Of a DNA stretch of 64,000 bases, positions 1 through 64,000 are shown piece after piece. The stretch is from Acidobacteriota bacterium (GTDB lineage: Bacteria > Acidobacteriota > Vicinamibacteria > Vicinamibacterales > CAVVIG01): positions 15,739 through 79,738 of the forward strand of contig JBDTVS010000051.1 of assembly GCA_040007095.1 (NCBI GenBank). Direction: 5' to 3'. Below the pieces are notes generated by a model. The model worked only from the letters and a program-made list of their open reading frames with translations, was not told the origin of the DNA and searched no databases. Every line of letters starts with the position of its first letter. Position 1 is the first letter of the stretch. The translations under genes and the position numbers were made by a program.

Positions 1-87
1 CCCGATATTGTCCATGACGAGCTGATTGCGATCGGCCAGCTGCTGGGTGTCGACAATGTCGTATGTCCGCGAGGTGTGCATGCGCAT
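1..87 (-). CDS. fliA: Flagellar sigma factor FliA/sigma28, N-terminus only (runs off the window edge)
   Basis: Minus strand reads MRMHTSRTYDIVDTQQLADRNQLVMDNIG after an AGGA RBS. The 'RNQLVMDNIG' region fits FliA/WhiG, and it lies directly downstream of flhF. Confidence 0.65.
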   Translation of the reverse strand, partial: MRMHTSRTYDIVDTQQLADRNQLVMDNIG

Positions 88-95
88 CGGAATTC

Positions 96-1091
96 CTATG
101 ACGGGAGAGTGGTGGACGGCTTCGACTCCCCGAGGACGGAGGCGGCCAGGAGCTGCGCGGTTGCGCGGGTCAGGTCTTCAGGCACGTGCTGTCCCGTGCC
201 CAGATAAGAGATGGGCAGTTGCCGTTCGCGAAAGAGCCCGACCAGCGGCGACAGCGATCCGGCCTCATCGAGCTTGGTCAGCACCAGCCGCGTCGGCCGC
301 GCTTCTTCATACGCGTCGAAGATTCGCCGCGCCGAGGTGACTGACGTATCCGCCGCCAGCACCAGATGCGTGCGGACGTCGGCACGCCGGGCGAGCACCT
401 GGAGCAGGTCGCGCGCCGGACCGTCCTGCGGCGAACGGCCGGCCGTGTCGACCAGGACCGGCTGCCGTCGGCCGCCAGACAGCGCTTCCTCGAGGTCAGT
501 CGCGGTTCGAGCAATCTTGAACGGTGCGCCAATGATGTCGGCAAACATCCGCAGCTGCTCCACGGCGCCGATGCGAAATCCGTCGGCCGCCACCAGCCCA
601 AGCTTACGGCCGCGGCGGGCCCGCTCTTGTGCGGCAATTTTGGCAATCGTGGTCGTCTTGCCGACACCTGGCGGCCCGACAAAGACCTCGACCCGGGCGT
701 AGTCCTCATCGTCGGCCGCGAGCCCCGACAAACAGGAGGCAAGGGCGGCATTGAGGCTCTGCATCGAGGCGCCCCTGCGGCGCGAGGGGGCAAGCGTCCC
801 GGCCACTTCTTCGGCCAACGCGCGATCCAGGCCGGCAGCCGAGAGACGTGCCGCGACGGACTCGGGCCCCGCGACGCGTTCGCGCGGACGCTCGGCCGGC
901 TCGCGGCGCAGGAAAGACGGATCGCGCTCGACGCCGGCGGTCACCTCGATCTCGCGCAGGCCGAGCCAGCCGCGCCAGCCTTGAACCTGCACCAGTTTGG
1001 TGGATACGACGAGCGCGTCGGGTCCCAGCTCTTCACGGGCCGCGCGGAGGGCGTCACGAACGTTCGGGCTGCGATAACTCTTGAGGAACAT
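96..1091 (-). CDS. flhF: Flagellar SRP-family GTPase FlhF
   Basis: N-terminal 'AL..AREELGPDALVVST'; motifs GPPGVGKTTT, DGFRIGA, DTAGR, TKLDE and GTGQHVPEDL; follows flhA. Confidence 0.93.
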   Translation of the reverse strand: MFLKSYRSPNVRDALRAAREELGPDALVVSTKLVQVQGWRGWLGLREIEVTAGVERDPSFLRREPAERPRERVAGPESVAARLSAAGLDRALAEEVAGTLAPSRRRGASMQSLNAALASCLSGLAADDEDYARVEVFVGPPGVGKTTTIAKIAAQERARRGRKLGLVAADGFRIGAVEQLRMFADIIGAPFKIARTATDLEEALSGGRRQPVLVDTAGRSPQDGPARDLLQVLARRADVRTHLVLAADTSVTSARRIFDAYEEARPTRLVLTKLDEAGSLSPLVGLFRERQLPISYLGTGQHVPEDLTRATAQLLAASVLGESKPSTTLPS

Positions 1092-1092
1092 A

Positions 1093-3138
1093 TCAATCCA
1101 GTACCGCGACCGAGGCCAGCTGCAGGTGCGAAGGCACCTCGTTGTGCGATACGACGCCGAGATGCGGAAGCACTCTCGTCAGTAACCGCCACAGATGCGG
1201 ACGCAGTGTTGGTGTGCATAGGAGCACGGGTTGTGCCAACGCGCCGCCGAGGGCCTCGGCGACTCGCGTCGCCAATCGCTGAGCGTTGGTCGGGTCGAGC
1301 GCCAGCACCGACCCGTGTTCGGTTCGAACGATCGCGGAGACGAGCTGCGCCTCGAGCGACGGGGCGAGGCTGATCGTCGGCAGCTCGCCGCGCTCGTTCT
1401 GAAACGGCCGGCAAATCGACCGCCCCATGGCGGTGCGGACCGATTCCGTGATCGCCTCGGTGTCCTTGGAGGCGCCGGGCGTGCCGACCGCATCGCCGAT
1501 CGCCTCGAGAATCGTGGTGAGGTCGCGGATGGGCACACGCTCGCGGAGCAGCTGCCGCAGGACGCGCTGGATTTCTCCGATCGACACGAGCTTTGGTACG
1601 AGCTCTTCGATCAGCCTGGGTGACGTCTGGCCGACACGATCCACGAGCTCCTTGGTTTGCTGCCGGCCAAGGAGATCGGGCAGAAACGTTCGAATAGTCT
1701 CTGACAGGTGCGTCGACAGGGCTGTCGTCGGGTCGACCACGGTGTAGCCCGCCACGGTTGCCCCCTCACGACGGTCAGCCGTAATCCACCAGGCCGGGAG
1801 TCCGAAGGCTGGCTCGCGCGTCGAGACGCCTTCAACCGGCGTCGACACATTGCCCGGATTGATGGCGAGGAATCGATCCGGGTAAATCTCGCCGCGCGCC
1901 ACCTCGACGCCTTTGACCAGGATGGTGTAGGTCCGGGGACCGAGTTGGAGGTTGTCGGTGACGTGAACCGGCGGCACCACCACCCCTGTTTCGCTGCCAA
2001 TCTGGCGACGGGTCGAGCGGACCCGGCCAAGGAGCGTGCCGCCCTGCTTCTCGTCGGCAATCGACACGAGCGCGTACCCGATTTCCACGCTGAGCGGGTC
2101 GACCATGGCAGGCGTATCGCCGCCGTCGGAGGCCGGCAGCTCGGGGCTCGTCTCATCGACCGCGGCGGCGCCCTTCTCCCGATTGAGGTACGCCGCGCCG
2201 CCGAGGCACGCCGCCACGAACAGAAACGAGAGCTTCGGCAGACCAGGAATCAGCGCGAGCGCGACCAGCGAGCCCGCCGCAATGGTCAGTGGCCTGGCGC
2301 GCGCCAACAATTGCACCGCGATGTCCTCGCCGAGGTTCGACTCCGACGCGGCGCGCGTCGTGATCAGACCGCCGGACATCGAGACGAGCAGCGACGGAAT
2401 CGCCGTCACCAGTCCCTCGCCGACGGTCAGCAGCGAGTAGGTCTGCGCCGCGGTGCCAAGGTCGAGACCCTGCTGGAACACGCCGATGATCAGACCGGCG
2501 ACGATATTGACGCCGGTAATGAGCATCGCGGCCATCGCGTCGCGTTGGGTGAAGCGGACCGCGCCGTCCATCGACCCATAGAAGTCGGCCTCTTTCCGCA
2601 CCCGCTCGCGCCGGGTCCTCGCTTCGATCTCGTTGATGTGGCCGGCGTTCAGATCGGCATCGATCGCCATCTGGCGGCCGGGCATGGCGTCCAGGGTGAA
2701 GCGCGCCGTGACCTCCGAAATGCGGACGGCGCCGTGATTGATGACCATGAACTGGATCACGATCAGCACGAGAAACACGACGATGCCGACCACGTAGTTG
2801 CCGCCGACCACGAACTGGCCGAACGACATGATCACGTTGCCCGCGGCCTCCACGCCCTCCGACCCATGCATCAAGATGAGACGTGTCGACGCGACGTTCA
2901 ACGACAGTCGGATGAGCGTCAGCATCAGCAGCAGCGATGGAAAGACGGAGAATTCGACCGGGTTGCGGACGTAGAGCACGGTCAGCAGCAGCACCACCGA
3001 CAATCCGATGTCCGTGGCGAGCAGCACGTCGAGCACGAGCGGCGGCAGCGGCACCACCATCATCAGCACCACCGCGAGCGCGGCGGCGGGCGCCAGATAG
3101 TGGGCGCCTCTCGGAGGGGTTATCGCGGCGGTAGCCAT
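1093..3138 (-). CDS. flhA: Flagellar export gate protein FlhA
   Basis: FHIPEP motif 'RISEVTARFTLDAMPGRQMAIDADLNAG' and 'EADFYGSMDGA'; 681 aa. Confidence 0.98.
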   Translation of the reverse strand: MATAAITPPRGAHYLAPAAALAVVLMMVVPLPPLVLDVLLATDIGLSVVLLLTVLYVRNPVEFSVFPSLLLMLTLIRLSLNVASTRLILMHGSEGVEAAGNVIMSFGQFVVGGNYVVGIVVFLVLIVIQFMVINHGAVRISEVTARFTLDAMPGRQMAIDADLNAGHINEIEARTRRERVRKEADFYGSMDGAVRFTQRDAMAAMLITGVNIVAGLIIGVFQQGLDLGTAAQTYSLLTVGEGLVTAIPSLLVSMSGGLITTRAASESNLGEDIAVQLLARARPLTIAAGSLVALALIPGLPKLSFLFVAACLGGAAYLNREKGAAAVDETSPELPASDGGDTPAMVDPLSVEIGYALVSIADEKQGGTLLGRVRSTRRQIGSETGVVVPPVHVTDNLQLGPRTYTILVKGVEVARGEIYPDRFLAINPGNVSTPVEGVSTREPAFGLPAWWITADRREGATVAGYTVVDPTTALSTHLSETIRTFLPDLLGRQQTKELVDRVGQTSPRLIEELVPKLVSIGEIQRVLRQLLRERVPIRDLTTILEAIGDAVGTPGASKDTEAITESVRTAMGRSICRPFQNERGELPTISLAPSLEAQLVSAIVRTEHGSVLALDPTNAQRLATRVAEALGGALAQPVLLCTPTLRPHLWRLLTRVLPHLGVVSHNEVPSHLQLASVAVLD

Positions 3139-3157
3139 GAGCGTCAGTCCTTCACTG

Positions 3158-4228
3158 TCACAGCATCAACTGCTTGATGCGGATGAGATACCCGAGCACC
3201 TCGGCGACGGCGCCGAACAGCTCTGAGGGAATCGTGTCGCCAACCTCAGCCCCAGCATGCAGGGCGCGCGCCAGCGGGGGGTTTTCCATGATGGGCACGC
3301 CGTTCTTGCGTGCAATCTCGCGGATCTGCTTCGCCACCAGGTCTTTACCCTTGGCCACGACGATGGGGGCCGGACTCTTCTCGCGTCGGTATTCGAGCGC
3401 CACGGCATAGTGTGTGGGATTGGTGATGACGACCGTCGCGTGCGCGACGTCGCTCATCATCCGCTGCCGGCTCATGTCGCGTTGAATCCGGCGCACACGC
3501 TGTTTGGTTTCCGGGCTGCCTTCGGTCGAGCGCCCTTCGTCCCGAACCTCCTGCACGCTCATTTTGATCGACTTCATCAGCCGCCACCGCTGCAGCCCGT
3601 AGTCGCCGGCGCCGAGGACCAGCAGAGCGAAACCCGTCTGCCACAGCAGCCGCGAGGCGCCCTGCCAGCCGGCGCCCGCAGCGCCCACCGGCGACATGAA
3701 GGGAAAGCGCACTGAGGAAATCGCAAACGCCTTGGACGTCTGAAACGCGATCGTGCCGAGCACGCATACCGTCAGGACCATCTTGATCATGTCCAGCCCC
3801 GACTGCGATGGCGCCAGGCGCTTCAGTCCGTTGGCCGGGTTGAGGCGGGTCAAGTCGATCCGCAGGGCTTTGGGCGCAAAGTGCAGTCCCCCCTGCGCCG
3901 CGGCAGTCGCCACGCTGACCACAGCTGCCGCAATCGCAATCGGTCCGACCAGCAAGCCGATGAGCGCGCCGTGGTGGAACACCATCTGCGTCAGATCCTC
4001 GGGCTGAAGATCGCGACTCGCCATCAGGCTCAGGCCGCTCAAGGACTCCGACAGCGACGTGGCCAGGTGCTGAACCGTCGACGGTCCGAACCAGACGAGC
4101 ATGGCCGTCGCCGTCAGGGATGTGACCGCGACCGTCACGTCGCGGCTTCGCGCCGTCCGGCCTTCTTCCTTGGTCTCTTTGAGTTTCTTGGGTGTGGGTT
4201 TTTCTGTTTTATCGGATTGGTCGGCCAT
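3158..4228 (-). CDS. flhB: Flagellar export switch protein FlhB
   Basis: 'KTEKPTPKK' N-terminus and NPTH autocleavage motif. Confidence 0.97.
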   Translation of the reverse strand: MADQSDKTEKPTPKKLKETKEEGRTARSRDVTVAVTSLTATAMLVWFGPSTVQHLATSLSESLSGLSLMASRDLQPEDLTQMVFHHGALIGLLVGPIAIAAAVVSVATAAAQGGLHFAPKALRIDLTRLNPANGLKRLAPSQSGLDMIKMVLTVCVLGTIAFQTSKAFAISSVRFPFMSPVGAAGAGWQGASRLLWQTGFALLVLGAGDYGLQRWRLMKSIKMSVQEVRDEGRSTEGSPETKQRVRRIQRDMSRQRMMSDVAHATVVITNPTHYAVALEYRREKSPAPIVVAKGKDLVAKQIREIARKNGVPIMENPPLARALHAGAEVGDTIPSELFGAVAEVLGYLIRIKQLML

Positions 4229-4239
4229 GCTCGATCACC

Positions 4240-4998
4240 TCAGTGGAAGGCGCCGGCCATCTGCACGGCCGACCTGAGGACCGAACTGGCCGCGCCGGCC
4301 ACGACGCTTGCGACCGCGGGGATCATCACCGAGAGCATGATCAGACCGACCACGAGCCGTACGGGCGCGCCGGCCGCGTTCAGATTCAGCATGGGTGCGG
4401 AGCGTGCGAGCAATGCCATCGCGATCTCGACCAGCACCAGCACCAGCACGACCGGTGCCACCAGCCGCACGCCCAGCGTGAAGACGATGCCGAGCAGCCG
4501 GGCGATGCTTTGCGACAGTGCAGCGTCCACGCTGCCCATTCCGACGGGCAGGTCGATATAGGATTGGCGCAACGCGCGCAGCACGGCATGGTGACCGTCG
4601 ATCATCAGGAACGTCATCACCGCGATGTTGGCGAACAGCACCGACAGGAGAGGATTGCGCACGCCGCTCTGCGGGTCGACGGTCGCGCCGTACGACAGGC
4701 CCATCTGGTGGCCGGCCAGGTGACCGGCAAACTCGGCGCCCGCCACGAGGATTTGGACGCCCAGCGCGAGGGCCGCGCCGATCGCGATTTCGCGCACCAC
4801 GATCAGCACGAGCGGCAGCGAGTCAGTGATGGGCAGCGCTCCCACCGAAGGCATGAGCGCGATTCCGATGATCGCGGTCAGGCCGACCTTGATGCGAGCG
4901 GGGGCATAGTTCCCTCCGAAGCCTGGCGCCAGCATCATCACCATGCCCGGGCGCACGAGCAGGAGGCCGAACCGCATCACGGGGCTGAGCTCGATCAC
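4240..4998 (-). CDS. fliR: Flagellar export protein FliR
   Basis: Hydrophobic; 'AEFAGHLAGHQMGLSYGATVDP' and 'IDGHH'; probable GTG start overlaps the fliQ stop. Confidence 0.93.
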   Translation of the reverse strand: MIELSPVMRFGLLLVRPGMVMMLAPGFGGNYAPARIKVGLTAIIGIALMPSVGALPITDSLPLVLIVVREIAIGAALALGVQILVAGAEFAGHLAGHQMGLSYGATVDPQSGVRNPLLSVLFANIAVMTFLMIDGHHAVLRALRQSYIDLPVGMGSVDAALSQSIARLLGIVFTLGVRLVAPVVLVLVLVEIAMALLARSAPMLNLNAAGAPVRLVVGLIMLSVMIPAVASVVAGAASSVLRSAVQMAGAFH

Positions 4999-5264
4999 CG
5001 GATCAACTCGGGAAGGCGGGTGAAGAGCTGCTGGGTGAATCCGGACAGCACGCGCAGCATCCACGGAAAGCTCACCGCGAACACCACGAAGATGGCCGCG
5101 GCGCGCGGAATGAACGCCAGCACGTTGTCCTGGATCGACGTCACGGTTTGAAAGATGCTCACCAGGACTCCGGCGACCAGTCCGGCGATCAGCATGGGCA
5201 GCGACACCATCACCGCCACCTCGATGGCCTGACGGACGATGCCCACGACGAGGGCGTCAGACAT
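4995..5264 (-). CDS. fliQ: Flagellar export protein FliQ
   Basis: 'GVLVSIFQTVTSIQDNVLAFIPR'; 89 aa. Confidence 0.95.
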   Translation of the reverse strand: MSDALVVGIVRQAIEVAVMVSLPMLIAGLVAGVLVSIFQTVTSIQDNVLAFIPRAAAIFVVFAVSFPWMLRVLSGFTQQLFTRLPELIR

Positions 5265-5285
5265 GGGAAGTACCTCTTTTGGACA

Positions 5286-6026
5286 TCACGCGAAGCTCCT
5301 CACGAGAGACGAGACAATCAAGTTCCATCCATCCACCATCACAAACAGCAGCAGCTTGAAGGGCAGCGAAATCATCGCCGGCGGCAGCTGCATCATCCCC
5401 ATCGACAGCAGCGTCGTCGACACCACCAGGTCGATCAGCAGAAACGGAACGAACACAAAGAAGCCCATCTGAAATCCGGTCTTCAGCTCGGAAATGGCAT
5501 AAGCCGGCACGACGACCCGCATCGACAGGTCCGAAGGCTGGGAGGGACGCGGGCCGCCGCTGAGCTCCACGAAGAGCGCGAGGTCCTTCTGGCGGGTCTG
5601 TTTGAGCATGAAATCGCGCAAAGGCGGCGTGGCCAGGAGGATGGCATCGCCGACGCTGACCTTGCCCGCGATGGCCGGCTGGATGGCCTGCTCGTTGATG
5701 CGATCCGCGACAGGAGCCATCACGAAAACCGTGAGGAACAGCGTCAGACCGACCAGCACCTGGTTCGGCGGCATCTCCTGGGTGCCCATCGCCTGCCGCA
5801 GGAAGTGAAACACGATCACGATCCGCGTGAACGACGTCATGATCACCAGCACCGCTGGCAGGAACGACAGCAGCGTGAGGACGATGACGATTTGCAGCGG
5901 GGCCGACACGCTGCCGACGCCGTCGACGGCCAGCTTGAAATCCTGCTGTGCAGCGTGCAGGGGCACGGCGGCGAGGAGGAGGAGGAGCGCGGCGACCAGC
6001 GCGCCGACCAGGGTTCGCTTCGTCAC
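5286..6026 (-). CDS. fliP: Flagellar export protein FliP
   Basis: 'MTSFTRIVIV', 'PPNQVL' and 'MGMMQLPPAMISLPFKLLLFVMVDGW'. Confidence 0.97.
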   Translation of the reverse strand: MTKRTLVGALVAALLLLLAAVPLHAAQQDFKLAVDGVGSVSAPLQIVIVLTLLSFLPAVLVIMTSFTRIVIVFHFLRQAMGTQEMPPNQVLVGLTLFLTVFVMAPVADRINEQAIQPAIAGKVSVGDAILLATPPLRDFMLKQTRQKDLALFVELSGGPRPSQPSDLSMRVVVPAYAISELKTGFQMGFFVFVPFLLIDLVVSTTLLSMGMMQLPPAMISLPFKLLLFVMVDGWNLIVSSLVRSFA

Positions 6027-6307
6027 GAAACGCCCCCGTCCGACTTCGCCGGCGTCGGCGCCAGATCAGCGAGCAGCGACACCCCGCCGGTCGCGAGGCC
6101 CAGCAGCAGACGGCGACCCTCGACGGAGACAATCACCACCGACCGCCGATCGCCGAGCGAGACGGCCGTTTCCACCACGATGCTCGCCCGGGCGCCGCCG
6201 CCGCTGCGAAACATCCCGCGACGCAACGCCCAGACGAAGAACAACAGCAAGCCGATGACAAACACCAGGCTGGCAAACGTGCGGACAATGACAGCTGAGG
6301 TCATCAT
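6023..6307 (-). CDS. fliO: Flagellar protein FliO
   Basis: One transmembrane segment, then 'SLGDRRSVVIVSVEGRRLLLG'; lies between fliN and fliP. Confidence 0.88.
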   Translation of the reverse strand: MMTSAVIVRTFASLVFVIGLLLFFVWALRRGMFRSGGGARASIVVETAVSLGDRRSVVIVSVEGRRLLLGLATGGVSLLADLAPTPAKSDGGVS

Positions 6308-6567
6308 CAGCGGCCTCCCGATCCGATTGGGGGCGACACCGCCGTGACGCGGACGGCCGTGCTCTCGTCGACGATCACCGCTTCGCCGACGGCCACTGAC
6401 ACGCCGTGGACGCGCACGTCGAGGTCGGACCCGGCTATTTGATCGAGGCGGATCACGCTGAGGCGCTGCAGCTTCAGGCAGTCGCGAACCGTGATGCTGC
6501 CGGTCCCGAGGAAGACCTCCACAAGGCAGACGACATCCAGCATGCCGGCGAAGGGCTGTGCGGGCAT
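6307..6567 (-). CDS. fliN: C-ring protein FliN (SpoA domain)
   Basis: SpoA pattern 'VEVFLGTGSITVRDCLKL...VIRLDQ...LDVRVHG...GEAVIVDE..AVRVT'. Start is uncertain (6567 or 6621). Confidence 0.85.
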   Translation of the reverse strand: MPAQPFAGMLDVVCLVEVFLGTGSITVRDCLKLQRLSVIRLDQIAGSDLDVRVHGVSVAVGEAVIVDESTAVRVTAVSPPIGSGGR

Positions 6568-6586
6568 CAAGGCTTTCGGCGACGGC

Positions 6587-7084
6587 TCAGAACTGGACAA
6601 CAAAATCGGTGAAGAGGACATCGGTCACCTTGGTGTGTTCCAAAACTTCTTTCACGTGGTCGGCGATGGCCGTTTTGAGCTCGGCCTTGCCCTCGGGAGT
6701 GATCAGCTTGTCCGCGGTCTGCTGTGCCAGTAATTCCAGGACGCTCGACCGGATGCGAGCCAGCAGGACGTTGTTCTTTTGCGCCTTTTCCCCCTCCTCG
6801 GGCGACTCGACCACCAGTCGGACGCTGAGGCGCAGGAAACGGGAGCCGCCCGGATCCGCCAGGTTGACGGTGAACGGCTCGAGCGTGATGAGGCCGGATT
6901 CCGTCGCTTTGGCGACCACAGCGGCCTTCTCGCCGTTGGGCGCCGCTGGCGAGCGCATCACGTAGAAGGCGGCGGCCCCGCCGCCACCGAGGACGATCAG
7001 AGCGCCGATGATGAGCAGTTTGGTCTTGCCGCCCTTTTTGGTCGCGGCATCTTTGGAGGCGGCCGGGGTCGCTTTGTCAGTCAT
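6587..7084 (-). CDS. fliL: Flagellar basal body protein FliL
   Basis: Basic N-terminus plus transmembrane segment; 'LEPFTVNLAD', 'TPEGKAELK' and 'VLFTDFVVQ'. Confidence 0.93.
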   Translation of the reverse strand: MTDKATPAASKDAATKKGGKTKLLIIGALIVLGGGGAAAFYVMRSPAAPNGEKAAVVAKATESGLITLEPFTVNLADPGGSRFLRLSVRLVVESPEEGEKAQKNNVLLARIRSSVLELLAQQTADKLITPEGKAELKTAIADHVKEVLEHTKVTDVLFTDFVVQF

Positions 7085-7131
7085 GTTTGTGTGGGCGACC
7101 GGGAAAATTGGGCGGTCGCGCTGAATGACTG

Positions 7132-7147
7132 AGCAAGCAGGATGCCG
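7132..7147 (-). promoter_or_regulatory. Sigma54 (-24/-12) promoter for the fliL operon
   Basis: Minus strand CGGCATCCTGCTTGCT = GG-N10-GC with TTGCT, about 50 bp upstream of the fliL ATG. Confidence 0.65.
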
Positions 7148-7307
7148 AGCCCTCGGTTGTTTCGATGGAGCACCACCCGGCAGCGGGGGCCACGACAGAT
7201 CGGTGGGAATTGCCTGTGTTTCTCGCAGCAGGCGCCGCGGTTCCGGCGTGGACCCGTAGTCCGTCTCAGGCCGCAAGGGGGCTGGTCCGGACGGCTGGCC
7301 GGACGGC

Positions 7308-7323
7308 TGTCGGAGAGTCGACG
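7308..7323. promoter_or_regulatory. Putative enhancer-binding-protein site
   Basis: TGTCG-GAGAGT-CGACG, about 160 bp upstream of the fliL sigma54 promoter. The same motif occurs at 25337 and 25916. Confidence 0.45.
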
Positions 7324-7412
7324 TCGGAGCCGCTCGCGCCGAGTCGCCGGTTGGGACCAGGGCCTCGGAGTGGCGCAACTACCCCGATTGAAAACTCGGA
7401 GATCTCTACCTG

Positions 7413-7678
7413 TTAGCGTGCGGCGCCGTGGACGCGCGTCATCTCCCGCAATCCGGCATCGGCCTGAAGGCACACACGACCGAATGTCGCGAAGTCGACG
7501 CCGAGCCGCCGATCACTCCCCGGATCCATGGAGAAATTGAGGCCCTCCGCCCCCAGCCCGGTTTCGATGGTCTTGGCCACCACGTTCGCCAGGGCGACGG
7601 CATCGAGCACGACCGTCGGGTTCGTAAAGGGCGCCGAGTGGTGACGCCGGATCGCGTCGTGAGTGACTTTCCTGTCAT
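7413..7678 (-). pseudogene. Remnant of an HDOD-domain gene (C-terminal part)
   Basis: The frame ending at 7413 reads 'DAIRRHHSAP...VVLDAVALANVVAK...GLGAEGL', like an HDOD tail. The AAGGAG RBS and ATG at 7678 are in a different frame. Confidence 0.5.
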
Positions 7679-7699
7679 CCCGCTCCTTTCGGACCCGCC

Positions 7700-8779
7700 T
7701 CAGCTCGCCTTCGCCCTGGCGAGGCGATCGAAACACTCGAAGATCAGACCCGGCATCTGAAGGAGCGAGGCGACGTGGACGGCGGCTCCCCTGGCGATCG
7801 CCTCCTTCGGCATCCCGAACACCACGCACGATTCCTCCGCCTCGGCGATCGTCAGGGCGCCGGCGCGCCGCATCGCCAACATGCCGTCCGCCCCATCCGA
7901 TCCCATCCCCGTGAGGATCAACCCGACGATGGACATGCCTTGCAGCCGAGCCACCGACCCGAAGAGCACGTCCACGGCCGGACGTTGATAGTGCACGGCC
8001 GGCCCCTGGCTCAATCGCGTTCTCAATCGCAAGCCGTCCTGGTCCACGATCAGGTGATAGTCGCCCGGCGCGATGTACACCGTCCCGCGCTCGAGCGTCT
8101 CTCCGCCGGACGCCTCGACGACGTGCATGGCGCAGACCGAGTCGAGACGGGTCGCAAACGCCTTGGTGAAACCCGCGGGCATGTGCTGCACCACGACAAT
8201 CGGCGGCAGATCCGCCGGCAACCGCGTCAGCACCGTCTCGAGGGCTTGCGTACCGCCCGTCGAGGCGCCAATCGCCACCAAGCCGCGTGCCCGTCGTCCC
8301 GCATCGCCGCTGGGTCTGACGGGCGCGGCTGCCGATGTCGGGGCCGCGACGGCCGACCGCGTCAGCTTGACGGGAGGCGCCGCGCGCATCGCGCGGATTC
8401 GATGAATGAGCTTCTCGGTGACCTGACCGACCGAATGGGGACCGCCCGGCTTGGCGATCACGTCGATGGCGCCGATTCTCAGTGCCTCGACGCTCGCCGC
8501 CGATCCGGTCTGCGTCAGCGAGCTGACGACGATCGCGGGGACCGGGTGGTACTCCATGAGCCGCCGCAAAAAGCTCAAGCCGTCCATCCGCGGCATCTCG
8601 ATATCGAGCGTGATGAGATCCGGCTTGTACTGCAGGATCATGTCGCGCGCGACAAACGGATCCGCCGCGCCGCCGACGACCTGGATGTCGGGCTCCCGTC
8701 GAAGGGCATCGGCCAGCAGCTTTCGCACCACGGCGGAATCGTCGACGATGAGCACCCGCGTCGGCTTGCTAGCGGGCAT
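7700..8779 (-). CDS. cheB: Chemotaxis methylesterase CheB (REC + methylesterase)
   Basis: REC 'DIEMPRMDG'; motifs GASTGG, VQHMP, RPAVDVLF and LTGMGSDGA. Confidence 0.97.
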   Translation of the reverse strand: MPASKPTRVLIVDDSAVVRKLLADALRREPDIQVVGGAADPFVARDMILQYKPDLITLDIEMPRMDGLSFLRRLMEYHPVPAIVVSSLTQTGSAASVEALRIGAIDVIAKPGGPHSVGQVTEKLIHRIRAMRAAPPVKLTRSAVAAPTSAAAPVRPSGDAGRRARGLVAIGASTGGTQALETVLTRLPADLPPIVVVQHMPAGFTKAFATRLDSVCAMHVVEASGGETLERGTVYIAPGDYHLIVDQDGLRLRTRLSQGPAVHYQRPAVDVLFGSVARLQGMSIVGLILTGMGSDGADGMLAMRRAGALTIAEAEESCVVFGMPKEAIARGAAVHVASLLQMPGLIFECFDRLARAKAS

Positions 8780-9302
8780 CGGCGCGCTCCTGATTCGGCG
8801 GCGGTGCAATGCCCCCCTGAACCACGACCCGGATGGGCGCTTCGTCGATCGACAGGTAGAACAGCTCGGCGTCTTCCGACCGGTCGCCGCGCGGCGCTCC
8901 GCGGTGCACCTCGGGCGGCGTCAGACTGAACGCGTCGTGCCGTCTGGCCCGTGTCAGCCAGGTACCGCACATCATGTTCGACAGCTCGCCGATGAAGTCG
9001 ACGAGGTCGGTCTCGCCGATCTCTTCGGGTGTCTCCGCCCCGGAAAACGAGGCACACAGATGCCGGGCGAGCGGCTCGGGCACCGTGAGCTCTAACCGGC
9101 CGGCAACCGGGCCACTGAAGTGGACGCGCGCGCTCAGCCAATCGCTGCCTCCTTCGGTGAGCGGCGCCGTCGCCGCGGCCTCGAAGGCGGCCTGCTCGGA
9201 GGCGTCGGCGAACGCGAACAGGCTGTTTTCAGCGACATCGCTGATCGCGGCCAGAAGCGCGTCGCGATCTTCAACGGGCGACGGTGAGATCGGAGAGCAC
9301 AT
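8769..9302 (-). CDS. cheX: CheX/CheC-family phosphatase
   Basis: 'VHFSGPVAGRLEL' and the ExxN motif 'GELSNMMCG'; start uncertain. Confidence 0.75.
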   Translation of the reverse strand: MCSPISPSPVEDRDALLAAISDVAENSLFAFADASEQAAFEAAATAPLTEGGSDWLSARVHFSGPVAGRLELTVPEPLARHLCASFSGAETPEEIGETDLVDFIGELSNMMCGTWLTRARRHDAFSLTPPEVHRGAPRGDRSEDAELFYLSIDEAPIRVVVQGGIAPPPNQERADAR

Positions 9303-9687
9303 CACGCATGACCTCTGGGCGAAAGGGTTTTTCGACATAGAAACGCACGTCAAGTCGGTCGGCTTCATCCCGCCGCGCGACCGATCCGTCGGTCGAGATA
9401 ATCACCCGGACCATGTGCTGCCAGCGCTCGTGTCCGGCAATCTGCTGCAACAGTTCGATGCCCGTCATCACCGGCATGTTGATGTCGGTGAACAGCGCAT
9501 CCACGTGCTGTTGCTTCAGAACGGCGAGCGCCTGCTGGCCGTCGGCCGCTTCGAAGATCTGTCCGATTGGCAGGCCGGTCAGCCCCGCCGCCCGCTTGAT
9601 CATCGTCCGCATCATGGCCGAGTCGTCGACGATGAGGATGTTCAGCGCGGTGGGCGTCTCCGCATTCACGCTCGAGGGTTCAGTCAT
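9271..9687 (-). CDS. cheY: CheY-like response regulator
   Basis: 'ILIVDDSAMMR', 'TDINMPVMTG', 'IIST' and 'EKPF'; inside the che operon. Confidence 0.85.
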   Translation of the reverse strand: MTEPSSVNAETPTALNILIVDDSAMMRTMIKRAAGLTGLPIGQIFEAADGQQALAVLKQQHVDALFTDINMPVMTGIELLQQIAGHERWQHMVRVIISTDGSVARRDEADRLDVRFYVEKPFRPEVMRDVLSDLTVAR

Positions 9688-9697
9688 GGTGTCCGTC

Positions 9698-10243
9698 TCA
9701 CAGTTGGTAAATCAGGTCCCGTCCCGAGGTCACGTCAATGGCTCCGTCGTGCAGGTGCAGCGCGACGCTACGTGGAATGGTCCCCCCGGTCACTTCGCCC
9801 TCGATCAGGAGGCCGTTGCGCCAGAGAATGTTGCGCGCCGCCAGCAGATTGCGTTTGCCGACGTTGAGCGAGCTGATCCCGCCAAGGTTGGCGATTTCGG
9901 CCCCGCCGACGAGCCGGACCCGGCATCGCTTCTTGTCCAGACCGAGCGCATACGCCGCCTGGAAGAGCAGCGGCAGGCCGCTGTTGGCAAATGCCGCGGG
10001 CTGGGTTTTCGCCCGGTCGGGATTGATGGTCGAATCGGGCAGCAGGAAGTGCAGCAGCCCGCCGACCCCTGCCGATTGATCCCAGATGCACACGGCGATA
10101 CAGCTTCCGAGGGCATGGGTGACGATCGTTTCCGACGCCGTCTTCGACACCGCGAACTCGCCGATGCCGACAATGCGCCGTGACGCGGCGCGTGCGGCGA
10201 CCGCGTCAAGCACGCCACTCGGGGCCGCCGCCGGCACGCTCAC
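9698..10243 (-). CDS. cheD: Chemoreceptor glutamine deamidase CheD
   Basis: 'THALGSCIAVCIWD', 'GGLLHFLLP' and 'VGKRN'; GTG start overlaps the cheR stop. Confidence 0.93.
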   Translation of the reverse strand: MSVPAAAPSGVLDAVAARAASRRIVGIGEFAVSKTASETIVTHALGSCIAVCIWDQSAGVGGLLHFLLPDSTINPDRAKTQPAAFANSGLPLLFQAAYALGLDKKRCRVRLVGGAEIANLGGISSLNVGKRNLLAARNILWRNGLLIEGEVTGGTIPRSVALHLHDGAIDVTSGRDLIYQL

Positions 10244-11079
10244 GGCGCGCTCCTGCGGTAGACCGCTGGGGCGACCCATTGCATCTTGTGGGTGATGCCC
10301 GTCAGGCTCTCGGAGTGCGAGATGAACAGGTAGCCGCCCGGCGCCAGGTGCCGCTCGAGCATCGAGACGACGCGCTGCTGCACGGTCTTGTCGAAGTAGA
10401 TCATGACGTTGCGGCAGAAGACGAAGTCGAACACCCGATCGAGGCGCTCCATCGCGATCAGGTTCAGCGCGCGATACTCGATCAGCCGGCGGACTTCCGG
10501 CACGACCCGGGCCAGTCCCTCCTGCGCTCCGAGACCTTTCTGGAAGTATTTGCGGAGCAGCGCCGACGGCACGCCCTGCACGCGATCGATCTTGTAGGTG
10601 CCCTGGCGGGCGACGGCCAGCGCTTTGGTGGACAGATCCGACGACAGCAGTCGGAAGCGTTCAATCCCCGCCTCGAGCATCGTGATCGAGATCGTCACCG
10701 GCTCTTCACCGCTCGAAGCGGCCGCGCACCACGCGTCGACGGTGCCGGCGCGCGCCAGCTTTTCGGCGAGGCGCGGCACGACCTGGTCGCGAAGGAACGC
10801 GAAGTGCTGCGGCTCGCGGAAGAAGCTGGTGTGATTGGTCGCGATCGCGTCGAGCAGGATGGTCAGCTCTTCGCCGGTCTTATCGTGGCCCAAGCGCGTC
10901 AGATACTCCTGGTAGCTCGACAAGCCGAGCTGGCGCAGCCGCTTCTGAAGCCGCGCCGCCACCAGCTCCCGCTTGCCTTCGTGCAACGTGATGCCGCTCT
11001 TTTCGTACACGAGCGCCACAATCGCCCGCAGCTCGCGATCCGTCAGAGTGGCGGTCGTGGTCGCCGTCATCGTCGGCAT
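10240..11079 (-). CDS. cheR: Chemotaxis methyltransferase CheR
   Basis: 'TNHTSFFREPQHF', 'WCAAASSGEEP' and 'FCRNVMIYFD'. Confidence 0.97.
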   Translation of the reverse strand: MPTMTATTTATLTDRELRAIVALVYEKSGITLHEGKRELVAARLQKRLRQLGLSSYQEYLTRLGHDKTGEELTILLDAIATNHTSFFREPQHFAFLRDQVVPRLAEKLARAGTVDAWCAAASSGEEPVTISITMLEAGIERFRLLSSDLSTKALAVARQGTYKIDRVQGVPSALLRKYFQKGLGAQEGLARVVPEVRRLIEYRALNLIAMERLDRVFDFVFCRNVMIYFDKTVQQRVVSMLERHLAPGGYLFISHSESLTGITHKMQWVAPAVYRRSAP

Positions 11080-11103
11080 GGAGTCCAGTCCCTTCGCGCC
11101 TGG

Positions 11104-11610
11104 TTAGAGCAGCGTCGCCGCGCCGCCGAAGATTCGATCGAGATCGAGCAGAAACTTGACGCGGCCCTTGATCTTCGCGACGCCCCGCATGAACTCGGTG
11201 TTGACGTGCTCGCCGAACTCGGGCGTCGCCTCGATCTCGTCCGACGTGATCGTCAGCACCTCCGACACCGCGTCCACCACCACGCCCACCATCACCTTCG
11301 ACGACCGGAGCGCCACTTCGATCACGATGATGCAGGTGCGCTCGCCGTAGTCCTGCGACGCGAAGCCGAACTTCAAGCGCAGATCCACCACGGGGATGAC
11401 CTTGCCGCGCAGGTTGATGACTCCCTTGACGTGCCGCGGCGCCTGCGGGACGGCGGTGATGTCCAGAATCTTGATGATCTCGCGCACCTTCAGCACGGGC
11501 AGGCCGTACTCCTCGCCCGCGAGGGCGAACGTCAAATACTTCCCGGCCAACGACGTGGCCTCGCGCGTTGTCGACGTGTCGGGTTCCAGGGTCGCAATCG
11601 CTGCTGTCAT
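11104..11610 (-). CDS. cheW: Chemotaxis coupling protein CheW
   Basis: 'YLTFALAGEEYG' and 'GVINLRGKVIPVVDLR'; GGAGG RBS before the ATG at 11610. Confidence 0.96.
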   Translation of the reverse strand: MTAAIATLEPDTSTTREATSLAGKYLTFALAGEEYGLPVLKVREIIKILDITAVPQAPRHVKGVINLRGKVIPVVDLRLKFGFASQDYGERTCIIVIEVALRSSKVMVGVVVDAVSEVLTITSDEIEATPEFGEHVNTEFMRGVAKIKGRVKFLLDLDRIFGGAATLL

Positions 11611-11636
11611 GCCGTCCTCCAAGTTCCTTTCGATAC

Positions 11637-13802
11637 TCATGCGGCGCGCGAGCCTTCGCCGCGCGTGCGACCGACGATCCCGTGTGCGTCGAGAATCAAT
11701 CCGACCCGCCCATCGCCAAGAATCGCGGCGCCGGCGACGCCGCTCATCTGGCCGAACGCCTCGCCGAGCGACTTGATCACGACCTCCTGCTTGCCGAGAA
11801 GCCGATCGACCACCAGGCCCACCTGATGCCCGTCGTCCTCGATGACCACCACGGTCGCGCGGCAGGCGTCGGTCTCGCGTCCCTCGATGCCGAAGAGCTC
11901 CGCCAGCCACACCAGCGGGACGAGCTTGTCCCTGACCTGCAGCATGCAGGGACGTCCCTGCACCGTGTGGATCTGTTCGGGCACCGGACGCAGGGATTCC
12001 CGGACTCCGAAGGTCGGCATCACGAAGCGCTCGGTGCCGACCCCGAGCAGCAGACCGTCCAGAATCGCGAGCGTCAGGGGCAACTTGATCAGAAAGGTGG
12101 TGCCCCGACCGATCGTGCTCTGAATTTCGATGCGCCCGCGCAACGCGTCGATGTTCCGGCGGACGACGTCCATGCCGACGCCGCGGCCGGAGATCTCGGT
12201 GATCTTCTCGGCGGTCGAGAAGCCGGGCCGGAAGATCAGTTGATGGATTTCAGAGGGGGTCAACGTGTCGTTCGGTCGGACCAGTCCCTGGCTCACCGCT
12301 TTCGCGAGGATCCGCTCGGAATTGAGGCCCGCGCCGTCATCCTCGATGGCGATGACGATGTTGCCGCCCTGATGGTAGGCGCTGAGCGCCAGCCGTCCCT
12401 CTGGCCGCTTTCCCGACTTGGCGCGGCGCTCCGCGTCCTCGATCCCGTGGTCGACGCTGTTGCGCACCATGTGCATCAGCGGGTCGTTGATGTCCTCGAC
12501 GACGCGCCGGTCGAGCTCCGTGTCCTCCCCGGACAGTACGAGATCGACCGACTTGCCAGACTTTTTCGAAAGGTCGCGGACCAGCCGTGCCATCTTCTGG
12601 AACGTCTGGCGGATGGGCACCATGCGCATCGACATTGCGTTCTTCTGTAGATCGCTGGTGATCCGCTTGAGCTGCGCCAGATTCCTGGTCAGTCGCTCGT
12701 CTGCGGCTTTGAGGAGCGCCGGATCCTCTTGCAGGATCGCTTGCGCAATGACCAGCTCTCCCACCATGTCCACGAGGTTGTCGAGCTTGCGGGTGTCGAC
12801 CTTCACCGAGACCTGGCCGGCGATATCGTCCGCGCGACGGGATGGAGTGGGCTTCGGCGCGGAGTCGCTCGACGGCGCCGGTTCCACGGCGGACGCGGAT
12901 TCCCGCGTCCACGGCTCGGCTTGCGCCTCCGCCGCGTTGCGAGCCACGGTGCCGACCGCTTTGTCGACGACAGCAGGGGGGACCGGTGTGTCGACGGCCC
13001 GAGCGACCGCGCCGGTCCCGTTGACCAGCCCGTCCACCACGTCCATCAGCACGCGCCGCCTGGGCTCCAAATCCGTGCCGGGCCGGCCGTTCAGCCGACC
13101 CTGAATGTCATTGATCAGCGCCGTCAGCACGTCCACCGCTTCGAGGACCGCATCGGTCTCGGCGGGGCCGAGGGTGTGGCGTCCGGAGCGGCACAAATCG
13201 AGGAGGTTCTCGACCTTGTGGGCAAGCTCCTGCACCCTGGTCACGCCCAGCGCGCCGGCATTGCCCTTGACCGTGTGAAAGGGCCGGAAGATATCGTTCA
13301 GCAGCTTGGTGTCGCCGGGCGCCGCCTCGAGCTGAAGAACGCACGTCTCGATGGAGCTCAGGTGATCGAGCGCCTCGCCGACGAACATCGCCGCCAGCTC
13401 GGGGTCGCCCCGCAGCGCCGCGACGTCTTCGTCCACGCGCGACTGAGCGTTCGAGGTCTCCGCTGCGGGTGTCGGCACCGACGCTGCGGCTTCTTTACGA
13501 GCGGCCGGAGCCGGCGGAGCGGCCGGTCCGGGCGCCCGGTCGCCGTCAGGCGTCCACACGTTCCACGCCTCGGAAAATGCCACCAGGGCTCGTTCGAGAT
13601 CACCAGCGTTGTTGGCGATGGCGACATCGCCAATCAGCGAGTCCAACGCTGGCGACCCCAGGCCGACCACCAGCGTGACCAGATCAGAGCTTCGGTTCGC
13701 GACGTCCAGCTTCCCGCCATCGCCGAGCGCGAGATCGCACAGGAGGCGATTCAGCGCCGAGTCGATGACCTCTCGAGACGAGGGCTCGGGTTGGTTGGCC
13801 AC
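11637..13802 (-). CDS. cheA: Chemotaxis histidine kinase CheA
   Basis: Hpt 'FRPFHTVKG'; 'HMVRNSVDHGIE', 'DDGAG' and 'SGRGVGMDVV'; C-terminal CheW domain. Confidence 0.97.
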   Translation of the reverse strand: MANQPEPSSREVIDSALNRLLCDLALGDGGKLDVANRSSDLVTLVVGLGSPALDSLIGDVAIANNAGDLERALVAFSEAWNVWTPDGDRAPGPAAPPAPAARKEAAASVPTPAAETSNAQSRVDEDVAALRGDPELAAMFVGEALDHLSSIETCVLQLEAAPGDTKLLNDIFRPFHTVKGNAGALGVTRVQELAHKVENLLDLCRSGRHTLGPAETDAVLEAVDVLTALINDIQGRLNGRPGTDLEPRRRVLMDVVDGLVNGTGAVARAVDTPVPPAVVDKAVGTVARNAAEAQAEPWTRESASAVEPAPSSDSAPKPTPSRRADDIAGQVSVKVDTRKLDNLVDMVGELVIAQAILQEDPALLKAADERLTRNLAQLKRITSDLQKNAMSMRMVPIRQTFQKMARLVRDLSKKSGKSVDLVLSGEDTELDRRVVEDINDPLMHMVRNSVDHGIEDAERRAKSGKRPEGRLALSAYHQGGNIVIAIEDDGAGLNSERILAKAVSQGLVRPNDTLTPSEIHQLIFRPGFSTAEKITEISGRGVGMDVVRRNIDALRGRIEIQSTIGRGTTFLIKLPLTLAILDGLLLGVGTERFVMPTFGVRESLRPVPEQIHTVQGRPCMLQVRDKLVPLVWLAELFGIEGRETDACRATVVVIEDDGHQVGLVVDRLLGKQEVVIKSLGEAFGQMSGVAGAAILGDGRVGLILDAHGIVGRTRGEGSRAA

Positions 13803-13805
13803 TGA

Positions 13806-15377
13806 TTAGAACCGCCCGTATGTGCCAGTATCGCCGAGCGGCAACTCTTCTTCGGCGCTGCGAGGCCTGGCCGTCATCTTCACGACCTTGGCGAGCGCCG
13901 AACGCGGCGCCCGCCGCGCCGCCACCTTCGCTGGTGCCGCGCTCGCCTGCCCGCCGACGAGGGTTTCGAGGCGCCGGACCACGGCCATCGCCGTCTCGGC
14001 TTGCGCGTTCAGCTCCTCGCTCGCCGCTGCGCTCTCTTCCGCCGTCGCCGCAGTTGTCTGCGTCACTTTCTCCATCTGCGCAATCGCCTGCGCCACCTGA
14101 TCGATGCCCTGCGTCTGCTGCTGGCTCGCCTCGCGCACCTCGTCGACGATCCCCCTGACCTTCGCCACGCTGTCGGTGATCGCCCCGATGGCGGTCGCGA
14201 CTTCCGCGACGTTCCCCGCGCCCTCCTGCGACCTTAGAATCGACTCTTCAATCAGTCCTGCGGTGTCCTTCGCCGCCTGCGCCGAGCGCTGCGCCAGGTT
14301 GCGCACTTCGTCGGCCACCACCGCGAACCCCATCCCCGCCTCGCCGGCGCGCGCGGCTTCCACGGCCGCGTTCAGCGCCAGAATGTTGGTCTGGAACGCA
14401 ATCTCGTCGATCGTCTTGATGATCTTCGCCACCTTGCTGCTCGATTCCTTGATCGCCGCCATCGAGCCGACCATCTGGCCCAGCGCCGCGTTCGAATCGG
14501 TCACCTGCCGCGTCACGTTGGTGACCAGCGCCGCCGCCTGCGTCGCGTTCTCCGCGTTCTTGCGCGTCATCGACGCCATCTCTTCCATCGACGCCGACGT
14601 CTCCTCGAGCGACGCCGCCTGCTCGGTCGCCCCCTGCGACAGCGACTGCGCCGAGCTCGAGACCTGCCCCGCGGCCGACACGACTTGTGTGGCTCCCTCG
14701 CTCAACTCGGAGAGTGACAACCGCAGGGCTTTTCCGGTGGAGCTGATGATCAGCGCCGCGAGCCCACCACTCACCGCAATGGCCAGGAGGAGACCGATCA
14801 CGATCCCCAATTGGCCGGCGTCAACGGCAGCCGTGATGTTCTTGCTGAACACGTCGGCATTGGACGCGTTCAACTTGACCTCGGCGTCGACGGCCGCCAC
14901 GTACTTCTCCAGCGAGGGCAGAAAACGGCTGCTCAGCATCGCTTCTGCATCGCTTCGCTGGTTCGCTCGGCTGAGAATCAACGACGCCTCGCGAGCCTCG
15001 CGCATGATCCCGCGCTCCTTTTGAATCGCGTCGAACAGCTCGCGGGCCCTGGGATCGTGAATCGTCGGCTCGTAGGTCTTGAGGATCTGGGTGGCTTGCT
15101 CGGTCAGCTCGTTGACCTTCTGATCAAGCGCCGCCTTCTCGGCTGCCTGGTCGGCCAGAATATGCTGCGTGGTGAGCGCGCGGTTGGTTTCCGCGTTCGT
15201 CGCCAGCTGCAGAATAGCCTGGACACCGGGGAGCGCATCGCCGGTAATGTCTTCCGCGCTCTTTTCGATCACCGCGAGCCGCGTATAGGCAAAGCCGCCG
15301 AGGCCTATCGCGACAGCCACTACGGCGGAGAACCCGAAGATCATGCGTTTGCCGATAGTCCAGTTCGCCATGCTCAT
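13806..15377 (-). CDS. Methyl-accepting chemotaxis protein (4HB sensor)
   Basis: Two transmembrane segments flank a four-helix sensor; signalling tip '[43 protein letters not shown]'. Confidence 0.96.
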
Positions 15378-15634
15378 ACTGTCGGCCTCATTCCTTGACG
15401 TTGCGATGGGTGAGTAGCGAAGCGGCGCCACAAGGCGATTGAGTGACGAGGCGCCAGACGGGACCGCGCGCCTTGGTTGCCCGGGGTCCGAGACTCGCCC
15501 CACGAGGAGACGGCAATCGACCGCAGGAATCATGTCTGTCGTGTCGTCTGGTAAACACCAAGGAAATCGTCAAGCTTCTCTCGGGACGGCCACGTCACCC
15601 ACGTCATTTTCCTGTTGATGAATTCATGCGTTCA

Positions 15635-17287
15635 CTAGAGTGTGATCTCGAAGGTGCTCGTGTCGCGCCGCGGACGCGGTCGCGGTTCCTGGTCCTGTTG
15701 GGACTGTTGCTGGCGGGCGTTGCCGCCCTTCGAGTCTCGCGATGGCTCCGCCGGTTCGTCGGACACGATCAGACGATCGAGGGTGAGCCCTTGTTCGGAG
15801 AGTCCATGGCGCAGCAGCGATTCGTTAGCGCCCAACCAAGCCCGCACCTCGGCCGAAGCGGCGCTGACATGGGCGGTGACGCCGCCGTCCTCGACTCTCA
15901 GCGCGATGGTCACCTCGCCGAGATACTCCGGCTGCAGCGTGATGCGTGCGTCGCCGACACCGTTTCGCGATTGCAGCTGAATGGCCTGCACCATCTGCCG
16001 ATGCAGACTCACCTCGTCAATGGCCGCGCTCCGATCGGCGATGCCCGACAGGAGCGTCGCCGCGGAGGCAGCACTGGTTCGATCCAGACTTGACACGTGC
16101 TCAGCCGCCTGCCCGGTCTGCAAGAAAGCGTGATCGGTTTGAACGACGGCGCCCACGACGGCGGCGTCGAACGCCGGTGCCACGGGCGCGTCGAGCGCCT
16201 GCGCCACCAGCGCCTGGATGTCTTCGGCGCGTCCTCTGGAGTTGGGGGAGGAGTGTGCGGAATCCTGATCGGCCGGGTTCTGCGCTGTTCCGGTTTGTGC
16301 GCGGCCGGCCAACAACGCTGCCGCCAACCCGGACTGGCCATCGGCCAGGACGGTCGGTGAACCCGCGGCGCGATCGGTCGAAGCACGCAGGTTGTCGGTG
16401 ATTCGACTGGATCCGGCCTGCGAGTTCGAAGAGAACGTGGTCGTGGCCGCGACGCCGTTCGCGGACTGACCGGCAGGACGCAGTCCCGGGGCGAGGGCCG
16501 CATCGGCGTACGCGGCGGGCACGCGGCCGACACGGCGCGGCGCGATCCTCGACTGTGTCGACCCTGGTTGATCGGTTGACGCGGATGAAACGTTCTGCGG
16601 ATCCGTCGTATCTGTTTGAACGGCGGGCCCGGCGAACCGGTCGGTCGGCGCAAGTGAGGAGTCTGTCGGCGGCGCAGCACCGGCCCCCAATCCTGGCGGG
16701 ACGCCGGCCGGAAGCGCGGGCGTGGACTGTCCACCGACCGGCGCGGCGATCGTCGATGCGCTCAATTGGTCGGCGTGATCTGTTTGAACGGCAGCCGCGC
16801 CATCCTGGCTGGCCGCTCCGGCAAGCGGCACGGCTGCCATTCCTGGAAAGAGGTCAGCGACCGGCCCCATCCGGGGCGCGTCGCTCGATCCGGTGGATTC
16901 GAGTGTGTCGGCCGCGGCGCCGGAACCGCCAGCGGTTTGTGACTGCGCGGCCGGCCCAAGCCCAAGGCTCCTCGGCTGATCCTGGACGGTCCACAACCAG
17001 GCCGGCACGGCAACGTTGATGATCGTCGGATCGCCGGCATCGCGTGTCGACGGCACGGAGCTCCCGCCGGCATCTTCCAAAGCCTCCGTCCCGCGCTTTC
17101 GGCTCGCGAGTGAGACGGTGCGCCTGGACGTGTTCCCGACCACACCCGCCTCGTCGGCGCCCGAGATCTGCGCGATCACGCTCGCGAACGGATCGCCGGA
17201 GGCCGGACGTCTGGAAGGTGCGTTGCCACCACCCTTCACGGATGGCGGCAACGCGGCTGGCGGAATATTGGTGGGGTTGATAGTCAC
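15635..17287 (-). CDS. fliK: Flagellar hook-length control protein FliK
   Basis: Long A/P/S/T-rich N-region; C-terminal 'ARITLQPEYLGEVTIAL...LRHGLSEQGL'. Confidence 0.9.
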   Translation of the reverse strand: MTINPTNIPPAALPPSVKGGGNAPSRRPASGDPFASVIAQISGADEAGVVGNTSRRTVSLASRKRGTEALEDAGGSSVPSTRDAGDPTIINVAVPAWLWTVQDQPRSLGLGPAAQSQTAGGSGAAADTLESTGSSDAPRMGPVADLFPGMAAVPLAGAASQDGAAAVQTDHADQLSASTIAAPVGGQSTPALPAGVPPGLGAGAAPPTDSSLAPTDRFAGPAVQTDTTDPQNVSSASTDQPGSTQSRIAPRRVGRVPAAYADAALAPGLRPAGQSANGVAATTTFSSNSQAGSSRITDNLRASTDRAAGSPTVLADGQSGLAAALLAGRAQTGTAQNPADQDSAHSSPNSRGRAEDIQALVAQALDAPVAPAFDAAVVGAVVQTDHAFLQTGQAAEHVSSLDRTSAASAATLLSGIADRSAAIDEVSLHRQMVQAIQLQSRNGVGDARITLQPEYLGEVTIALRVEDGGVTAHVSAASAEVRAWLGANESLLRHGLSEQGLTLDRLIVSDEPAEPSRDSKGGNARQQQSQQDQEPRPRPRRDTSTFEITL

Positions 17288-17301
17288 GGGTCAGGCCTGT
17301 T

Positions 17302-18558
17302 TTACTGCTTGAGATTGAGCGTTTCCTGGAGCAGCTGGTCGGCGGTCGTGATGCTCTTCGAGTTCGCCTGGTATCCGCGTTGGGCGAGAATCATCTGGGT
17401 GAACTCTTTCGCCATGTCGACGTTCGACTGCTCGAGCGAACTGCCGATGAGCGTGCCTCGTCCGCCGGTCCCGGCCACTCCGACGTTCGCGATGCCGGCC
17501 GCCGCGCTCTCGCCGTAAGCGTTCGAGCCGAGCTTCATCAATCCCCCGGGATTGTTGAAGTTCGCGAGCGCGAGCTGACCGAGGATGACGGTCTGGCCGG
17601 CGCCAATCGTGGCGACAATTTGACCATCCGAATCGATGCTGATGCCGCTGACGGAACCCGCGGCGGCGCCGTTCTGCGTGAGCGAAGAGGTCTGCGACGG
17701 CGCAGAGAACCCGGTGAGGCTCGCCGCACCGTTGGCATCGATGAGGTCCCACGTCATGGCGGTCGCCGCCGCGCCGTCCTTCCAACCGGCGGCGGGGGCG
17801 GGAACGGCCACATCGGCCGCGGCCGCACCGTCGACCTGGTTGAGCAGGCCGGCCGCGGTAAAGGTCAGCGTTCCGGCTTTGAGCACCACGGGCGCAGCAG
17901 GCGATCCAACGACGTCCGCAGCCGGCACGGCGGCCGAGTAGTCCCATCCGCCCGCAGTCTTCGTGTAAGTCACGGTCACGACGTGCGCGGTCCCGAGCGA
18001 GTCGAAGATTTGCGGCGATACCGTGAAGGTCGCGCCGACCGCGGCGTTCGCGTCGAGGTTCGAGGCGGCGCCGAACTGCGTCGTCGCCTTCGGGGCGCGC
18101 AACACGCCGGGCGGGACCACGATGTTGGTCGGCTGGCCGGTGGTGATGATCCCGCCGGTCGCTGGATTGACCGCGGTGAAGCCCTGCACCGGTTGCCCGT
18201 CCGAGGTGATGAGCGTGCCGTCCGCATCCTGCGAGAAATCGCCGGCGCGCGTGTAGGACCGATTATCAGCGGCGCCGATCACGAAAAATCCGCTCCCCTG
18301 GATCGCGACGTTGGTCGGCACGCCGGTGTTCTCGATGCCGCCCTGCCGGAAGTTCGGCGTGATCGATCCGGTCGTCACGCCGAGGCCGATCTGCATGGGA
18401 TTGACACTCGAGCCGCCGACCGACTGGCTGACCAGATCCGAGAAGGTAACGTCGCTCTCCTTGAACGCAATCGTGTTGATGTTCGCGAGGTTGTTCCCGA
18501 TGACGTCGAGTTTCTGCTGGTTGGCGCTCAAACCGGAGAGGCTGGTGGTAAAAGACAT
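17302..18558 (-). CDS. flgE: Flagellar hook protein FlgE
   Basis: 'LDVIGNNLANINT', 'YTRAGDF' and 'LEQSNVDMAKEFTQMILAQRGYQANSK'. Confidence 0.97.
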   Translation of the reverse strand: MSFTTSLSGLSANQQKLDVIGNNLANINTIAFKESDVTFSDLVSQSVGGSSVNPMQIGLGVTTGSITPNFRQGGIENTGVPTNVAIQGSGFFVIGAADNRSYTRAGDFSQDADGTLITSDGQPVQGFTAVNPATGGIITTGQPTNIVVPPGVLRAPKATTQFGAASNLDANAAVGATFTVSPQIFDSLGTAHVVTVTYTKTAGGWDYSAAVPAADVVGSPAAPVVLKAGTLTFTAAGLLNQVDGAAAADVAVPAPAAGWKDGAAATAMTWDLIDANGAASLTGFSAPSQTSSLTQNGAAAGSVSGISIDSDGQIVATIGAGQTVILGQLALANFNNPGGLMKLGSNAYGESAAAGIANVGVAGTGGRGTLIGSSLEQSNVDMAKEFTQMILAQRGYQANSKSITTADQLLQETLNLKQ

Positions 18559-18601
18559 ATTCAGTTCACCTTTTCGTGTTTCAAAAGCTCGAGACTGCGC
18601 C

Positions 18602-18910
18602 CTACGACTTGGTTGTTGCTGCGGACGATGCGGCCAGCTCCGTCGCAGCCTTCGCCTGACTGAAGAAGTCGGAAATGTTGGTGAGCGTCGTGTTCATCTG
18701 CTGCATCTGCTCGAGCGTGCTGAATTGCGCCAGCTGCGCCAGCAGTGCGGAATCGTCCTGGGGCTGGGTCGGATCCTGGTTCTGCATCTTGGTGATGAGC
18801 AGCTGCATGAACACGTCCTTGCCGAGGGTCGCGGACTTCGGTCCGGTCGTGTTCGACGAATTCAGTGCGGCGCTGATCGGGTCGGTCGCGGTCGTCGGGC
18901 TGATTGCCAT
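18602..18910 (-). CDS. flgD: Hook capping protein FlgD (short form)
   Basis: 'FMQLLITKMQNQDPTQP...AQLAQFSTLEQM'; lacks the C-terminal Ig/Tudor domains. Confidence 0.93.
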   Translation of the reverse strand: MAISPTTATDPISAALNSSNTTGPKSATLGKDVFMQLLITKMQNQDPTQPQDDSALLAQLAQFSTLEQMQQMNTTLTNISDFFSQAKAATELAASSAATTKS

Positions 18911-18920
18911 TTCTTTTTCC

Positions 18921-19364
18921 TCACATCCGTCGCGCGAACTGCGTAACGGCGAGCTGATCCATCGCGATGGCGTCGAGCCGCCGGCTCTCGTCTTGATAAT
19001 CCTGCCAGGCTCGATCGCGGAGCTTCTCGATCACCAGGACTTGCCGGTGCGTGCGGCGGACATCCGCCGTCGCACGCTCAACCTCAAGCTGTCGCTCGGC
19101 CAGTTGGCGACGACAGCTTTCAGCACCAGCACTCTGACCAGTGATCCAATTTCGATGCCGTTCGAACGTCGCGGCTTCGCCACCTTCGACGAGCCGGTCT
19201 CGATAGGCGAGGTGCGCGCGGTCGACGGCGCGCGCGGCGTTGGACAGCGCCACCGCCGCACTGTCTCGCAATTGTTGAATACGGGACAGTTGCCCCAGCG
19301 CAGCCTCGTGCTCGCGTCGCCGTAGATCGAGCACTCTGGCGGCGCGGAATTGGAATCGTTTCAT
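18921..19364 (-). CDS. fliJ: Flagellar export chaperone FliJ
   Basis: 'MKRFQFR..RVLDLR'; coiled coil; follows fliI. Confidence 0.88.
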   Translation of the reverse strand: MKRFQFRAARVLDLRRREHEAALGQLSRIQQLRDSAAVALSNAARAVDRAHLAYRDRLVEGGEAATFERHRNWITGQSAGAESCRRQLAERQLEVERATADVRRTHRQVLVIEKLRDRAWQDYQDESRRLDAIAMDQLAVTQFARRM

Positions 19365-19378
19365 GACGGGGCTCGCGG

Positions 19379-20707
19379 TTACAGCGTGTCAAGCGCCGAC
19401 AACGCGTCGGTAAAGCCGCACAACGTGTCGGCCGGCTGACACAGGAACGCCTGCAGTGCCTCGCGCCGGTCGAGCGCGGCGTCGACGCGGGGATTTGCTC
19501 CTCGCACGTACGCGCCGACGGTGACGAGATCTTCGGTGTCGCGGATGGTCGACAACCAATCGCGCACCTGCCCCGCCTTCAGGCGATGATCGGCGGTCGT
19601 CACATCGGGCATGGTCCGGCTGATGCTCTGGAGCACGTCGATGGCGGGATAGTGATTGCGCTGCGCGAGATCGCGCGACAGGACGATGTGGCCGTCGAGA
19701 ATCGAGCGTACCGCGTCGGCAATCGGCTCGTTGGTATCGTCGCCATCGACCAGCACGGTGTACAGCGCGGTAATGCTGCCGTGTCCGCGCACGTTGCCCG
19801 CGCGCTCGAGCAGCGACGGCAGCAGCGCGAACACCGATGGCGGATAGCCTTTGGCGGTCGGCGGCTCGCCGGCGGCCAGGCCGACTTCGCGCTGCGCCAT
19901 CGCAAATCGTGTGACCGAGTCCATCATCAGGAGCACGCTCTTCCCCTGGTCGCGAAAATGCTCGGCGATCGCAGTGGCCGCATAGGCCGCGCGCATCCGC
20001 ATCAGCGGCGGGCTGTCTGAGGTCGACACGACCACGACGGAGCGGGCCAGACCCTCGGCGCCGAGATCGTGATCGAGAAACGAACGGACTTCACGGCCGC
20101 GCTCGCCGACCAGCGCCATCACGACGACGTCGGCCGACGTGCCGCGCGCCATCATGCCGAGCAGCGTGCTCTTGCCGACGCCGCTGCCGCCGAACAGCCC
20201 GACGCGCTGGCCACGGCCGCAGGTCAGCATCGTGTCGATGACGCGAACGCCGGTTTCAATCGGCGCGAAGATCGGCTCGCGGGCGAGCGGGTTGACGGGT
20301 GCGCGCTGCAGCGGCGTGGTGACGGCGGTCTGGATCGGGCCGAGGTCGTCGAGCGGCCGGCCGAATGGATCGATCACGCGGCCCAGCACAGCATCGCCGG
20401 CCGCCACCAATGCCAGCGATCCGCGCGACACGATGCGGTCGCCCGGTCGAATGCCTGCCGTCACGCCGAGCGGCACCGACTGTAAATACCCTTCGCGAAA
20501 TCCGACGACTTCGACCACCAGCGGCGGCTCTCCCGACGCGCTGAAGATCTCGCACACCTCGCCGACTCGCGCCCTCGGGCCGACCGACTCAATCAGGAGT
20601 CCGACGACACGGACAACGCGGCCGGAGAGTGGCGTCAGGTCGGCGCGCTGAAGCGCTTTGAGGTACGTGTCGAGGGGGATGCCGTTATGCGGCGGCCGCG
20701 GTGCCAT
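19379..20707 (-). CDS. fliI: Flagellar export ATPase FliI
   Basis: Walker A GGSGVGKS; 'GERGREV', 'MDSVTRFAMAQRE' and 'LDGHIVLSR'. Confidence 0.97.
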   Translation of the reverse strand: MAPRPPHNGIPLDTYLKALQRADLTPLSGRVVRVVGLLIESVGPRARVGEVCEIFSASGEPPLVVEVVGFREGYLQSVPLGVTAGIRPGDRIVSRGSLALVAAGDAVLGRVIDPFGRPLDDLGPIQTAVTTPLQRAPVNPLAREPIFAPIETGVRVIDTMLTCGRGQRVGLFGGSGVGKSTLLGMMARGTSADVVVMALVGERGREVRSFLDHDLGAEGLARSVVVVSTSDSPPLMRMRAAYAATAIAEHFRDQGKSVLLMMDSVTRFAMAQREVGLAAGEPPTAKGYPPSVFALLPSLLERAGNVRGHGSITALYTVLVDGDDTNEPIADAVRSILDGHIVLSRDLAQRNHYPAIDVLQSISRTMPDVTTADHRLKAGQVRDWLSTIRDTEDLVTVGAYVRGANPRVDAALDRREALQAFLCQPADTLCGFTDALSALDTL

Positions 20708-21386
20708 GGCGTGCCTCCGTGCGATCGGTATCGGCGACGTCACCACCGAGCAACGTGCGGGCGAGCTCGGCGAACTGGCTCTCGAGACCGACCTTCATCA
20801 GGCCGGCATCACATTGCACGAGGCACCCGCCGCGCTCGACGGACGAATCGGCGACCACCGTCAACTGGTCGCCCGCCGAGGCCCGATCGGGCGACCGATC
20901 GACGATGGCGTAATCATCGGGATGAAGGCGAACCGTCGCGACTTCGTGATCCCCCAGCCGGTCGAGCGCCACACGGGCCATCCCGAGGAGCAATCCCCGA
21001 TCGACGTTCAGCTCCCGTTGGAGCATCTGTTTGGCAATGGCCATCGCGAGCTCCACAACTTGCTGCTCGGTCCGGCGGATCATCGCCTGTCGAGTCGACG
21101 ACACCTCGTCGATGGCTCCGGCGAGACGCCCGAGCAGCCCGCGGGCCTGCGCACCGGCCGCCTCGGCGCCGGCACGCTCACCCTGCTGGTAACCCTTGGC
21201 GAAGGCGTCGCGCTCGATCTCGGCGAGACGACGCTCGTCGACCAGCGTGGCGCCGTGTGTCGTCGACGGCTCCTCGTAGACGTCGACCGTCTCGAAGGTT
21301 ACCGGCGCCGGCGGCAGCGCCGCGAAGCCCGCCCGCCAGTCGTAGGGACTGACTTCATCCTGTACCAGTCTTGCTCTAGACGACAT
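20685..21386 (-). CDS. fliH: Flagellar assembly protein FliH
   Basis: GxxxG repeats 'AFAKGYQQGERAG'; 'VRLHPDD' and 'GGCLV'. Confidence 0.92.
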   Translation of the reverse strand: MSSRARLVQDEVSPYDWRAGFAALPPAPVTFETVDVYEEPSTTHGATLVDERRLAEIERDAFAKGYQQGERAGAEAAGAQARGLLGRLAGAIDEVSSTRQAMIRRTEQQVVELAMAIAKQMLQRELNVDRGLLLGMARVALDRLGDHEVATVRLHPDDYAIVDRSPDRASAGDQLTVVADSSVERGGCLVQCDAGLMKVGLESQFAELARTLLGGDVADTDRTEARHGTAAAA

Positions 21387-22389
21387 AGGCCTCCCCTGCG
21401 GCAGCGCCGGTGACAATCAAGCCTTCCTCTTCGAGCTTCCGGGTAATCGCCACCACTTCGTGTTGCGCCTTCTCGACCTCGCGCATCCGGACGGCGCCCA
21501 TCGCGTCGATCTCTTCCTTCAGCATCTCGGCGGCGCGTTTCGACATGTTCGCCAGGAACCGTGCACGAATGTCCTCGCTGGCGCCCTTGAGGGCGATGGC
21601 CAGAGCTTTCTTGTCGACACGCTGGATGATCTCGCGCAGGCCGTTGTCCTCGACGTGCTGCAGGTCGTCGAAGACGAACATCAGGTTGCGGATCGACACG
21701 GCCAGTTCCGGTGAGCCGGCCTCGATCGTTTCGAGCACCGACTGGCTGACGGAGCGATCGAGCCGGTTGCATAGCTCGGCGACCGCGCGGATGCCGCCGT
21801 GCTGCTCGCGGCTGAGTCCGCCAACCGTCTTGAGCCGTTGCTCGATGACCGCGGAAATGCGGGTGATGACTTCCGGCGAGATCTCGTCCAGATTCGCCAT
21901 CCGCGCGAGCACGTCGGCGCGCAGCGCGTCGGGCAGCAGCGAGACGAGTTGGGCGGCGTTGCCGGCGTTGAGGTGCGCGAGAATCAAGGCAATCGTCTGC
22001 GGATGCTCGGCCAGAATGAACTTCGACAGCTGCTGGGGGTCGGTCTTCTCCAGCGTCGCAAAGCCCGCGGTCGTCTTGAACGATTTCACGACACGGTCGA
22101 GAATGCGTGACGCGTCTTCCTTGCCGAACGAACGTTGCAGCAGCCGGCGCGCGTAGTCCACGCCGCCGCGCGTGACGTAGTTCGCGGCGCGGCTCAGCTG
22201 ATCGAACTCCTCGAGCACCCGCTCGCCTGCCTCCGAGTTGACCTGGCCGAGAGCAGCGACCTCCTTGGCGATTTTCTCGACCTCGTCTTCATGGAGGTGT
22301 TTGAATATCTCGCCGGACGCTTCTTCACCAAGCGCCATGACCAGGATGGCGGCCTTGCGCGTTCCCGACAACGCCGTCATGACAGCCAT
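21376..22389 (-). CDS. fliG: Motor switch protein FliG
   Basis: 'KAAIL', 'EHPQTIALIL', 'MFVFDDL' and 'NMSKRAAEML'. Confidence 0.97.
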   Translation of the reverse strand: MAVMTALSGTRKAAILVMALGEEASGEIFKHLHEDEVEKIAKEVAALGQVNSEAGERVLEEFDQLSRAANYVTRGGVDYARRLLQRSFGKEDASRILDRVVKSFKTTAGFATLEKTDPQQLSKFILAEHPQTIALILAHLNAGNAAQLVSLLPDALRADVLARMANLDEISPEVITRISAVIEQRLKTVGGLSREQHGGIRAVAELCNRLDRSVSQSVLETIEAGSPELAVSIRNLMFVFDDLQHVEDNGLREIIQRVDKKALAIALKGASEDIRARFLANMSKRAAEMLKEEIDAMGAVRMREVEKAQHEVVAITRKLEEEGLIVTGAAAGEAYVV

Positions 22390-24017
22390 TATCGAGTCTC
22401 CTCGGTCAGCCATTTTTGGATCAGGCGCGCGGCGTTCTCCGGCTCGGCCTGCGTCTGCTTGACCACACGACGCGTCAGCCCGGGCGCACGGCGCACCAAC
22501 GGCTCATCGTCGTCGAGCGCCGCCTCCAACTCGCCCTGTGCGTCGGCGATCGTCCGCGGTCCCTGCGGCGCCGCGATCGCCCGCTGGCTCTCGACCACCG
22601 CGGCACCCAACGTCCGTCGCACCGTCGGGCGGACCACACCGAACACCACCAACAAGGCGACCAGCAGGACCGCCACGATCCGGGCGCCGTCGAACATCAT
22701 GGGCGAGAAGCGGCGCCACCAGGGCAACTTCACGGACTCCTCGACGACCGGTTCCTCGAATGCGATGTTCTCGACGGTGAGTCGATCGCCTCGCTCTTCG
22801 TCGAAGCCGACCGCTGCGGCGACGACGCCGTGGATCTTCTCGATCTCAGCCGCCGACCTGGGCTTGCCCTTGCCGGTCTGTCCGCCAGTGCGCTCGTCGT
22901 CGAGCAGCACCGCGACCGAGAGCTTGGCAATCTGTCCCTGCGGCTGAATGCGATGGGTCGTGACCTTGCCGACCTCGTAGTTGGTTCGCTCCTGCGTGTG
23001 TGTCGCCTGGGCCAACGCCGGCGCAGGGGCCGCGGCCTGAACCGGGGGGGTGGCCGCCGAATTGGGCGCAACCGGCGGCGGCAGGTTCGCGCGAACGCCC
23101 GCCAACCCCTGCGCCGTCCCAGCGGCGGCGCCGCCCTGGACCACGCTCTCATGACTGCGGATGACCGGCGTCGGATCGAAGCGCTCCACCGTCTCTTCCT
23201 GGGTGTCGGTGTTCAGCTTGGCGCTGATGTTCACGCGGACGTGCGCGGGACCGACAATCGGCTCGAGCAGCGAAACCACGCGCGCCGAGAGATCACGCTC
23301 GATGCGCTGTTGACGCTCGGCCTGGAACATGCCGTTCGACTCCTCGCGGCCGTCGGTGGATCGGGTCAGCGGCCGTCCGAAGTTGTCGATGATGACCACC
23401 CCTTCGGGGCGGAGCCCTTCCACGCCGGCCGCAATCAATCCGGTGATGGATGCGGCCGTCGTCGAGGACAGCGGCTTGTTGCCGCGCAGCTTGAGGACGA
23501 CCGACGCGGTCGCCGCCTGATCCTGAGAGGCAAACAACGACGGGCGCGCCATCGCGATATGGACTCGCGCGCTCGAGACTTCCGCAATGGTGCCAATCGT
23601 GCGCGCCAGCTCGCCCTCGAGCGCCCGGCGGTAGTTCACGTGCTCGAGGAAGTCGGTCACCCCGAACGACGTCCGGTCGAAAATCTCGAAACCGATGCGT
23701 CCCGATGCCGGCATACCCTGCGCCGCAGCCTCGAGGCGCAGTTCGTCGAGGCGCCCGACCGGCACCCGGATCGTTTTACCCCCGTCGTCCAGGATGTATT
23801 GCACCTTCTGCGTTTTGAGCCGGGTGACCACGCTATTGGCGGCCTCGGGGTCCATGTCGGCGAAGAGCACGCCGTAAGTGGGAGTATTGACCCAGTAGGC
23901 CGAGCCGACGACCAGCCCGACAACGACAATGAAGACGGCCGCCAGCGAGGCGATTTGCGCCCCATTCAAGGCGGCGGCGGCAGTCCGTAAGCGATCGATC
24001 AGTGGTTGAAAATTCAC
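22389..24017 (-). CDS. fliF: MS-ring protein FliF
   Basis: 'GFEIFDRTSFGVTDF..VNYRRALEGELARTI'; two transmembrane segments. Confidence 0.97.
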   Translation of the reverse strand: MNFQPLIDRLRTAAAALNGAQIASLAAVFIVVVGLVVGSAYWVNTPTYGVLFADMDPEAANSVVTRLKTQKVQYILDDGGKTIRVPVGRLDELRLEAAAQGMPASGRIGFEIFDRTSFGVTDFLEHVNYRRALEGELARTIGTIAEVSSARVHIAMARPSLFASQDQAATASVVLKLRGNKPLSSTTAASITGLIAAGVEGLRPEGVVIIDNFGRPLTRSTDGREESNGMFQAERQQRIERDLSARVVSLLEPIVGPAHVRVNISAKLNTDTQEETVERFDPTPVIRSHESVVQGGAAAGTAQGLAGVRANLPPPVAPNSAATPPVQAAAPAPALAQATHTQERTNYEVGKVTTHRIQPQGQIAKLSVAVLLDDERTGGQTGKGKPRSAAEIEKIHGVVAAAVGFDEERGDRLTVENIAFEEPVVEESVKLPWWRRFSPMMFDGARIVAVLLVALLVVFGVVRPTVRRTLGAAVVESQRAIAAPQGPRTIADAQGELEAALDDDEPLVRRAPGLTRRVVKQTQAEPENAARLIQKWLTEETR

Positions 24018-24050
24018 AGCAGGCTCTTGGCAGCAATGAAGAAAAGCGAC

Positions 24051-24350
24051 TTAGATGGGCATCCGCATGATGTCCTGATACGCCGAGACGAGCTTGTTCC
24101 GCACTTGAATGGTGAGTTCGAGCGTCGTTTGCGCGCGCTGCAACGCGAGCATCGCGTCGTGGACGTCGCCGGTGCCGTCGAGCATCCCGGTAACCGCCGT
24201 GTTCGCTTCGCCGGCGGTATTGTCCACCGATGCAAGAATCGCCTGGAGCGCGTCGCCAAAGCCTGGCGCGCCGCTGGACGGGGCGACCGCTTTGGGGAGG
24301 CTGCCGCCTTTAGCGAGAGAGACCGGGGCTGAATCGAATTGAACGGCCAT
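24051..24350 (-). CDS. fliE: Hook-basal body protein FliE
   Basis: 'QVRNKLVSAYQDIMRMPI'. Confidence 0.96.
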   Translation of the reverse strand: MAVQFDSAPVSLAKGGSLPKAVAPSSGAPGFGDALQAILASVDNTAGEANTAVTGMLDGTGDVHDAMLALQRAQTTLELTIQVRNKLVSAYQDIMRMPI

Positions 24351-24353
24351 CGC

Positions 24354-24782
24354 TTACTTCCCCAGTTCCATGGCGCGGGAGATCAGATCCTTGATGAGGC
24401 CGATGGCCGTCAGGTTCGCCTGATAGGCTCTGGTCGCGGACAGCATGTCGACCATCTGCCCGGGCACATCGACGTTGGGCATCGACACGAAGCCTTCTGC
24501 ATCCGCATCGGGATGGGCGGGATCGTATCGGCGGGCGAACGGCGCCCGATCTTCGACGATGTCGGCGACTTTGACGCCGACGGCGCCGGTCCGTCCCATG
24601 GCGTCGTCGAAGCTCTCGACCGGGTTGGACGCCAGCACGACGTCGCGGCGACGATACGGCTGCCCGTTCACGCCGCGCGTCGACTCGGCGTTGGCCATGT
24701 TCGAGACGGCGACTTCGATTCGCGAGCGCTCCGCGGTCAGCGCGCTGGCGCTGGCGCTCATCGCGGCATGTAATGTGGACAT
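24354..24782 (-). CDS. flgC: Basal-body rod protein FlgC
   Basis: 'NMANAESTR', 'YDPAHPDAD..G.V.MPNV' and 'RAYQAN'. Confidence 0.97.
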   Translation of the reverse strand: MSTLHAAMSASASALTAERSRIEVAVSNMANAESTRGVNGQPYRRRDVVLASNPVESFDDAMGRTGAVGVKVADIVEDRAPFARRYDPAHPDADAEGFVSMPNVDVPGQMVDMLSATRAYQANLTAIGLIKDLISRAMELGK

Positions 24783-24784
24783 CG

Positions 24785-25186
24785 TTATTTGCTTTCGTTG
24801 ATCGCGTAGCGGACCAGTCTGAACTTCGCCGACAGCGCGGTCTGCGCGGCCGTGAAGTCGCCCGCGGCGCGGGTCATGTGCAACAGCTCGCGATCGAGCT
24901 GGACGTTGTTGCCGTCGCGGCGCGTCGCCAATCCCTCGGCGTCTTCGAGCTCACCCGATGGCACGGCAGGCTGTCCGGTGAGATGGCCTCGCTGAGTCAC
25001 TGCCAGCTTCTCGCCGCCAGGCAGCACCTGGTTGAGCGCCTCATCGAACGACACGTCGCGGGTGCGGTAATTCGGGGTGTCGAGATTGGCCAGGTTGCTC
25101 GCCGCCACTGACTGCTTGGCCACCGCGACCGTCAACTGACGGCCGAGAGCGCTCATAATCGAACGATCCGTGATGATGTCGTTCAT
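24785..25186 (-). CDS. flgB: Basal-body rod protein FlgB
   Basis: 'SNLANLDTPNY..RDVSF' and 'RRDGNNVQLDREL'; AGGAG RBS before the ATG at 25186. Confidence 0.95.
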   Translation of the reverse strand: MNDIITDRSIMSALGRQLTVAVAKQSVAASNLANLDTPNYRTRDVSFDEALNQVLPGGEKLAVTQRGHLTGQPAVPSGELEDAEGLATRRDGNNVQLDRELLHMTRAAGDFTAAQTALSAKFRLVRYAINESK

Positions 25187-25259
25187 ATCTCTCCTGTCCG
25201 AATTCACCCTGACCATCCACTCGACGCTGGAGGTTGACTGACTGCTTGCTGGACAGCCG

Positions 25260-25275
25260 AGCAAGAATGGTGCCC
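25260..25275 (-). promoter_or_regulatory. Sigma54 (-24/-12) promoter for the flgB operon
   Basis: Minus strand GGGCACCATTCTTGCT, close to the consensus TGGCAC-N5-TTGCW, about 75 bp upstream of flgB. Confidence 0.72.
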
Positions 25276-25336
25276 GGCCGAGGTAGGCTGCTGCGCGAGG
25301 GATGCGGAAGGTGGGATGCGGCTGCGGAGACCCCAT

Positions 25337-25358
25337 CCATGTCGGCATGACGACATGG
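25337..25358. promoter_or_regulatory. Putative enhancer site (perfect palindrome)
   Basis: CCATGTCG-GCATGA-CGACATGG, upstream of the flgB sigma54 promoter. Confidence 0.55.
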
Positions 25359-25415
25359 TGACGGTTTCCGGCATCACGAAGACGCGGCCGGTGAGCGGAC
25401 TGACGAGCAGACTGA

Positions 25416-25880
25416 CTATGTACTACACGGACAAAGTGAACCAGCGGCCCTTTCCATGGTGCCGGCCGGCTCGGACTTGAGGCGCCCGGTGAACTCCTGG
25501 ACGATGCCGTCGAGTGTCCCCAGCTTGAAGGGCTTCCGGATGTACTCGTGCGCGCCGAGACTGAACGCTTTCTTTGCGGAGTCGAGAGAGCCGTACCCGG
25601 TGAGCATGACGACCTTGGTACCGGCGTTGGCTTGACGGGCCGCGCGCAACACGTCGAACCCGTCCGCGCCAGGCATGTTGATGTCGGTGAGCACCAGACC
25701 GAAGCGGCCGTTGGAATGCTCCAGGGCGGCGACGGCGGCTCGACCGTCGGACAGTGTCGTCACCACCAGGCCTTGAGCGAGCAGGTGATCGGCGAGCAGT
25801 TCGCGGATTCCGATCTCGTCATCAACGACGAGTACTTCCGAACCTAACCGCCCACGACTCTTGTTACAACTCTCAGGCAT
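25416..25880 (-). CDS. Single-domain response regulator (REC)
   Basis: 'VLVVDDE', 'LTDINMPGADG', 'MLTGYG' and 'RKPF'. Confidence 0.88.
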   Translation of the reverse strand: MPESCNKSRGRLGSEVLVVDDEIGIRELLADHLLAQGLVVTTLSDGRAAVAALEHSNGRFGLVLTDINMPGADGFDVLRAARQANAGTKVVMLTGYGSLDSAKKAFSLGAHEYIRKPFKLGTLDGIVQEFTGRLKSEPAGTMERAAGSLCPCST

Positions 25881-25890
25881 AACGCTTGCT
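25875..25890 (+). promoter_or_regulatory. Candidate sigma54 promoter facing the sigma54 activator gene
   Basis: AGGCATAACGCTTGCT = GG-N10-GC with TTGCT. Confidence 0.45.
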
Positions 25891-25915
25891 TAATCGAACC
25901 TCGGTTCGCCCTTCG

Positions 25916-25931
25916 TGTCAGGTAATCGACA
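25916..25931. promoter_or_regulatory. Putative activator-binding palindrome
   Basis: TGTCA-GGTAAT-CGACA, the same family as 7308 and 25337. Confidence 0.45.
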
Positions 25932-26072
25932 GAACCCACCGAACCTTGAGATTCTCTGCAGAAAGCGCAAGTTTCAAATTGACGTCCCATCGGACAAGCG
26001 ATATCGTCCGAAGCTGAGCCATTCCTCCAGCCCGGCGGATCGTCCGACAACACGACACAGGGAACAGCCCCC

Positions 26073-27491
26073 ATGAGCGAGCGCACTACAATTCCTGCGG
26101 AGCGGCCACGACCCACGGTCTTACTCGTCGACGACGAGCTGGAGTCTCTGGCACTGATGGCGGACGCGCTTGAGGCCGACGGGTTTTCCGTCGCCCAAAC
26201 GCCTAACGGCAAGGACGCCGTCGAGCGGCTGCATGGTTTCGCCTACGACGCGTTGATCGTCGACTTGCGCCTGCCCGACTCCAACGGCATGGACGTGCTG
26301 AACGAGGCGCTGTCGCTCTACCCGGAGATCCGTGCGGTCGTGATCACCGGTTTTGGCGGTGTCTCCGACGCCGTCGAGGCCATCAAGCGCGGAGCCGTCG
26401 ATTTCCTGATCAAGCCCTTCCCGCTCGCCCAGATGGCGCGGGTGCTGCAGGCCGCCTTCGAGCAACAGCGGCTGCGAAAGGAGAACGAAGCGCTGCGGTC
26501 GCAAATCCACGAGCGTTTCAGCTTCGACAACATCATCGGGAACAGCGAGCCGCTCCAGAAGATCTTCCAGACAATCCGGCTGGTGGCGCCGATGAACAGC
26601 ACGGTGCTCATTCAAGGCGAGACCGGCACGGGCAAGGAGCTCATCGCGCGCACGATCCACGCGCACAGCCCGCGGCGCGATCAGCAGTTTGTCGCCTTCA
26701 ACGCGGCGGCGATTCCGGAGTCGCTCGCCGAAGCCGAGCTTTTCGGCCACGTCAAGGGCGCGTTCACCGGCGCGGTCAGCGCGAGGGTGGGCCGCTTCGA
26801 GCTGGCGCACCGCGGCACGCTGTTCATCGACGAGGTCGCGGAAATGTCGGCCCCGCTCCAGGCCAAGCTGCTTCGGGCGCTTCAGGAGCGGACGATGGAG
26901 CGCGTGGGCGATTCCCGTTCCGTCGCGTTCGACATTCGAGTCGTCGCGGCGTCCAACGTCGACCTCAAAGCCCTGGTCAAGGAAGGCAAGTTTCGCGAAG
27001 ACCTCTTCTATCGGCTGAACGTGGTGCCCATCACGCTGCCCCCCTTGCGGACGCGGCGCGACGACATCCCGATGCTGGCGCAGCACTTCGTCCGGCAGTC
27101 GTACAAGACGAACGGCTTGTCGCCGCGCACCATCGGACAGGATGCGATGCGCGCCCTCATGAACTATAGCTGGCCCGGCAACATCCGACAGTTCGAGAAC
27201 GCGATCGAGCACGCGGTGGCGATGAGCGGGACGTCGACGGAAATCGGCGTCGACATGCTGCCGGCCGAGCTGCGCGAGACCGGACAGCTAGGGATGCGCT
27301 CCGAGATCACGATCCCGGACGAAGGGATCAATTTCGTTTCGGTGGTGTCGCAGCTCGAGCGGGATTTGATTCTGCGATGCCTGGAAAAGACCGGCGGCAA
27401 CAAGCGGCAGGCCGCGCGGCTTCTTCAGCTCAGCCGCACCACGCTCATCGACAAGCTGCAGCGATTGAGCGCAACGATTGCCGCGGCCTGA
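26073..27491 (+). CDS. Sigma54-dependent NtrC-family response regulator (likely flagellar activator)
   Basis: REC, AAA+ (GETGTGKE, GAFTGA, 'FREDLFYRLNV', 'WPGNIRQ') and Fis-type HTH domains; transcribed divergently from the flgB operon. Confidence 0.95.
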   Translation: MSERTTIPAERPRPTVLLVDDELESLALMADALEADGFSVAQTPNGKDAVERLHGFAYDALIVDLRLPDSNGMDVLNEALSLYPEIRAVVITGFGGVSDAVEAIKRGAVDFLIKPFPLAQMARVLQAAFEQQRLRKENEALRSQIHERFSFDNIIGNSEPLQKIFQTIRLVAPMNSTVLIQGETGTGKELIARTIHAHSPRRDQQFVAFNAAAIPESLAEAELFGHVKGAFTGAVSARVGRFELAHRGTLFIDEVAEMSAPLQAKLLRALQERTMERVGDSRSVAFDIRVVAASNVDLKALVKEGKFREDLFYRLNVVPITLPPLRTRRDDIPMLAQHFVRQSYKTNGLSPRTIGQDAMRALMNYSWPGNIRQFENAIEHAVAMSGTSTEIGVDMLPAELRETGQLGMRSEITIPDEGINFVSVVSQLERDLILRCLEKTGGNKRQAARLLQLSRTTLIDKLQRLSATIAAA

Positions 27492-27546
27492 GATCGAGCG
27501 GGGCCGCCAGCAGCGTCCGTTGCAGGCTCGACGTTCACTCCGCGCG

Positions 27547-28251
27547 TTACACGCTCGCTGGCAGCCGGATTCTCATCGTCGTACCCACCGCCGCATCGTC
27601 GACGTCGAGATGTCCACCGTGTTGCTCGGCGATCCGCGCGGAGAGCCACAACCCGAACCCTGACAGGCCGGGGCCGAGCACCGGCCGCGTAGCCCCGTCG
27701 GCCAGCCGGGCCCGTTCGTCCGCCCCGAGTCCTGGCCCGCTGTCGACGAACAGGACGCTCCACTCCCGATCCGAGCGCTCGAACCGGATATGGAGCGCCG
27801 AGTCTGGCCGGCCCGCCAGCGCTACCTCGACGTTCAGGAGTAGATTCAGGAACAGCTGAAGGAGACGGCGCCGATCGGCCGGGACCACGCACGACACGCC
27901 GCTCGGACGGTCGACCGTGACCGTGATGCGGGCACGGCTGAGCGAGAAAGCGCGCAGCGCGACGGCGTCGTCCGCCAGGCGGATCAGGTCCACCATCTGG
28001 CGCCCGCCGCCATCGGACCGCGTAATCGACGAGAGGCCCTCGAGCGTCGCGGCAATGCGCTCCGCCTGCGAGGCAATCGCCTGCACCCGGCGCTGCTCGG
28101 TCGGCCCGAGCGTCGACCGGAGCCCGAGCATTTCGGCGCTGCCGCCAATCACCTGCAGGGCGTTGTTGATGTCGTGGGCGGCGTTCGATACGACCCGCGC
28201 GACAATGCGCAGCCGGTTTACCTCGAGAAGCTCTTCAAAATCGAGGCTCAT
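27547..28251 (-). CDS. Cytoplasmic histidine kinase lacking a sensor domain
   Basis: H-box 'AHDINNAL', N-box 'QLFLNLLLN', G1 'DSGPG' and G2 'GFGLW'; F-box degenerate; about 234 aa. Confidence 0.85.
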   Translation of the reverse strand: MSLDFEELLEVNRLRIVARVVSNAAHDINNALQVIGGSAEMLGLRSTLGPTEQRRVQAIASQAERIAATLEGLSSITRSDGGGRQMVDLIRLADDAVALRAFSLSRARITVTVDRPSGVSCVVPADRRRLLQLFLNLLLNVEVALAGRPDSALHIRFERSDREWSVLFVDSGPGLGADERARLADGATRPVLGPGLSGFGLWLSARIAEQHGGHLDVDDAAVGTTMRIRLPASV

Positions 28252-28418
28252 GAGGGGGGCCGCACGGCCGACGACAGGAAATGGATGTCGGAGGGCATCA
28301 GCAAGACCGCCAGGGGAGTGTAGAGGGTCGCGCAGATCGGGGTCAAGTAACCCTGGCGTGTCTCGCACTCCTGGCCGGGCCGCGAAGCCTCCCGCCAGCG
28401 GTCATGGAACCAGCGGAT

Positions 28419-28445
28419 TCAACTCGCGTCGGGTCCTGCCGATTA
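28419..28445 (+). promoter_or_regulatory. Sigma28 (FliA) promoter upstream of cheY-cheX
   Basis: TCAA-N15-GCCGATTA versus the consensus TAAA-N15-GCCGATAA, about 40 bp before the cheY ATG. Confidence 0.6.
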
Positions 28446-28483
28446 CCCGCCCGGACCTTGTGACTAACCTTGCGGAGAAAGCC

Positions 28484-28849
28484 ATGCGATTTCTGGTCGT
28501 AGACGATTCAACCACCATGCGGCGCATCATCATCAACACCCTGAACAAAGTCGGGTACCAGAACTGCGCCGAGGCGGCCAACGGCAGGGAAGGCATGGAG
28601 CGCCTCGCCGAGTCCGGCGCGGACATCGTGATCACGGATTGGAACATGCCGGAAATGAGCGGCATCGAGTTCATCCGGGCGATTCGGGCGAACGCCGCCA
28701 CCAAGGACCTGCCGGTCCTGATGGTCACCACCAACGCGGCCAAAGACGACATCGTCGAGGCACTGCGGGCCGGCATCAACAGCTACGTCGTGAAGCCGTT
28801 CACGCCCGATACGATCAAGCACAAAATCGAAGCGATGCTCGCGCACTGA
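28484..28849 (+). CDS. cheY: Chemotaxis response regulator CheY
   Basis: 'FLVVDDSTTMRRII', 'TDWNMPEMSG', 'LMVT' and 'YVVKPFT'. Confidence 0.93.
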   Translation: MRFLVVDDSTTMRRIIINTLNKVGYQNCAEAANGREGMERLAESGADIVITDWNMPEMSGIEFIRAIRANAATKDLPVLMVTTNAAKDDIVEALRAGINSYVVKPFTPDTIKHKIEAMLAH

Positions 28850-28877
28850 GCTGCGCATCGAGCGGAGAGCCTTAATC

Positions 28878-29354
28878 ATGAATCAGATTCCGACAGAGAT
28901 GCTGTCCGTCCTCATCGAGTCGACCCAGGAAGTGTTCGAGATGATGGTCTTCCAACCACTGGGATCTCAGACCCCGATCGAGGGCGAGGCGCTCCGGCCG
29001 CGTTCGAACGTCGTCGGCACCGTGGCCTTCGCCGGCGAGCGCAGCGGTGTCGTGGCCTTCTACAGCACCACGGCAACGGCCCAGGCGATCACCGGCCTCA
29101 TGCTGGGCATTCCGGCGGCCGACGTCAACGGCGAAATGCCGGATGCCATCGGCGAGATCACCAACATGATCGCGGGAACGTTTCGAACCAAAATGGCGGC
29201 CACGGGCTCCCGTTGGGCCATCTCCATCCCGACGGTGACGATTGGATCGGACTTCTACACGAAGTATGTGAGCGATGTGCGGCGCGTCCTCTGTCCCTTC
29301 ACGATGAGTGAGGGCAACGAGATATTCGTGGAGCTCATTCTTACGCAGAACTGA
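28878..29354 (+). CDS. cheX: Chemotaxis phosphatase CheX
   Basis: 'DAIGEITNMIAG' and 'ISIPTV'. Confidence 0.9.
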   Translation: MNQIPTEMLSVLIESTQEVFEMMVFQPLGSQTPIEGEALRPRSNVVGTVAFAGERSGVVAFYSTTATAQAITGLMLGIPAADVNGEMPDAIGEITNMIAGTFRTKMAATGSRWAISIPTVTIGSDFYTKYVSDVRRVLCPFTMSEGNEIFVELILTQN

Positions 29355-29395
29355 CCCGGAACACTCTCGATGACGGTCGAAAGGAGGCCGACTCG

Positions 29396-29815
29396 ATGAC
29401 TGATACGAACTCGCGCCTGACGATTCTCATGGTCGACGACGAACCACCGGTGGTCAAAATCGTGACGCGAATGCTCGCGCCGATCGGCGGCGAGATTCTG
29501 ACCGCGACGTCCGGCGAGGAGGCGTTGAAGATTTATGGCACCCGGGGCCAGCCGATCGACTTGTTGTTGACCGACCTGCACATGCCGAACATGAACGGTC
29601 GCGCGCTGGCGGCCGCCATCCGCAACCTCCAGCCCGGGCTGAAGGTGCTCTATCTGACTGGACGCTGCGACGAGCTGTTCGGAGCCGAGAACGAGCTCGA
29701 GGCGCACGAGGCGTTCGTCGAAAAACCGATGACGCCCGCGGGCATTTGCGAGGCGGTCTCTCTCCACATCTACGGCACACTCACGCCACCGAACGCGCCC
29801 GAATCACCCGCATAG
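29396..29815 (+). CDS. Single-domain response regulator (REC)
   Basis: 'ILMVDDE', 'LLTDLHMPNMNG', 'LYLTG' and 'EKP'. Confidence 0.88.
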   Translation: MTDTNSRLTILMVDDEPPVVKIVTRMLAPIGGEILTATSGEEALKIYGTRGQPIDLLLTDLHMPNMNGRALAAAIRNLQPGLKVLYLTGRCDELFGAENELEAHEAFVEKPMTPAGICEAVSLHIYGTLTPPNAPESPA

Positions 29816-30055
29816 CAGGGGGCGGTGAGAGTCTGGCTGCATCCGGCGGGCGATGCATCCCCGGGGGGCTGCGTTGCTCCTCGCGCTGATACTCCCGGGT
29901 ATTCTCGGTCGTCCGCCTTCGTTCGAGGCACAACCGTGAAGGGCGCGAACTACCGCGAGACCTCGCCGTAGCCTTGGCGGAGGCGGGTCGCGCCTTGTCC
30001 GCGGGGAGCCTCGCCCTTTCCGAGTACGACGCCAGACTTTCACCAGGGACTGCAG
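29813..30055. mobile_element. MITE-like element with a nested REP-like insertion
   Basis: Inverted ends GGTGAGAGTCTGGC (29824-37) and GCCAGACTTTCACC (30031-44). The core is similar to the reverse complement of 49630-49793. An insert at 29913-29986 has CCGCCTTCG/CGGAGGCGG ends flanked by GT. Confidence 0.6.
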
Positions 30056-30184
30056 GGCCTCGGTATAATCGCCTGCCGGCGGCGGCGGCGAGGCATGGTC
30101 AACGCGGGGCGGGCCGGCTCGCGGATCGTCACGACGCCGGCTTCGAGCAAGGGCGGATGTGGCGTCTCGTGCCACGGAGCGCGG

Positions 30185-30790
30185 ATGAGCCTGACTGACG
30201 ACGAGCGCACCGCGGCCGCGTTGATCGACGCGACGCTGGCCGACACGATCGCGTGGCACGAACGCGCGCGGCATGCGGATCCGACGCCCATCCTGTCCGC
30301 CGCGGCGGTGACAATTGGCGCGCTCGAGGCCGGCGGCAAGCTGCTCGTGTTCGGCAACGGTGGGAGCGCCGCCGACGCCCAGCATGTCGCGGCGGAGCTG
30401 GTGGGCCGATTTCAGCGCGACCGCGCCGCAATCGCAGCCATCGCGCTGACGACCGATACCAGCATCCTGACCAGCGTCGGCAACGATCTCGGCTACGAGC
30501 GCATCTTCGCGCGACAGATCGAGGCGCTCGGACGTGCCGGCGACGTAGCGCTGGCGATCAGCACGAGCGGCATGTCGTCGAACGTCGTGGCCGGACTGAC
30601 CGCGGCGCGCCGGCTTGGACTGCGCACCGTGGCGCTGACCGGATGCGACGGCGGCGACGTCGGCCGGGCGTCCGAAATCCACGTCAACGTGCCTGCCCAA
30701 TCGACCGCGCGGGTGCAGGAAGTGCACCGGACGCTCCTGCACGTGATCTGCGATCTGATCGAACGCGCGCTGTCCGAGCGCAACCGCTAG
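30185..30790 (+). CDS. gmhA: Phosphoheptose isomerase GmhA (SIS domain)
   Basis: 'GNGGSAADAQHVAAELVGRF', 'GND.GYE.IFARQ', 'ISTSG.S.NV' and 'RVQEVH'. Confidence 0.95.
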   Translation: MSLTDDERTAAALIDATLADTIAWHERARHADPTPILSAAAVTIGALEAGGKLLVFGNGGSAADAQHVAAELVGRFQRDRAAIAAIALTTDTSILTSVGNDLGYERIFARQIEALGRAGDVALAISTSGMSSNVVAGLTAARRLGLRTVALTGCDGGDVGRASEIHVNVPAQSTARVQEVHRTLLHVICDLIERALSERNR

Positions 30791-30876
30791 ACCGTTTTTT
30801 TGGCGGTCGAGCGCTCGCGACTCGACAAGATTGGAATACGCAGGTGGCTCGTCTATCTCCGTTCGGATGTAGCGTC

Positions 30877-30904
30877 CTGTGCTCTTGGTGTGCTTTGTGG
30901 TTCC
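30877..30904. repeat. 9-mer REP-like half-site
   Basis: CTGTGCTCTTGGTGTGCTTTGTGGTTCC, nearly identical to 41965-41994. Confidence 0.6.
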
Positions 30905-31032
30905 AATAGACTCGCGATGGTTCACAGACGAACGACGACACGCGGTTGGAAAGCGCAATAGGTCGTTTCGACCCGGTCGGACGACTGCGGTTCGGTCTGC
31001 GCCTCGGAACAACCGAGGTAGCATGTGCTGCG

Positions 31033-33759
31033 ATGCCAGCCGATCCTGCCGCCACACTCAGGGCCAATCTGGATGTGCTGTCGATCGAGACGCGCCAGGC
31101 GATCGAGTCGTCGCCGGATGACGGCTTCGTCCAGGTCGATTCGACAGCGGCTCACCTATCGGCTTCGGTTCAGACTCTGGATGGACGCCGGGTTCGCGTG
31201 CACAGTGGACGGGATCCGGTCGCCGAGGCCGACCGCTACGTCGACAGCGCGCTCTCAAAGGGCGTCACGCCGGTGGTGGTCGTCATCTGTCCCGGCCTTG
31301 GGTACGCGATCGAGGCCATCGAACGACGGGCGCCGGGAACCAGGGTCATCGCCATCGAACCGTTTCCGTCGATGGCACGGGCGATGCTGGCGCGGCGCGA
31401 CTGGCGCGAGGAGTTGCTGAGCGGTCGCCTGACCTTGTTGCTCGGGCCCGAGTATCCCGGCGCGGCCGACGCGTGGAAGCTCCTCGATATTCGAACACCG
31501 TCTACCGAAATCCTGGCGCACCCGGTCCTCGGCCGCGAGTTTCCGCAAGAGACCGCGCGCGCCCGGCTCGTCGCGGATCACATCCTGAAAGGCGCGCAGG
31601 CGAACGCCGACGCCCGCAGGAAATTCGCTGGACGTTATCTCCTCAACACGCTGAAGAACCTTCCCGGGCTGGTGGCGGAAGGCGACGTCGCCTCCCTCGT
31701 CGACCTGTTCCCCGGCGTGCCGGCGATCGTAGTGGCGGCCGGTCCCTCGCTCGACGACAACCTGCAGCATCTGCGAGCGATCGAAGACCGCGCGCTGATC
31801 GTCGCCGTCGATACGACGCTGCGTCCGCTGCGCGCGGCCGGGATCCGGCCGCCCGTGGTCGTCGCGGTGGATCCGAGCGAGCGCAACGGCAAGCATCTCG
31901 TCGGCATCGCCGACAGCGCCGGCTCGTGGCTCGTCACCGAGGGAAGCGTCGACCCCGGCGTCCTTCCCGAGTTTACCGGTCGAGCCTTCGGCTTCCAGGT
32001 CAGCAATCACCATCCGTGGCCGTGGCTGCGCGCCCTCGGCTTCGAGCGGGGAACGCTTCGGGCGTGGGGCTCGGTCGTGACGTCGGCATTCGATCTGGCG
32101 TTTCAGATGGGATGCGACCCGATCGTGTTCGTCGGCACCGACCTCTCGTACACCGGCGGACTGCACTACTGCAAGAGCACGATCCACGAGGATGCATCCG
32201 GCCGTTCGGCCACGGCCGAGTCGCGCGCCCAGGCCTTCGCCGCCTGGATGGAAGTGCATCAGCGCCCGACGTGCAAGGAGGCCGACATACACGGCGCCAC
32301 GGTCGTCTCGACCCCCGACTTCGTGCAGTTTCGCAATTGGCTGGTTGCGCGGGCGCAGGCGATCCGGCCGCGGCGCGTGCTGAATGGCACGGGAGCCGGC
32401 ATCTTGCTCGGCGAGGGGATCTCGCAGGTGGACCTCGCCTCGATGTCATTCCCCCAGCACGCTGGCGGCGCTGATGCGTTCCGCGCCCGGCTGAGCGCGG
32501 CCTGGAGCCGGTCGGCTGCAAACCGCGGAGCGTTCGCACAACAGTTCGAACGAGCGATGAAGAAAGCGGGCGGTGACGGCGTTCCGATGGACACGTGGCT
32601 GGCCTTCGCCGGCGACACGGCCTCGGCTGCTCAAATCGCCGGCGGCATCGACGCGGCCTGGCGATCCATCGGATTGACCTACAGGACGCCGCCGCTCATT
32701 ACTGAACAGCCGGTCGGCACGTTCTGGATCCCCGGGTGGACAATCCGATTTGCGGCTGCCGCCACGGGATGGCCAGCACCTGCCGTCCAGTGGCAGGAGA
32801 GCCGCGATAGCGGATCGTCGTGGTCCGATATCGCCGGCGCCACCGCACCGACCTATGACCACACGATGACCACCGCTGACCTTGGCAATCAGTTTCGCGC
32901 GGTGTTCACCAACGCGTTTGGGACCGGCATCACCAGTGCGGCGGCCATCACGTTCTGGACCAGCGCCGTGGTCGCCGACTTCAACGGCGACGGCAAACCG
33001 GATGTGCTTTGGCACAGCACGATGACGGGCGCCAATGTGATCTGGTACATGGACGGCGTCACGCTCTCCGAATTGGGCATGGTGGAGTCGGTGGGCAATC
33101 TGGGCTGGCAATTGGTGGGCGCGGGCGACTTCGAGGGCGACGGCCAGCCCGATCTGTTGTGGCGTCACACAGAATGGGGAAGAAATATCGTCTGGTATAT
33201 GGACGGCGTCGATCGCACGGGACACACGGATCTGGACGGGGAGACCGATCCGGCATGGGCGATCGTGGCCGTCTCCGACTTCAACGGCGACGGCAAACCC
33301 GACATCCTGTGGCGCAACGTGGCCACGGGAGCGAATCGTGTCTGGCATATGGACGGCGCGAGGCGCACGGGGGTCGCCCCCGTGGACTCCGAACACGATC
33401 TGGAGTGGACCGTCGTGGGCACCGCCGACTTCAACGGCGACGGGCGGCCGGACATCCTCTGGCGTAACGTCGCCACGGGCGCCAACCGCGTCTGGCACAT
33501 GGACGGCGTCACGCGGACTGGCGTGGCCGAATTGGATGCCGAGGTCGACACGACCTGGGCGGTTGCGGGTACGGGCGACTTCGACGGCGACGGCCAGCCC
33601 GACATCCTGTGGCACAACTCGGTGACGGGGGCCACGGTGGTTTGGTATATGGACGGGACGTCACGGACGCGGGTGGGCGTCCTCGGTGTGGTTGCCGAAC
33701 CGATCTTGCTGGTCAGCGAACAGGAGCGAGAACGAATCAGGAAAACGAGAGGCTACTGA
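31033..33759 (+). CDS. Maf (MAF_flag10/DUF115) flagellin glycosyltransferase fused to an Ig-like domain and five FG-GAP/VCBS repeats
   Basis: Maf motifs 'HSGRDPVAEA', 'GLGYAIE', 'AIVVAAGPSL', 'VAVDT' and 'GCDPIVFVGTDLSY'. Ig-like 'ITEQP...F...ATG.PAP.VQWQ...W.DI.GAT...FRAVFTN'. Five D-F-x-G-D-G-x-P-D-x-L-W repeats. Confidence 0.88.
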   Translation: MPADPAATLRANLDVLSIETRQAIESSPDDGFVQVDSTAAHLSASVQTLDGRRVRVHSGRDPVAEADRYVDSALSKGVTPVVVVICPGLGYAIEAIERRAPGTRVIAIEPFPSMARAMLARRDWREELLSGRLTLLLGPEYPGAADAWKLLDIRTPSTEILAHPVLGREFPQETARARLVADHILKGAQANADARRKFAGRYLLNTLKNLPGLVAEGDVASLVDLFPGVPAIVVAAGPSLDDNLQHLRAIEDRALIVAVDTTLRPLRAAGIRPPVVVAVDPSERNGKHLVGIADSAGSWLVTEGSVDPGVLPEFTGRAFGFQVSNHHPWPWLRALGFERGTLRAWGSVVTSAFDLAFQMGCDPIVFVGTDLSYTGGLHYCKSTIHEDASGRSATAESRAQAFAAWMEVHQRPTCKEADIHGATVVSTPDFVQFRNWLVARAQAIRPRRVLNGTGAGILLGEGISQVDLASMSFPQHAGGADAFRARLSAAWSRSAANRGAFAQQFERAMKKAGGDGVPMDTWLAFAGDTASAAQIAGGIDAAWRSIGLTYRTPPLITEQPVGTFWIPGWTIRFAAAATGWPAPAVQWQESRDSGSSWSDIAGATAPTYDHTMTTADLGNQFRAVFTNAFGTGITSAAAITFWTSAVVADFNGDGKPDVLWHSTMTGANVIWYMDGVTLSELGMVESVGNLGWQLVGAGDFEGDGQPDLLWRHTEWGRNIVWYMDGVDRTGHTDLDGETDPAWAIVAVSDFNGDGKPDILWRNVATGANRVWHMDGARRTGVAPVDSEHDLEWTVVGTADFNGDGRPDILWRNVATGANRVWHMDGVTRTGVAELDAEVDTTWAVAGTGDFDGDGQPDILWHNSVTGATVVWYMDGTSRTRVGVLGVVAEPILLVSEQERERIRKTRGY
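32974..33680 (+). repeat. Intragenic ~150-bp tandem repeats (FG-GAP blades)
   Basis: Recurrent GACTTCAACGGCGACGGC...GACATCCTGTGGC units; five copies. Confidence 0.85.
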
Positions 33760-34041
33760 CCGCGATTATCTCCGGCCGCGACAACGGAACGGCCGCTGGT
33801 GGTCCGAGAAGACAGTCCACTGGTCGATCATTCTCGACAGGCCGTGATCGACGGCCCGAACACCTTCATCCGGCATCCGTTCGACGAAACTCCTTCGTGA
33901 TGGATCATCCATCGGCCTTGAATTCGCGACGCTCTGGGATCTCGTCGGAGAACCCGACTCTCGACAGTGTGCTGATCAGGCTCGTCAAGTGGGCTTCCAC
34001 GTCGGCTGGCGCTCCTCCCATGAGATATTCTGCTGGCAAGA

Positions 34042-34473
34042 ATGCCAACCAAGCACGCTGCGTCGCAGTTTGGCCATCAGCTTTTTTTCTTCAATCCGAG
34101 CGCGACGGACATCACCGCCAGCACCGGCCCGGCATGTTTCCTGGTGTCCTCGTGGGGCTACGCCGGATCGATTTGGCTCACCGGCTCGCTGAATCTCCAC
34201 GATTCAATCTGTGCCGCGGTCGGCACCGACAATCCTCTTGAGTGCTTTGCACAACGGCCGCTCCATCGGAGCTCGGCCTCCATCCAACGCGCCGCGGGAC
34301 TGGCGCCTCGCGCAGCGGCTGAACCTGCCGAGGGTGTACTTCCCGTACGGCTACGACTTCTCCTTTGTCCCGAGGAGCGCCGCGGGAGAGGGCTCGTGGT
34401 TCTCAGAGATGATTTCCTGAAACGCATGACCGCGTTCTTGCGGCACTTCGTTCCCGCATCGGAGATTCGATGA
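34042..34473 (+). pseudogene. Probable sulfotransferase-like fragment
   Basis: 'FLVSSWGYAGSIWLTGSLNLHDSI' resembles a PAPS-binding loop, but the frame degrades soon after. A T7 tract lies at 34082-34088. Confidence 0.35.
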
Positions 34474-35363
34474 GCCAGAGGTCTACGGTGTGGCAGCAGC
34501 GTCTGGCGCGGCCGGTGTGCCTCTACCAGATGGGCAAGGTCGGGTCGAATAGCCTGTTGTCCCTGCTGAGTCAGAAGCTGCCCGCTGGGACTCAGCTGAT
34601 GTATTCGCACTATCTGGTCGAGGCGTTCCTGTTGGAAATGGAATCGTGGTTGGGCGACGATCGCTGGGACCCCGCGTGGCGCGGCAGCGTTGAACAGACC
34701 ATCGCCAACATGCGACAAGTCGGCCAGACCTTTGCGGCGTCGCCGTCGCGCCTGACGGTCGTCACTGCGGTCCGCGATCCGCTGGCCGTCGTTATCTCGA
34801 GCTTTCTCCAGAACGTGGAAGGCTACGGTGGGGCGTTGGTGTGGGGATCGGAGACGACGGAGGCTGGTCGGATCGAGCTGCTGCTCGAGTTCTTGAAGAC
34901 GCAGACAGAGCGGTGGGCTCTCGGAGAAACTGGCGGCGGCCTGGCGGGCACGGTCACACGGTTCCTCCTCGACTATCCCGCGGGTTGGTTCGATCGCGAG
35001 ATGCACGCGTCGCTTGACGTTGACGTGTACTCTTATCCGTTTCCGCACGACCAGGGTTATCAGATCATCTCGACGGACCAGGCTGATGTCCTGATCCTTC
35101 GTTACGAAGACTTCTCGACCGCGATCCTCCCAGCGCTACACGAGTTCCTCGGTCTGACCGATGTCGCGTTGGGCTTCCACAACCGATCGGAGGACAAGCC
35201 CACGGCGCCGCTCGCGCGCGCGGTGCGCGAGCGGCTGCGCGTGGCGCCGGAAGTCGTGACTCGCATCTACTCGACCCGGCACGGCCGGCATTTCTACACG
35301 CAGAGCGAGCGCGAGCAATTCGCCCGGCGATGGACGGGTGAGCCCGTTCGTCTGGCGTCATGA
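34470..35363 (+). CDS. Putative capsular polysaccharide synthesis (NKWYS-like) protein with a sulfotransferase fold
   Basis: 'YQMGKVGSNSL', 'VRDPLAVVISSFLQN', 'WFDRE....DVYSYPF' and 'LRYED'. Confidence 0.72.
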   Translation: MSQRSTVWQQRLARPVCLYQMGKVGSNSLLSLLSQKLPAGTQLMYSHYLVEAFLLEMESWLGDDRWDPAWRGSVEQTIANMRQVGQTFAASPSRLTVVTAVRDPLAVVISSFLQNVEGYGGALVWGSETTEAGRIELLLEFLKTQTERWALGETGGGLAGTVTRFLLDYPAGWFDREMHASLDVDVYSYPFPHDQGYQIISTDQADVLILRYEDFSTAILPALHEFLGLTDVALGFHNRSEDKPTAPLARAVRERLRVAPEVVTRIYSTRHGRHFYTQSEREQFARRWTGEPVRLAS

Positions 35364-35479
35364 CCGCCCCCGCGGGTTGAATCGATTGTCGTCACCAGTG
35401 GCCTGTATCGGTTGAACAAGGAGCGGATTCCGGAGCGCGGCGCCCGGATGGCAAGGCGCGACGACCGAGAATACTTCCC

Positions 35480-36586
35480 ATGACTCAGACCTCGGCCTCC
35501 CTTCAGCGTTTGAGAGACGCCTTGCCGGCGATGCAGGCGCAACGCGATGCGCTTCCCGCCGATTCGGTGTTCCGTCCGTCGGCGATGTGGAAGGACCTGG
35601 GAGACGCCTTCAACTTCATCTTCGACCTCTCCGACCATCATCTCCAGAACATCAGAATTCACACGAGCCTCATGACCGGCGTGGCCTGGTTCGCGAACTT
35701 CCAGAGCAATTCCTTCAAAAGCGACGAGGACAAGCTGTCGTATCCGATGATTCGTCAGTACCACGACCTGACGTGCGACATCCCCGAACGATTCTGGGCC
35801 AGCGAACCGAGCGTCACGTCCGTCACGGAAATGGTGGGCATTCGTTATAAGGGTCGGCTCATCACCGACGACCTGCTCCGGTACCAACGTTGTGTGTCCA
35901 ACCTCCATTGGACCGGCGTCTACCGCTGGCTCGACGGGATGGCCGAACGACCCGTGATCGTCGAGTTGGGAGCAGGCTACGGCGGGCTCGCCCACCAGAT
36001 CGTCTCCTGCTTCGGACGGCCCTGCACCTATCTCATTTTCGACCTGCCGGAAATGCTGTACTGGTCCGCCGCATTTCTGATCGTCAACAACCCGGGGAAG
36101 CGGTTCCATATCGATGGCGGCAGCGATTCCAGCCACGCCTCGCTGGAGGACATCTGTGCGGAGAACGATTTTGTCTTTCTGCCCAGCTTCAAGTTCGACC
36201 GAATCCAGGAGCTTCAAGAGATGGCGCTCTTCGTCAACCTGATGTCGTTCCAGGAAATGAGCGATCGTCAGATCGAGATGTACCTGTCGTTGGCGGCCGA
36301 GCAGTTAAAGGGTCCGGTTTTCTCCGAGAACTTCAGCCGGCACCCGGCCAACCAGGAGCTCGCGCAGATGGTGGACGACCATCTCGCGCGCTGGTTCACG
36401 CTGACGCCCGACCCGGTGTTGCTGCACCACCGCTACCCGAACGCCAACGCGTTCGACAACCCCGACCAGAACCTCGTGTGGCAGCTCTTCCCGTATGTCG
36501 GCACGCCGAAGTACTCTGCGGTGGCGTTGTCTCCGGTCGACACGATCGTCATTGCCGGCGCCGCGAACGAACGGATTCGACTGTAG
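35480..36586 (+). CDS. Putative sugar O-methyltransferase (NanM-like)
   Basis: 'VELGAGYGGLAHQI', 'FDLPEML' and 'LFVNLMSFQEM'. Confidence 0.8.
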   Translation: MTQTSASLQRLRDALPAMQAQRDALPADSVFRPSAMWKDLGDAFNFIFDLSDHHLQNIRIHTSLMTGVAWFANFQSNSFKSDEDKLSYPMIRQYHDLTCDIPERFWASEPSVTSVTEMVGIRYKGRLITDDLLRYQRCVSNLHWTGVYRWLDGMAERPVIVELGAGYGGLAHQIVSCFGRPCTYLIFDLPEMLYWSAAFLIVNNPGKRFHIDGGSDSSHASLEDICAENDFVFLPSFKFDRIQELQEMALFVNLMSFQEMSDRQIEMYLSLAAEQLKGPVFSENFSRHPANQELAQMVDDHLARWFTLTPDPVLLHHRYPNANAFDNPDQNLVWQLFPYVGTPKYSAVALSPVDTIVIAGAANERIRL

Positions 36587-36629
36587 TGGCCTGTTCTACT
36601 GGTGCGGCGGGGCCAAATGCACCTGGCGC

Positions 36630-36655
36630 CTTCGTCACTTCGTGCTTTCGTGGTT
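36630..36655. repeat. 9-mer REP-like half-site
   Basis: CTTCGTCACTTCGTGCTTTCGTGGTT, intergenic. Confidence 0.5.
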
Positions 36656-36719
36656 ACGCTTTGGAAATGACGAAGACATGCCGATCGTTGGTGCAGCCGT
36701 GTCGATATCCGAGGTGCAG

Positions 36720-37697
36720 GTGAACGTCAGCTTACGGGAAGCGCTGGGCGGCAAACGGGTCCTCGTGACCGGCGGGGCCGGATTCGTCGGCACGCACTTC
36801 GTCGAGGCGCTGCTCGACGCAGGTGCCGAGGTTCGCGTGTCGATTCACCACCGGCCGATGATCATCCGCGACGCGCGCATCGAACAGATCGCGGCGGATC
36901 TTTCGCGGCCGGAGGATTGTCTCAGGGCGTGCCAGGGCACCGACTATGTCGTCCATGCGGCCGGCGCGGTGGCGGCGGCTGGCGTGACCGCCTCGAATCC
37001 GATGTCGGCGATCGCCGCCAATCTGGTGTTGACGGTGCGGATGCTCGAAGCCGCCTGGACCTGCGGCGTCCAGCGATTTCTCGTCTTTGGCAGCAGCACG
37101 GGGTATCCCGTGACCGGGCATCCGGTCGGCGAGGACGAGATGTGGAGCGGCCCGACCCATCCCTCCTACTTCGGCTACGGCTGGATGCGACGATACCTGG
37201 AGCGGCTGAGCGAATTCGTGGCCGCCAAGAGCACCATGGGCATCGCGTTGGTGCGTCCCACCGCGGTCTACGGTCGATGGGACAACTTCGACCCGAAGAC
37301 CAGTCATGTGATTCCGGCGCTCGTTCGCCGGGCCGTCGCGCACGAAGACCCGTTCGAGGTCTGGGGCACCGGCGACGAGGTCCGCGATTTCCTCCACGTG
37401 ACCGATCTGATACGCGGGAGCCTGTTGCTGCTCGCCAATCATGCGGTCTGCGACCCGGTGAATATCGGCTACGGACGCACCGTCCGCATTCGCGAGGTGG
37501 TCGATGCGATCCTGCGCGCCGCTGGCCACACCCAGGCCCGGGTCGTATTCGACGCCTCGAAGCCCACCGCCATTCCGGTGCGCACCGTGGATACCTCGAA
37601 GGCCCAACGTCTGCTCGGCTTCGAACCCAGCGTGGCGCTCGACGCTGGCCTGGCGGACACGGTGACGTGGTACCGGCAACGATTGAAGGGCCAATGA
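36720..37697 (+). CDS. Fcl-like NDP-sugar reductase/epimerase (extended SDR)
   Basis: GGAGFVG and 'YGRWDNFDPKTSHVIPAL...VWGTG...RDFLHV'; the catalytic motif reads YGWMR. Confidence 0.88.
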   Translation: MNVSLREALGGKRVLVTGGAGFVGTHFVEALLDAGAEVRVSIHHRPMIIRDARIEQIAADLSRPEDCLRACQGTDYVVHAAGAVAAAGVTASNPMSAIAANLVLTVRMLEAAWTCGVQRFLVFGSSTGYPVTGHPVGEDEMWSGPTHPSYFGYGWMRRYLERLSEFVAAKSTMGIALVRPTAVYGRWDNFDPKTSHVIPALVRRAVAHEDPFEVWGTGDEVRDFLHVTDLIRGSLLLLANHAVCDPVNIGYGRTVRIREVVDAILRAAGHTQARVVFDASKPTAIPVRTVDTSKAQRLLGFEPSVALDAGLADTVTWYRQRLKGQ

Positions 37698-38701
37698 TTT
37701 CAGACGAAGTACTACGCGCGTTCGACGGCCGGACGGTGCTGGTCACCGGGGGCACCGGCCTGATCGGCCGACAGGTCGTGGACCTGCTCTGCACGGCGGG
37801 CGCGCGCGTGCGCGTCGTCTCGCTCGACCGGATTGCACTCGACTCGCGCGTCGAGTGCATCTACGGCGACCTGACCGAGTTCTCGTTCTGCCGGGAGGTG
37901 ATGCGCGACATCCAGATGGTCTGCCATCTGGCCGGCGTCAAGGGATCGATCGATGTGTCGCGGACACAGCTGGCCAGTCACTTCGTGCCGACGCTGATGT
38001 TCAACACCAACGTGCTCGAAGCGGCGCGAAGAGGCGGCGTGAAGCAACTGGTCTGCACCAGCTCGATCGGCGCCTACGCCAGCGCGGAGCTGTTCCTGGA
38101 GAGCCCGGAGACGGGCACCTTCACCGATGCGCCCATGGATTTCGCCGGGTGGGCCAAGCGGGTCGCGGAGCTGCAAGTACACGCCTATGTTGCGCAGTAC
38201 GGCTTGACTGGCTACGCCCTGGTGAGGCCGTCCAATGTCTATGGACCAGGCGACAACTTCGATCCGGAGAATGCGATGGTGGTGCCGACACTCATGATGC
38301 GCATCCACCGTGGCGAGCGTCCGGTGATGATTTGGGGAGACGGCACCGCGATCCGCGACTTCGTCTACAGCCGGGACGTCGCCGAGGGAATTCTCCTGGC
38401 GCTGCACCACGGCACGCGAGGCTCCTACGTCAATCTCGGCAGCGGCGCCGGCGTCACAATCCGCGAGCTGGTCGACGCGCTCAGCGGGTTTCTCGACTTC
38501 ACCTACCAGTTCGACGTGAGCAGGCCTGGAGGCTTCCCCAGGCGCGTCATGGACGTCTCCCGGGCCCGGGAGTGGATCGGCTATCAGCCGACGACATCGC
38601 TGACCGAGGGTCTGCGAACGACCTGGGACTGGTTCGTCGAGAACCAGGACGAATACCTGCAGAAGCAGAACTACTTCAAAGACGCGGCCCCTGGCGCATA
38701 G
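37694..38701 (+). CDS. Second Fcl-like NDP-sugar reductase/epimerase
   Basis: GGTGLIG and 'NVYGPGDNFDPE...IWGDGTAIRDFVY'; the motif reads AGWAK; ATGA overlap with the upstream paralog. Confidence 0.88.
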   Translation: MISDEVLRAFDGRTVLVTGGTGLIGRQVVDLLCTAGARVRVVSLDRIALDSRVECIYGDLTEFSFCREVMRDIQMVCHLAGVKGSIDVSRTQLASHFVPTLMFNTNVLEAARRGGVKQLVCTSSIGAYASAELFLESPETGTFTDAPMDFAGWAKRVAELQVHAYVAQYGLTGYALVRPSNVYGPGDNFDPENAMVVPTLMMRIHRGERPVMIWGDGTAIRDFVYSRDVAEGILLALHHGTRGSYVNLGSGAGVTIRELVDALSGFLDFTYQFDVSRPGGFPRRVMDVSRAREWIGYQPTTSLTEGLRTTWDWFVENQDEYLQKQNYFKDAAPGA

Positions 38702-39284
38702 GTCGATCGGAGGCCTCGGTGCCCGGCATCGGCCGATACCACTCGATCAGGCCGAGAAACGCCGCCTCGGCCCGCTGGCGCAGGCGACGATGAGACGAGC
38801 CGGCGTAGGTGTCGTCGTTGCAGAAACGAGTGATGTCGATTGACGAGATCGCTCCGAGCAGCCGCTCGACCTCGTTGAACAAGTCGTCGTACGGTCCGGT
38901 GTCGAGATAAAACAGGATCCCGAACGGCACGGCGCGTAAGCGATCGAGCACCGCAACAGGAACGTCTTCGAGCCGGTATCGTCCAGCCGTCGGGTAGGCG
39001 TGAAACGTCAAGGCGCAAGGGGCGGCCTGGCGCAGGGCTTCCTCGTCGCGCGCATGGCTCATGACGTGGAGCGCCGGCGCGGGACAGCGCAAGACGATCT
39101 CCTCGAGCAGGGCCTGCAGCCGTCCCATGTTGGCCGAACGCAACACGAAAATCGGGCGGTCCCACGACAACGTCGCCGGGTCGACCGCTTTGTGCATGTC
39201 CTGGAGCAACAGGTCGAGCACCGCGCGCAGGCTGATTGCCGGTTCGGTGTCGGTCCTCGAAGTACGAGTGGCTTCCTCCGGCAT
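38676..39284 (-). CDS. Hypothetical protein resembling the N-terminal half of a GT9/GT-B fold; paralog of 43394-44020
   Basis: Shares 'WDRPIFVLRSA.M.R...L.EI....AP.LH.MSHARDE.A.R' with the second copy. Confidence 0.7.
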   Translation of the reverse strand: MPEEATRTSRTDTEPAISLRAVLDLLLQDMHKAVDPATLSWDRPIFVLRSANMGRLQALLEEIVLRCPAPALHVMSHARDEEALRQAAPCALTFHAYPTAGRYRLEDVPVAVLDRLRAVPFGILFYLDTGPYDDLFNEVERLLGAISSIDITRFCNDDTYAGSSHRRLRQRAEAAFLGLIEWYRPMPGTEASDRPMRQGPRL

Positions 39285-39455
39285 CTTCGTCAGGCGGCCA
39301 CTCGTAGAAGCGGGTTCGGCGGGATAGTTCGCGGAATGACTGCTGCCGCGTCGACTGGTCGGGCCGATCCGGGCTTTCCTTCGGGGGAGGCTCGCATGTC
39401 CGGCAGGATACTACATCGTTGGTCGACGATTGGTAGTGTCTCAGCTTCAACGATC

Positions 39456-39530
39456 AACCACCGAGGTCACCGAGATCACCGAGACAAGGCCCAAGGTTTC
39501 GGCTCAGCGCACTCGGTGTGCTCGGTGGTG
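39456..39530. repeat. 9-mer REP-like palindrome
   Basis: AACCACCGAGGTCACCGAGATCACCGAG ... CTCGGTGTGCTCGGTGGT. Confidence 0.75.
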
Positions 39531-39608
39531 ATAGGCAATTGAGACAGTACGCGACGACGCTCCCGGATCGCGAGCGCCCGATTTGCGTATAACATCGGAC
39601 CGCCCACC

Positions 39609-41861
39609 GTGTCGAACCCTGCCGATCAGCCGCTGGTGTCAATCCTCTCCTTCTGCAAGAATTGCGCACCCACGATCCGCCGCAGCATCGACAGCGTCCT
39701 CGGTCAGTCTTACCGCCACCTCGAGTTCGTGGTGCAGGACGGCGCCTCCACCGATGGAACGCTCGAGATCCTGCAAGGCTACCGGGACGATCGGATCAAG
39801 ATCGTGTCTGAGCGAGACTCGGGTCCCAACGAAGCATTCTGGAAGGTCTTGAACCGGTGCCAGGGCGAGATCATCGGCACGTGCCTTGCGGACGAGGAAC
39901 TTCTCCCCGACGCCGTGAAGACCGCTGTCGAAATACTTCGAGCACACCCGGGCCTCGGCGCCGCGACGTGCGACGGCTACATCACCGATGCGGCCGGTGA
40001 CGTGGCGGGCACATTCGTCGCCGGCGAGTTCGATCTGGTCGACGGCCTGTTCGGGCGTTACTGCCCGTTCTGGCCCGGTTCGTTCTTTCGCCGTCAGGCG
40101 CTCGTCGACGTCGGCCTCGCGTATCACGAATGGTCGATCGACGCGCTCGAGTTCGAGGTGTGGTGTCGCCTCGGCACAGAGCACCACGTGAAGTACTTCC
40201 CGGTGTTGCTGTCGAAATACGCCGTGCACGCCGAGCAGTTGAGCAATACGCCGAAGATCTTCGACGTCAACATGAACAGTCGGATCGGGATCATCGAACG
40301 GCTGTTCTCGGAGAGCGGATTCGCGGGCGACCATCCTGCGACCAAGAGTGCGTGTATCTACAACCAGTACTATCTCTATTACAACCACGCGCGGGCGTAC
40401 AAGATCTTCGACCACATGGAGATGTTGTACGACCGGATGATGGTGTTGCTGAAGGATCTGGATCCGGCTGAATGGGAGAAACAGCGCCAGGCCCCCCGCC
40501 ACGAGGCGATCCACTCAATCGTCGCGCCGCCCATCCCCAAGGCGGTCTACGACGATTTCGCGACGCTGTACTATCGGCGCGGACAGATCCGGCAGGCGTT
40601 GGAGATGTGCGAGCGCGCCGACGATTCGTCGAGCGACCTGCTGGCGTGCCGAGCGGTGCTCCGACTCCCCGCGGCGACCGCCAACGATCCGCTGGCGATG
40701 CAGCAGCGCTGGGCCGCAAAGCACGTCATGGCACCGGCGATCGCGAGCGCGAACCTGCCACGACGCGCTGATCAGGGTGACCGGATGATCCGCATCGGCT
40801 ATCACTGCGCGTTCATGGACAGCGACACGATTCGCTTTCAGATGAGCGCCGTCATCAAACGGCACGACCGACACGAGTTCACCGTCATCGGCTATTCGCC
40901 GACTGAAGTTGCCGTCGATATCCGGGACGCATTCGACCTCGTCAAGGTGACGGGCGGACTCTCGGACGACCAGTTTGCGGCACTGGTCCGAGCCGACGGG
41001 ATCGATATCTTCGTGGAGATGACCGGCTTTTCGCCGCTCCATCGATTCGGCGCCATGGCGCTGCGCTGCGCCCCGATCCAGATCACATATATCAATCACC
41101 TGGGAACGAGCGGCGTGCCGAACGTCGACTACATTCTGGCCGACGAAGTGTCGCTGCCCGTGGACGAAGAGCGTTCTTATACCGAGAAGGTCTGGCGCCT
41201 GCCCGGTTGCTTCTTTTGCTTCAACTACGACATGGTGGAGCTGCCGCCGGTGGCCCCGCCGCCATCCCGCACCAACGGCTTCGTGACCTTCGGGTGCTTC
41301 GGCAGCGGCGGAAAAATCAATGACGACCTGATCGCGATCTGGGCGCGTGTGCTCGCCCGGGTGCCAGACTCGCGCCTCTACCTGCGCAATCAGGAGCTCA
41401 CGCCTCGGGACAACCGGCAGTTCATGATCGACAGGTTTCGCCGACATGGCATCGCGGCGGAGCGTGTCCGGGTGGCAGCCGGAGCGACGCGCCTCGAGAT
41501 CCTGCGTTCGTACGACGAAGTCGACATCAGCCTGGACACCTGGCCGTATTGCGGCGGCAACACCATTGCGGAGTCGATCTGGCAAGGTGTGCCGGTCGTG
41601 ACCCTGAAGGGCACGCGATTCGTCAGCCGCTACGGTGCCTCGTTGTTGCTCGCCGCCGGGTGTCCAGAGCTCGTCGGCGTGACGAAGGAGGCGTACATCG
41701 ACGTCGCCGCCGGGCTCGCAAGAGCACCGGAGCGGCTGGCTCACTACCGACAGCATCTGCGATCGATGGCGCGGGAGTTCGGGTTCAGCGATGCCGAGCG
41801 ATTCGCGCGGAAGCTCGACGAAGCGTATCGGTCGATGATGCGAACCGCTCACAGCCCGTAA
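39609..41861 (+). CDS. GT2 + TPR + GT41 (SPINDLY/OGT-like) fusion glycosyltransferase
   Basis: GT2 'VQDGASTDGT'. GT41 'RIGY', 'DIFVEMTG', 'CAPIQITY', 'TSGVPNVDY', 'FGCF....KIN' and 'DISLDTWPYCGGNTIAESIWQGVPVVTL'. Confidence 0.88.
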   Translation: MSNPADQPLVSILSFCKNCAPTIRRSIDSVLGQSYRHLEFVVQDGASTDGTLEILQGYRDDRIKIVSERDSGPNEAFWKVLNRCQGEIIGTCLADEELLPDAVKTAVEILRAHPGLGAATCDGYITDAAGDVAGTFVAGEFDLVDGLFGRYCPFWPGSFFRRQALVDVGLAYHEWSIDALEFEVWCRLGTEHHVKYFPVLLSKYAVHAEQLSNTPKIFDVNMNSRIGIIERLFSESGFAGDHPATKSACIYNQYYLYYNHARAYKIFDHMEMLYDRMMVLLKDLDPAEWEKQRQAPRHEAIHSIVAPPIPKAVYDDFATLYYRRGQIRQALEMCERADDSSSDLLACRAVLRLPAATANDPLAMQQRWAAKHVMAPAIASANLPRRADQGDRMIRIGYHCAFMDSDTIRFQMSAVIKRHDRHEFTVIGYSPTEVAVDIRDAFDLVKVTGGLSDDQFAALVRADGIDIFVEMTGFSPLHRFGAMALRCAPIQITYINHLGTSGVPNVDYILADEVSLPVDEERSYTEKVWRLPGCFFCFNYDMVELPPVAPPPSRTNGFVTFGCFGSGGKINDDLIAIWARVLARVPDSRLYLRNQELTPRDNRQFMIDRFRRHGIAAERVRVAAGATRLEILRSYDEVDISLDTWPYCGGNTIAESIWQGVPVVTLKGTRFVSRYGASLLLAAGCPELVGVTKEAYIDVAAGLARAPERLAHYRQHLRSMAREFGFSDAERFARKLDEAYRSMMRTAHSP

Positions 41862-41964
41862 GCGTGGCACTCCCGCGCTTTTCACGTCGGTGTCGTACGA
41901 CCGCGGCCCCTGTGAGCGGCGCGTCTCGCCCGTCTAGAGCAATTTGGAAAGCGAAACCCTCTGC

Positions 41965-41994
41965 CTTTGTGCTCTTGGTGTTTTTTGTGGTTCC
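41965..41994. repeat. 9-mer REP-like half-site
   Basis: CTTTGTGCTCTTGGTGTTTTTTGTGGTTCC, nearly identical to 30877-30904. Confidence 0.6.
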
Positions 41995-42116
41995 AAAGAG
42001 TCGCGCCCTGCTTGAGACCAGCATCACCACACACTGGTCAAGACTGGAGTGGTGATGCTGCGCAACCAGGTCGACAGTGGCCACGACCGCAACATCACAC
42101 TTACAGCCTCCTGAGT

Positions 42117-43397
42117 TCAGGGCTCCCGCGGGGTGTGATAGCTCGCCCATTCCTGCTGGAGCACGAGCAGGCTCTCGTTGGTTGATCCCGGCGACTTGAG
42201 AGCGGCGGCGAGATACAGCGAGTGGCGACGGGCGTCCCGGCGGAGATCGCTCGCCCGCCACGACTCCAAGGCCTCGTCGATCTGACCGCGGCGCTCCAGC
42301 AGCACGCCTCGTTCCCAGTGCACATCGAGCAGCTCTGGCGCCAGCCGAATGGCCGCCTCGTACATGTCGAACGCGAGATCGATGCGACCGTCGGCCGCAT
42401 ATGCCTGAGCAATCTCGCACGCTAGCGATGCTTCAGACGGCATCAGGCGCCACGCGACCTCGAGGATGTCGAGGGCCGTGCGCTCATCCCCGTCCATCCG
42501 CCGCCCGCGCGCGATCCGGATGTAGCCGTCGACCGCGAGCGCGGCCAGCCTCGGCTCGGGCAGGCGGCTGGACTCGTCGGCCACGGTCAGGCAGAAGGCA
42601 ACCGCCTCCCTGCGAGCGCCGAGATGCTTCAGATCGTCGGCAAAGCTCAGGACCGTTCCGATGCGACACGCCTGCAGCAGATCGCTTCGCCCTTCGAACA
42701 GTCCGGTCTCGGCGGCGAGATCGGCTATCGCGCGCAGTCGCCCCTGAACCAGGCGCGACACATTGGCCGGGATCCGGCTCAGTTGTCGGTCGTGCTGACC
42801 ATATTTCGAGGCGACGCCCGGCAAGTACGAGATCGCGCCGACCAGCGCGAGCCTGCACCAGAGCTCGAATTCACCGCAGTCCAGGTTCCAATCGCGAGTC
42901 TGGAGTCCGGCCAGTTCGAGCGACGTTCGACGAAACGTGGCAGCCGAGAAGTGCGGGCAGAACCGGTTGGCCATGTACGCGAGGAGATGGAAGGGCCGGC
43001 CCTTCACGGTGTCCACTACGCGGCCGTCGATATCGGTCAGATACGTGTCTCGGGTCACCGCGGCCACGTTCCGATCGGACTCGAGGGCCGCGACCGCCTC
43101 CGCAACAGCGTCGGGCAACAGTTCTTCGTCCGACAGGCAGGCGCACACGTAATCGCCGCCGCAGCGGCGCAGCGTCTGCCAGAACGCCGCCGCCGGGCCG
43201 CTATCGGGTTCCGATCGAAGGCTGATGCGCGGGTCGTCGTACTCCCGGAGCACTTCGAGCGTCCCATCCGTCGACGCCCCGTCCTGAATGATGTATTCGA
43301 TGTCCTGGTACGTCTGGGCGAGCACGCTTTCCACGCTGCGCCGTATCGTGCGCGCGCGGTTTTTGCAAAAGAGAAACACCGTGACTCGTGGCGTCAT
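42117..43397 (-). CDS. GT2 + TPR protein; paralog of the N-terminal part of 39609, ending where GT41 would begin
   Basis: 'FCKN.A.TIRRS', 'QDGASTDGT' and 'CLSDEELLPDAV'; TPR helices; ends 'LQQEWASYH'. Confidence 0.85.
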   Translation of the reverse strand: MTPRVTVFLFCKNRARTIRRSVESVLAQTYQDIEYIIQDGASTDGTLEVLREYDDPRISLRSEPDSGPAAAFWQTLRRCGGDYVCACLSDEELLPDAVAEAVAALESDRNVAAVTRDTYLTDIDGRVVDTVKGRPFHLLAYMANRFCPHFSAATFRRTSLELAGLQTRDWNLDCGEFELWCRLALVGAISYLPGVASKYGQHDRQLSRIPANVSRLVQGRLRAIADLAAETGLFEGRSDLLQACRIGTVLSFADDLKHLGARREAVAFCLTVADESSRLPEPRLAALAVDGYIRIARGRRMDGDERTALDILEVAWRLMPSEASLACEIAQAYAADGRIDLAFDMYEAAIRLAPELLDVHWERGVLLERRGQIDEALESWRASDLRRDARRHSLYLAAALKSPGSTNESLLVLQQEWASYHTPREP

Positions 43398-44020
43398 GCG
43401 CCTCCCGCAGATCGCGCCTCATCGGACAGCACAGGACCGTCGGGGAACCCCGGGTCCAGCTTGAGCTGATACCACTCCATCAGTCGAAGGAAGGCCGACT
43501 CCGCCCGTCGGCGCTGGCGCCAGTCCGACAACGCCGCATACGTGCCGTCCGCGAGGAAGCTGACCATCCCGTGCTCGCCAATCGCCGCGAGCAGTTTTTC
43601 GGCGTCGCCGAGCCTCTCCCCCGACGTGCCCGCATCGAGGAGAAATAGGGTTCCGAAACCGACGGACTGCAGACGGTCGACCGTCGCAGCCGGAACATTT
43701 TCCAGACGGTAGGGTCCGGAGACAGGGTATGCGTAAAACGTGACGTCGCAGTGGGCGATGGCGCGGATGGCACTCTCGTCGCGCGCGTGGCTCATGATGT
43801 GGAGCTTCGGCGCGGATGCATGCACCAGGATCTCGCCGAGAAAGGCCCGCATGCGTTCCATCGAGGCGGAACGCAGCACGAAGATCGGACGGTCCCAGAG
43901 CAATCGGTCCACGTGCACCGCTTCCAGGGACATGTCCCGCAGAAGCGTATCGAGCACTATTCCGATCGACTTCCCTGCCTGGCTGGCGGGACCTGGAGCC
44001 GGAGCACTTTCCGCTGGCAT
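43394..44020 (-). CDS. Hypothetical protein (GT9 N-half-like); paralog of 38676-39284
   Basis: Alignable by eye over the full length with 38676-39284; its stop overlaps the start of the GT2-TPR gene. Confidence 0.7.
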   Translation of the reverse strand: MPAESAPAPGPASQAGKSIGIVLDTLLRDMSLEAVHVDRLLWDRPIFVLRSASMERMRAFLGEILVHASAPKLHIMSHARDESAIRAIAHCDVTFYAYPVSGPYRLENVPAATVDRLQSVGFGTLFLLDAGTSGERLGDAEKLLAAIGEHGMVSFLADGTYAALSDWRQRRRAESAFLRLMEWYQLKLDPGFPDGPVLSDEARSAGGA

Positions 44021-44087
44021 GCGTCCTCGAATGATCAGGCGAAGATGTCTGGTTGAGTCGTCATGAGTTATCCGCATGCTCTCGAAA

Positions 44088-45653
44088 TCACAGCGGACGT
44101 GTGAACGCGACAAGACCACTTCGACCGAGAAGCTGAGTGACGCAACCCGGCGCCAGTTCCCTCACGCGCTCCAGCGCAGCTGCAGGGTCCCCCTCGACTG
44201 GACACAATGCCACACCGCCTGGCGCAAGATAATCCACCAGCGCCCGCACCCTGTCGAGGGGCGTGTCCAGACCGATCCAGGCCAACTCGATCAAAGGCTC
44301 GCCGACACCCGACCGGCTAATTCGCTCGAGGGCCGTTGCCGGCGATCCCTGGACAATCCGCGCCCATCCTCTGAAGTGGCAGCGCACTTCCAGGAACCTC
44401 GCGAGCTCGCCGGGATGGACGAGCAGCCGATCGCTGACGCCTTCCGGCCACGGGTTGACGAGGAACAACTCGGCGGCCGGACACGCCTTGAGGACGGTCA
44501 ACAACACGCCGGGGCTCGGAGAACCAAACGAGTAGAAGCTCCGCGGAAGGTCTCGAAGCACGATGCTGGCGACCGTCGCCAGCTGCTCGAACGCGGTTCG
44601 AGGCGACTCGCCTTCCGCCCCGATCCTGCTGACGAAATCAGCGGCCTCAGCGCCAGGCTCCCAGCCCTCTCCGAGGGGCTGCGCGGTCCGTCCGGATAGA
44701 GGCACGCCGCATCCAAAGCCTGGCGCTGAAGAGGCCTCCGATACGCACTCGGCAGTCGGAATCATCTGCTCGCCGAGACCCCAGTCGGGCCCGTTGGTCG
44801 CCGCCACGTTTCGGATCACCATCGGGTTCACGGTCGACGCGTCACGCGCACGTCGTCCATCGGCGTCGGGCCAGTGCTCCATGTGCAGTCCGAAGAGGCC
44901 GTCACTGCTGACGTCGAGCCACGGGTGCTGTTGCGACACGCGAAGCATCAGATCGTTGTCGTGCCAGCCCCATGGTCGATCCAGAGACTCATCGTAGCCC
45001 CTCACTTCGAACCACCGGTCGCGGTGCATCAGCTGGCCGCCTGAGAATCCCCCGAGGCAGCTGATGCCCAGGCGCTCAGGAGACAGCCCCGCAGCAAGCA
45101 AGGCTGCCAGCCGTCTCCATTCGCCGAGGTGTGGTCTGCGCTGGACGGTCGCCCACGGCACCTGGTACCGCCGCACGTAGCAAAACAGATCCGCGATCGG
45201 CACGGGGAGGGTGATCTCGCCGCGAAGGAGGCGGCCGAGCGCGGCCAACGCGGACTCCGACCACAGACAGTCCGAGTCGGTGAAGAAGATGAACTCGCCT
45301 CGGGCCCGGCGGACGCCCACATTCACCGCGCAGCTCGGGAGCCATCGAACCTGGCCATCTCGCGATCCAGCGACTTCCGGCGCAACCTGATAAAACGTGG
45401 TCATACGCCGCGCCGCGGGTCCGAACGGCACGTGGTTCGCCAGTGCCTGCGCGCTGGCCCAGTCGACGATCAGGACCTCGACCGCGTCAGACACGCCGGC
45501 GCGCTCGGCGCTGTCCGCCAGGAACGATACGGAGGTGCCAAGGCGGTAGAGATAGTCGCCCATGTAGTCATCGTTACGGCCGATGATGACGAACGAGACC
45601 AGCGGCCGACGCGACGCGGTGGGGTCAACCATCCACTGAGGGCCGTTCGTCAC
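44088..45653 (-). CDS. GT2-family glycosyltransferase with an unknown (methyltransferase-like) C-terminal domain
   Basis: 'VSFVIIGRNDDY', 'VLIVDW', 'NVGVRRARGEFIFFTDSD' and 'GYDE....WGWHDNDL'. Confidence 0.75.
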   Translation of the reverse strand: MTNGPQWMVDPTASRRPLVSFVIIGRNDDYMGDYLYRLGTSVSFLADSAERAGVSDAVEVLIVDWASAQALANHVPFGPAARRMTTFYQVAPEVAGSRDGQVRWLPSCAVNVGVRRARGEFIFFTDSDCLWSESALAALGRLLRGEITLPVPIADLFCYVRRYQVPWATVQRRPHLGEWRRLAALLAAGLSPERLGISCLGGFSGGQLMHRDRWFEVRGYDESLDRPWGWHDNDLMLRVSQQHPWLDVSSDGLFGLHMEHWPDADGRRARDASTVNPMVIRNVAATNGPDWGLGEQMIPTAECVSEASSAPGFGCGVPLSGRTAQPLGEGWEPGAEAADFVSRIGAEGESPRTAFEQLATVASIVLRDLPRSFYSFGSPSPGVLLTVLKACPAAELFLVNPWPEGVSDRLLVHPGELARFLEVRCHFRGWARIVQGSPATALERISRSGVGEPLIELAWIGLDTPLDRVRALVDYLAPGGVALCPVEGDPAAALERVRELAPGCVTQLLGRSGLVAFTRPL

Positions 45654-46082
45654 ACCGGTTCCTCGTCAGGCGATCGTGGGGCGGGACCTGGGGCAAATTG
45701 CGCGTACCAGCCTCGTGTGGTGTAGGGCACATCGACAACATCGTTCTTCAACTCGGCCGCAATCGCGTCCAGGATTCCGCTCAGCGTCGGTCCTGCCTGG
45801 CGAGCCAGGGTGGCATGCGATCGCCAGGCGTCCATGACCGCCTGTTTCGTCATGCTCGTCGAAAAAGTTGCGGAGAACGGCCGAAGCTCCTCAAACAAAC
45901 AACTGGCGCCCAGCACCGGCGTGGGGTCTTCACGACGTGTCCCGTACCCGTAGGCCGGTATGGCTGAGCGAATGATGGCTTCGATCCGCGCCTGCAACGG
46001 GTCATCCGGGTCACGGGGGTTCCAGAGACAGCAGAACCAATCTCTCGGTGCCACGACCCGCCGGCATTCCTTCAGTGTCGGC
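45650..46082 (-). pseudogene. C-terminal half of a class I SAM methyltransferase
   Basis: Begins at 'LKECRRVVAP..W...LWNPRD', a late motif; the SAM-binding N-terminus is missing. Confidence 0.6.
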
Positions 46083-46235
46083 TCACCGAACACCCACGCG
46101 CATGACGTCGCCATCCAGCAGCAGCACCGGGTAGCCGCGCGCCGACAGGCCGTCGCGCACCAGGCGGCTCACCGTGGACTTGCCAGCACCGGACAGACCG
46201 GTGATCCACCATACCGTCCCGTCGCCTCTCGCCAC
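46083..46235 (-). pseudogene. cysC: Adenylylsulfate kinase N-terminal fragment
   Basis: AGGAG RBS and GTG start; '[14 protein letters not shown]...LLDGDVMR', then a stop after about 50 aa. Confidence 0.75.
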
Positions 46236-46347
46236 TTTTCTCCTGTCGTCACCCCACCGACCGACGTGCGCGCCGCCCGCACTATACGTCAGAGTCGAAT
46301 TGCGCGCCCAACTCTCGATGAATTGCCGTCGTGTGTCAGGTCGTGTG

Positions 46348-46438
46348 TCAGGTTGACGTTTACCACCGAGCACACCGAGCACACCGAGGTAGAACATTAG
46401 GATTCTTCTCGGTGACCTCGGTGGCCTCGGTGGTTGAC
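46348..46438. repeat. 9-mer REP-like palindrome
   Basis: TTGACGTTTACCACCGAGCACACCGAGCACACCGAG ... CTCGGTGACCTCGGTGGCCTCGGTGGTTGAC; near-identical copy at 50431. Confidence 0.8.
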
Positions 46439-46836
46439 CTTGACCACACGGTATGATTTTCCGTGATGAACGGGCTGCACCTGCTTCCCGACAACCAGGA
46501 CATCTCCGATGTCGTGGACGGCAACGCGTGCCTGCTTCTGGATCAGGTGAGGACGCTCCATCTCGGGTCGCGTCGCTACATTCCGAACCACACGATATAT
46601 CCTGACCGGCGCATTGCCGAACACCGGGTCGCCGAGCGCCCGAATGCCTTCATCCGTCGGCCAGCCAACACCGGGCTCGATGCCTGATCCGGCATGAAAT
46701 CAACCACCGAGTCACCGGGCACACTCAGCCACACAAGGCTCGTGATCTCGGTCGCTCTCGGGTTCTCTCACTCGACGCGAGTGAAACTGACCACGCCCCG
46801 CGCTCTGACACACGGCGCCGCACACGCGCTCCCATC

Positions 46837-48324
46837 ATGAACGCCAAGAACCGGCTGACGGCATGCGACGTCGTGATCCCGGCGCGCAACGCCGAGCCAT
46901 TCATCGCTTCCGCCATCCAGAGCGTCGTCGAGCAAAGCCTTCCAGCGTCTCGGATCATCATCGTCAACGACCGATCTACCGACGGCACGGCCGCCGCGGC
47001 CGCTGCATTCGGCAATCGTGTTGGCATTGTCGACGGCCACGGCGTGAGCGCCGGCGCCGCCAGGAATCTGGGCGTCCGCCACTCGGACAGCGAGCTGGTG
47101 GCGTTTCTCGACGCCGACGATGTCTGTCATCCCGGACGACTCGCTGCTCAAGTGCACGCGCTGCTCGAAAGCCCTGATGCCGGCATGGTGTTCTGCGACG
47201 GGGAATACGCCAATGCTTCCGGCCAACCGTCGGGAGTCGTCTTCAGCTGTCCGGAGTTCAATCGCGACGCCTTTCTTGGACAACTGTTCGAACGCAACCG
47301 TATCCTCAGCGCCTCGGTTTCCATGGTGCGCCGCTCGGCGTTCGATGTCGTGGGGGGGTTCGACGAACGGCTCACGCATGCCGAGGACTACGACCTGTGG
47401 ATTCGGATGGCCGCGTCCTCCCCTATCGAGCACGTCGCCCAGGCGTTGGTGAGGTACCGCGTGCATGCCCGCAACCTCAGCAACGACCGGGAAGCGTTGC
47501 GTCGTCGTGAAGTCGAGATTCTGGGCAAACACGCGATTCGAGACATCCGATCGGCCCTGCTCCACGCGCACGACAACCCCTCCAGGGTCGAGCTGGAGCT
47601 GTCACGTGTACTCTTTCGGATGGACCGCTATGTCGAGGGCGAAGCGCTCCTTCGCGGCATCCAGCCCGACGTACCGCATCAGGCACTGCGGCATTTCATG
47701 CTCGGCAACTTCGCCGTCAAGCGCGGCGATTTCGACACGGCTGCCCGGGAGTTCTCGCGGTGCCTCGACTGCGACACCACGTTCGCGCCGTCTCACAATA
47801 ATCTCGGCGTGATCGCGGCGCTGGAGAGCCGATACCAGGAGTCTCACGACCACTTCCTCAAAGCAGCCGACCTTCGACCGGAGTACTCCGATCCACGGCA
47901 CAATCTGGACGCGCTGCAACCGAGACGACTCGCGCAACTACAATACACGTTCGCGCCGCTTCGGCCGGTGCTGAGGCCCGATCGAAAAGATGGATCACGA
48001 CATTTGAGCCGAACGCTGGAACAAGTACGGGCGTCGGTTGGGCGCGGCGAGGGTGTGTCATTCCACGGCTATGAGGAACTCGAAGCGGACGGTATACATG
48101 TGCACGACATCATCGGTGGACTGAGCACTGCCGAGGTGGTCGAGGACTACCCAGCCTACCCGAAAGGGCCATGCGTCCTGGTTCTGCAGCACGATGGCAC
48201 CAATCAGCCGATTCACGTAGTCTGGGGTATCCCGGCGGGTCAGGAGTCGCCAGCGGTCGTAGTCACCGCTTACAGACCCGATCCTGCAAAATGGGATGAC
48301 GCATGGCGAAGGAGACGGACATGA
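46837..48324 (+). CDS. GT2 + TPR glycosyltransferase reading in-frame into a DUF4258-like domain
   Basis: GT2 'VVIPARN', 'NDRSTDGT', 'AFLDADD' and 'AEDYDLW'; TPR 'HNNLG'; no stop before the DUF4258-like region. Confidence 0.8.
48004..48324 (+). CDS. DUF4258-family putative toxin module (possible internal TTG start)
   Basis: '[10 protein letters not shown]...DI......[17 protein letters not shown]......PIHVVWG......[13 protein letters not shown]'. Confidence 0.7.
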
Positions 48325-48539
48325 ACGGCAGGTCGATCAAGAAGCTCGTGCGCGAAGGAGACTTTGTCGCCGAGGTTGACATCAACCTTCTCGATGCGGA
48401 CGCAGGCTGGGCACCTTACGTGTCTATCGACGACGCGTACAAGCTCGATGACGTACGGGACGCGCTGAGGCTGGGAGACGTGAAGCGGGCCTCTCTCCTC
48501 GCCAACCGCGTGTACCGCCTCACCCCGGTAGAAGCCTGA
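48321..48539 (+). CDS. Small partner protein of DUF4258 (putative antitoxin)
   Basis: AGGAG RBS; ATGA overlap; 72 aa, '[14 protein letters not shown]...[20 protein letters not shown]'. Confidence 0.65.
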
Positions 48540-48594
48540 GCAGCCACGGTACCCGCTCGATATCGCGATTTCCCGATCGTCCTCCGGACATTGA

Positions 48595-49521
48595 ATGCTG
48601 CCCGTCCCCGCACAGCTTCACGACATCTTTGGGTTGCCTGCATCGGCGGCCAGCCTGATTCACGATCACACCGACGGCGTCGACGTTCGCTGTCACGCCG
48701 CGTCGCGGCAGGAGCGGGACGAGTACATCCTCGAAATCCTGGAACTGATCCGATCGCCGCGAATCGAGCGGTCGGTGGAGGAGAACCGGGCGGCGTGGGA
48801 GCGCGGCTGGCAGCAGAACCTCGAGGAGGCGCGCGCGAGCGGCTTCGCACTCGAGGCGCTCAGGCCGAAGTACTTCCGCGGCAATCGATTTCTTCGTTGG
48901 CAGGGCGATGTGGTCGTCAGCGAGAACCCGCAGATCGAGTATGACCTCTTCGTCCTCGCCCGCCGATTGTTGTTCGGATCGTTCCTGCCCGGCATCCGCA
49001 CGATCTACGAGATCGGTTCTGGCAGCGGGAACAATCTCTGGCTGCTGTCGGAACTGTTCCCAGAGGCCAGGATCATCGGGCTCGACTGGGTCGCGCCGGC
49101 CGTTCAACTGGCGACCGAGCTTGGCCGCGCATCGCGAAGGCAGATCGAGGGTCGGCACCTCGATATGCTCAATCCAGACCGGGCGTTCGCGCTGGACCCG
49201 GGTGCCGCCGTCGTCACGATCCATGCTCTGGAACAGTTGGGCGATCAGCACCTGGCACTGCTCGACTGGCTGGCCGCGGCTCGGCCGGCCTTGGTGCTGC
49301 ACTACGAGCCGATCCTCGAGTTCTACGACCGCGCCAACGTGCTCGATTACCTGGCCCTCTGGTATTCGCAGCGCCGTCGATATCTGACCGGATTCTGGAC
49401 CGAGCTGGCCGCTCGCCGGGACGCAGGCCGCATCGAGGTGCTCGACGCGCGAAGACCGCGGCTCGGCGGCGTCTACCACGAGGCCTCGGTCATCGTCTGG
49501 CGGCCCACGGCGATAGATTAG
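48595..49521 (+). CDS. Class I SAM-dependent methyltransferase
   Basis: 'IYEIGSGSGNNL', 'IGLDW' and 'TIHALEQLG'. Confidence 0.82.
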   Translation: MLPVPAQLHDIFGLPASAASLIHDHTDGVDVRCHAASRQERDEYILEILELIRSPRIERSVEENRAAWERGWQQNLEEARASGFALEALRPKYFRGNRFLRWQGDVVVSENPQIEYDLFVLARRLLFGSFLPGIRTIYEIGSGSGNNLWLLSELFPEARIIGLDWVAPAVQLATELGRASRRQIEGRHLDMLNPDRAFALDPGAAVVTIHALEQLGDQHLALLDWLAAARPALVLHYEPILEFYDRANVLDYLALWYSQRRRYLTGFWTELAARRDAGRIEVLDARRPRLGGVYHEASVIVWRPTAID

Positions 49522-49618
49522 TGTCTGTATCCGCTGAAGCAAATCAGCCGGCGATGGGGCTCTGGATTCGGTGTGCTCCGCGCACTCGGTAGTTGAATCT
49601 TCAGTGGATCAGGGGCAA
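49519..49618. repeat. Small inverted-repeat element starting at the methyltransferase stop codon
   Basis: ATCCGCTGAAG ... CTTCAGTGGAT (one mismatch). Confidence 0.4.
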
Positions 49619-49629
49619 GACCACCGGCG

Positions 49630-49793
49630 TAAGGACCCGTAGATGAATCACGTGTGCCATTCTGGGCGTCGAGGCGCCCGCCCGGCAAGGCGCGAGGAGC
49701 GCGCATACCGGGCGTATGCAAGTGACGAGCAACGCCGCCCGGCGGGATGCATCGGCGGCCAGAGTGCGCACGTTATTCATCTACGGGTCCTTA
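49630..49793. mobile_element. MITE with perfect 19-bp terminal inverted repeats
   Basis: TAAGGACCCGTAGATGAAT (49630-48) and ATTCATCTACGGGTCCTTA (49775-93); non-coding core related to 29813-30055. Confidence 0.8.
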
Positions 49794-49894
49794 GGGCGAG
49801 CAGAATCAACGAGGGCGACTGTGGCTCGGCAGGCTCGGTGAACCCGGTGGTTTTGGTGACGGAAACAATCCAGCGCTAGAGGGTACCGCGGTTT

Positions 49895-50404
49895 ATGCAG
49901 GTAAACGACTCGACTCTGGACGGCGTGAAAATCATCACGCCGCCGACACTGTCCGAAGACTTCCGCGGCACGTACGTGGAGCTGTACAACGAATCGTTGT
50001 ACCGGCAGCACGGCATCGACGCGACCTTCCTCCAGGATGACATCTCGACCTCTACGCGACACGTCCTGCGCGGCGTCCACGGCGACCGGAAAACCTGGAA
50101 GCTCATCTCGTGCCTGGTCGGCCGCTTCTACCTGCTGGTCGTGAACAACGACCCGAGCCATCCGCAGTACCGGCGCTGGCAGGGCTTCACCCTGTCGGAG
50201 AACAATCGGCTGCAGGTGCTCATCCCTCCGGGATTTGGCAACGGCCACGTCGTGCTGAGCGACTTCGCGGTGTTTCACTACAAGCAGTCGACCTACTACG
50301 AGCGCGAATCGCAATTCACCTTGCTGTGGAATGACCCGGCGCTCGGATTCTGGTGGCCGGTGCGCGATCCGATCGTGTCGCGCCGGGATTGCGGGCTCGA
50401 ATAA
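49895..50404 (+). CDS. RmlC-family NDP-4-keto-6-deoxy-sugar 3(,5)-epimerase (heptose-type, MlghB/DdahB-like)
   Basis: 'VLRGVHGDRKTWKLISC', 'LIPPGFGNGH' and 'WNDP...WWP'. Confidence 0.88.
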   Translation: MQVNDSTLDGVKIITPPTLSEDFRGTYVELYNESLYRQHGIDATFLQDDISTSTRHVLRGVHGDRKTWKLISCLVGRFYLLVVNNDPSHPQYRRWQGFTLSENNRLQVLIPPGFGNGHVVLSDFAVFHYKQSTYYERESQFTLLWNDPALGFWWPVRDPIVSRRDCGLE

Positions 50405-50430
50405 CCAGACGCAGCGTCACTCGTGGTGTA

Positions 50431-50516
50431 TCAGTTTGACGTTTACCACCGAGCACACCCCAGTGCACCGAGGCAAGACATTGGGTTTCTCTCGGTGATC
50501 TCGGTGGTTGACGTTT
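50431..50516. repeat. 9-mer REP-like palindrome
   Basis: TCAGTTTGACGTTTACCACCGAGCACACC ... CTCGGTGATCTCGGTGGTTGAC. Confidence 0.8.
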
Positions 50517-50539
50517 GAAACTCAAACGCGCCGCGTCAC

Positions 50540-50572
50540 TTGACCGTCTCGCTGGTAAGACGATATCTTACC
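50540..50572 (+). promoter_or_regulatory. Toxin-antitoxin promoter with palindromic operator
   Basis: -35 TTGACC; GGTAAGA-N5-TCTTACC palindrome over the -10 region, a few bp before the antitoxin ATG (leaderless-like). Confidence 0.6.
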
Positions 50573-50576
50573 TTCG

Positions 50577-50807
50577 ATGAAGACGACGGTATCCTCGAAG
50601 GGCCAGATCGTGCTGCCGGCGGAGCTTCGCCAGCAGGACCGCATCGAAGCCGGGCAGGAATTCGAAATCGAGCGGCTCGATCGCGGCGAGTACCGGCTGG
50701 TGCGGCGCACCGCCAGCCCGAACGAAGGCGTGGTGGATTGGTTGTTGGCCTGCCCCGAGAAGGGATTCTTCGTCCCGATAGAATCTGAGTGGACAGACAC
50801 GTTGTGA
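50577..50807 (+). CDS. AbrB/MazE/SpoVT-family antitoxin
   Basis: 'MKTTVSSKGQIVLPAELR....I..G'. Confidence 0.9.
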   Translation: MKTTVSSKGQIVLPAELRQQDRIEAGQEFEIERLDRGEYRLVRRTASPNEGVVDWLLACPEKGFFVPIESEWTDTL

Positions 50808-51217
50808 CCTTCCTGGTCGACGCGAGCGTGCTCAGCGAACCCACGAAAGTGTCCCCGAACCCGAGGGTCGTCGAATGGCTCAGGCGCCATGAGTCGGAAA
50901 TCGCCATCGACCCCATCATTCTGGGCGAGGTTCGGTACGGAATCTTGATGCTACCCAAAGGAAAGCGGCGAGCTGGCCTCGAGCGCTGGTTCGATACCGG
51001 CGTTCAAAGGCTTCAATGCCTGCCGTGGGAAGCGGAAACGGGACTGCGATGGGCAGCGCTGCTCGCCAGTCTTCGCGCCGCAGGCCGCGCCGTGCCGATC
51101 AAGGACAGCCTCATCGCGGCCTCAGCGCTCGCTCACGGTCTGGTCGTCGCCACACGCAACCGCGCTGACTTCCAGAAAACGGGCGTCACACTCGTCGATC
51201 CGTTCACAGAAGGATGA
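50804..51217 (+). CDS. vapC: VapC PIN-domain toxin
   Basis: 'FLVDASVLSE', 'GEVRYG', 'DSLIAASA' and 'VATRNRADF'. Confidence 0.9.
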   Translation: MTFLVDASVLSEPTKVSPNPRVVEWLRRHESEIAIDPIILGEVRYGILMLPKGKRRAGLERWFDTGVQRLQCLPWEAETGLRWAALLASLRAAGRAVPIKDSLIAASALAHGLVVATRNRADFQKTGVTLVDPFTEG

Positions 51218-52638
51218 CGCGGGATCAACCGCTCTTCTCCATCATCTGCACGGTCAAGGATCGCGCCTCTCTGATCAGGCCATGCGTCGAAAGCGTACTG
51301 GCTCAAGACGACCCATCTGTCGACTTCGTCGTCCAGGACGGGGCGTCGACTGACGGCACACTCGCAATTCTGCGTGAATACGGCGACCGCATTCGACTGG
51401 TGTCGGAACCCGATGCGGGCGCCGGCGACGGTTTGTTCCGGGCGCTCCGACGCGCGCGCGGCGAGTTCTGGGGGTCCTGCCTGTCGGACGAACGACTGGT
51501 CCCGGACGCCGTCTCCTGGGCGCGGCGCACGTTCGCGGAACATCACGACCTGGGCGGCATGTACGGCTACGCCGAAGGCATCGATCGCGAAGGCGCGCGG
51601 CTGTCGCGGCAGGACGCTGGGGAGTTTTCGATCGAGAGCCTGCTGACCTATCGTCAACTCCCGCCGTTCGTGGCCAGCTTCTTTCGAATGGCCGACTACC
51701 GGCAGATCGGGCTCTGGGACTACACGGGCGGCGGCGAGCTGGACCTCTGGTTTCGGTTCGCGGTTCGATTCGCGATCCGCCGATTTCCAAAGCTCGTCGC
51801 CTACTACGGCATCGACCGCTCCACGCTCTCCAACCAGACGATGATCTACAAGGCCGAACGAGACTCTCGACTGGAGACGCTGAGGCGGCTGTTTCACGAT
51901 GATCCGGCAGGGCGATCCTACCTGCACCTCGAGGCTCGAGCGTATGCCGGATTCTTCCTTCGCTACGCCGGGATGTTTGTCCGCAACGCCGAATGGGATC
52001 TCGCGAGCGAGTCCTTCCGCCAGGCTCGAGCGCATTGGCCCGCTTGTGCCCATGACTGGCTCTCGGAAGGCGATCCGCGCGTGACCGCGCTCCAACTTCG
52101 CTTCGCCTCGCCGTCCGACGTGCCGTCGCGGCGGCGCACGCTGATCGACCACGTTGGGTCGCCATCGCGCGAATCGTGCGCCGCCCTCCTGCAATTTCCT
52201 CGAGAGGAAGCGGAAACACTGCGCCTCGAGTGGCTGCACTACACTGTGGATCGGCCATTCAACGTGTGGACACTCCTTCCCTCTTTGGGCATTCAGTGCG
52301 TCGCGCTCTTCGGTGGTGAAGGATGGGGCCTCGCAGTCCATCGGCAACTGGCCACCGCCGGCGTCGCCTGCCTCGCGGTCATCGACAACAACGCGAGCAC
52401 GCGGCAGGCGGCGATGATTCCGGCGCCGTACTTTTCGCTGGCTGACTACACCGTCAATGGCCCCGCTGTGGACGCTGTGCTCTCCAGTCTCCAGGGCGAC
52501 CACGACCGGACCGTGCTTGAGGAGCTTCAAGCCAAGTTGGGGCCTGCGGCGCCTGTACTGTCGTGGAAGACGCTGTTCTCGATTCTTGCCGACGCTCCGG
52601 CCTCCACGTCTACTTCTAGGGCGATACAAGACGTGTGA
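51214..52638 (+). CDS. GT2 glycosyltransferase with a C-terminal Rossmann-like domain
   Basis: 'VQDGASTDGT' and 'SCLSDERLVPDAV' (same subfamily as 39609 and 42117); C-terminal 'VALFGGEGWG...VIDNN'. Confidence 0.85.
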   Translation: MTRDQPLFSIICTVKDRASLIRPCVESVLAQDDPSVDFVVQDGASTDGTLAILREYGDRIRLVSEPDAGAGDGLFRALRRARGEFWGSCLSDERLVPDAVSWARRTFAEHHDLGGMYGYAEGIDREGARLSRQDAGEFSIESLLTYRQLPPFVASFFRMADYRQIGLWDYTGGGELDLWFRFAVRFAIRRFPKLVAYYGIDRSTLSNQTMIYKAERDSRLETLRRLFHDDPAGRSYLHLEARAYAGFFLRYAGMFVRNAEWDLASESFRQARAHWPACAHDWLSEGDPRVTALQLRFASPSDVPSRRRTLIDHVGSPSRESCAALLQFPREEAETLRLEWLHYTVDRPFNVWTLLPSLGIQCVALFGGEGWGLAVHRQLATAGVACLAVIDNNASTRQAAMIPAPYFSLADYTVNGPAVDAVLSSLQGDHDRTVLEELQAKLGPAAPVLSWKTLFSILADAPASTSTSRAIQDV

Positions 52639-52750
52639 CCGCGGGAGCACGGCGCCGCAAACACCTCGGCTCGACAAACGAACCGGCGGGCCTGGAGCAC
52701 GCGCGCTGCATGGCGCTCCATTGAGCTTCGAGAACGGGAAAGGAATGAGA

Positions 52751-53764
52751 ATGCCGGCACGCGCGTTCATCACAGGCATCACAGGGATGGTGGGGTCGCA
52801 CCTCGCCGATTTTCTCCTCGCGCAGACTGACTGGGAAATCATCGGCCTGTCCCGGTGGCGAAGCCCGATGGACAACATCGAGCATCTGTTCCCGCGGATT
52901 AACGATGGGGATCGAGTCACGCTGGTCCAGGGCGACCTGCGCGACAGCCTGTCGATGCAGCGTGCGGTTGACCTTGCGCGGCCCGACTACGTGTTTCACC
53001 TGGCAGCACAGAGCTACCCGCGCGTCAGCTTCGACTCTCCGCTCGAGACGCTCGAGCCGAACATTCTCGGTACCTGCCGGCTGCTCGAATGCCTCCGGTT
53101 ACGGAAGGATCTCAGCCCGGTTGTTCACGTCTGCTCCTCATCCGAAGTGTTCGGTCGAGTGCCTCGCGAGCGTCTCCCGATCGACGAATCGTGCTCCTTT
53201 CATCCAGCGTCTCCATATGCCATTTCGAAAGTGGCGACGGATCTCCTGGGCCGCTACTACGCGGAGGCCTACGGTCTGAAGATTGTGACGACCAGGATGT
53301 TCACGCACACCGGACCACGCCGCGGCGACGTGTTCGCCGAGTCGACTTTTGCCAAGCAGATCGCGATGATCGAGTCGGGCCAGCTCCCACCGATCGTCAA
53401 GACTGGCAATCTCGACTCGCTCAGAACCTGGGCCGACGTTCGCGATGCAGTCCGCGCGTATTTCATGCTGGTAACGGTCGATCCGATTCCCGGCGAGGTC
53501 TACAACATCGGCGGCGCCTATTCGTGCACCATCGGCGACATGCTGCAGACGCTGCTGTCGTTCGCCACGGTCCAGGGCATCCGCGTCGAGACCGACCCCG
53601 AACGCCTGCGGCCGATCGACGCCGATCTCCAGGTGCCCGACACGACGAAGTTTCGCACCCACACCGGCTGGGCTCCCGAAATCCCCTTCGAGCAGACCAT
53701 GCGCGATCTGCTTCAGTACTGGCGGGACCGGATGGCCAACGGTCAGCGGTTTCTTCAACGGTGA
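52751..53764 (+). CDS. GDP-sugar 4,6-dehydratase of the DmhA/WcbK (GDP-manno-heptose) type
   Basis: 'ITGITGMVGSHLADFLL..TDW.I.GL.RW..PMDNI.HL', 'HLAAQSYP..SF', 'SSSEV', 'SPYAISK' and 'THTGPRRGDVF.EST.AKQIA'. Confidence 0.88.
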   Translation: MPARAFITGITGMVGSHLADFLLAQTDWEIIGLSRWRSPMDNIEHLFPRINDGDRVTLVQGDLRDSLSMQRAVDLARPDYVFHLAAQSYPRVSFDSPLETLEPNILGTCRLLECLRLRKDLSPVVHVCSSSEVFGRVPRERLPIDESCSFHPASPYAISKVATDLLGRYYAEAYGLKIVTTRMFTHTGPRRGDVFAESTFAKQIAMIESGQLPPIVKTGNLDSLRTWADVRDAVRAYFMLVTVDPIPGEVYNIGGAYSCTIGDMLQTLLSFATVQGIRVETDPERLRPIDADLQVPDTTKFRTHTGWAPEIPFEQTMRDLLQYWRDRMANGQRFLQR

Positions 53765-53789
53765 GGGTCTTCAACGTAAATCGAAATGC

Positions 53790-53845
53790 AACCACGAAAG
53801 CACTGTTGAATGCATTCGCTTCGTGTTCTTTGTGTCCATGGTGGG
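53790..53845. repeat. Degenerate 9-mer REP-like palindrome
   Basis: AACCACGAAAGCAC ... CTTCGTGTTCTTTGTGTCCATGGTGG. Confidence 0.5.
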
Positions 53846-53872
53846 CATTCGTCATGACCGACATGATGCGCC

Positions 53873-54853
53873 GTGATTCTCGCTGAGGACGCGCGGATCT
53901 TCGTGGCCGGCGGCGCCGGCATGGCCGGCAGCGCCATCGTCGAGGCGTTGATCAAGCGGCGGCCACACGGGCGCGTGCGAGCCACGTATCGCGCCACGGC
54001 GCCGGCGGTCGTCGACCAGCGTGTCGAGCACGTGCGGCTCGACCTGACGGATGGACCAGCGCTCACCGCCGCTTTGCAAGGATGCGACGCGGCGATCCTT
54101 GCGGCATCCGAGAGCGGCGGGATCGGGATGCTGACCAGCGAGCCGTGGCGCCAGGTGAAGCCCAATCTCGTGATCGCGGCGACCTGGCTGGAGGCGCTGC
54201 ACGACGCGGGCGTCCGCCGCGCAGTGTTTGTCGGCTCCGCGACCGTGTATCAACCCTTCGATGGAGCCATCGAGGAGGATCAACTCGACTGGAACCAGGA
54301 TCCGAGCCCCGAAGCGTTCGGCGTCGGGTGGGTGATGCGCACGTCGGAGAAGCTGTGCGAGTTCTGGGGCCGCACGGCAGGGCTCGACATCGTGAGAGTG
54401 CGGGCCGCCAACATCTACGGTCCGCGCGCGCGCTTCGACCCGGCGCGCTCCAACTTCATCCCCGCGCTGATTCGAAAAGCGGCCGACCGGCTCGATCCGT
54501 TCGAGGTCTGGGGATCGCCGGAGGTCACGAGGGATGTCGTCTACCGCGCTGACTTCGGCGAAGCGATCGTTCGGCTTCTGGAGGCGCCATCGACCAATGG
54601 ACAGGTGTTCAACGTAGGATCGGGCCGCGGCGTCCGCGTTGACGAAGTCGTGGCGACGGTGCGGCGTGTCGCGGAATGCGCACAGTCCCGCGTGGTCTAC
54701 GTCGCCGCCGGCCCCACTTCATCACGCAGCCGCGTGCTCAATTGCGACCACCTGTTCGATACAATACGCTGGTTGCCTTCCACATCAATCGAGCAGGGGA
54801 TTCGCGAGACGCTGAACTGGTGGCGCGCGAACAGGACGACATGGCCACGATAA
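53873..54853 (+). CDS. Third Fcl-like NDP-sugar reductase/epimerase
   Basis: GGAGMAG and 'NIYGPRARFDP..SNFIPAL...VWG....RD'; the motif reads VGWVM. Confidence 0.85.
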   Translation: MILAEDARIFVAGGAGMAGSAIVEALIKRRPHGRVRATYRATAPAVVDQRVEHVRLDLTDGPALTAALQGCDAAILAASESGGIGMLTSEPWRQVKPNLVIAATWLEALHDAGVRRAVFVGSATVYQPFDGAIEEDQLDWNQDPSPEAFGVGWVMRTSEKLCEFWGRTAGLDIVRVRAANIYGPRARFDPARSNFIPALIRKAADRLDPFEVWGSPEVTRDVVYRADFGEAIVRLLEAPSTNGQVFNVGSGRGVRVDEVVATVRRVAECAQSRVVYVAAGPTSSRSRVLNCDHLFDTIRWLPSTSIEQGIRETLNWWRANRTTWPR

Positions 54854-55608
54854 AGGTCGGCGAGCACGGTGCCATCGCGCTCACCGCGCGCAGCGAGGAA
54901 GACGCCTTTGCCGAGCTGGCCGTCAGGCTCAAGAACAGCGGGATCCCGCCGGGCGAAATCCTCGGCAACCTCGGCTTGTTCATGCCGTCGAAGCACCTCG
55001 CCCGGCTGCTGTTCTTTCGGGACATCTACCCGCTCGTCCTGCACACCCACGGCATCATTGCCGAGTTCGGCGTGCGCTGGGGCCAGACGCTCGCCTTCCT
55101 CTCGAACCTGCGCAGCATCTACGAGCCCTTCAACCGGCACCGGCGTATCGTCGGCTTCGATACGTTTGAAGGGTTCGTGGGCGTCGCGCCGGAAGATGGC
55201 GCGCGGCCGGCGTGCCGAGACGGCGATTTCTCGGTCCCCTCGTCCTACGAAGACGAACTGACCCGAGTGCTGGCGCTTCACGAGCAACTGAACCCGATCT
55301 CGCATCTGCGTCGGTTCGAGTTGGTGAAAGGCGACGCCGTACACACGGTGCCCGCGTGGTTCGATGCCCATCCCGAAGCGGTGGTGTCGCTGGCGATCTT
55401 TGATTTCGATATCTACGCTCCGACCAAAGCCGCCCTTCTGGCCGTCAAGCCGCGGCTCTTCAAGGGATCGGTGCTCGTGTTCGACGAACTGTCCGACGAT
55501 GTGTTTCCCGGGGAAACGGTGGCGGTGCAGGAAGTCCTGGGCCTGAACACGCTTCGTATCCAGCGCTCACCGAGCGTATCGCGCGTCTGCTACGCGGTCA
55601 TCGAATGA
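54841..55608 (+). CDS. TylF/MycF-family sugar O-methyltransferase
   Basis: 'IAEFGVRWG', 'GFDTFEGF', 'LVKGD', 'DFDIYAPT' and 'VFDE'. Confidence 0.82.
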   Translation: MATIKVGEHGAIALTARSEEDAFAELAVRLKNSGIPPGEILGNLGLFMPSKHLARLLFFRDIYPLVLHTHGIIAEFGVRWGQTLAFLSNLRSIYEPFNRHRRIVGFDTFEGFVGVAPEDGARPACRDGDFSVPSSYEDELTRVLALHEQLNPISHLRRFELVKGDAVHTVPAWFDAHPEAVVSLAIFDFDIYAPTKAALLAVKPRLFKGSVLVFDELSDDVFPGETVAVQEVLGLNTLRIQRSPSVSRVCYAVIE

Positions 55609-56387
55609 CGCCGACGGCGCGCGCCGCCCGCGAGTGGGCGATCCGATGTTCCCGAGCGAGCGGCCAGGGCCATTTGCCCAGCTCGTTTTCGATCATCGAG
55701 CTCGCGGTGTCCGCCTACGCCGTGATGCGTCACGACCCCGCCGCGCCACGATGGCCCGACCGCGACCTGTTCATTCTCAGCAAGGGTCACGCGGCGCTCG
55801 GCTACTACTGCGTGCTGGCGCAGCTTGGATACTTCCCGCCGGCCGAGGTCGAGCAATTCGGCGCGTACCGATCCGCCTTCGGTTGTCATCCTGACCGGCT
55901 CAAGGTACCCGGCGTCGAGGCGTCGTGCGGCTCGCTCGGGCATGGGATCGGCATTGCCGTCGGCATGGCCCTCGCCTTGCGAATCCAAGGCAGCGACCGA
56001 CGCGTGTTCGTCCTGGTCGGCGACGGCGAGGCCAACGAAGGATCGGTGTGGGAAGCGGTCATGGTCGCCTCGGATCGCCGGCTGGCCAACCTCACGATTC
56101 TGTACGATCACAATCGATCGCAGGTGCGCTGCCTGCAAATCCCGAATCCGGCCGAGCGGTTCGCCGCCTTCGGGTGCGCCACCACGGAGGTCGACGGCCA
56201 CGACGAGGACGCGATTGCGGCCGCCGTGCGGGAGCCTGCCGACACCGTGAAGGTGGTGGTCGGCCGGACCATCAAGGGGTACGGCTGCGCCTCCATGGAA
56301 CAGAACTTCTTCGAGTGGCACCGCAAGTCGCCTTCGCCCGAGACCTACGAGGAGCTGATGTCCGAGCTCAATGCGAAAACAGTTTAG
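55605..56387 (+). CDS. Transketolase-like TPP enzyme, N-terminal subunit
   Basis: 'DLFILSKGHA', 'GSLGHG' and the TPP motif 'GDGEANEGSVWEA...N'. Confidence 0.92.
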   Translation: MTPTARAAREWAIRCSRASGQGHLPSSFSIIELAVSAYAVMRHDPAAPRWPDRDLFILSKGHAALGYYCVLAQLGYFPPAEVEQFGAYRSAFGCHPDRLKVPGVEASCGSLGHGIGIAVGMALALRIQGSDRRVFVLVGDGEANEGSVWEAVMVASDRRLANLTILYDHNRSQVRCLQIPNPAERFAAFGCATTEVDGHDEDAIAAAVREPADTVKVVVGRTIKGYGCASMEQNFFEWHRKSPSPETYEELMSELNAKTV

Positions 56388-57237
56388 AGACACCGTTACG
56401 GAGCTGGCCGAGGCCGACGAACGCGTCGTCCTCGTGTTCGGCGACATCTCCGTCTTCCTGTTCGAGCCGTTCGTTCGTCGCTTCCCGAACCGGTTCTACA
56501 ACCTCGGGATTTGTGAGAACACACTGGTCAGCGTCGCGGCCGGCCTGGCGTCGCAGGGACTGATTCCATTCGTTCATACGATCGCCCCGTTCGTCACGGA
56601 ACGCTGCCTCGAGCAGATCAAGATTGACGTGGGCTACAACCGCTTCCCGATCAATATCGTCACCTGCGGCGCGACCTACGATTACGCGTGGGACGGCCCG
56701 ACCCATCAAGCCCTGGCGGACATGGGCGCGCTTCGGCTCATTCCTGACATCGAGATCGTGCAGCCGGGGACGCGGCAGGAAACCGACCGACTGCTGAGGG
56801 ATCGGTACGCGAGCGGCACGCCGACCTACTTCCGGCTGTCGGACCATCCGCACGGGGCGATTTTTCCCGTAGAGTTCGCGCGCGGTGTCGTGGTCCGCGA
56901 CGTGGGCGGACCGGTCACCGTCGTGACCGCCGGACCGATCCTGGCCAACGTCTTGCCGGCAGTAGAGTCGCTGCCGGTCAACGTGATCTACTTCTCGACC
57001 ATCAAGCCGCTCGATGGCGAGATCCTGTCAGCGTTCGCGCACACCCGGTTTCTCGTCGTCCACGACGCGACCGGACTCTTCGAAGAGGTCTGCGAACATA
57101 CGGCGGGGCCGGTCACCCGCCTCGGGCTGCCCGATCGCTTCGTGTCGTGTTACGGAACGATTCAGGACATTCGACGCGAGATCGGCCTCGACCCAGAGCA
57201 CATTCGGCACGTGGTGTCCGAGCTGCTGTCACGCTGA
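56371..57237 (+). CDS. Transketolase-like TPP enzyme, C-terminal subunit
   Basis: 'RFYNLGICE', 'R..EQIK', 'DGPTHQ' and 'TYFRL'. Confidence 0.92.
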   Translation: MRKQFRDTVTELAEADERVVLVFGDISVFLFEPFVRRFPNRFYNLGICENTLVSVAAGLASQGLIPFVHTIAPFVTERCLEQIKIDVGYNRFPINIVTCGATYDYAWDGPTHQALADMGALRLIPDIEIVQPGTRQETDRLLRDRYASGTPTYFRLSDHPHGAIFPVEFARGVVVRDVGGPVTVVTAGPILANVLPAVESLPVNVIYFSTIKPLDGEILSAFAHTRFLVVHDATGLFEEVCEHTAGPVTRLGLPDRFVSCYGTIQDIRREIGLDPEHIRHVVSELLSR

Positions 57238-57264
57238 ACGCAAAGAGCGGGTTTACGAATCAGG

Positions 57265-57308
57265 GCTGATGGCACATCGTGAATGGCGAATCGCGAACGG
57301 CTGATGGC
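57265..57308. repeat. Short degenerate heptamer tandem repeat
   Basis: GCTGATGGC...GAATGGC GAATCGC GAACGGC TGATGGC at a gene junction. Confidence 0.45.
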
Positions 57309-58941
57309 TCGGAATCAGGGTGCCGACACGCGTATCGGAACGGACGGCTTTCAGGGGCTGCCGGCGGAGCTTGCCGAGGCGCTCATCGAAAGCCGCTGGT
57401 CCGATGCGCTGGCGTGCAGCGACCGCCTCATGGCTCGGACTGCGGCGAACGCCCGTCTGTTCTTCATCCGTGGCGTGCTGCTGCGTCTTGCGTGGCGCAT
57501 GGACGAGGCGATGGAAGCCTATCGGCGCAGCATCGACCTCGGCTACGAGGGAATCGGTCCGTACCGTGAGCTCTTCCAGCACCTCGAGAAGCGGGGTCAG
57601 ATCGACGACGCACTGGCGTGCTGGCGGCTGGCGTTCGATCGCGGCTATTCGACGGCCCGCTTCCACTCGATGGCGCTGGACGCCTGGCTGAAACGGCCCG
57701 ATGCCACCGCCGACGAGCTCCTGCACGCCCACAGCGTCTGGGCGGAGCGATACGGACGGAGCGATCCCTCCGTGCCGCCTTTGCCGATCGAGCCCTTCGA
57801 CGGCTCCCGCCCGTTGCGTGTCGGTTACGTGTGCTCGTTCTGGGAGGCGACCGCCATCCGATTCATGCTGCTGCCGGTCTTGAAACGGCACGACCGACAT
57901 CGGGTCATCGCCTGTCTCTATCTGAGCGGCCCGCTTCGCACGGGAGAGACCTGGCGGGAGCTGTACGAGCCGCATGCCGCCCTCGTCCGCGACGTCGAGC
58001 GTCTGAGCGACCGCGAGTTCGTGGAACTGACGCGCGCCGATCGCATCGACGTGCTCGTCGATCTGAACGGCCACTCGGGGATCAACCGGTACGCGGCCAT
58101 GGCGTCGAGATGTGCACCCGTGCAGGCCGTCTATCTCAACTACACGTCGACGACGGCGGTTCCCAACATCGACTATGTGATCGGCGACCGCTGGTCGCCG
58201 CCGCCCGATACCGAGCACACGTTCACCGAGAGAGTCGAGCGCGTGTCCGGCTGTTTCTTCAGCTTCGACTACTCCGACGATTCCCGCCTGCCACCAGTGT
58301 CGCCGGCGCCGGTGGTGCGTAGTGGACGGGTGACCTTCGGCTGTTTCGGCGCCGGTACCAAGATCAATGGGTCGCTCGTCGATTGGTGGTGCCGGATCTT
58401 GCGGGCCGTGCCACACGCCAGTCTCTTCATCCGGAACTTCGAGCTATCGCCAGAGGACAATCGGCGGGCGCTCGCGCGCCAGTTCATCGACCGGGGGATC
58501 GATACCGCCCGCCTGCGCCTCGTCGGAAAAGGCACCCGGCAGGAAGTCGTCAGCGCCTACGCGGACGTCGACCTCGCGCTCGATACGTATCCGTATTGCG
58601 GCGGCAACACGACTGCGGAGGCACTCTGGCAGGGCGTGCCGGTCGTCACGCTGCGCGGACCGCGATTCTCTTCGTCCTACGGCGCGTCGCTGCTCCACGC
58701 GGCAGCGTGCCCGGAGCTCATCGCACACAGCGTAGACGAGTACATCGAGCTGGCCGTCGAGTTGGCGCAATCGACCGACCGGCTCGTGGCGTATCGAGCG
58801 CACCTGCGATCATCGGTGATCGCGCATGGATTGGGCAGCGCTGAGATCTTCACGCCGCAGTTCGAAGACAGCCTGATTGCGATGCGAATGCGGGCTGGCG
58901 ATCGGCCAGACCGACACGTCCCCGCTGGATTGCACACTTGA
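57283..58941 (+). CDS. TPR + GT41 (SPINDLY/OGT-like) glycosyltransferase
   Basis: TPR helices; 'LRVGY', 'IDVLVDLNGH', 'CAPVQ', 'FGCF....KIN' and 'DLALDTYPYCGGNTTAEALWQGVPVVTL'. The start may be the ATG at 57304. Confidence 0.9.
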   Translation: MANRERLMARNQGADTRIGTDGFQGLPAELAEALIESRWSDALACSDRLMARTAANARLFFIRGVLLRLAWRMDEAMEAYRRSIDLGYEGIGPYRELFQHLEKRGQIDDALACWRLAFDRGYSTARFHSMALDAWLKRPDATADELLHAHSVWAERYGRSDPSVPPLPIEPFDGSRPLRVGYVCSFWEATAIRFMLLPVLKRHDRHRVIACLYLSGPLRTGETWRELYEPHAALVRDVERLSDREFVELTRADRIDVLVDLNGHSGINRYAAMASRCAPVQAVYLNYTSTTAVPNIDYVIGDRWSPPPDTEHTFTERVERVSGCFFSFDYSDDSRLPPVSPAPVVRSGRVTFGCFGAGTKINGSLVDWWCRILRAVPHASLFIRNFELSPEDNRRALARQFIDRGIDTARLRLVGKGTRQEVVSAYADVDLALDTYPYCGGNTTAEALWQGVPVVTLRGPRFSSSYGASLLHAAACPELIAHSVDEYIELAVELAQSTDRLVAYRAHLRSSVIAHGLGSAEIFTPQFEDSLIAMRMRAGDRPDRHVPAGLHT

Positions 58942-58946
58942 ATGCC

Positions 58947-59006
58947 GAACCACCAAGCACACCAAGAACGCAAAGAATCCGGAGGGCTTTGTGATCTTTG
59001 TGGTTC
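58947..59006. repeat. 9-mer REP-like palindrome
   Basis: GAACCACCAAGCACACCAAGAACGCAAAG ... CTTTGTGATCTTTGTGGTTC. Confidence 0.75.
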
Positions 59007-59075
59007 ATTGAACCGTGATCCCGCGGCGCGCTACTGCCGAATGCCGCGACTTCCGGCGGCGGAGTGTCTGTTCCC

Positions 59076-60077
59076 ATGATCATCAGCCGCACACCTTTTC
59101 GGGTGTCGCTCTTTGGAGGGGGCACCGACTTTCCCGTGTGGTACCGCGAACACGGAGGGCTCGTTGTCTCTGCGACGATCAACAAGTACTGCTATCTGAA
59201 CGTCCGCTACCTCCCGCCCTTCTTCGACTATACGCACCGCATCCGCTACACCCAGCAGGAGTACGTCAACTCGGTCGAGGCGATCAAGCATCCGTCCGCG
59301 CGGGAATGTATCCGGTACATGGGGATTGCAGGCGGCCTCGAGGTGCAGCACAACTCGGACGTGCCGGCGATGTCAGGGCTGGGATCCAGCTCCGCGTTCA
59401 CGGTCGGACTTCTCCACGCGTTGCACGGTTTGACCGGTCGCATTGCCGGCAAGCGGCAGCTCGCGACACAAGCGATCGACGTCGAGCAGAACCGGATCAA
59501 GGAGTCGGTTGGATCGCAGGACCAGATTGCCGCGGCATTCGGCGGCGTCAACACGATCACGTTCGGACCCGGCGACGAATTCGACGTCGCGCCGCTGATG
59601 CTGAGCCCGACTGCCCTGGCGACGATGGAATCCCATCTCCTGCTGTGCTTCACGGGGTTCCAACGCAATGGAACGGACATGGCCGCGGACATGCTCCTCA
59701 ATCTGTCTCAGCACAACGCTGAACTGAGGGACATCCAGCACATTGCCTCGCAGGCGGTGGGGGTGATCGGCCACCATCCCCTGGACATGGCGGAACTCGG
59801 CCGGCTGCTCGATGCCCAGTGGCAGCTCAAACGGCGCCTGAGCGCGCTCATCGCCACGCCGATGATCGTCGAGAGCTACGACATCGGCATGCGGGCAGGG
59901 GCGTACGGCGCCAAGCTGCTCGGCGCCGGCGGCGGCGGATTCATGCTGTTCCTGGCCCCGCCAGAACGCCATGCCGCCATCCGCGAAGCGCTGGCACGGC
60001 TGCTGTTCGTGCCGTTCAGGTTCGAGATGGGCGGCAGCCGAATCATCTACTACACGCCGTCTGAACCGTACTCGTAA
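59076..60077 (+). CDS. hddA: GHMP kinase of the D-glycero-D-manno-heptose-7-P 1-kinase (HddA) type
   Basis: 'MIISRTPFRVSLFGGGTD', 'SGLGSSS', 'GSQDQ.AAAFGG' and 'GAKLLGAGGGGF'. Confidence 0.88.
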   Translation: MIISRTPFRVSLFGGGTDFPVWYREHGGLVVSATINKYCYLNVRYLPPFFDYTHRIRYTQQEYVNSVEAIKHPSARECIRYMGIAGGLEVQHNSDVPAMSGLGSSSAFTVGLLHALHGLTGRIAGKRQLATQAIDVEQNRIKESVGSQDQIAAAFGGVNTITFGPGDEFDVAPLMLSPTALATMESHLLLCFTGFQRNGTDMAADMLLNLSQHNAELRDIQHIASQAVGVIGHHPLDMAELGRLLDAQWQLKRRLSALIATPMIVESYDIGMRAGAYGAKLLGAGGGGFMLFLAPPERHAAIREALARLLFVPFRFEMGGSRIIYYTPSEPYS

Positions 60078-60148
60078 CGCGAGAGCGTGGCGCGCGTCCA
60101 GAATGGGCTGCAGGCGATCGCGGTTCGTTATGGTAGTATTGCCGCATT

Positions 60149-60430
60149 ATGGTTCGCGTCACATTTTCCCTGGACGAGGCGACCGTCGCCCAGCTGCGCC
60201 AGACCGCCGCGCGCCTGCGCAAAGCACAAAGCCACGTCGTGCGGGACGCGATTGCCGATTATTCGGCGCGAAGCGACCGGTTGAGCGAGGGCGAACGGCG
60301 GAGCGCCATGGGCGTGCTCGAACGGCTGCGCGAGGCGAAGCCAACGCGGCCGGCCAGCGACGTCGACAAGGAACTGCGCGCGCTGCGGGCGGCGCGCAGT
60401 TCCGGCGGCCGCCGGCACCGGTCCGCATGA
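60149..60430 (+). CDS. RHH/CopG-family antitoxin
   Basis: 'RVTFSLDEAT...L...A......QSHVVRDAI'; ATGA overlap with the PIN gene. Confidence 0.82.
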   Translation: MVRVTFSLDEATVAQLRQTAARLRKAQSHVVRDAIADYSARSDRLSEGERRSAMGVLERLREAKPTRPASDVDKELRALRAARSSGGRRHRSA

Positions 60431-60801
60431 TTGTGCACCTGGATACGTCCGCGCTGGTCGATGCGCTCACCGGCCCGCGCCGCTCGCTCGACGTCATGAT
60501 CCGGTTGACCGACCAAGGCGATCGACTGATGCTGTCGACGATGGTCCTGTACGAATGGCTGCGTGGTCCGCGTACGCGCCACGAGCTTTCGGCCCAGGAA
60601 GAACTCTTCCCGACGGAGTCGGCAGTCGTCTTCGGCCCGGCAGAAGCGGCGGCGGCCGCCCGCCTCTACAAACAGGTCGTGCGGGCGCGCGGGCGCGAAA
60701 TCGACCTCGGGATCGCCGCCTGCGCCATTGTCAACAACGCAGCGCTCTGGACGCTCAACCGCGACGATTTCCGGGACATCCCGAATCTGCGGCTGGTCTG
60801 A
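60427..60801 (+). CDS. vapC: VapC PIN-domain toxin
   Basis: 'HLDTSALVD', 'LYEWLRG', 'DLGIAACA' and 'WTLNRDDF'. Confidence 0.88.
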   Translation: MIVHLDTSALVDALTGPRRSLDVMIRLTDQGDRLMLSTMVLYEWLRGPRTRHELSAQEELFPTESAVVFGPAEAAAAARLYKQVVRARGREIDLGIAACAIVNNAALWTLNRDDFRDIPNLRLV

Positions 60802-60809
60802 GGAGACGC

Positions 60810-61493
60810 TCAGAGCCGCCCGGCCGCATCGATCAGCTGTTCGAGCGGCAGGGCACGCGCGGTGTCCGCTCCGGCCGCTGCGAAGAGCCGGCGCATGAAA
60901 TGAAGGTCTTGCTCGGTGTCGACCGTCAATCGAAGACTGGGCCGGGTGAGGCGTGGCGGCGCAACGGCTTCGAGCGCGATAAAACGGCGGTCCCGGCGTA
61001 AGAGCGGCGTCACGTGCTCGCGATCGTAGCCGTCGATCGCGAGGTCGGCGGCCCGCAACAGCGCGTCGGCCGCGACAGCTTCGACCGCTGCGCCGTACGG
61101 CAGGCCGCATTCGACCACATGGTCGGCGCCGGTCCGAATCAGCTGGTCCAGCGTGCGGCGGGGCGCGTCGAGATCGACCGCGGGGTTGTCGGCCGTCGCG
61201 CGGATGAGCGCCGACAAGCGAAGCGTGGACACGACGAGCGCGAACCGGCCGAGCACGTCGACGTCGGAGCCGCGCAGCACCGTGATGCCGAGGCGTTCGC
61301 CGAGCTGCTCCAGACAGTCGTCTTCCGGCAGCGTCGTCGTGGCCAGAACCACCGGCAAGCCCGAGGTCGCGCGCAGGCGCTCCACGCAGTGCTCGAGGAT
61401 TGAACGACCCGCCAGATCGGCCAACACCTTCCCGGGCAGCCGGGTTGATCCCATTCTCGCTTGCAGGACAATCGCCGCGTTTCGTTCGAGCAT
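60810..61493 (-). CDS. SpsF/PseF-like cytidylyltransferase
   Basis: 'LQARMGSTRLPGKVL', 'RGS..DVL.RF', 'RATADNP', 'REHVTP' and 'RLTVDT..D'. Confidence 0.88.
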   Translation of the reverse strand: MLERNAAIVLQARMGSTRLPGKVLADLAGRSILEHCVERLRATSGLPVVLATTTLPEDDCLEQLGERLGITVLRGSDVDVLGRFALVVSTLRLSALIRATADNPAVDLDAPRRTLDQLIRTGADHVVECGLPYGAAVEAVAADALLRAADLAIDGYDREHVTPLLRRDRRFIALEAVAPPRLTRPSLRLTVDTEQDLHFMRRLFAAAGADTARALPLEQLIDAAGRL

Positions 61494-61495
61494 AC

Positions 61496-61523
61496 GTTCT
61501 TCGTGATTTCGTGTCTTCGTGGC
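61496..61523. repeat. 9-mer REP-like half-site
   Basis: TTCTTCGTGATTTCGTGTCTTCGTGG, intergenic. Confidence 0.5.
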
Positions 61524-61548
61524 CGCGGGCATCGATGGTCAGCCGGAC

Positions 61549-62550
61549 TTACACCACTTCGGTGACGGGCCGGGGCGCGAAGGGGGCCAGCTGGATGCTG
61601 TCTCCCTCGACGAACACCGAGGCTTCGTAGTTGGTCATCCACAAGTTGTCTTTGAAGCATCCGATGACCGGCGCCACCCGACAGCCGGCCGCCAGCTGCA
61701 GCATCATCAGGGGAAAGTCTGCGCCCGACTCGATCGTGAGTGGAATGCCTCCGGAAAACCGCGGGTTGATTTCGAAGATGACCGGCCGCTCGCCCACCAT
61801 GCGGCACTGGATATTGACCGCACCGACAAACCGCAGCGATGCCGCACAGGCGGTGGCCAGCTCGATGAGCCGGAGGTCCTTCACCGTACGGCCCCGGTCG
61901 ATGACGCCGGCCCGGATCACCACACGCTCGCGCGGCACGATAGAGAGAGGACATCCCGTGAAGTCGCAGAGCATGTCAATCGTGAACTCGGGGCCCGCGA
62001 GGAATTCCTGCACGACCGGGTCGGGCACATAGTCGAGGAAGAACGCGAGCTCGCGGGCATTCTGGATGGCAAAGGCGCCGACGCTGCCGCGGCCGTATCG
62101 CGGCTTGATGAAGAGCGGAAAGATCGGCGAATCGGGAAGATCCGGCCGCAGGTAGGACTCGGCCGCCGCGATGCCGAGGCGCCGGAGCTCCCGGCACGTC
62201 GCCAGCTTGTCGTTGCACAGGGTCGTGGTCTCCGGCGGCGAGACCATGACCCGTATGCCGGCCGCAGTAAATCGGTCCCGGGATCTCGCGAACACCGTCA
62301 GCTCGTCGTCGATGGTCGGGATGACCACACCCACCTGTTCGCCGACGGCGATCGCCAGCACGTCATCGATGTAGTGTGGGTCGGAGCAGAGCGGCACCCG
62401 ATACGCGTATTGACTGGCGCACACCGCCGGCGACAGCGGGTTCACATCAGTCACGACCACGTGGCCTGAGCCGAGGAGCGCAAGCGCCCGGCTGAAGGCA
62501 TTGACGAGGGGAACGCGACGCGATGCGGCGGTGATGAGGACGTTAGGCAA
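61549..62550 (-). CDS. ATP-grasp ligase (carbamoyl-phosphate-synthase-like)
   Basis: 'NVLITAASRR', 'IPTIDDEL', 'CNDK', 'KPRYGRGS', 'QEFL.GPEFTID' and 'EINPRFSGG'. Confidence 0.88.
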   Translation of the reverse strand: MPNVLITAASRRVPLVNAFSRALALLGSGHVVVTDVNPLSPAVCASQYAYRVPLCSDPHYIDDVLAIAVGEQVGVVIPTIDDELTVFARSRDRFTAAGIRVMVSPPETTTLCNDKLATCRELRRLGIAAAESYLRPDLPDSPIFPLFIKPRYGRGSVGAFAIQNARELAFFLDYVPDPVVQEFLAGPEFTIDMLCDFTGCPLSIVPRERVVIRAGVIDRGRTVKDLRLIELATACAASLRFVGAVNIQCRMVGERPVIFEINPRFSGGIPLTIESGADFPLMMLQLAAGCRVAPVIGCFKDNLWMTNYEASVFVEGDSIQLAPFAPRPVTEVV

Positions 62551-63628
62551 CGCCGCGGTCCAGTCTCGATTCCGCAGATGGAACGAAGTCGTCGTCGACG
62601 AGGGGGGATCCCGCATTCACGGGGCGCGCCAGGCGCCGACCGACGAGATCGCTCGCCCGGTCAGGCGCAACGCCGGTGGCCGGGCGCAGCGCAGTCAAGT
62701 CGTCGTCCCGCAGGATGTGTCCGGCAATCAATCGGCGGGCCGCACAGAGCGAACGGCGGCTCGCGCTGAGATTCACCGCCTCGGCGGGCAGACATACCTT
62801 CTCGCCGCTGCCAAGCGCTTCGATGGCCCGCGCCGCCGCCCGCACCATGCCCGCCATTCGCGCGGGGGTGCTCGACACGGCGGCATCCACCGCCCGTTCG
62901 TCGTCGTCGAGCACGAGATGGCGTTCGTAGAGGGAGGCGCCCAGAGCGACGGCGAGAGGCGCGGCGAACTCGTCGGCACCGTGATCGGACAGGCCAACCG
63001 GCAGGCCGAACGCGCGCCAGAGCGTCGCAATCGCCCGCAGGTTCTCGCTGCCGGCCGGCACCGGATACGCCGAGACGCAGTGCAGCAGCGCGAGGTTGTC
63101 GGCGCCGCTCGACTGCGCGCATGCCACGGCATGCGCCACTTCGTCGAGCGAAGCCATGCCGGTCGACATCACCAGCGGCTTCCCCGTGTTGGCGCAACGT
63201 CGAATCAACCCATCCCAGATGATGTCGCCGCTCGCTATCTTGTAGGCGTCCACTCCGACGCGTTCGAGCAGGTCCACCGCCCCCAGCGAGAGCGGGGTCG
63301 CCACCAGTCCGAGTCCGTGGGTGCGGGCGCGCTCGGCGATCGCGCGGTACGCCGACTCGGACAGTTCGAAGGCCGCGAAAAAGTCCCGCAGGCACGTCGC
63401 CGCGACATGAGCCGGGGCGGGGCAGGACGGCGCCACCAGATCGGCAGCGGTCAACAACTGCACTTTCACCGCCGAGACGCCTGCGGCGGCGGCGGCATCC
63501 ACCATCGCGAGCGCGCGGTCCACCGATCCGCCATGGTTGAGACCAATCTCCGCGATGGTGTACAGCGGCTCACCCCGTCCGATCAACCGGGAGCCGATGG
63601 TCATCGTCACCGCGCGGTCACGCCACAT
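62543..63628 (-). CDS. NeuB/PseI/SpsE-family nonulosonic acid synthase with SAF domain
   Basis: 'IAEIGLNHGG', 'KIASGD', 'STGM', 'LHCVSAYP', 'GLSDH', 'ERH' and 'RRSL'. Confidence 0.92.
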   Translation of the reverse strand: MWRDRAVTMTIGSRLIGRGEPLYTIAEIGLNHGGSVDRALAMVDAAAAAGVSAVKVQLLTAADLVAPSCPAPAHVAATCLRDFFAAFELSESAYRAIAERARTHGLGLVATPLSLGAVDLLERVGVDAYKIASGDIIWDGLIRRCANTGKPLVMSTGMASLDEVAHAVACAQSSGADNLALLHCVSAYPVPAGSENLRAIATLWRAFGLPVGLSDHGADEFAAPLAVALGASLYERHLVLDDDERAVDAAVSSTPARMAGMVRAAARAIEALGSGEKVCLPAEAVNLSASRRSLCAARRLIAGHILRDDDLTALRPATGVAPDRASDLVGRRLARPVNAGSPLVDDDFVPSAESRLDRGVA

Positions 63629-64000
63629 CGCGGCTCCCCTCCTCGTCGGGCAACAGGACATCGGCCACCTGAGACACCCGCGCGAGCGCGTCGACCACGA
63701 CGTCGGCGTGGCGCGGCCGTTCGAAGGCCGGACGCAGGTAGCCGCCGCAGAACACGGTGCGAAGGCCAAGACGCGCCGCACCGAACAGATCGCAGAGGTC
63801 GTCGTCGCCCACGAACAGCGCGCGCGAAGGCGGCACGCCAAGACGCCGCAATGCCTCAACGAACGGAGCCGGATCCGGCTTCCCGCGCCCGGTACCGTGC
63901 TGGCTGGCAAAGACAACGGTGTCGACGAGCGTCCGTAAGCCCAGTGCATCAACCTTGCGTGCCTGCACCGCCGGCAACCCGTTGGTCACGATGCCCAGAC
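63618..64000 (-). CDS. HAD-superfamily hydrolase (partial, 5' end outside the window)
   Basis: 'VTNG...Q..K..LGL', 'KPDP' and 'FVGD...D..GA...G'. Confidence 0.85.
   Translation of the reverse strand, partial: LGIVTNGLPAVQARKVDALGLRTLVDTVVFASQHGTGRGKPDPAPFVEALRRLGVPPSRALFVGDDDLCDLFGAARLGLRTVFCGGYLRPAFERPRHADVVVDALARVSQVADVLLPDEEGSRDVA

What the first reader, a model, noticed from the sequence alone, without database searches (positions are those of the whole stretch)
39609..60077. Candidate undescribed system: divergent SPINDLY/OGT-like GT41 enzymes coupled to a GDP-6-deoxy-heptose pathway beside the flagellar operon
Seen: two GT41 proteins (39609 and 57283) share the same departures from canonical GT41 motifs. 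The usual 'GYVSxDFxxHxV' is GYHCAFMDSDTIRF and GYVCSFWEATAIRF (no Asp-Phe, no His). The usual 'FGSFNxxxK' is FGCFGSGGKIN and FGCFGAGTKIN (Asn lost, Lys kept). The island also encodes GmhA, HddA, a DmhA/WcbK-type dehydratase, an MlghB/DdahB-like epimerase, Fcl-like reductases and methyltransferases. Known: GT41 enzymes are protein glycosyltransferases (OGT uses UDP-GlcNAc, SPY uses GDP-Fuc), and this enzyme set makes GDP-6-deoxy-heptoses in Campylobacter, Yersinia and Burkholderia. Inference: a GT41 subfamily that transfers a GDP-deoxyheptose or higher sugar to protein (flagellin or hook), with GT2s extending the chain. No Wzx/Wzy/ABC exporter or lipid-carrier priming transferase is seen, consistent with a cytoplasmic protein acceptor.
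Basis: partly seen in the sequence, partly recalled or inferred. Interest (0 to 1): 0.82.

Follow-up and report, generated by a model that had tools for sequence, protein, structure and literature searches.

The report
GT41 clade tied to deoxyheptose genes
Two unusual SPINDLY/OGT-like sugar transferases sit among genes for a GDP-6-deoxyheptose-type sugar inside a flagellar glycosylation island, and the same enzyme-plus-sugar module recurs across several phyla, usually beside polysaccharide exporters rather than flagella.

Summary
Both GT41 genes and the quoted motifs are at the stated coordinates. The departures mark a large, conserved clade, not two odd genes. On a tree of 94 GT41 domains the clade is one branch with support 95.

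The predicted link to heptose genes is strongly supported. 30 of 37 clade loci from other genomes carry homologues of this island's sugar genes within 10 kb. None of 42 loci with other GT41 types do. The dehydratase is closest to the solved GDP-D-glycero-D-manno-heptose 4,6-dehydratase (8e-107).

The flagellin or protein acceptor is supported only locally. Here the module has no membrane protein or exporter and lies between Maf and CMP-synthetase/ATP-grasp/NeuB, a scaffold kept in three relatives. Elsewhere 17 of 37 clade loci carry ABC-2 exporter genes and none carries a flagellar gene. One flagellin-less genome has two clade loci.

HddC and GmhB were not found in the island.

Verdict: an undescribed GT41 clade dedicated to a deoxyheptose-type module, with the acceptor unresolved. 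The scan noted GT41 beside GDP-heptose genes before, on other DNA.

The parts
30095..30790 (+). GmhA-like sedoheptulose-7-P isomerase (SIS domain). It is the only gmhA-type gene found in the genome.
   Evidence: Pfam SIS_2 3.2e-27. NCBIfam phosphoheptose isomerase 217 bits (cut-off 276) and TIGR00441 187 bits (cut-off 209). Single genome match.
30946..33759 (+). Maf-type (MptE-like) putative flagellin nonulosonic-acid transferase with C-terminal FG-GAP repeats.
   Evidence: PF01973 117 bits and FG-GAP. PDB 5MU5, 2.1e-7. Homologues in 9 of 60 relatives; of the three contexts fetched, one (G038) has che genes and one (G051) an FlbD-like activator upstream.
34470..36586 (+). NKWYS-family protein (34470-35363) and an unknown 368-aa protein (35480-36586, weak O-methyltransferase hint).
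   Evidence: PF10364 2e-16. PF00891 0.011 only. Homologues of the 368-aa protein occur in 5 clade loci and sit beside the GT41 gene in L010 and L035.
36750..38701 (+). Two GDP-fucose-synthase-like SDR epimerase/reductases (36750-37697 and 37694-38701).
   Evidence: Pfam Epimerase. Best solved relatives are GDP-L-fucose synthases, 9.4e-37 and 1.9e-33. Homologues at 50% identity or more in 7 clade loci each.
38676..39284 (-). Unknown 202-aa soluble protein, paralogue of 43394-44119.
   Evidence: No Pfam family. Shared stretches seen by eye in the translations.
39609..41861 (+). GT2-GT41 fusion glycosyltransferase (P0001), a clade member.
   Evidence: Groups with betaproteobacterial GT2-GT41 proteins at support 95. 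Two of those loci (L011, L012) carry ABC-2 exporter genes; the map of L011 shows them about 2 kb downstream.
42117..46114 (-). Minus-strand operon: GT2-TPR (42117-43397), unknown (43394-44119), GT2 (44088-45653), unknown (45650-46114).
   Evidence: Pfam. Overlapping stops and starts. GT2_44088 homologues in 10 clade loci.
46837..48324 (+). GT2-TPR protein with a C-terminal DUF4258 domain.
   Evidence: Pfam GT2 6.1e-25, TPR_2, DUF4258 2.6e-15.
48595..50404 (+). SAM methyltransferase (48595-49521) and RmlC-like 3,5-epimerase (49895-50404).
   Evidence: The epimerase scores 5.3e-31 against C. jejuni GDP-heptose epimerases and 3e-30 against dTDP RmlC. Homologues in 17 and 12 clade loci.
50789..51217 (+). 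PIN-domain (VapC-like) toxin gene inside the island.
   Evidence: PF01850 7.6e-12.
51214..52638 (+). GT2 glycosyltransferase.
   Evidence: PF00535 4.7e-12. 75% identical homologue in metagenome locus L084.
52760..53764 (+). DmhA-type GDP-heptose 4,6-dehydratase.
   Evidence: PDB 7US5 (GDP-D-glycero-D-manno-heptose 4,6-dehydratase) 8e-107. GDP-mannose dehydratases score 3.7e-44 or weaker. Homologues at 55-72% identity in 16 clade loci.
53873..55608 (+). Fcl-like reductase (53873-54853) and TylF-like O-methyltransferase (54676-55608).
55605..57237 (+). Split transketolase-like TPP enzyme: N part 55605-56387, C part 56371-57237.
   Evidence: Pfam Transketolase_N, Transket_pyr and Transketolase_C. 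NCBIfam transketolase matches below cut-off. Kept with the methyltransferase and Fcl genes in 6-7 clade loci.
57283..58941 (+). TPR-GT41 glycosyltransferase (P0002), a clade member.
   Evidence: AlphaFold2 pLDDT 89.9 and pTM 0.89. TM 0.81-0.83 to SPY and TtOGT. 78% identical orthologue next to HddA in L084.
59064..60077 (+). HddA-like GHMP heptose kinase.
   Evidence: PDB 3K85 7.3e-39, 4USK, 4N3O. NCBIfam HddA 130 bits, cut-off 600. Homologues in 19 clade loci.
60149..60801 (+). RHH antitoxin and PIN toxin pair.
   Evidence: PF01402. PF01850.
60810..63952 (-). CMP-sugar synthetase-like gene (60810-61532), ATP-grasp (61549-62616) and NeuB-family nonulosonate synthase (62543-63952).
   Evidence: The trio is kept near Maf in G055 and G038; in G051 the fetched stretch shows only CMP-synthetase and ATP-grasp before it ends.

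Best explanation
**What it is.** This is a portable, fully cytoplasmic sugar-plus-transferase module. It makes one or more GDP-linked 6-deoxyheptose-type sugars and transfers them with a dedicated, previously undescribed clade of GT41 enzymes plus GT2 enzymes.

**Proposed pathway.**
- GmhA-like isomerase.
- HddA-like kinase.
- A phosphatase and a guanylyltransferase encoded elsewhere.
- DmhA-like 4,6-dehydratase.
- RmlC-like epimerase.
- Three Fcl-like reductases.
- Tailoring by two methyltransferases and a split transketolase.

**Where it occurs.** In other phyla the same module lies in ABC-2-exporter glycan loci. In this genome it sits without an exporter in the variable stretch of a Maf...NeuB flagellin-glycosylation island. 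The organism is probably a Vicinamibacterales acidobacterium.

**Inferred working here.** The module builds a deoxyheptose-containing oligosaccharide on the filament protein or on its first sugar. TPR-GT41 (57283-58941) is the candidate for the acceptor-specific first transfer. GT2-GT41 (39609-41861) and the GT2 or GT2-TPR proteins extend the chain.

**Shown and inferred.** Shown: the clade, its gene linkage and the fold. Inferred: the donor identity, the acceptor and the order of steps.
For: **Clade**
- Conserved signature in 120 homologues.
- One branch of 40 rows, SH-aLRT 95.
- SPY/TtOGT fold, TM 0.81-0.83.

**Donor**
- DmhA-like hits 7US5 at 8e-107 against 3.7e-44 for GDP-mannose dehydratases.
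- HddA-like is closest to heptose kinases.
- The three SDRs are closest to GDP-fucose synthases.
- The only gmhA of the genome is here.
- Module genes lie next to clade GT41 in 30 of 37 loci and next to other GT41 in 0 of 42.
- A collinear full module stands in L013.
- A near relative keeps GT41-HddA adjacency.

**Local flagellar setting**
- Flagellar and chemotaxis operons lie upstream.
- Maf hits PDB 5MU5.
- A variable GT region lies between Maf and CMP-synthetase/ATP-grasp in all three relatives fetched. NeuB follows in G055 and G038; the G051 stretch ends before it.
- L084 has an MptE-like gene 3 kb upstream of the GT41.
- No multi-pass membrane protein is in the island.
- No Wzm/Wzt is on the contig.

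**Acquisition**
- No match in 60 relatives at E<=1e-40.
- No match in 400 genomes of the class at E<=1e-70.
- Two toxin-antitoxin pairs lie inside the island.
Against: - No flagellin gene was found in the 94%-complete assembly. The one Flagellin_N match follows a FlgK-like ORF and looks like FlgL. One relative's flagellin found nothing.
- 0 of 79 loci hold flagellar, Maf or NeuB homologues.
- 17 of 37 clade loci hold ABC-2 exporter genes.
- A genome with no flagellin match has two clade loci.
- In two other genomes the flagellins lie about 205 kb (G004) and 350 kb (G005) from the locus.
- HddC is missing from the contig. The best genome match to a relative's HddC-like protein is 29% identical, on another contig.
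- GmhB was not looked for.
- All NCBIfam hits are below cut-off.
- The clade lacks the His whose mutation kills SPY, H495A/F (PMC9715652).
- The genome has six Wzm/Wzt-like pairs elsewhere that could export a product.
- The contig ends about 500 bases after the window, so the rest of the island is unseen.
Confidence: 0.5

Rival explanations
1. One reading: both GT41 enzymes are protein O-glycosyltransferases that put a GDP-deoxyheptose directly on flagellin or hook Ser/Thr in the cytoplasm, and this is the function of the whole subfamily.
For: - All characterised GT41 enzymes named in the papers read act on proteins (PMC9715652; PMC4875605).
- P0002 has an N-terminal helical repeat array and the SPY-like overall fold.
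- The island has no membrane protein.
- Flagellar context and Maf are present.
- GT41 genes occur in enterobacterial flagellin glycosylation islands (PMC4875605).
Against: - The clade is not flagellum-linked elsewhere: 0 of 79 loci.
- It occurs in a genome without a flagellin match.
- 17 of 37 clade loci carry ABC-2 exporter genes.
- The SPY residues that hold the acceptor peptide and active site (H495, S496) are replaced.
Confidence: 0.2
2. The module makes an exported surface polysaccharide (O-antigen- or capsule-like deoxyheptan) in this genome too. It uses a primer enzyme and one of the Wzm/Wzt exporters encoded elsewhere. Its place beside Maf and NeuB is adjacency, not function.
For: - ABC-2 permease and ATPase genes lie next to the GT41 gene in L013 and L035 and within about 2-3 kb of it in L010, L011 and L015.
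- 17 of 37 clade loci against 2 of 42 others carry such genes.
- FkbM/RfbT-like methyltransferases stand in 10 loci.
- Six Wzm/Wzt-like pairs lie elsewhere in the genome.
- ABC-dependent loci commonly lack their own primer gene (recalled, not tested).
Against: - None of the 27 island proteins tested is a multi-pass membrane protein.
- The module lies inside, not beside, the Maf...CMP-synthetase/ATP-grasp(/NeuB) scaffold seen in three relatives.
- The closest relative (L084) has an MptE-like gene and no exporter within 10 kb.
Confidence: 0.22
3. The GT41 enzymes use another donor: CMP-pseudaminic or legionaminic acid as FlmG does, or UDP-GlcNAc as OGT does. The heptose genes then serve only the GT2 enzymes.
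For: - NeuB and a CMP-synthetase lie in the same island.
- FlmG is a TPR plus GT-B flagellin transferase (PMC7591256).
- PF13844 matches something in the Caulobacter control genome.
Against: - 0 of 79 loci have NeuB or CMP-synthetase homologues, while heptose genes are in 23 of 36.
- Maf is already present for the nonulosonate.
- The phosphate-binding motif differs from both OGT and SPY.
Confidence: 0.08

Closest known systems
Arabidopsis SPINDLY (GT41 protein O-fucosyltransferase; PDB 7Y4I, 8DTF-8DTI)
   Same: - Whole-length fold match, TM 0.80-0.83.
- Sequence E 4.5e-58.
- The Lys essential in SPY (K665) and Y744 are kept.
- A GDP-sugar donor is likely from the gene context.
   Different: - D491, H495 and S496 are replaced by Phe, Asp/Pro/Thr and Thr/Ala.
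- N661 becomes Gly, T747/T748 become Gly/Asn, and the guanine-stacking H728 becomes Val/Ile/Leu.
- The TPR array is far shorter.
- The acceptor is unknown and may not be a protein.
Thermobaculum terrenum OGT homologue (PDB 5DJS)
   Same: Best sequence match among solved structures, 3.6e-62. Similar size and short TPR array, TM 0.81/0.85.
   Different: TtOGT keeps the His of the GYVS...H motif and has Met where the clade keeps Lys (alignment). Its gene context was not examined here.
GDP-6-deoxyheptose pathways of Campylobacter jejuni, Yersinia pseudotuberculosis and Burkholderia pseudomallei capsules or O-antigens
   Same: - DmhA-type dehydratase: 7US5, 8e-107.
- HddA-type kinase: 3K85, 4USK, 4N3O.
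- GDP-heptose epimerase-like RmlC homologue.
- GmhA-like isomerase.
- In relatives, an ABC-type exporter.
   Different: - No HddC or GmhB in the island (GmhB not searched).
- Extra split transketolase, three Fcl-like reductases and two methyltransferases.
- The transferases are GT41-clade and GT2-TPR proteins. That the known pathways use other transferases is recalled, not checked.
Flagellin glycosylation islands with Maf, FlmG or GT41 genes (Caulobacter FlmG; enterobacterial islands of De Maayer and Cowan 2016)
   Same: - Maf, NeuB-family synthase and CMP-synthetase lie next to flagellar genes.
- GT41 and GT2 genes occur in such islands (PMC4875605).
- TPR plus GT-B architecture as in FlmG (PMC7591256).
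   Different: - Those GT41 genes were predicted to transfer GlcNAc derivatives and most carry methyltransferase domains.
- FlmG transfers pseudaminic or legionaminic acid.
- No heptose link is reported in the searches made.
- This clade is not flagellum-linked in other genomes.

Membership tests
GT41 (Pfam PF13844 / CAZy GT41) | Profile match above the curated cut-off | tested here: met
   132 and 124.7 bits against a cut-off of 25.
GT41 (Pfam PF13844 / CAZy GT41) | TPR array followed by the bilobed GT-B catalytic domain, as in SPY and OGT | tested here: met
   Model pLDDT 89.9. TM 0.81-0.83 to SPY and 0.81/0.85 to TtOGT over about 520 columns. Tested for P0002 only.
GT41 (Pfam PF13844 / CAZy GT41) | Phosphate-binding Lys (SPY K665, essential) | tested here: met
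   Present in both window proteins and in 113 of 120 homologues.
GT41 (Pfam PF13844 / CAZy GT41) | Asp and His of the GYVSxDFxxH motif (SPY D491/H495, OGT D554/H558) | tested here: not met
   Phe at the Asp position in 104 of 120. Asp in 59 and Pro in 32 at the His position. SPY H495A and H495F are dead (PMC9715652).
GT41 (Pfam PF13844 / CAZy GT41) | Protein Ser/Thr/Asn acceptor | not testable with these tools
   Context is split: a flagellar island here, ABC-2 exporter loci in 17 of 37 relatives.
GDP-6-deoxyheptose pathway (GmhA, HddA, GmhB, HddC, DmhA, epimerase, reductase) | GDP-manno-heptose 4,6-dehydratase (DmhA) | tested here: met
   7US5 at 8e-107, far above GDP-mannose dehydratases. 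No curated NCBIfam model reached its cut-off.
GDP-6-deoxyheptose pathway (GmhA, HddA, GmhB, HddC, DmhA, epimerase, reductase) | Heptose-7-P kinase HddA and isomerase GmhA | tested here: inconclusive
   Best matches are heptose kinases and GmhA, but all are under curated cut-offs: 130 of 600, 217 of 276, 187 of 209.
GDP-6-deoxyheptose pathway (GmhA, HddA, GmhB, HddC, DmhA, epimerase, reductase) | Guanylyltransferase HddC in the locus | tested here: not met
   No NTP_transferase match on contig C51. An HddC-like gene is present in 5 clade loci of other genomes.
GDP-6-deoxyheptose pathway (GmhA, HddA, GmhB, HddC, DmhA, epimerase, reductase) | Phosphatase GmhB | not tested
   No search was made. 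No HAD-type family appeared in the Pfam scans of island ORFs.
Flagellin glycosylation island | Flagellin transferase (Maf) and nonulosonate genes beside flagellar genes | tested here: met
   The scaffold is kept in relatives.
Flagellin glycosylation island | Flagellin gene present and GT41-clade linkage to flagella conserved | tested here: not met
   No flagellin found in the assembly. 0 of 79 loci have flagellar homologues.
ABC-transporter-dependent surface-glycan locus | Wzm/Wzt-type ABC-2 permease and ATPase in the locus | tested here: not met
   None on contig C51. Met in 17 of 37 clade loci elsewhere.
FlmG family (Caulobacter flagellin Pse/Leg transferase) | Sequence kinship to FlmG | not tested
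   No FlmG sequence was on hand. The only lead is that PF13844 matches something in the Caulobacter control genome.

The most novel reading that the evidence does not exclude
The clade is the first GT41 lineage that works on glycans rather than proteins. It would be GDP-(6-deoxy)heptosyltransferases that, fused to a GT2 domain, polymerise a deoxyheptan for ABC-2 export in at least six phyla. In this acidobacterium the same polymerising machinery would be co-opted to grow a heptose chain on flagellin in the cytoplasm.
Probability: 0.3. Interest if true: 0.8.

Novelty: new variant of a known kind. Interest (0 to 1): 0.62.

Why it matters
**What is known.** In the papers read here, GT41 enzymes (OGT, SPINDLY, HMW1C/NGT) act on proteins, with UDP-GlcNAc, UDP-Glc or GDP-fucose as donors.

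**What this would add.** A conserved clade with a rewired donor and acceptor pocket is locked to GDP-6-deoxyheptose-type genes across Pseudomonadota, Acidobacteriota, Verrucomicrobiota, Nitrospirota, Thermodesulfobacteriota and Spirochaetota. That would add a new donor class to the family. If the exporter link reflects function, it would also add a new acceptor class.

**Practical gains.**
- It gives a sequence signature (GYxCSF..DTIRF, FGCFGSGGK, PYCGGNT) for annotating hundreds of "SPINDLY-family" genes now named O-GlcNAc transferases.
- It offers a cultured test organism, Enhydrobacter aerosaccus ATCC 27094 (loci L010 and L021).
- It shows a surface-glycan module being reused inside a flagellin glycosylation island.

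Tried and rejected
- **Sigma-54 promoter scan of the window.** 22 matches against 22.6 expected. No sign of flagellar regulation.
- **Wider view of the L084 metagenome contig.** The record is not held, so flagellar genes beyond 10 kb could not be checked.
- **Flagellin search in the genome.** PF00669 found one match, which looks like FlgL. One relative's flagellin found nothing. My filter caught only one of the fetched flagellin ORFs.
- **Composition.** GC is 0.625-0.657 in the island and 0.62-0.69 around it. There is no clear foreign-DNA signal.
- **Unknown proteins 38676-39284 and 43394-44119.** No Pfam family. The Atlas gave only sub-threshold leads to Rossmann-like domains.
- **Alphaproteobacterial host.** I first assumed this from names of P0001 homologues and wrote it in notebook entry 1. 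I dropped it: the named FlhA homologues at 76% identity are Vicinamibacterales, 3 of 3 named rows among 120.
- **RmlC-like epimerase as a heptose marker.** Rejected, because GDP-heptose and dTDP enzymes score alike.
- **Tree limits.** The tree is the quick IQ-TREE run, because the careful search did not finish. Shortened names collapsed 104 domain rows to 94. Characterised GT41 sequences could not be added as rows.
- **Supplements.** Supplementary files of the papers were not opened.

Full report
**What is in the window.**
Gene calling by GC3 and Pfam shows these features in order:
- Flagellar and chemotaxis operons lie at 1-25 kb: FlhF, FlhA, FlhB, FliR, FliP, CheB, CheR, CheA, an MCP, FlgE, FliI, FliG and FliF.
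- A sigma-54 activator (26073-27491) and CheX/response-regulator genes follow.
- A GmhA-like isomerase lies at 30095-30790.
- A 937-aa Maf-type protein (MptE-like domain plus FG-GAP repeats) lies at 30946-33759.
- About 27 kb of sugar and transferase genes come next.
- The window ends with CMP-sugar synthetase-like, ATP-grasp and NeuB-family genes (60810-63952, minus strand).

The window is C51:15739-79738 of an 8.56-Mb, 243-contig genome that is 94% complete. The contig ends about 500 bases after the window. The named FlhA homologues at 76% identity are all Vicinamibacterales (3 named rows of 120 listed). The host is therefore probably an acidobacterium of that order.

**The observation.**
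Both GT41 genes are real.
- 39609-41861 encodes a GT2-GT41 fusion (P0001).
- 57283-58941 encodes a TPR-GT41 (P0002).
- They are 43% identical and are the only GT41 genes in the genome.
- The four quoted motif strings are present.

P0002 aligns best to Thermobaculum terrenum OGT (5DJS, 3.6e-62) and to SPINDLY (7Y4I, 4.5e-58). It aligns less well to XcOGT (1.9e-34) and human OGT (about 1e-29), and barely to HMW1C/NGT (about 1e-3).

I numbered that alignment with the SPY paper (PMC9715652, passages read). The first motif holds SPY D491, H495 and S496. H495A and H495F are dead in SPY, and S496 orients the acceptor serine. In the window proteins these are Phe, Asp or Thr, and Thr or Ala.

The second motif holds N661 and the essential K665, which here are Gly and Lys. 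In the third motif Y744 is kept, and T747/T748/T749 become Gly/Asn/Thr. The guanine-stacking H728 becomes Val or Ile.

An AlphaFold2 model of P0002 is confident (pLDDT 89.9, pTM 0.89). It superposes over its whole length on SPY (TM 0.80-0.83) and TtOGT (0.81/0.85). The fold is intact, and the changes are confined to pocket residues.

**It is a clade, not an oddity.**
Counts over 120 distinct homologues found with P0002:

| SPY position | Residue in the clade | Count of 120 |
|---|---|---|
| S489 | Cys | 99 |
| D491 | Phe | 104 |
| H495 | Asp / Pro | 59 / 32 |
| S498 | Arg | 103 |
| N661 | Gly | 102 |
| K665 | Lys (kept) | 113 |
| T748 | Asn | 109 |

One row (P0049) is canonical. Seven close relatives of P0002 (P0026-28, P0033-35, P0037) have lost both the Lys and the Asn and may be inactive. 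P0002 keeps both.

Many members are GT2-GT41 fusions like P0001. In a quick IQ-TREE of 94 GT41 domains from 79 genomic loci plus the two window proteins, the 40 rows with the PY.GGN[TS] signature form one side of a branch (SH-aLRT 95; a core of 38 at 100). None of 500 label shuffles was as clustered.

Three caveats apply to that tree:
- The careful search did not finish.
- My shortened names collapsed 104 domain rows to 94.
- No characterised GT41 could be added as a row.

In the tree P0001 groups with betaproteobacterial fusions (95) and P0002 with an Acidobacteriota MAG (90). Other GT41 groups in the same set also depart from the canonical first motif. One example is GYVSSFFQDHNWMK with FGCLASQYK. 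The loss of Asp-Phe is therefore not unique to this clade, but the combination is.

**The link to heptose genes.**
One scan of species genomes with a clade alignment returned 79 loci with up to 10 kb of flank on each side. I searched them by tblastn with every island protein.

The 36 loci L005-L040 come from 33 contigs, because three pairs share a contig. Counts among those 36:

| Gene (identity threshold) | Loci of 36 |
|---|---|
| HddA-like (>=40%) | 19 |
| DmhA-like (>=50%; most 67-72%) | 16 |
| HddA-like or DmhA-like | 23 |
| Methyltransferase 48595 type | 17 |
| RmlC-like | 12 |
| TylF-like MT / transketolase-N / Fcl1 / SDR37694 types | 7 each |
| Transketolase-C type | 6 |
| Fcl2 type | 5 |
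| At least one module gene | 30 |

L056 belongs to the clade by the tree but has none of these genes, so the clade figure is 30 of 37. None of the other 42 loci, which carry other GT41 types, has any of them.

L013 (a Spirochaetia MAG) holds nearly the whole window set in one collinear run:
- ABC-2 permease and ATPase
- HddC-like, DmhA, GT41
- Fcl2, TylF-like methyltransferase, transketolase-N and -C
- Fcl1, SDR, RmlC, methyltransferase, HddA, GT2

A metagenome contig with a 78% identical P0002 orthologue (L084) keeps GT41-HddA adjacency and the block from transketolase to methyltransferase at 75-86% identity.

**What the sugar genes are.**
- The dehydratase matches the solved GDP-D-glycero-D-manno-heptose 4,6-dehydratase 7US5 at 8e-107. 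GDP-mannose dehydratases score 3.7e-44 or weaker.
- The kinase is closest to heptose kinases: 3K85 at 7.3e-39, then 4USK and 4N3O.
- The three SDRs are closest to GDP-fucose synthases.
- The epimerase does not discriminate GDP-heptose from dTDP enzymes.
- The GmhA-like gene is the only one in the genome.

Weak points:
- Every NCBIfam match is under its curated cut-off.
- No NTP_transferase is on the contig.
- GmhB was not sought.

In relatives the tailoring set varies: PDH-E1-like alpha/beta pairs, B12-radical-SAM enzymes, an aldo-keto reductase, a C-methyltransferase, an aminotransferase and FkbM methyltransferases. The donor is therefore likely a branched or methylated deoxyheptose derivative. 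That TPP enzymes add two-carbon branches to keto-sugars is recalled, not tested.

**The acceptor: evidence for a local flagellar role.**
- The island sits inside a conserved scaffold. Maf homologues occur in 9 of 60 relatives.
- In the three contexts fetched, a stretch with GT2 or GT2-TPR-like and, in G038, SDR genes lies between Maf and a CMP-synthetase/ATP-grasp block.
- NeuB follows that block in G055 and G038. The G051 stretch ends before it.
- Chemotaxis genes (G038) or the FlbD-like activator (G051) lie upstream. None was seen upstream in G055.
- L084 has an MptE-like gene 3 kb upstream of its GT41.
- None of the 27 island proteins tested looks like a multi-pass membrane protein.
- No Wzm/Wzt homologue is on the contig.

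**The acceptor: evidence against a clade-wide flagellar role.**
- No locus of the 79 has a homologue of FlhA, FlhB, FliP, FliI, FliF, FliG, FlgE, Maf, NeuB or the CMP-synthetase.
- Enhydrobacter aerosaccus has two clade loci and no Flagellin_N match.
- In two other genomes the flagellins lie about 205 kb (G004) and 350 kb (G005) away.
- 17 of 37 clade loci, against 2 of 42 others, carry ABC-2 permease and/or ATPase genes. These adjoin the GT41 gene in L013 and L035 and lie within a few kb of it in L010, L011 and L015.

No flagellin gene was found in this assembly. The sole Flagellin_N match follows a FlgK-like ORF and looks like FlgL. The genome has six Wzm/Wzt-like pairs elsewhere.

**Origin.**
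No relative of 60 has a match at E<=1e-40. None of 400 genomes sampled from the class has one at E<=1e-70, though only three candidates per genome were scored there. Two toxin-antitoxin pairs lie inside the island. Base composition gives no clear signal. The module was most likely acquired horizontally.

**Reading.**
Shown:
- The clade exists.
- Its neighbourhood is deoxyheptose genes.
- The fold is intact.
- In this genome the module is nested in a flagellin glycosylation island.

Inferred:
- The donor is a GDP-deoxyheptose derivative (about 0.65-0.7).
- The acceptor here is flagellin or its first sugar (about 0.45-0.5).
- P0002 acts first and P0001 and the GT2 enzymes extend the chain.

The exporter link in other genomes makes a glycan acceptor a serious alternative for the clade.

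**Literature.**
Full-text searches found no paper linking GT41 with heptose (2 hits, neither relevant by title and abstract). None links 6-deoxy-heptose with flagellin glycans (3 hits, capsule reviews by title). None describes GT41 as an O-antigen transferase (9 hits, 8 listed; one passage read).

GT41 genes in enterobacterial flagellin islands are in print (PMC4875605, passages). So is FlmG as a TPR plus GT-B flagellin transferase (PMC7591256 and bioRxiv 10.1101/2022.03.25.485807, passages). Supplements were not opened.

Earlier notes of this scan report GT41 arrays beside flagellin or pilin genes, and one pair beside GDP-heptose genes, all on other DNA.

Noticed in passing
window 38676-39284 (-) and 43394-44119 (-): Two paralogous soluble proteins of about 200-240 aa with no Pfam family; one lies just upstream of the GT2-GT41 gene on the opposite strand, the other is in the minus-strand operon between two GT2 genes. 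The Atlas structure search gave only sub-threshold resemblance to Rossmann-like N-terminal domains of radical-SAM/B12 and GT9 proteins.
   Followed up: partly
window 46837-48324 (+): A GT2-TPR protein carries a C-terminal DUF4258 domain (2.6e-15). I recall this domain from toxin-antitoxin-like small proteins. It could be a true fusion or a missed stop or frameshift.
   Followed up: no
window 50789-51217 and 60149-60801: Two PIN-domain (VapC-like) genes inside the sugar island. The second is preceded by an RHH antitoxin.
   Followed up: no
G000:C51:4548-4934 (about 11 kb before the window): The only Flagellin_N match in the genome follows a FlgK-like ORF and looks like FlgL. No flagellin gene was found although a full flagellar gene set is present. 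It is probably lost in an assembly gap.
   Followed up: partly
proteins P0026-P0028, P0033-P0035, P0037 (homologues of P0002, 62-68% identical): Seven close relatives have lost both the essential Lys and the clade's Asn. They are possibly inactive paralogues.
   Followed up: no
G000:C190:14612-63185: A second glycan locus in the same genome holds Gmd-like, transketolase-like and NeuB-like genes and two ABC-2 exporter pairs.
   Followed up: no
L072 and L079 (genome-contig loci): A Sedimentisphaerales contig has about a dozen tandem GT41 domains. A Pelobacter contig has one ORF of about 3750 aa with at least six GT41 domains, of other GT41 types.
   Followed up: no
window 30946-33759: The Maf-type protein is fused to FG-GAP repeats. 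In relatives the open frames holding the Maf match range from 608 to 1346 aa. I have not seen FG-GAP repeats described on characterised Mafs (recalled).
   Followed up: no
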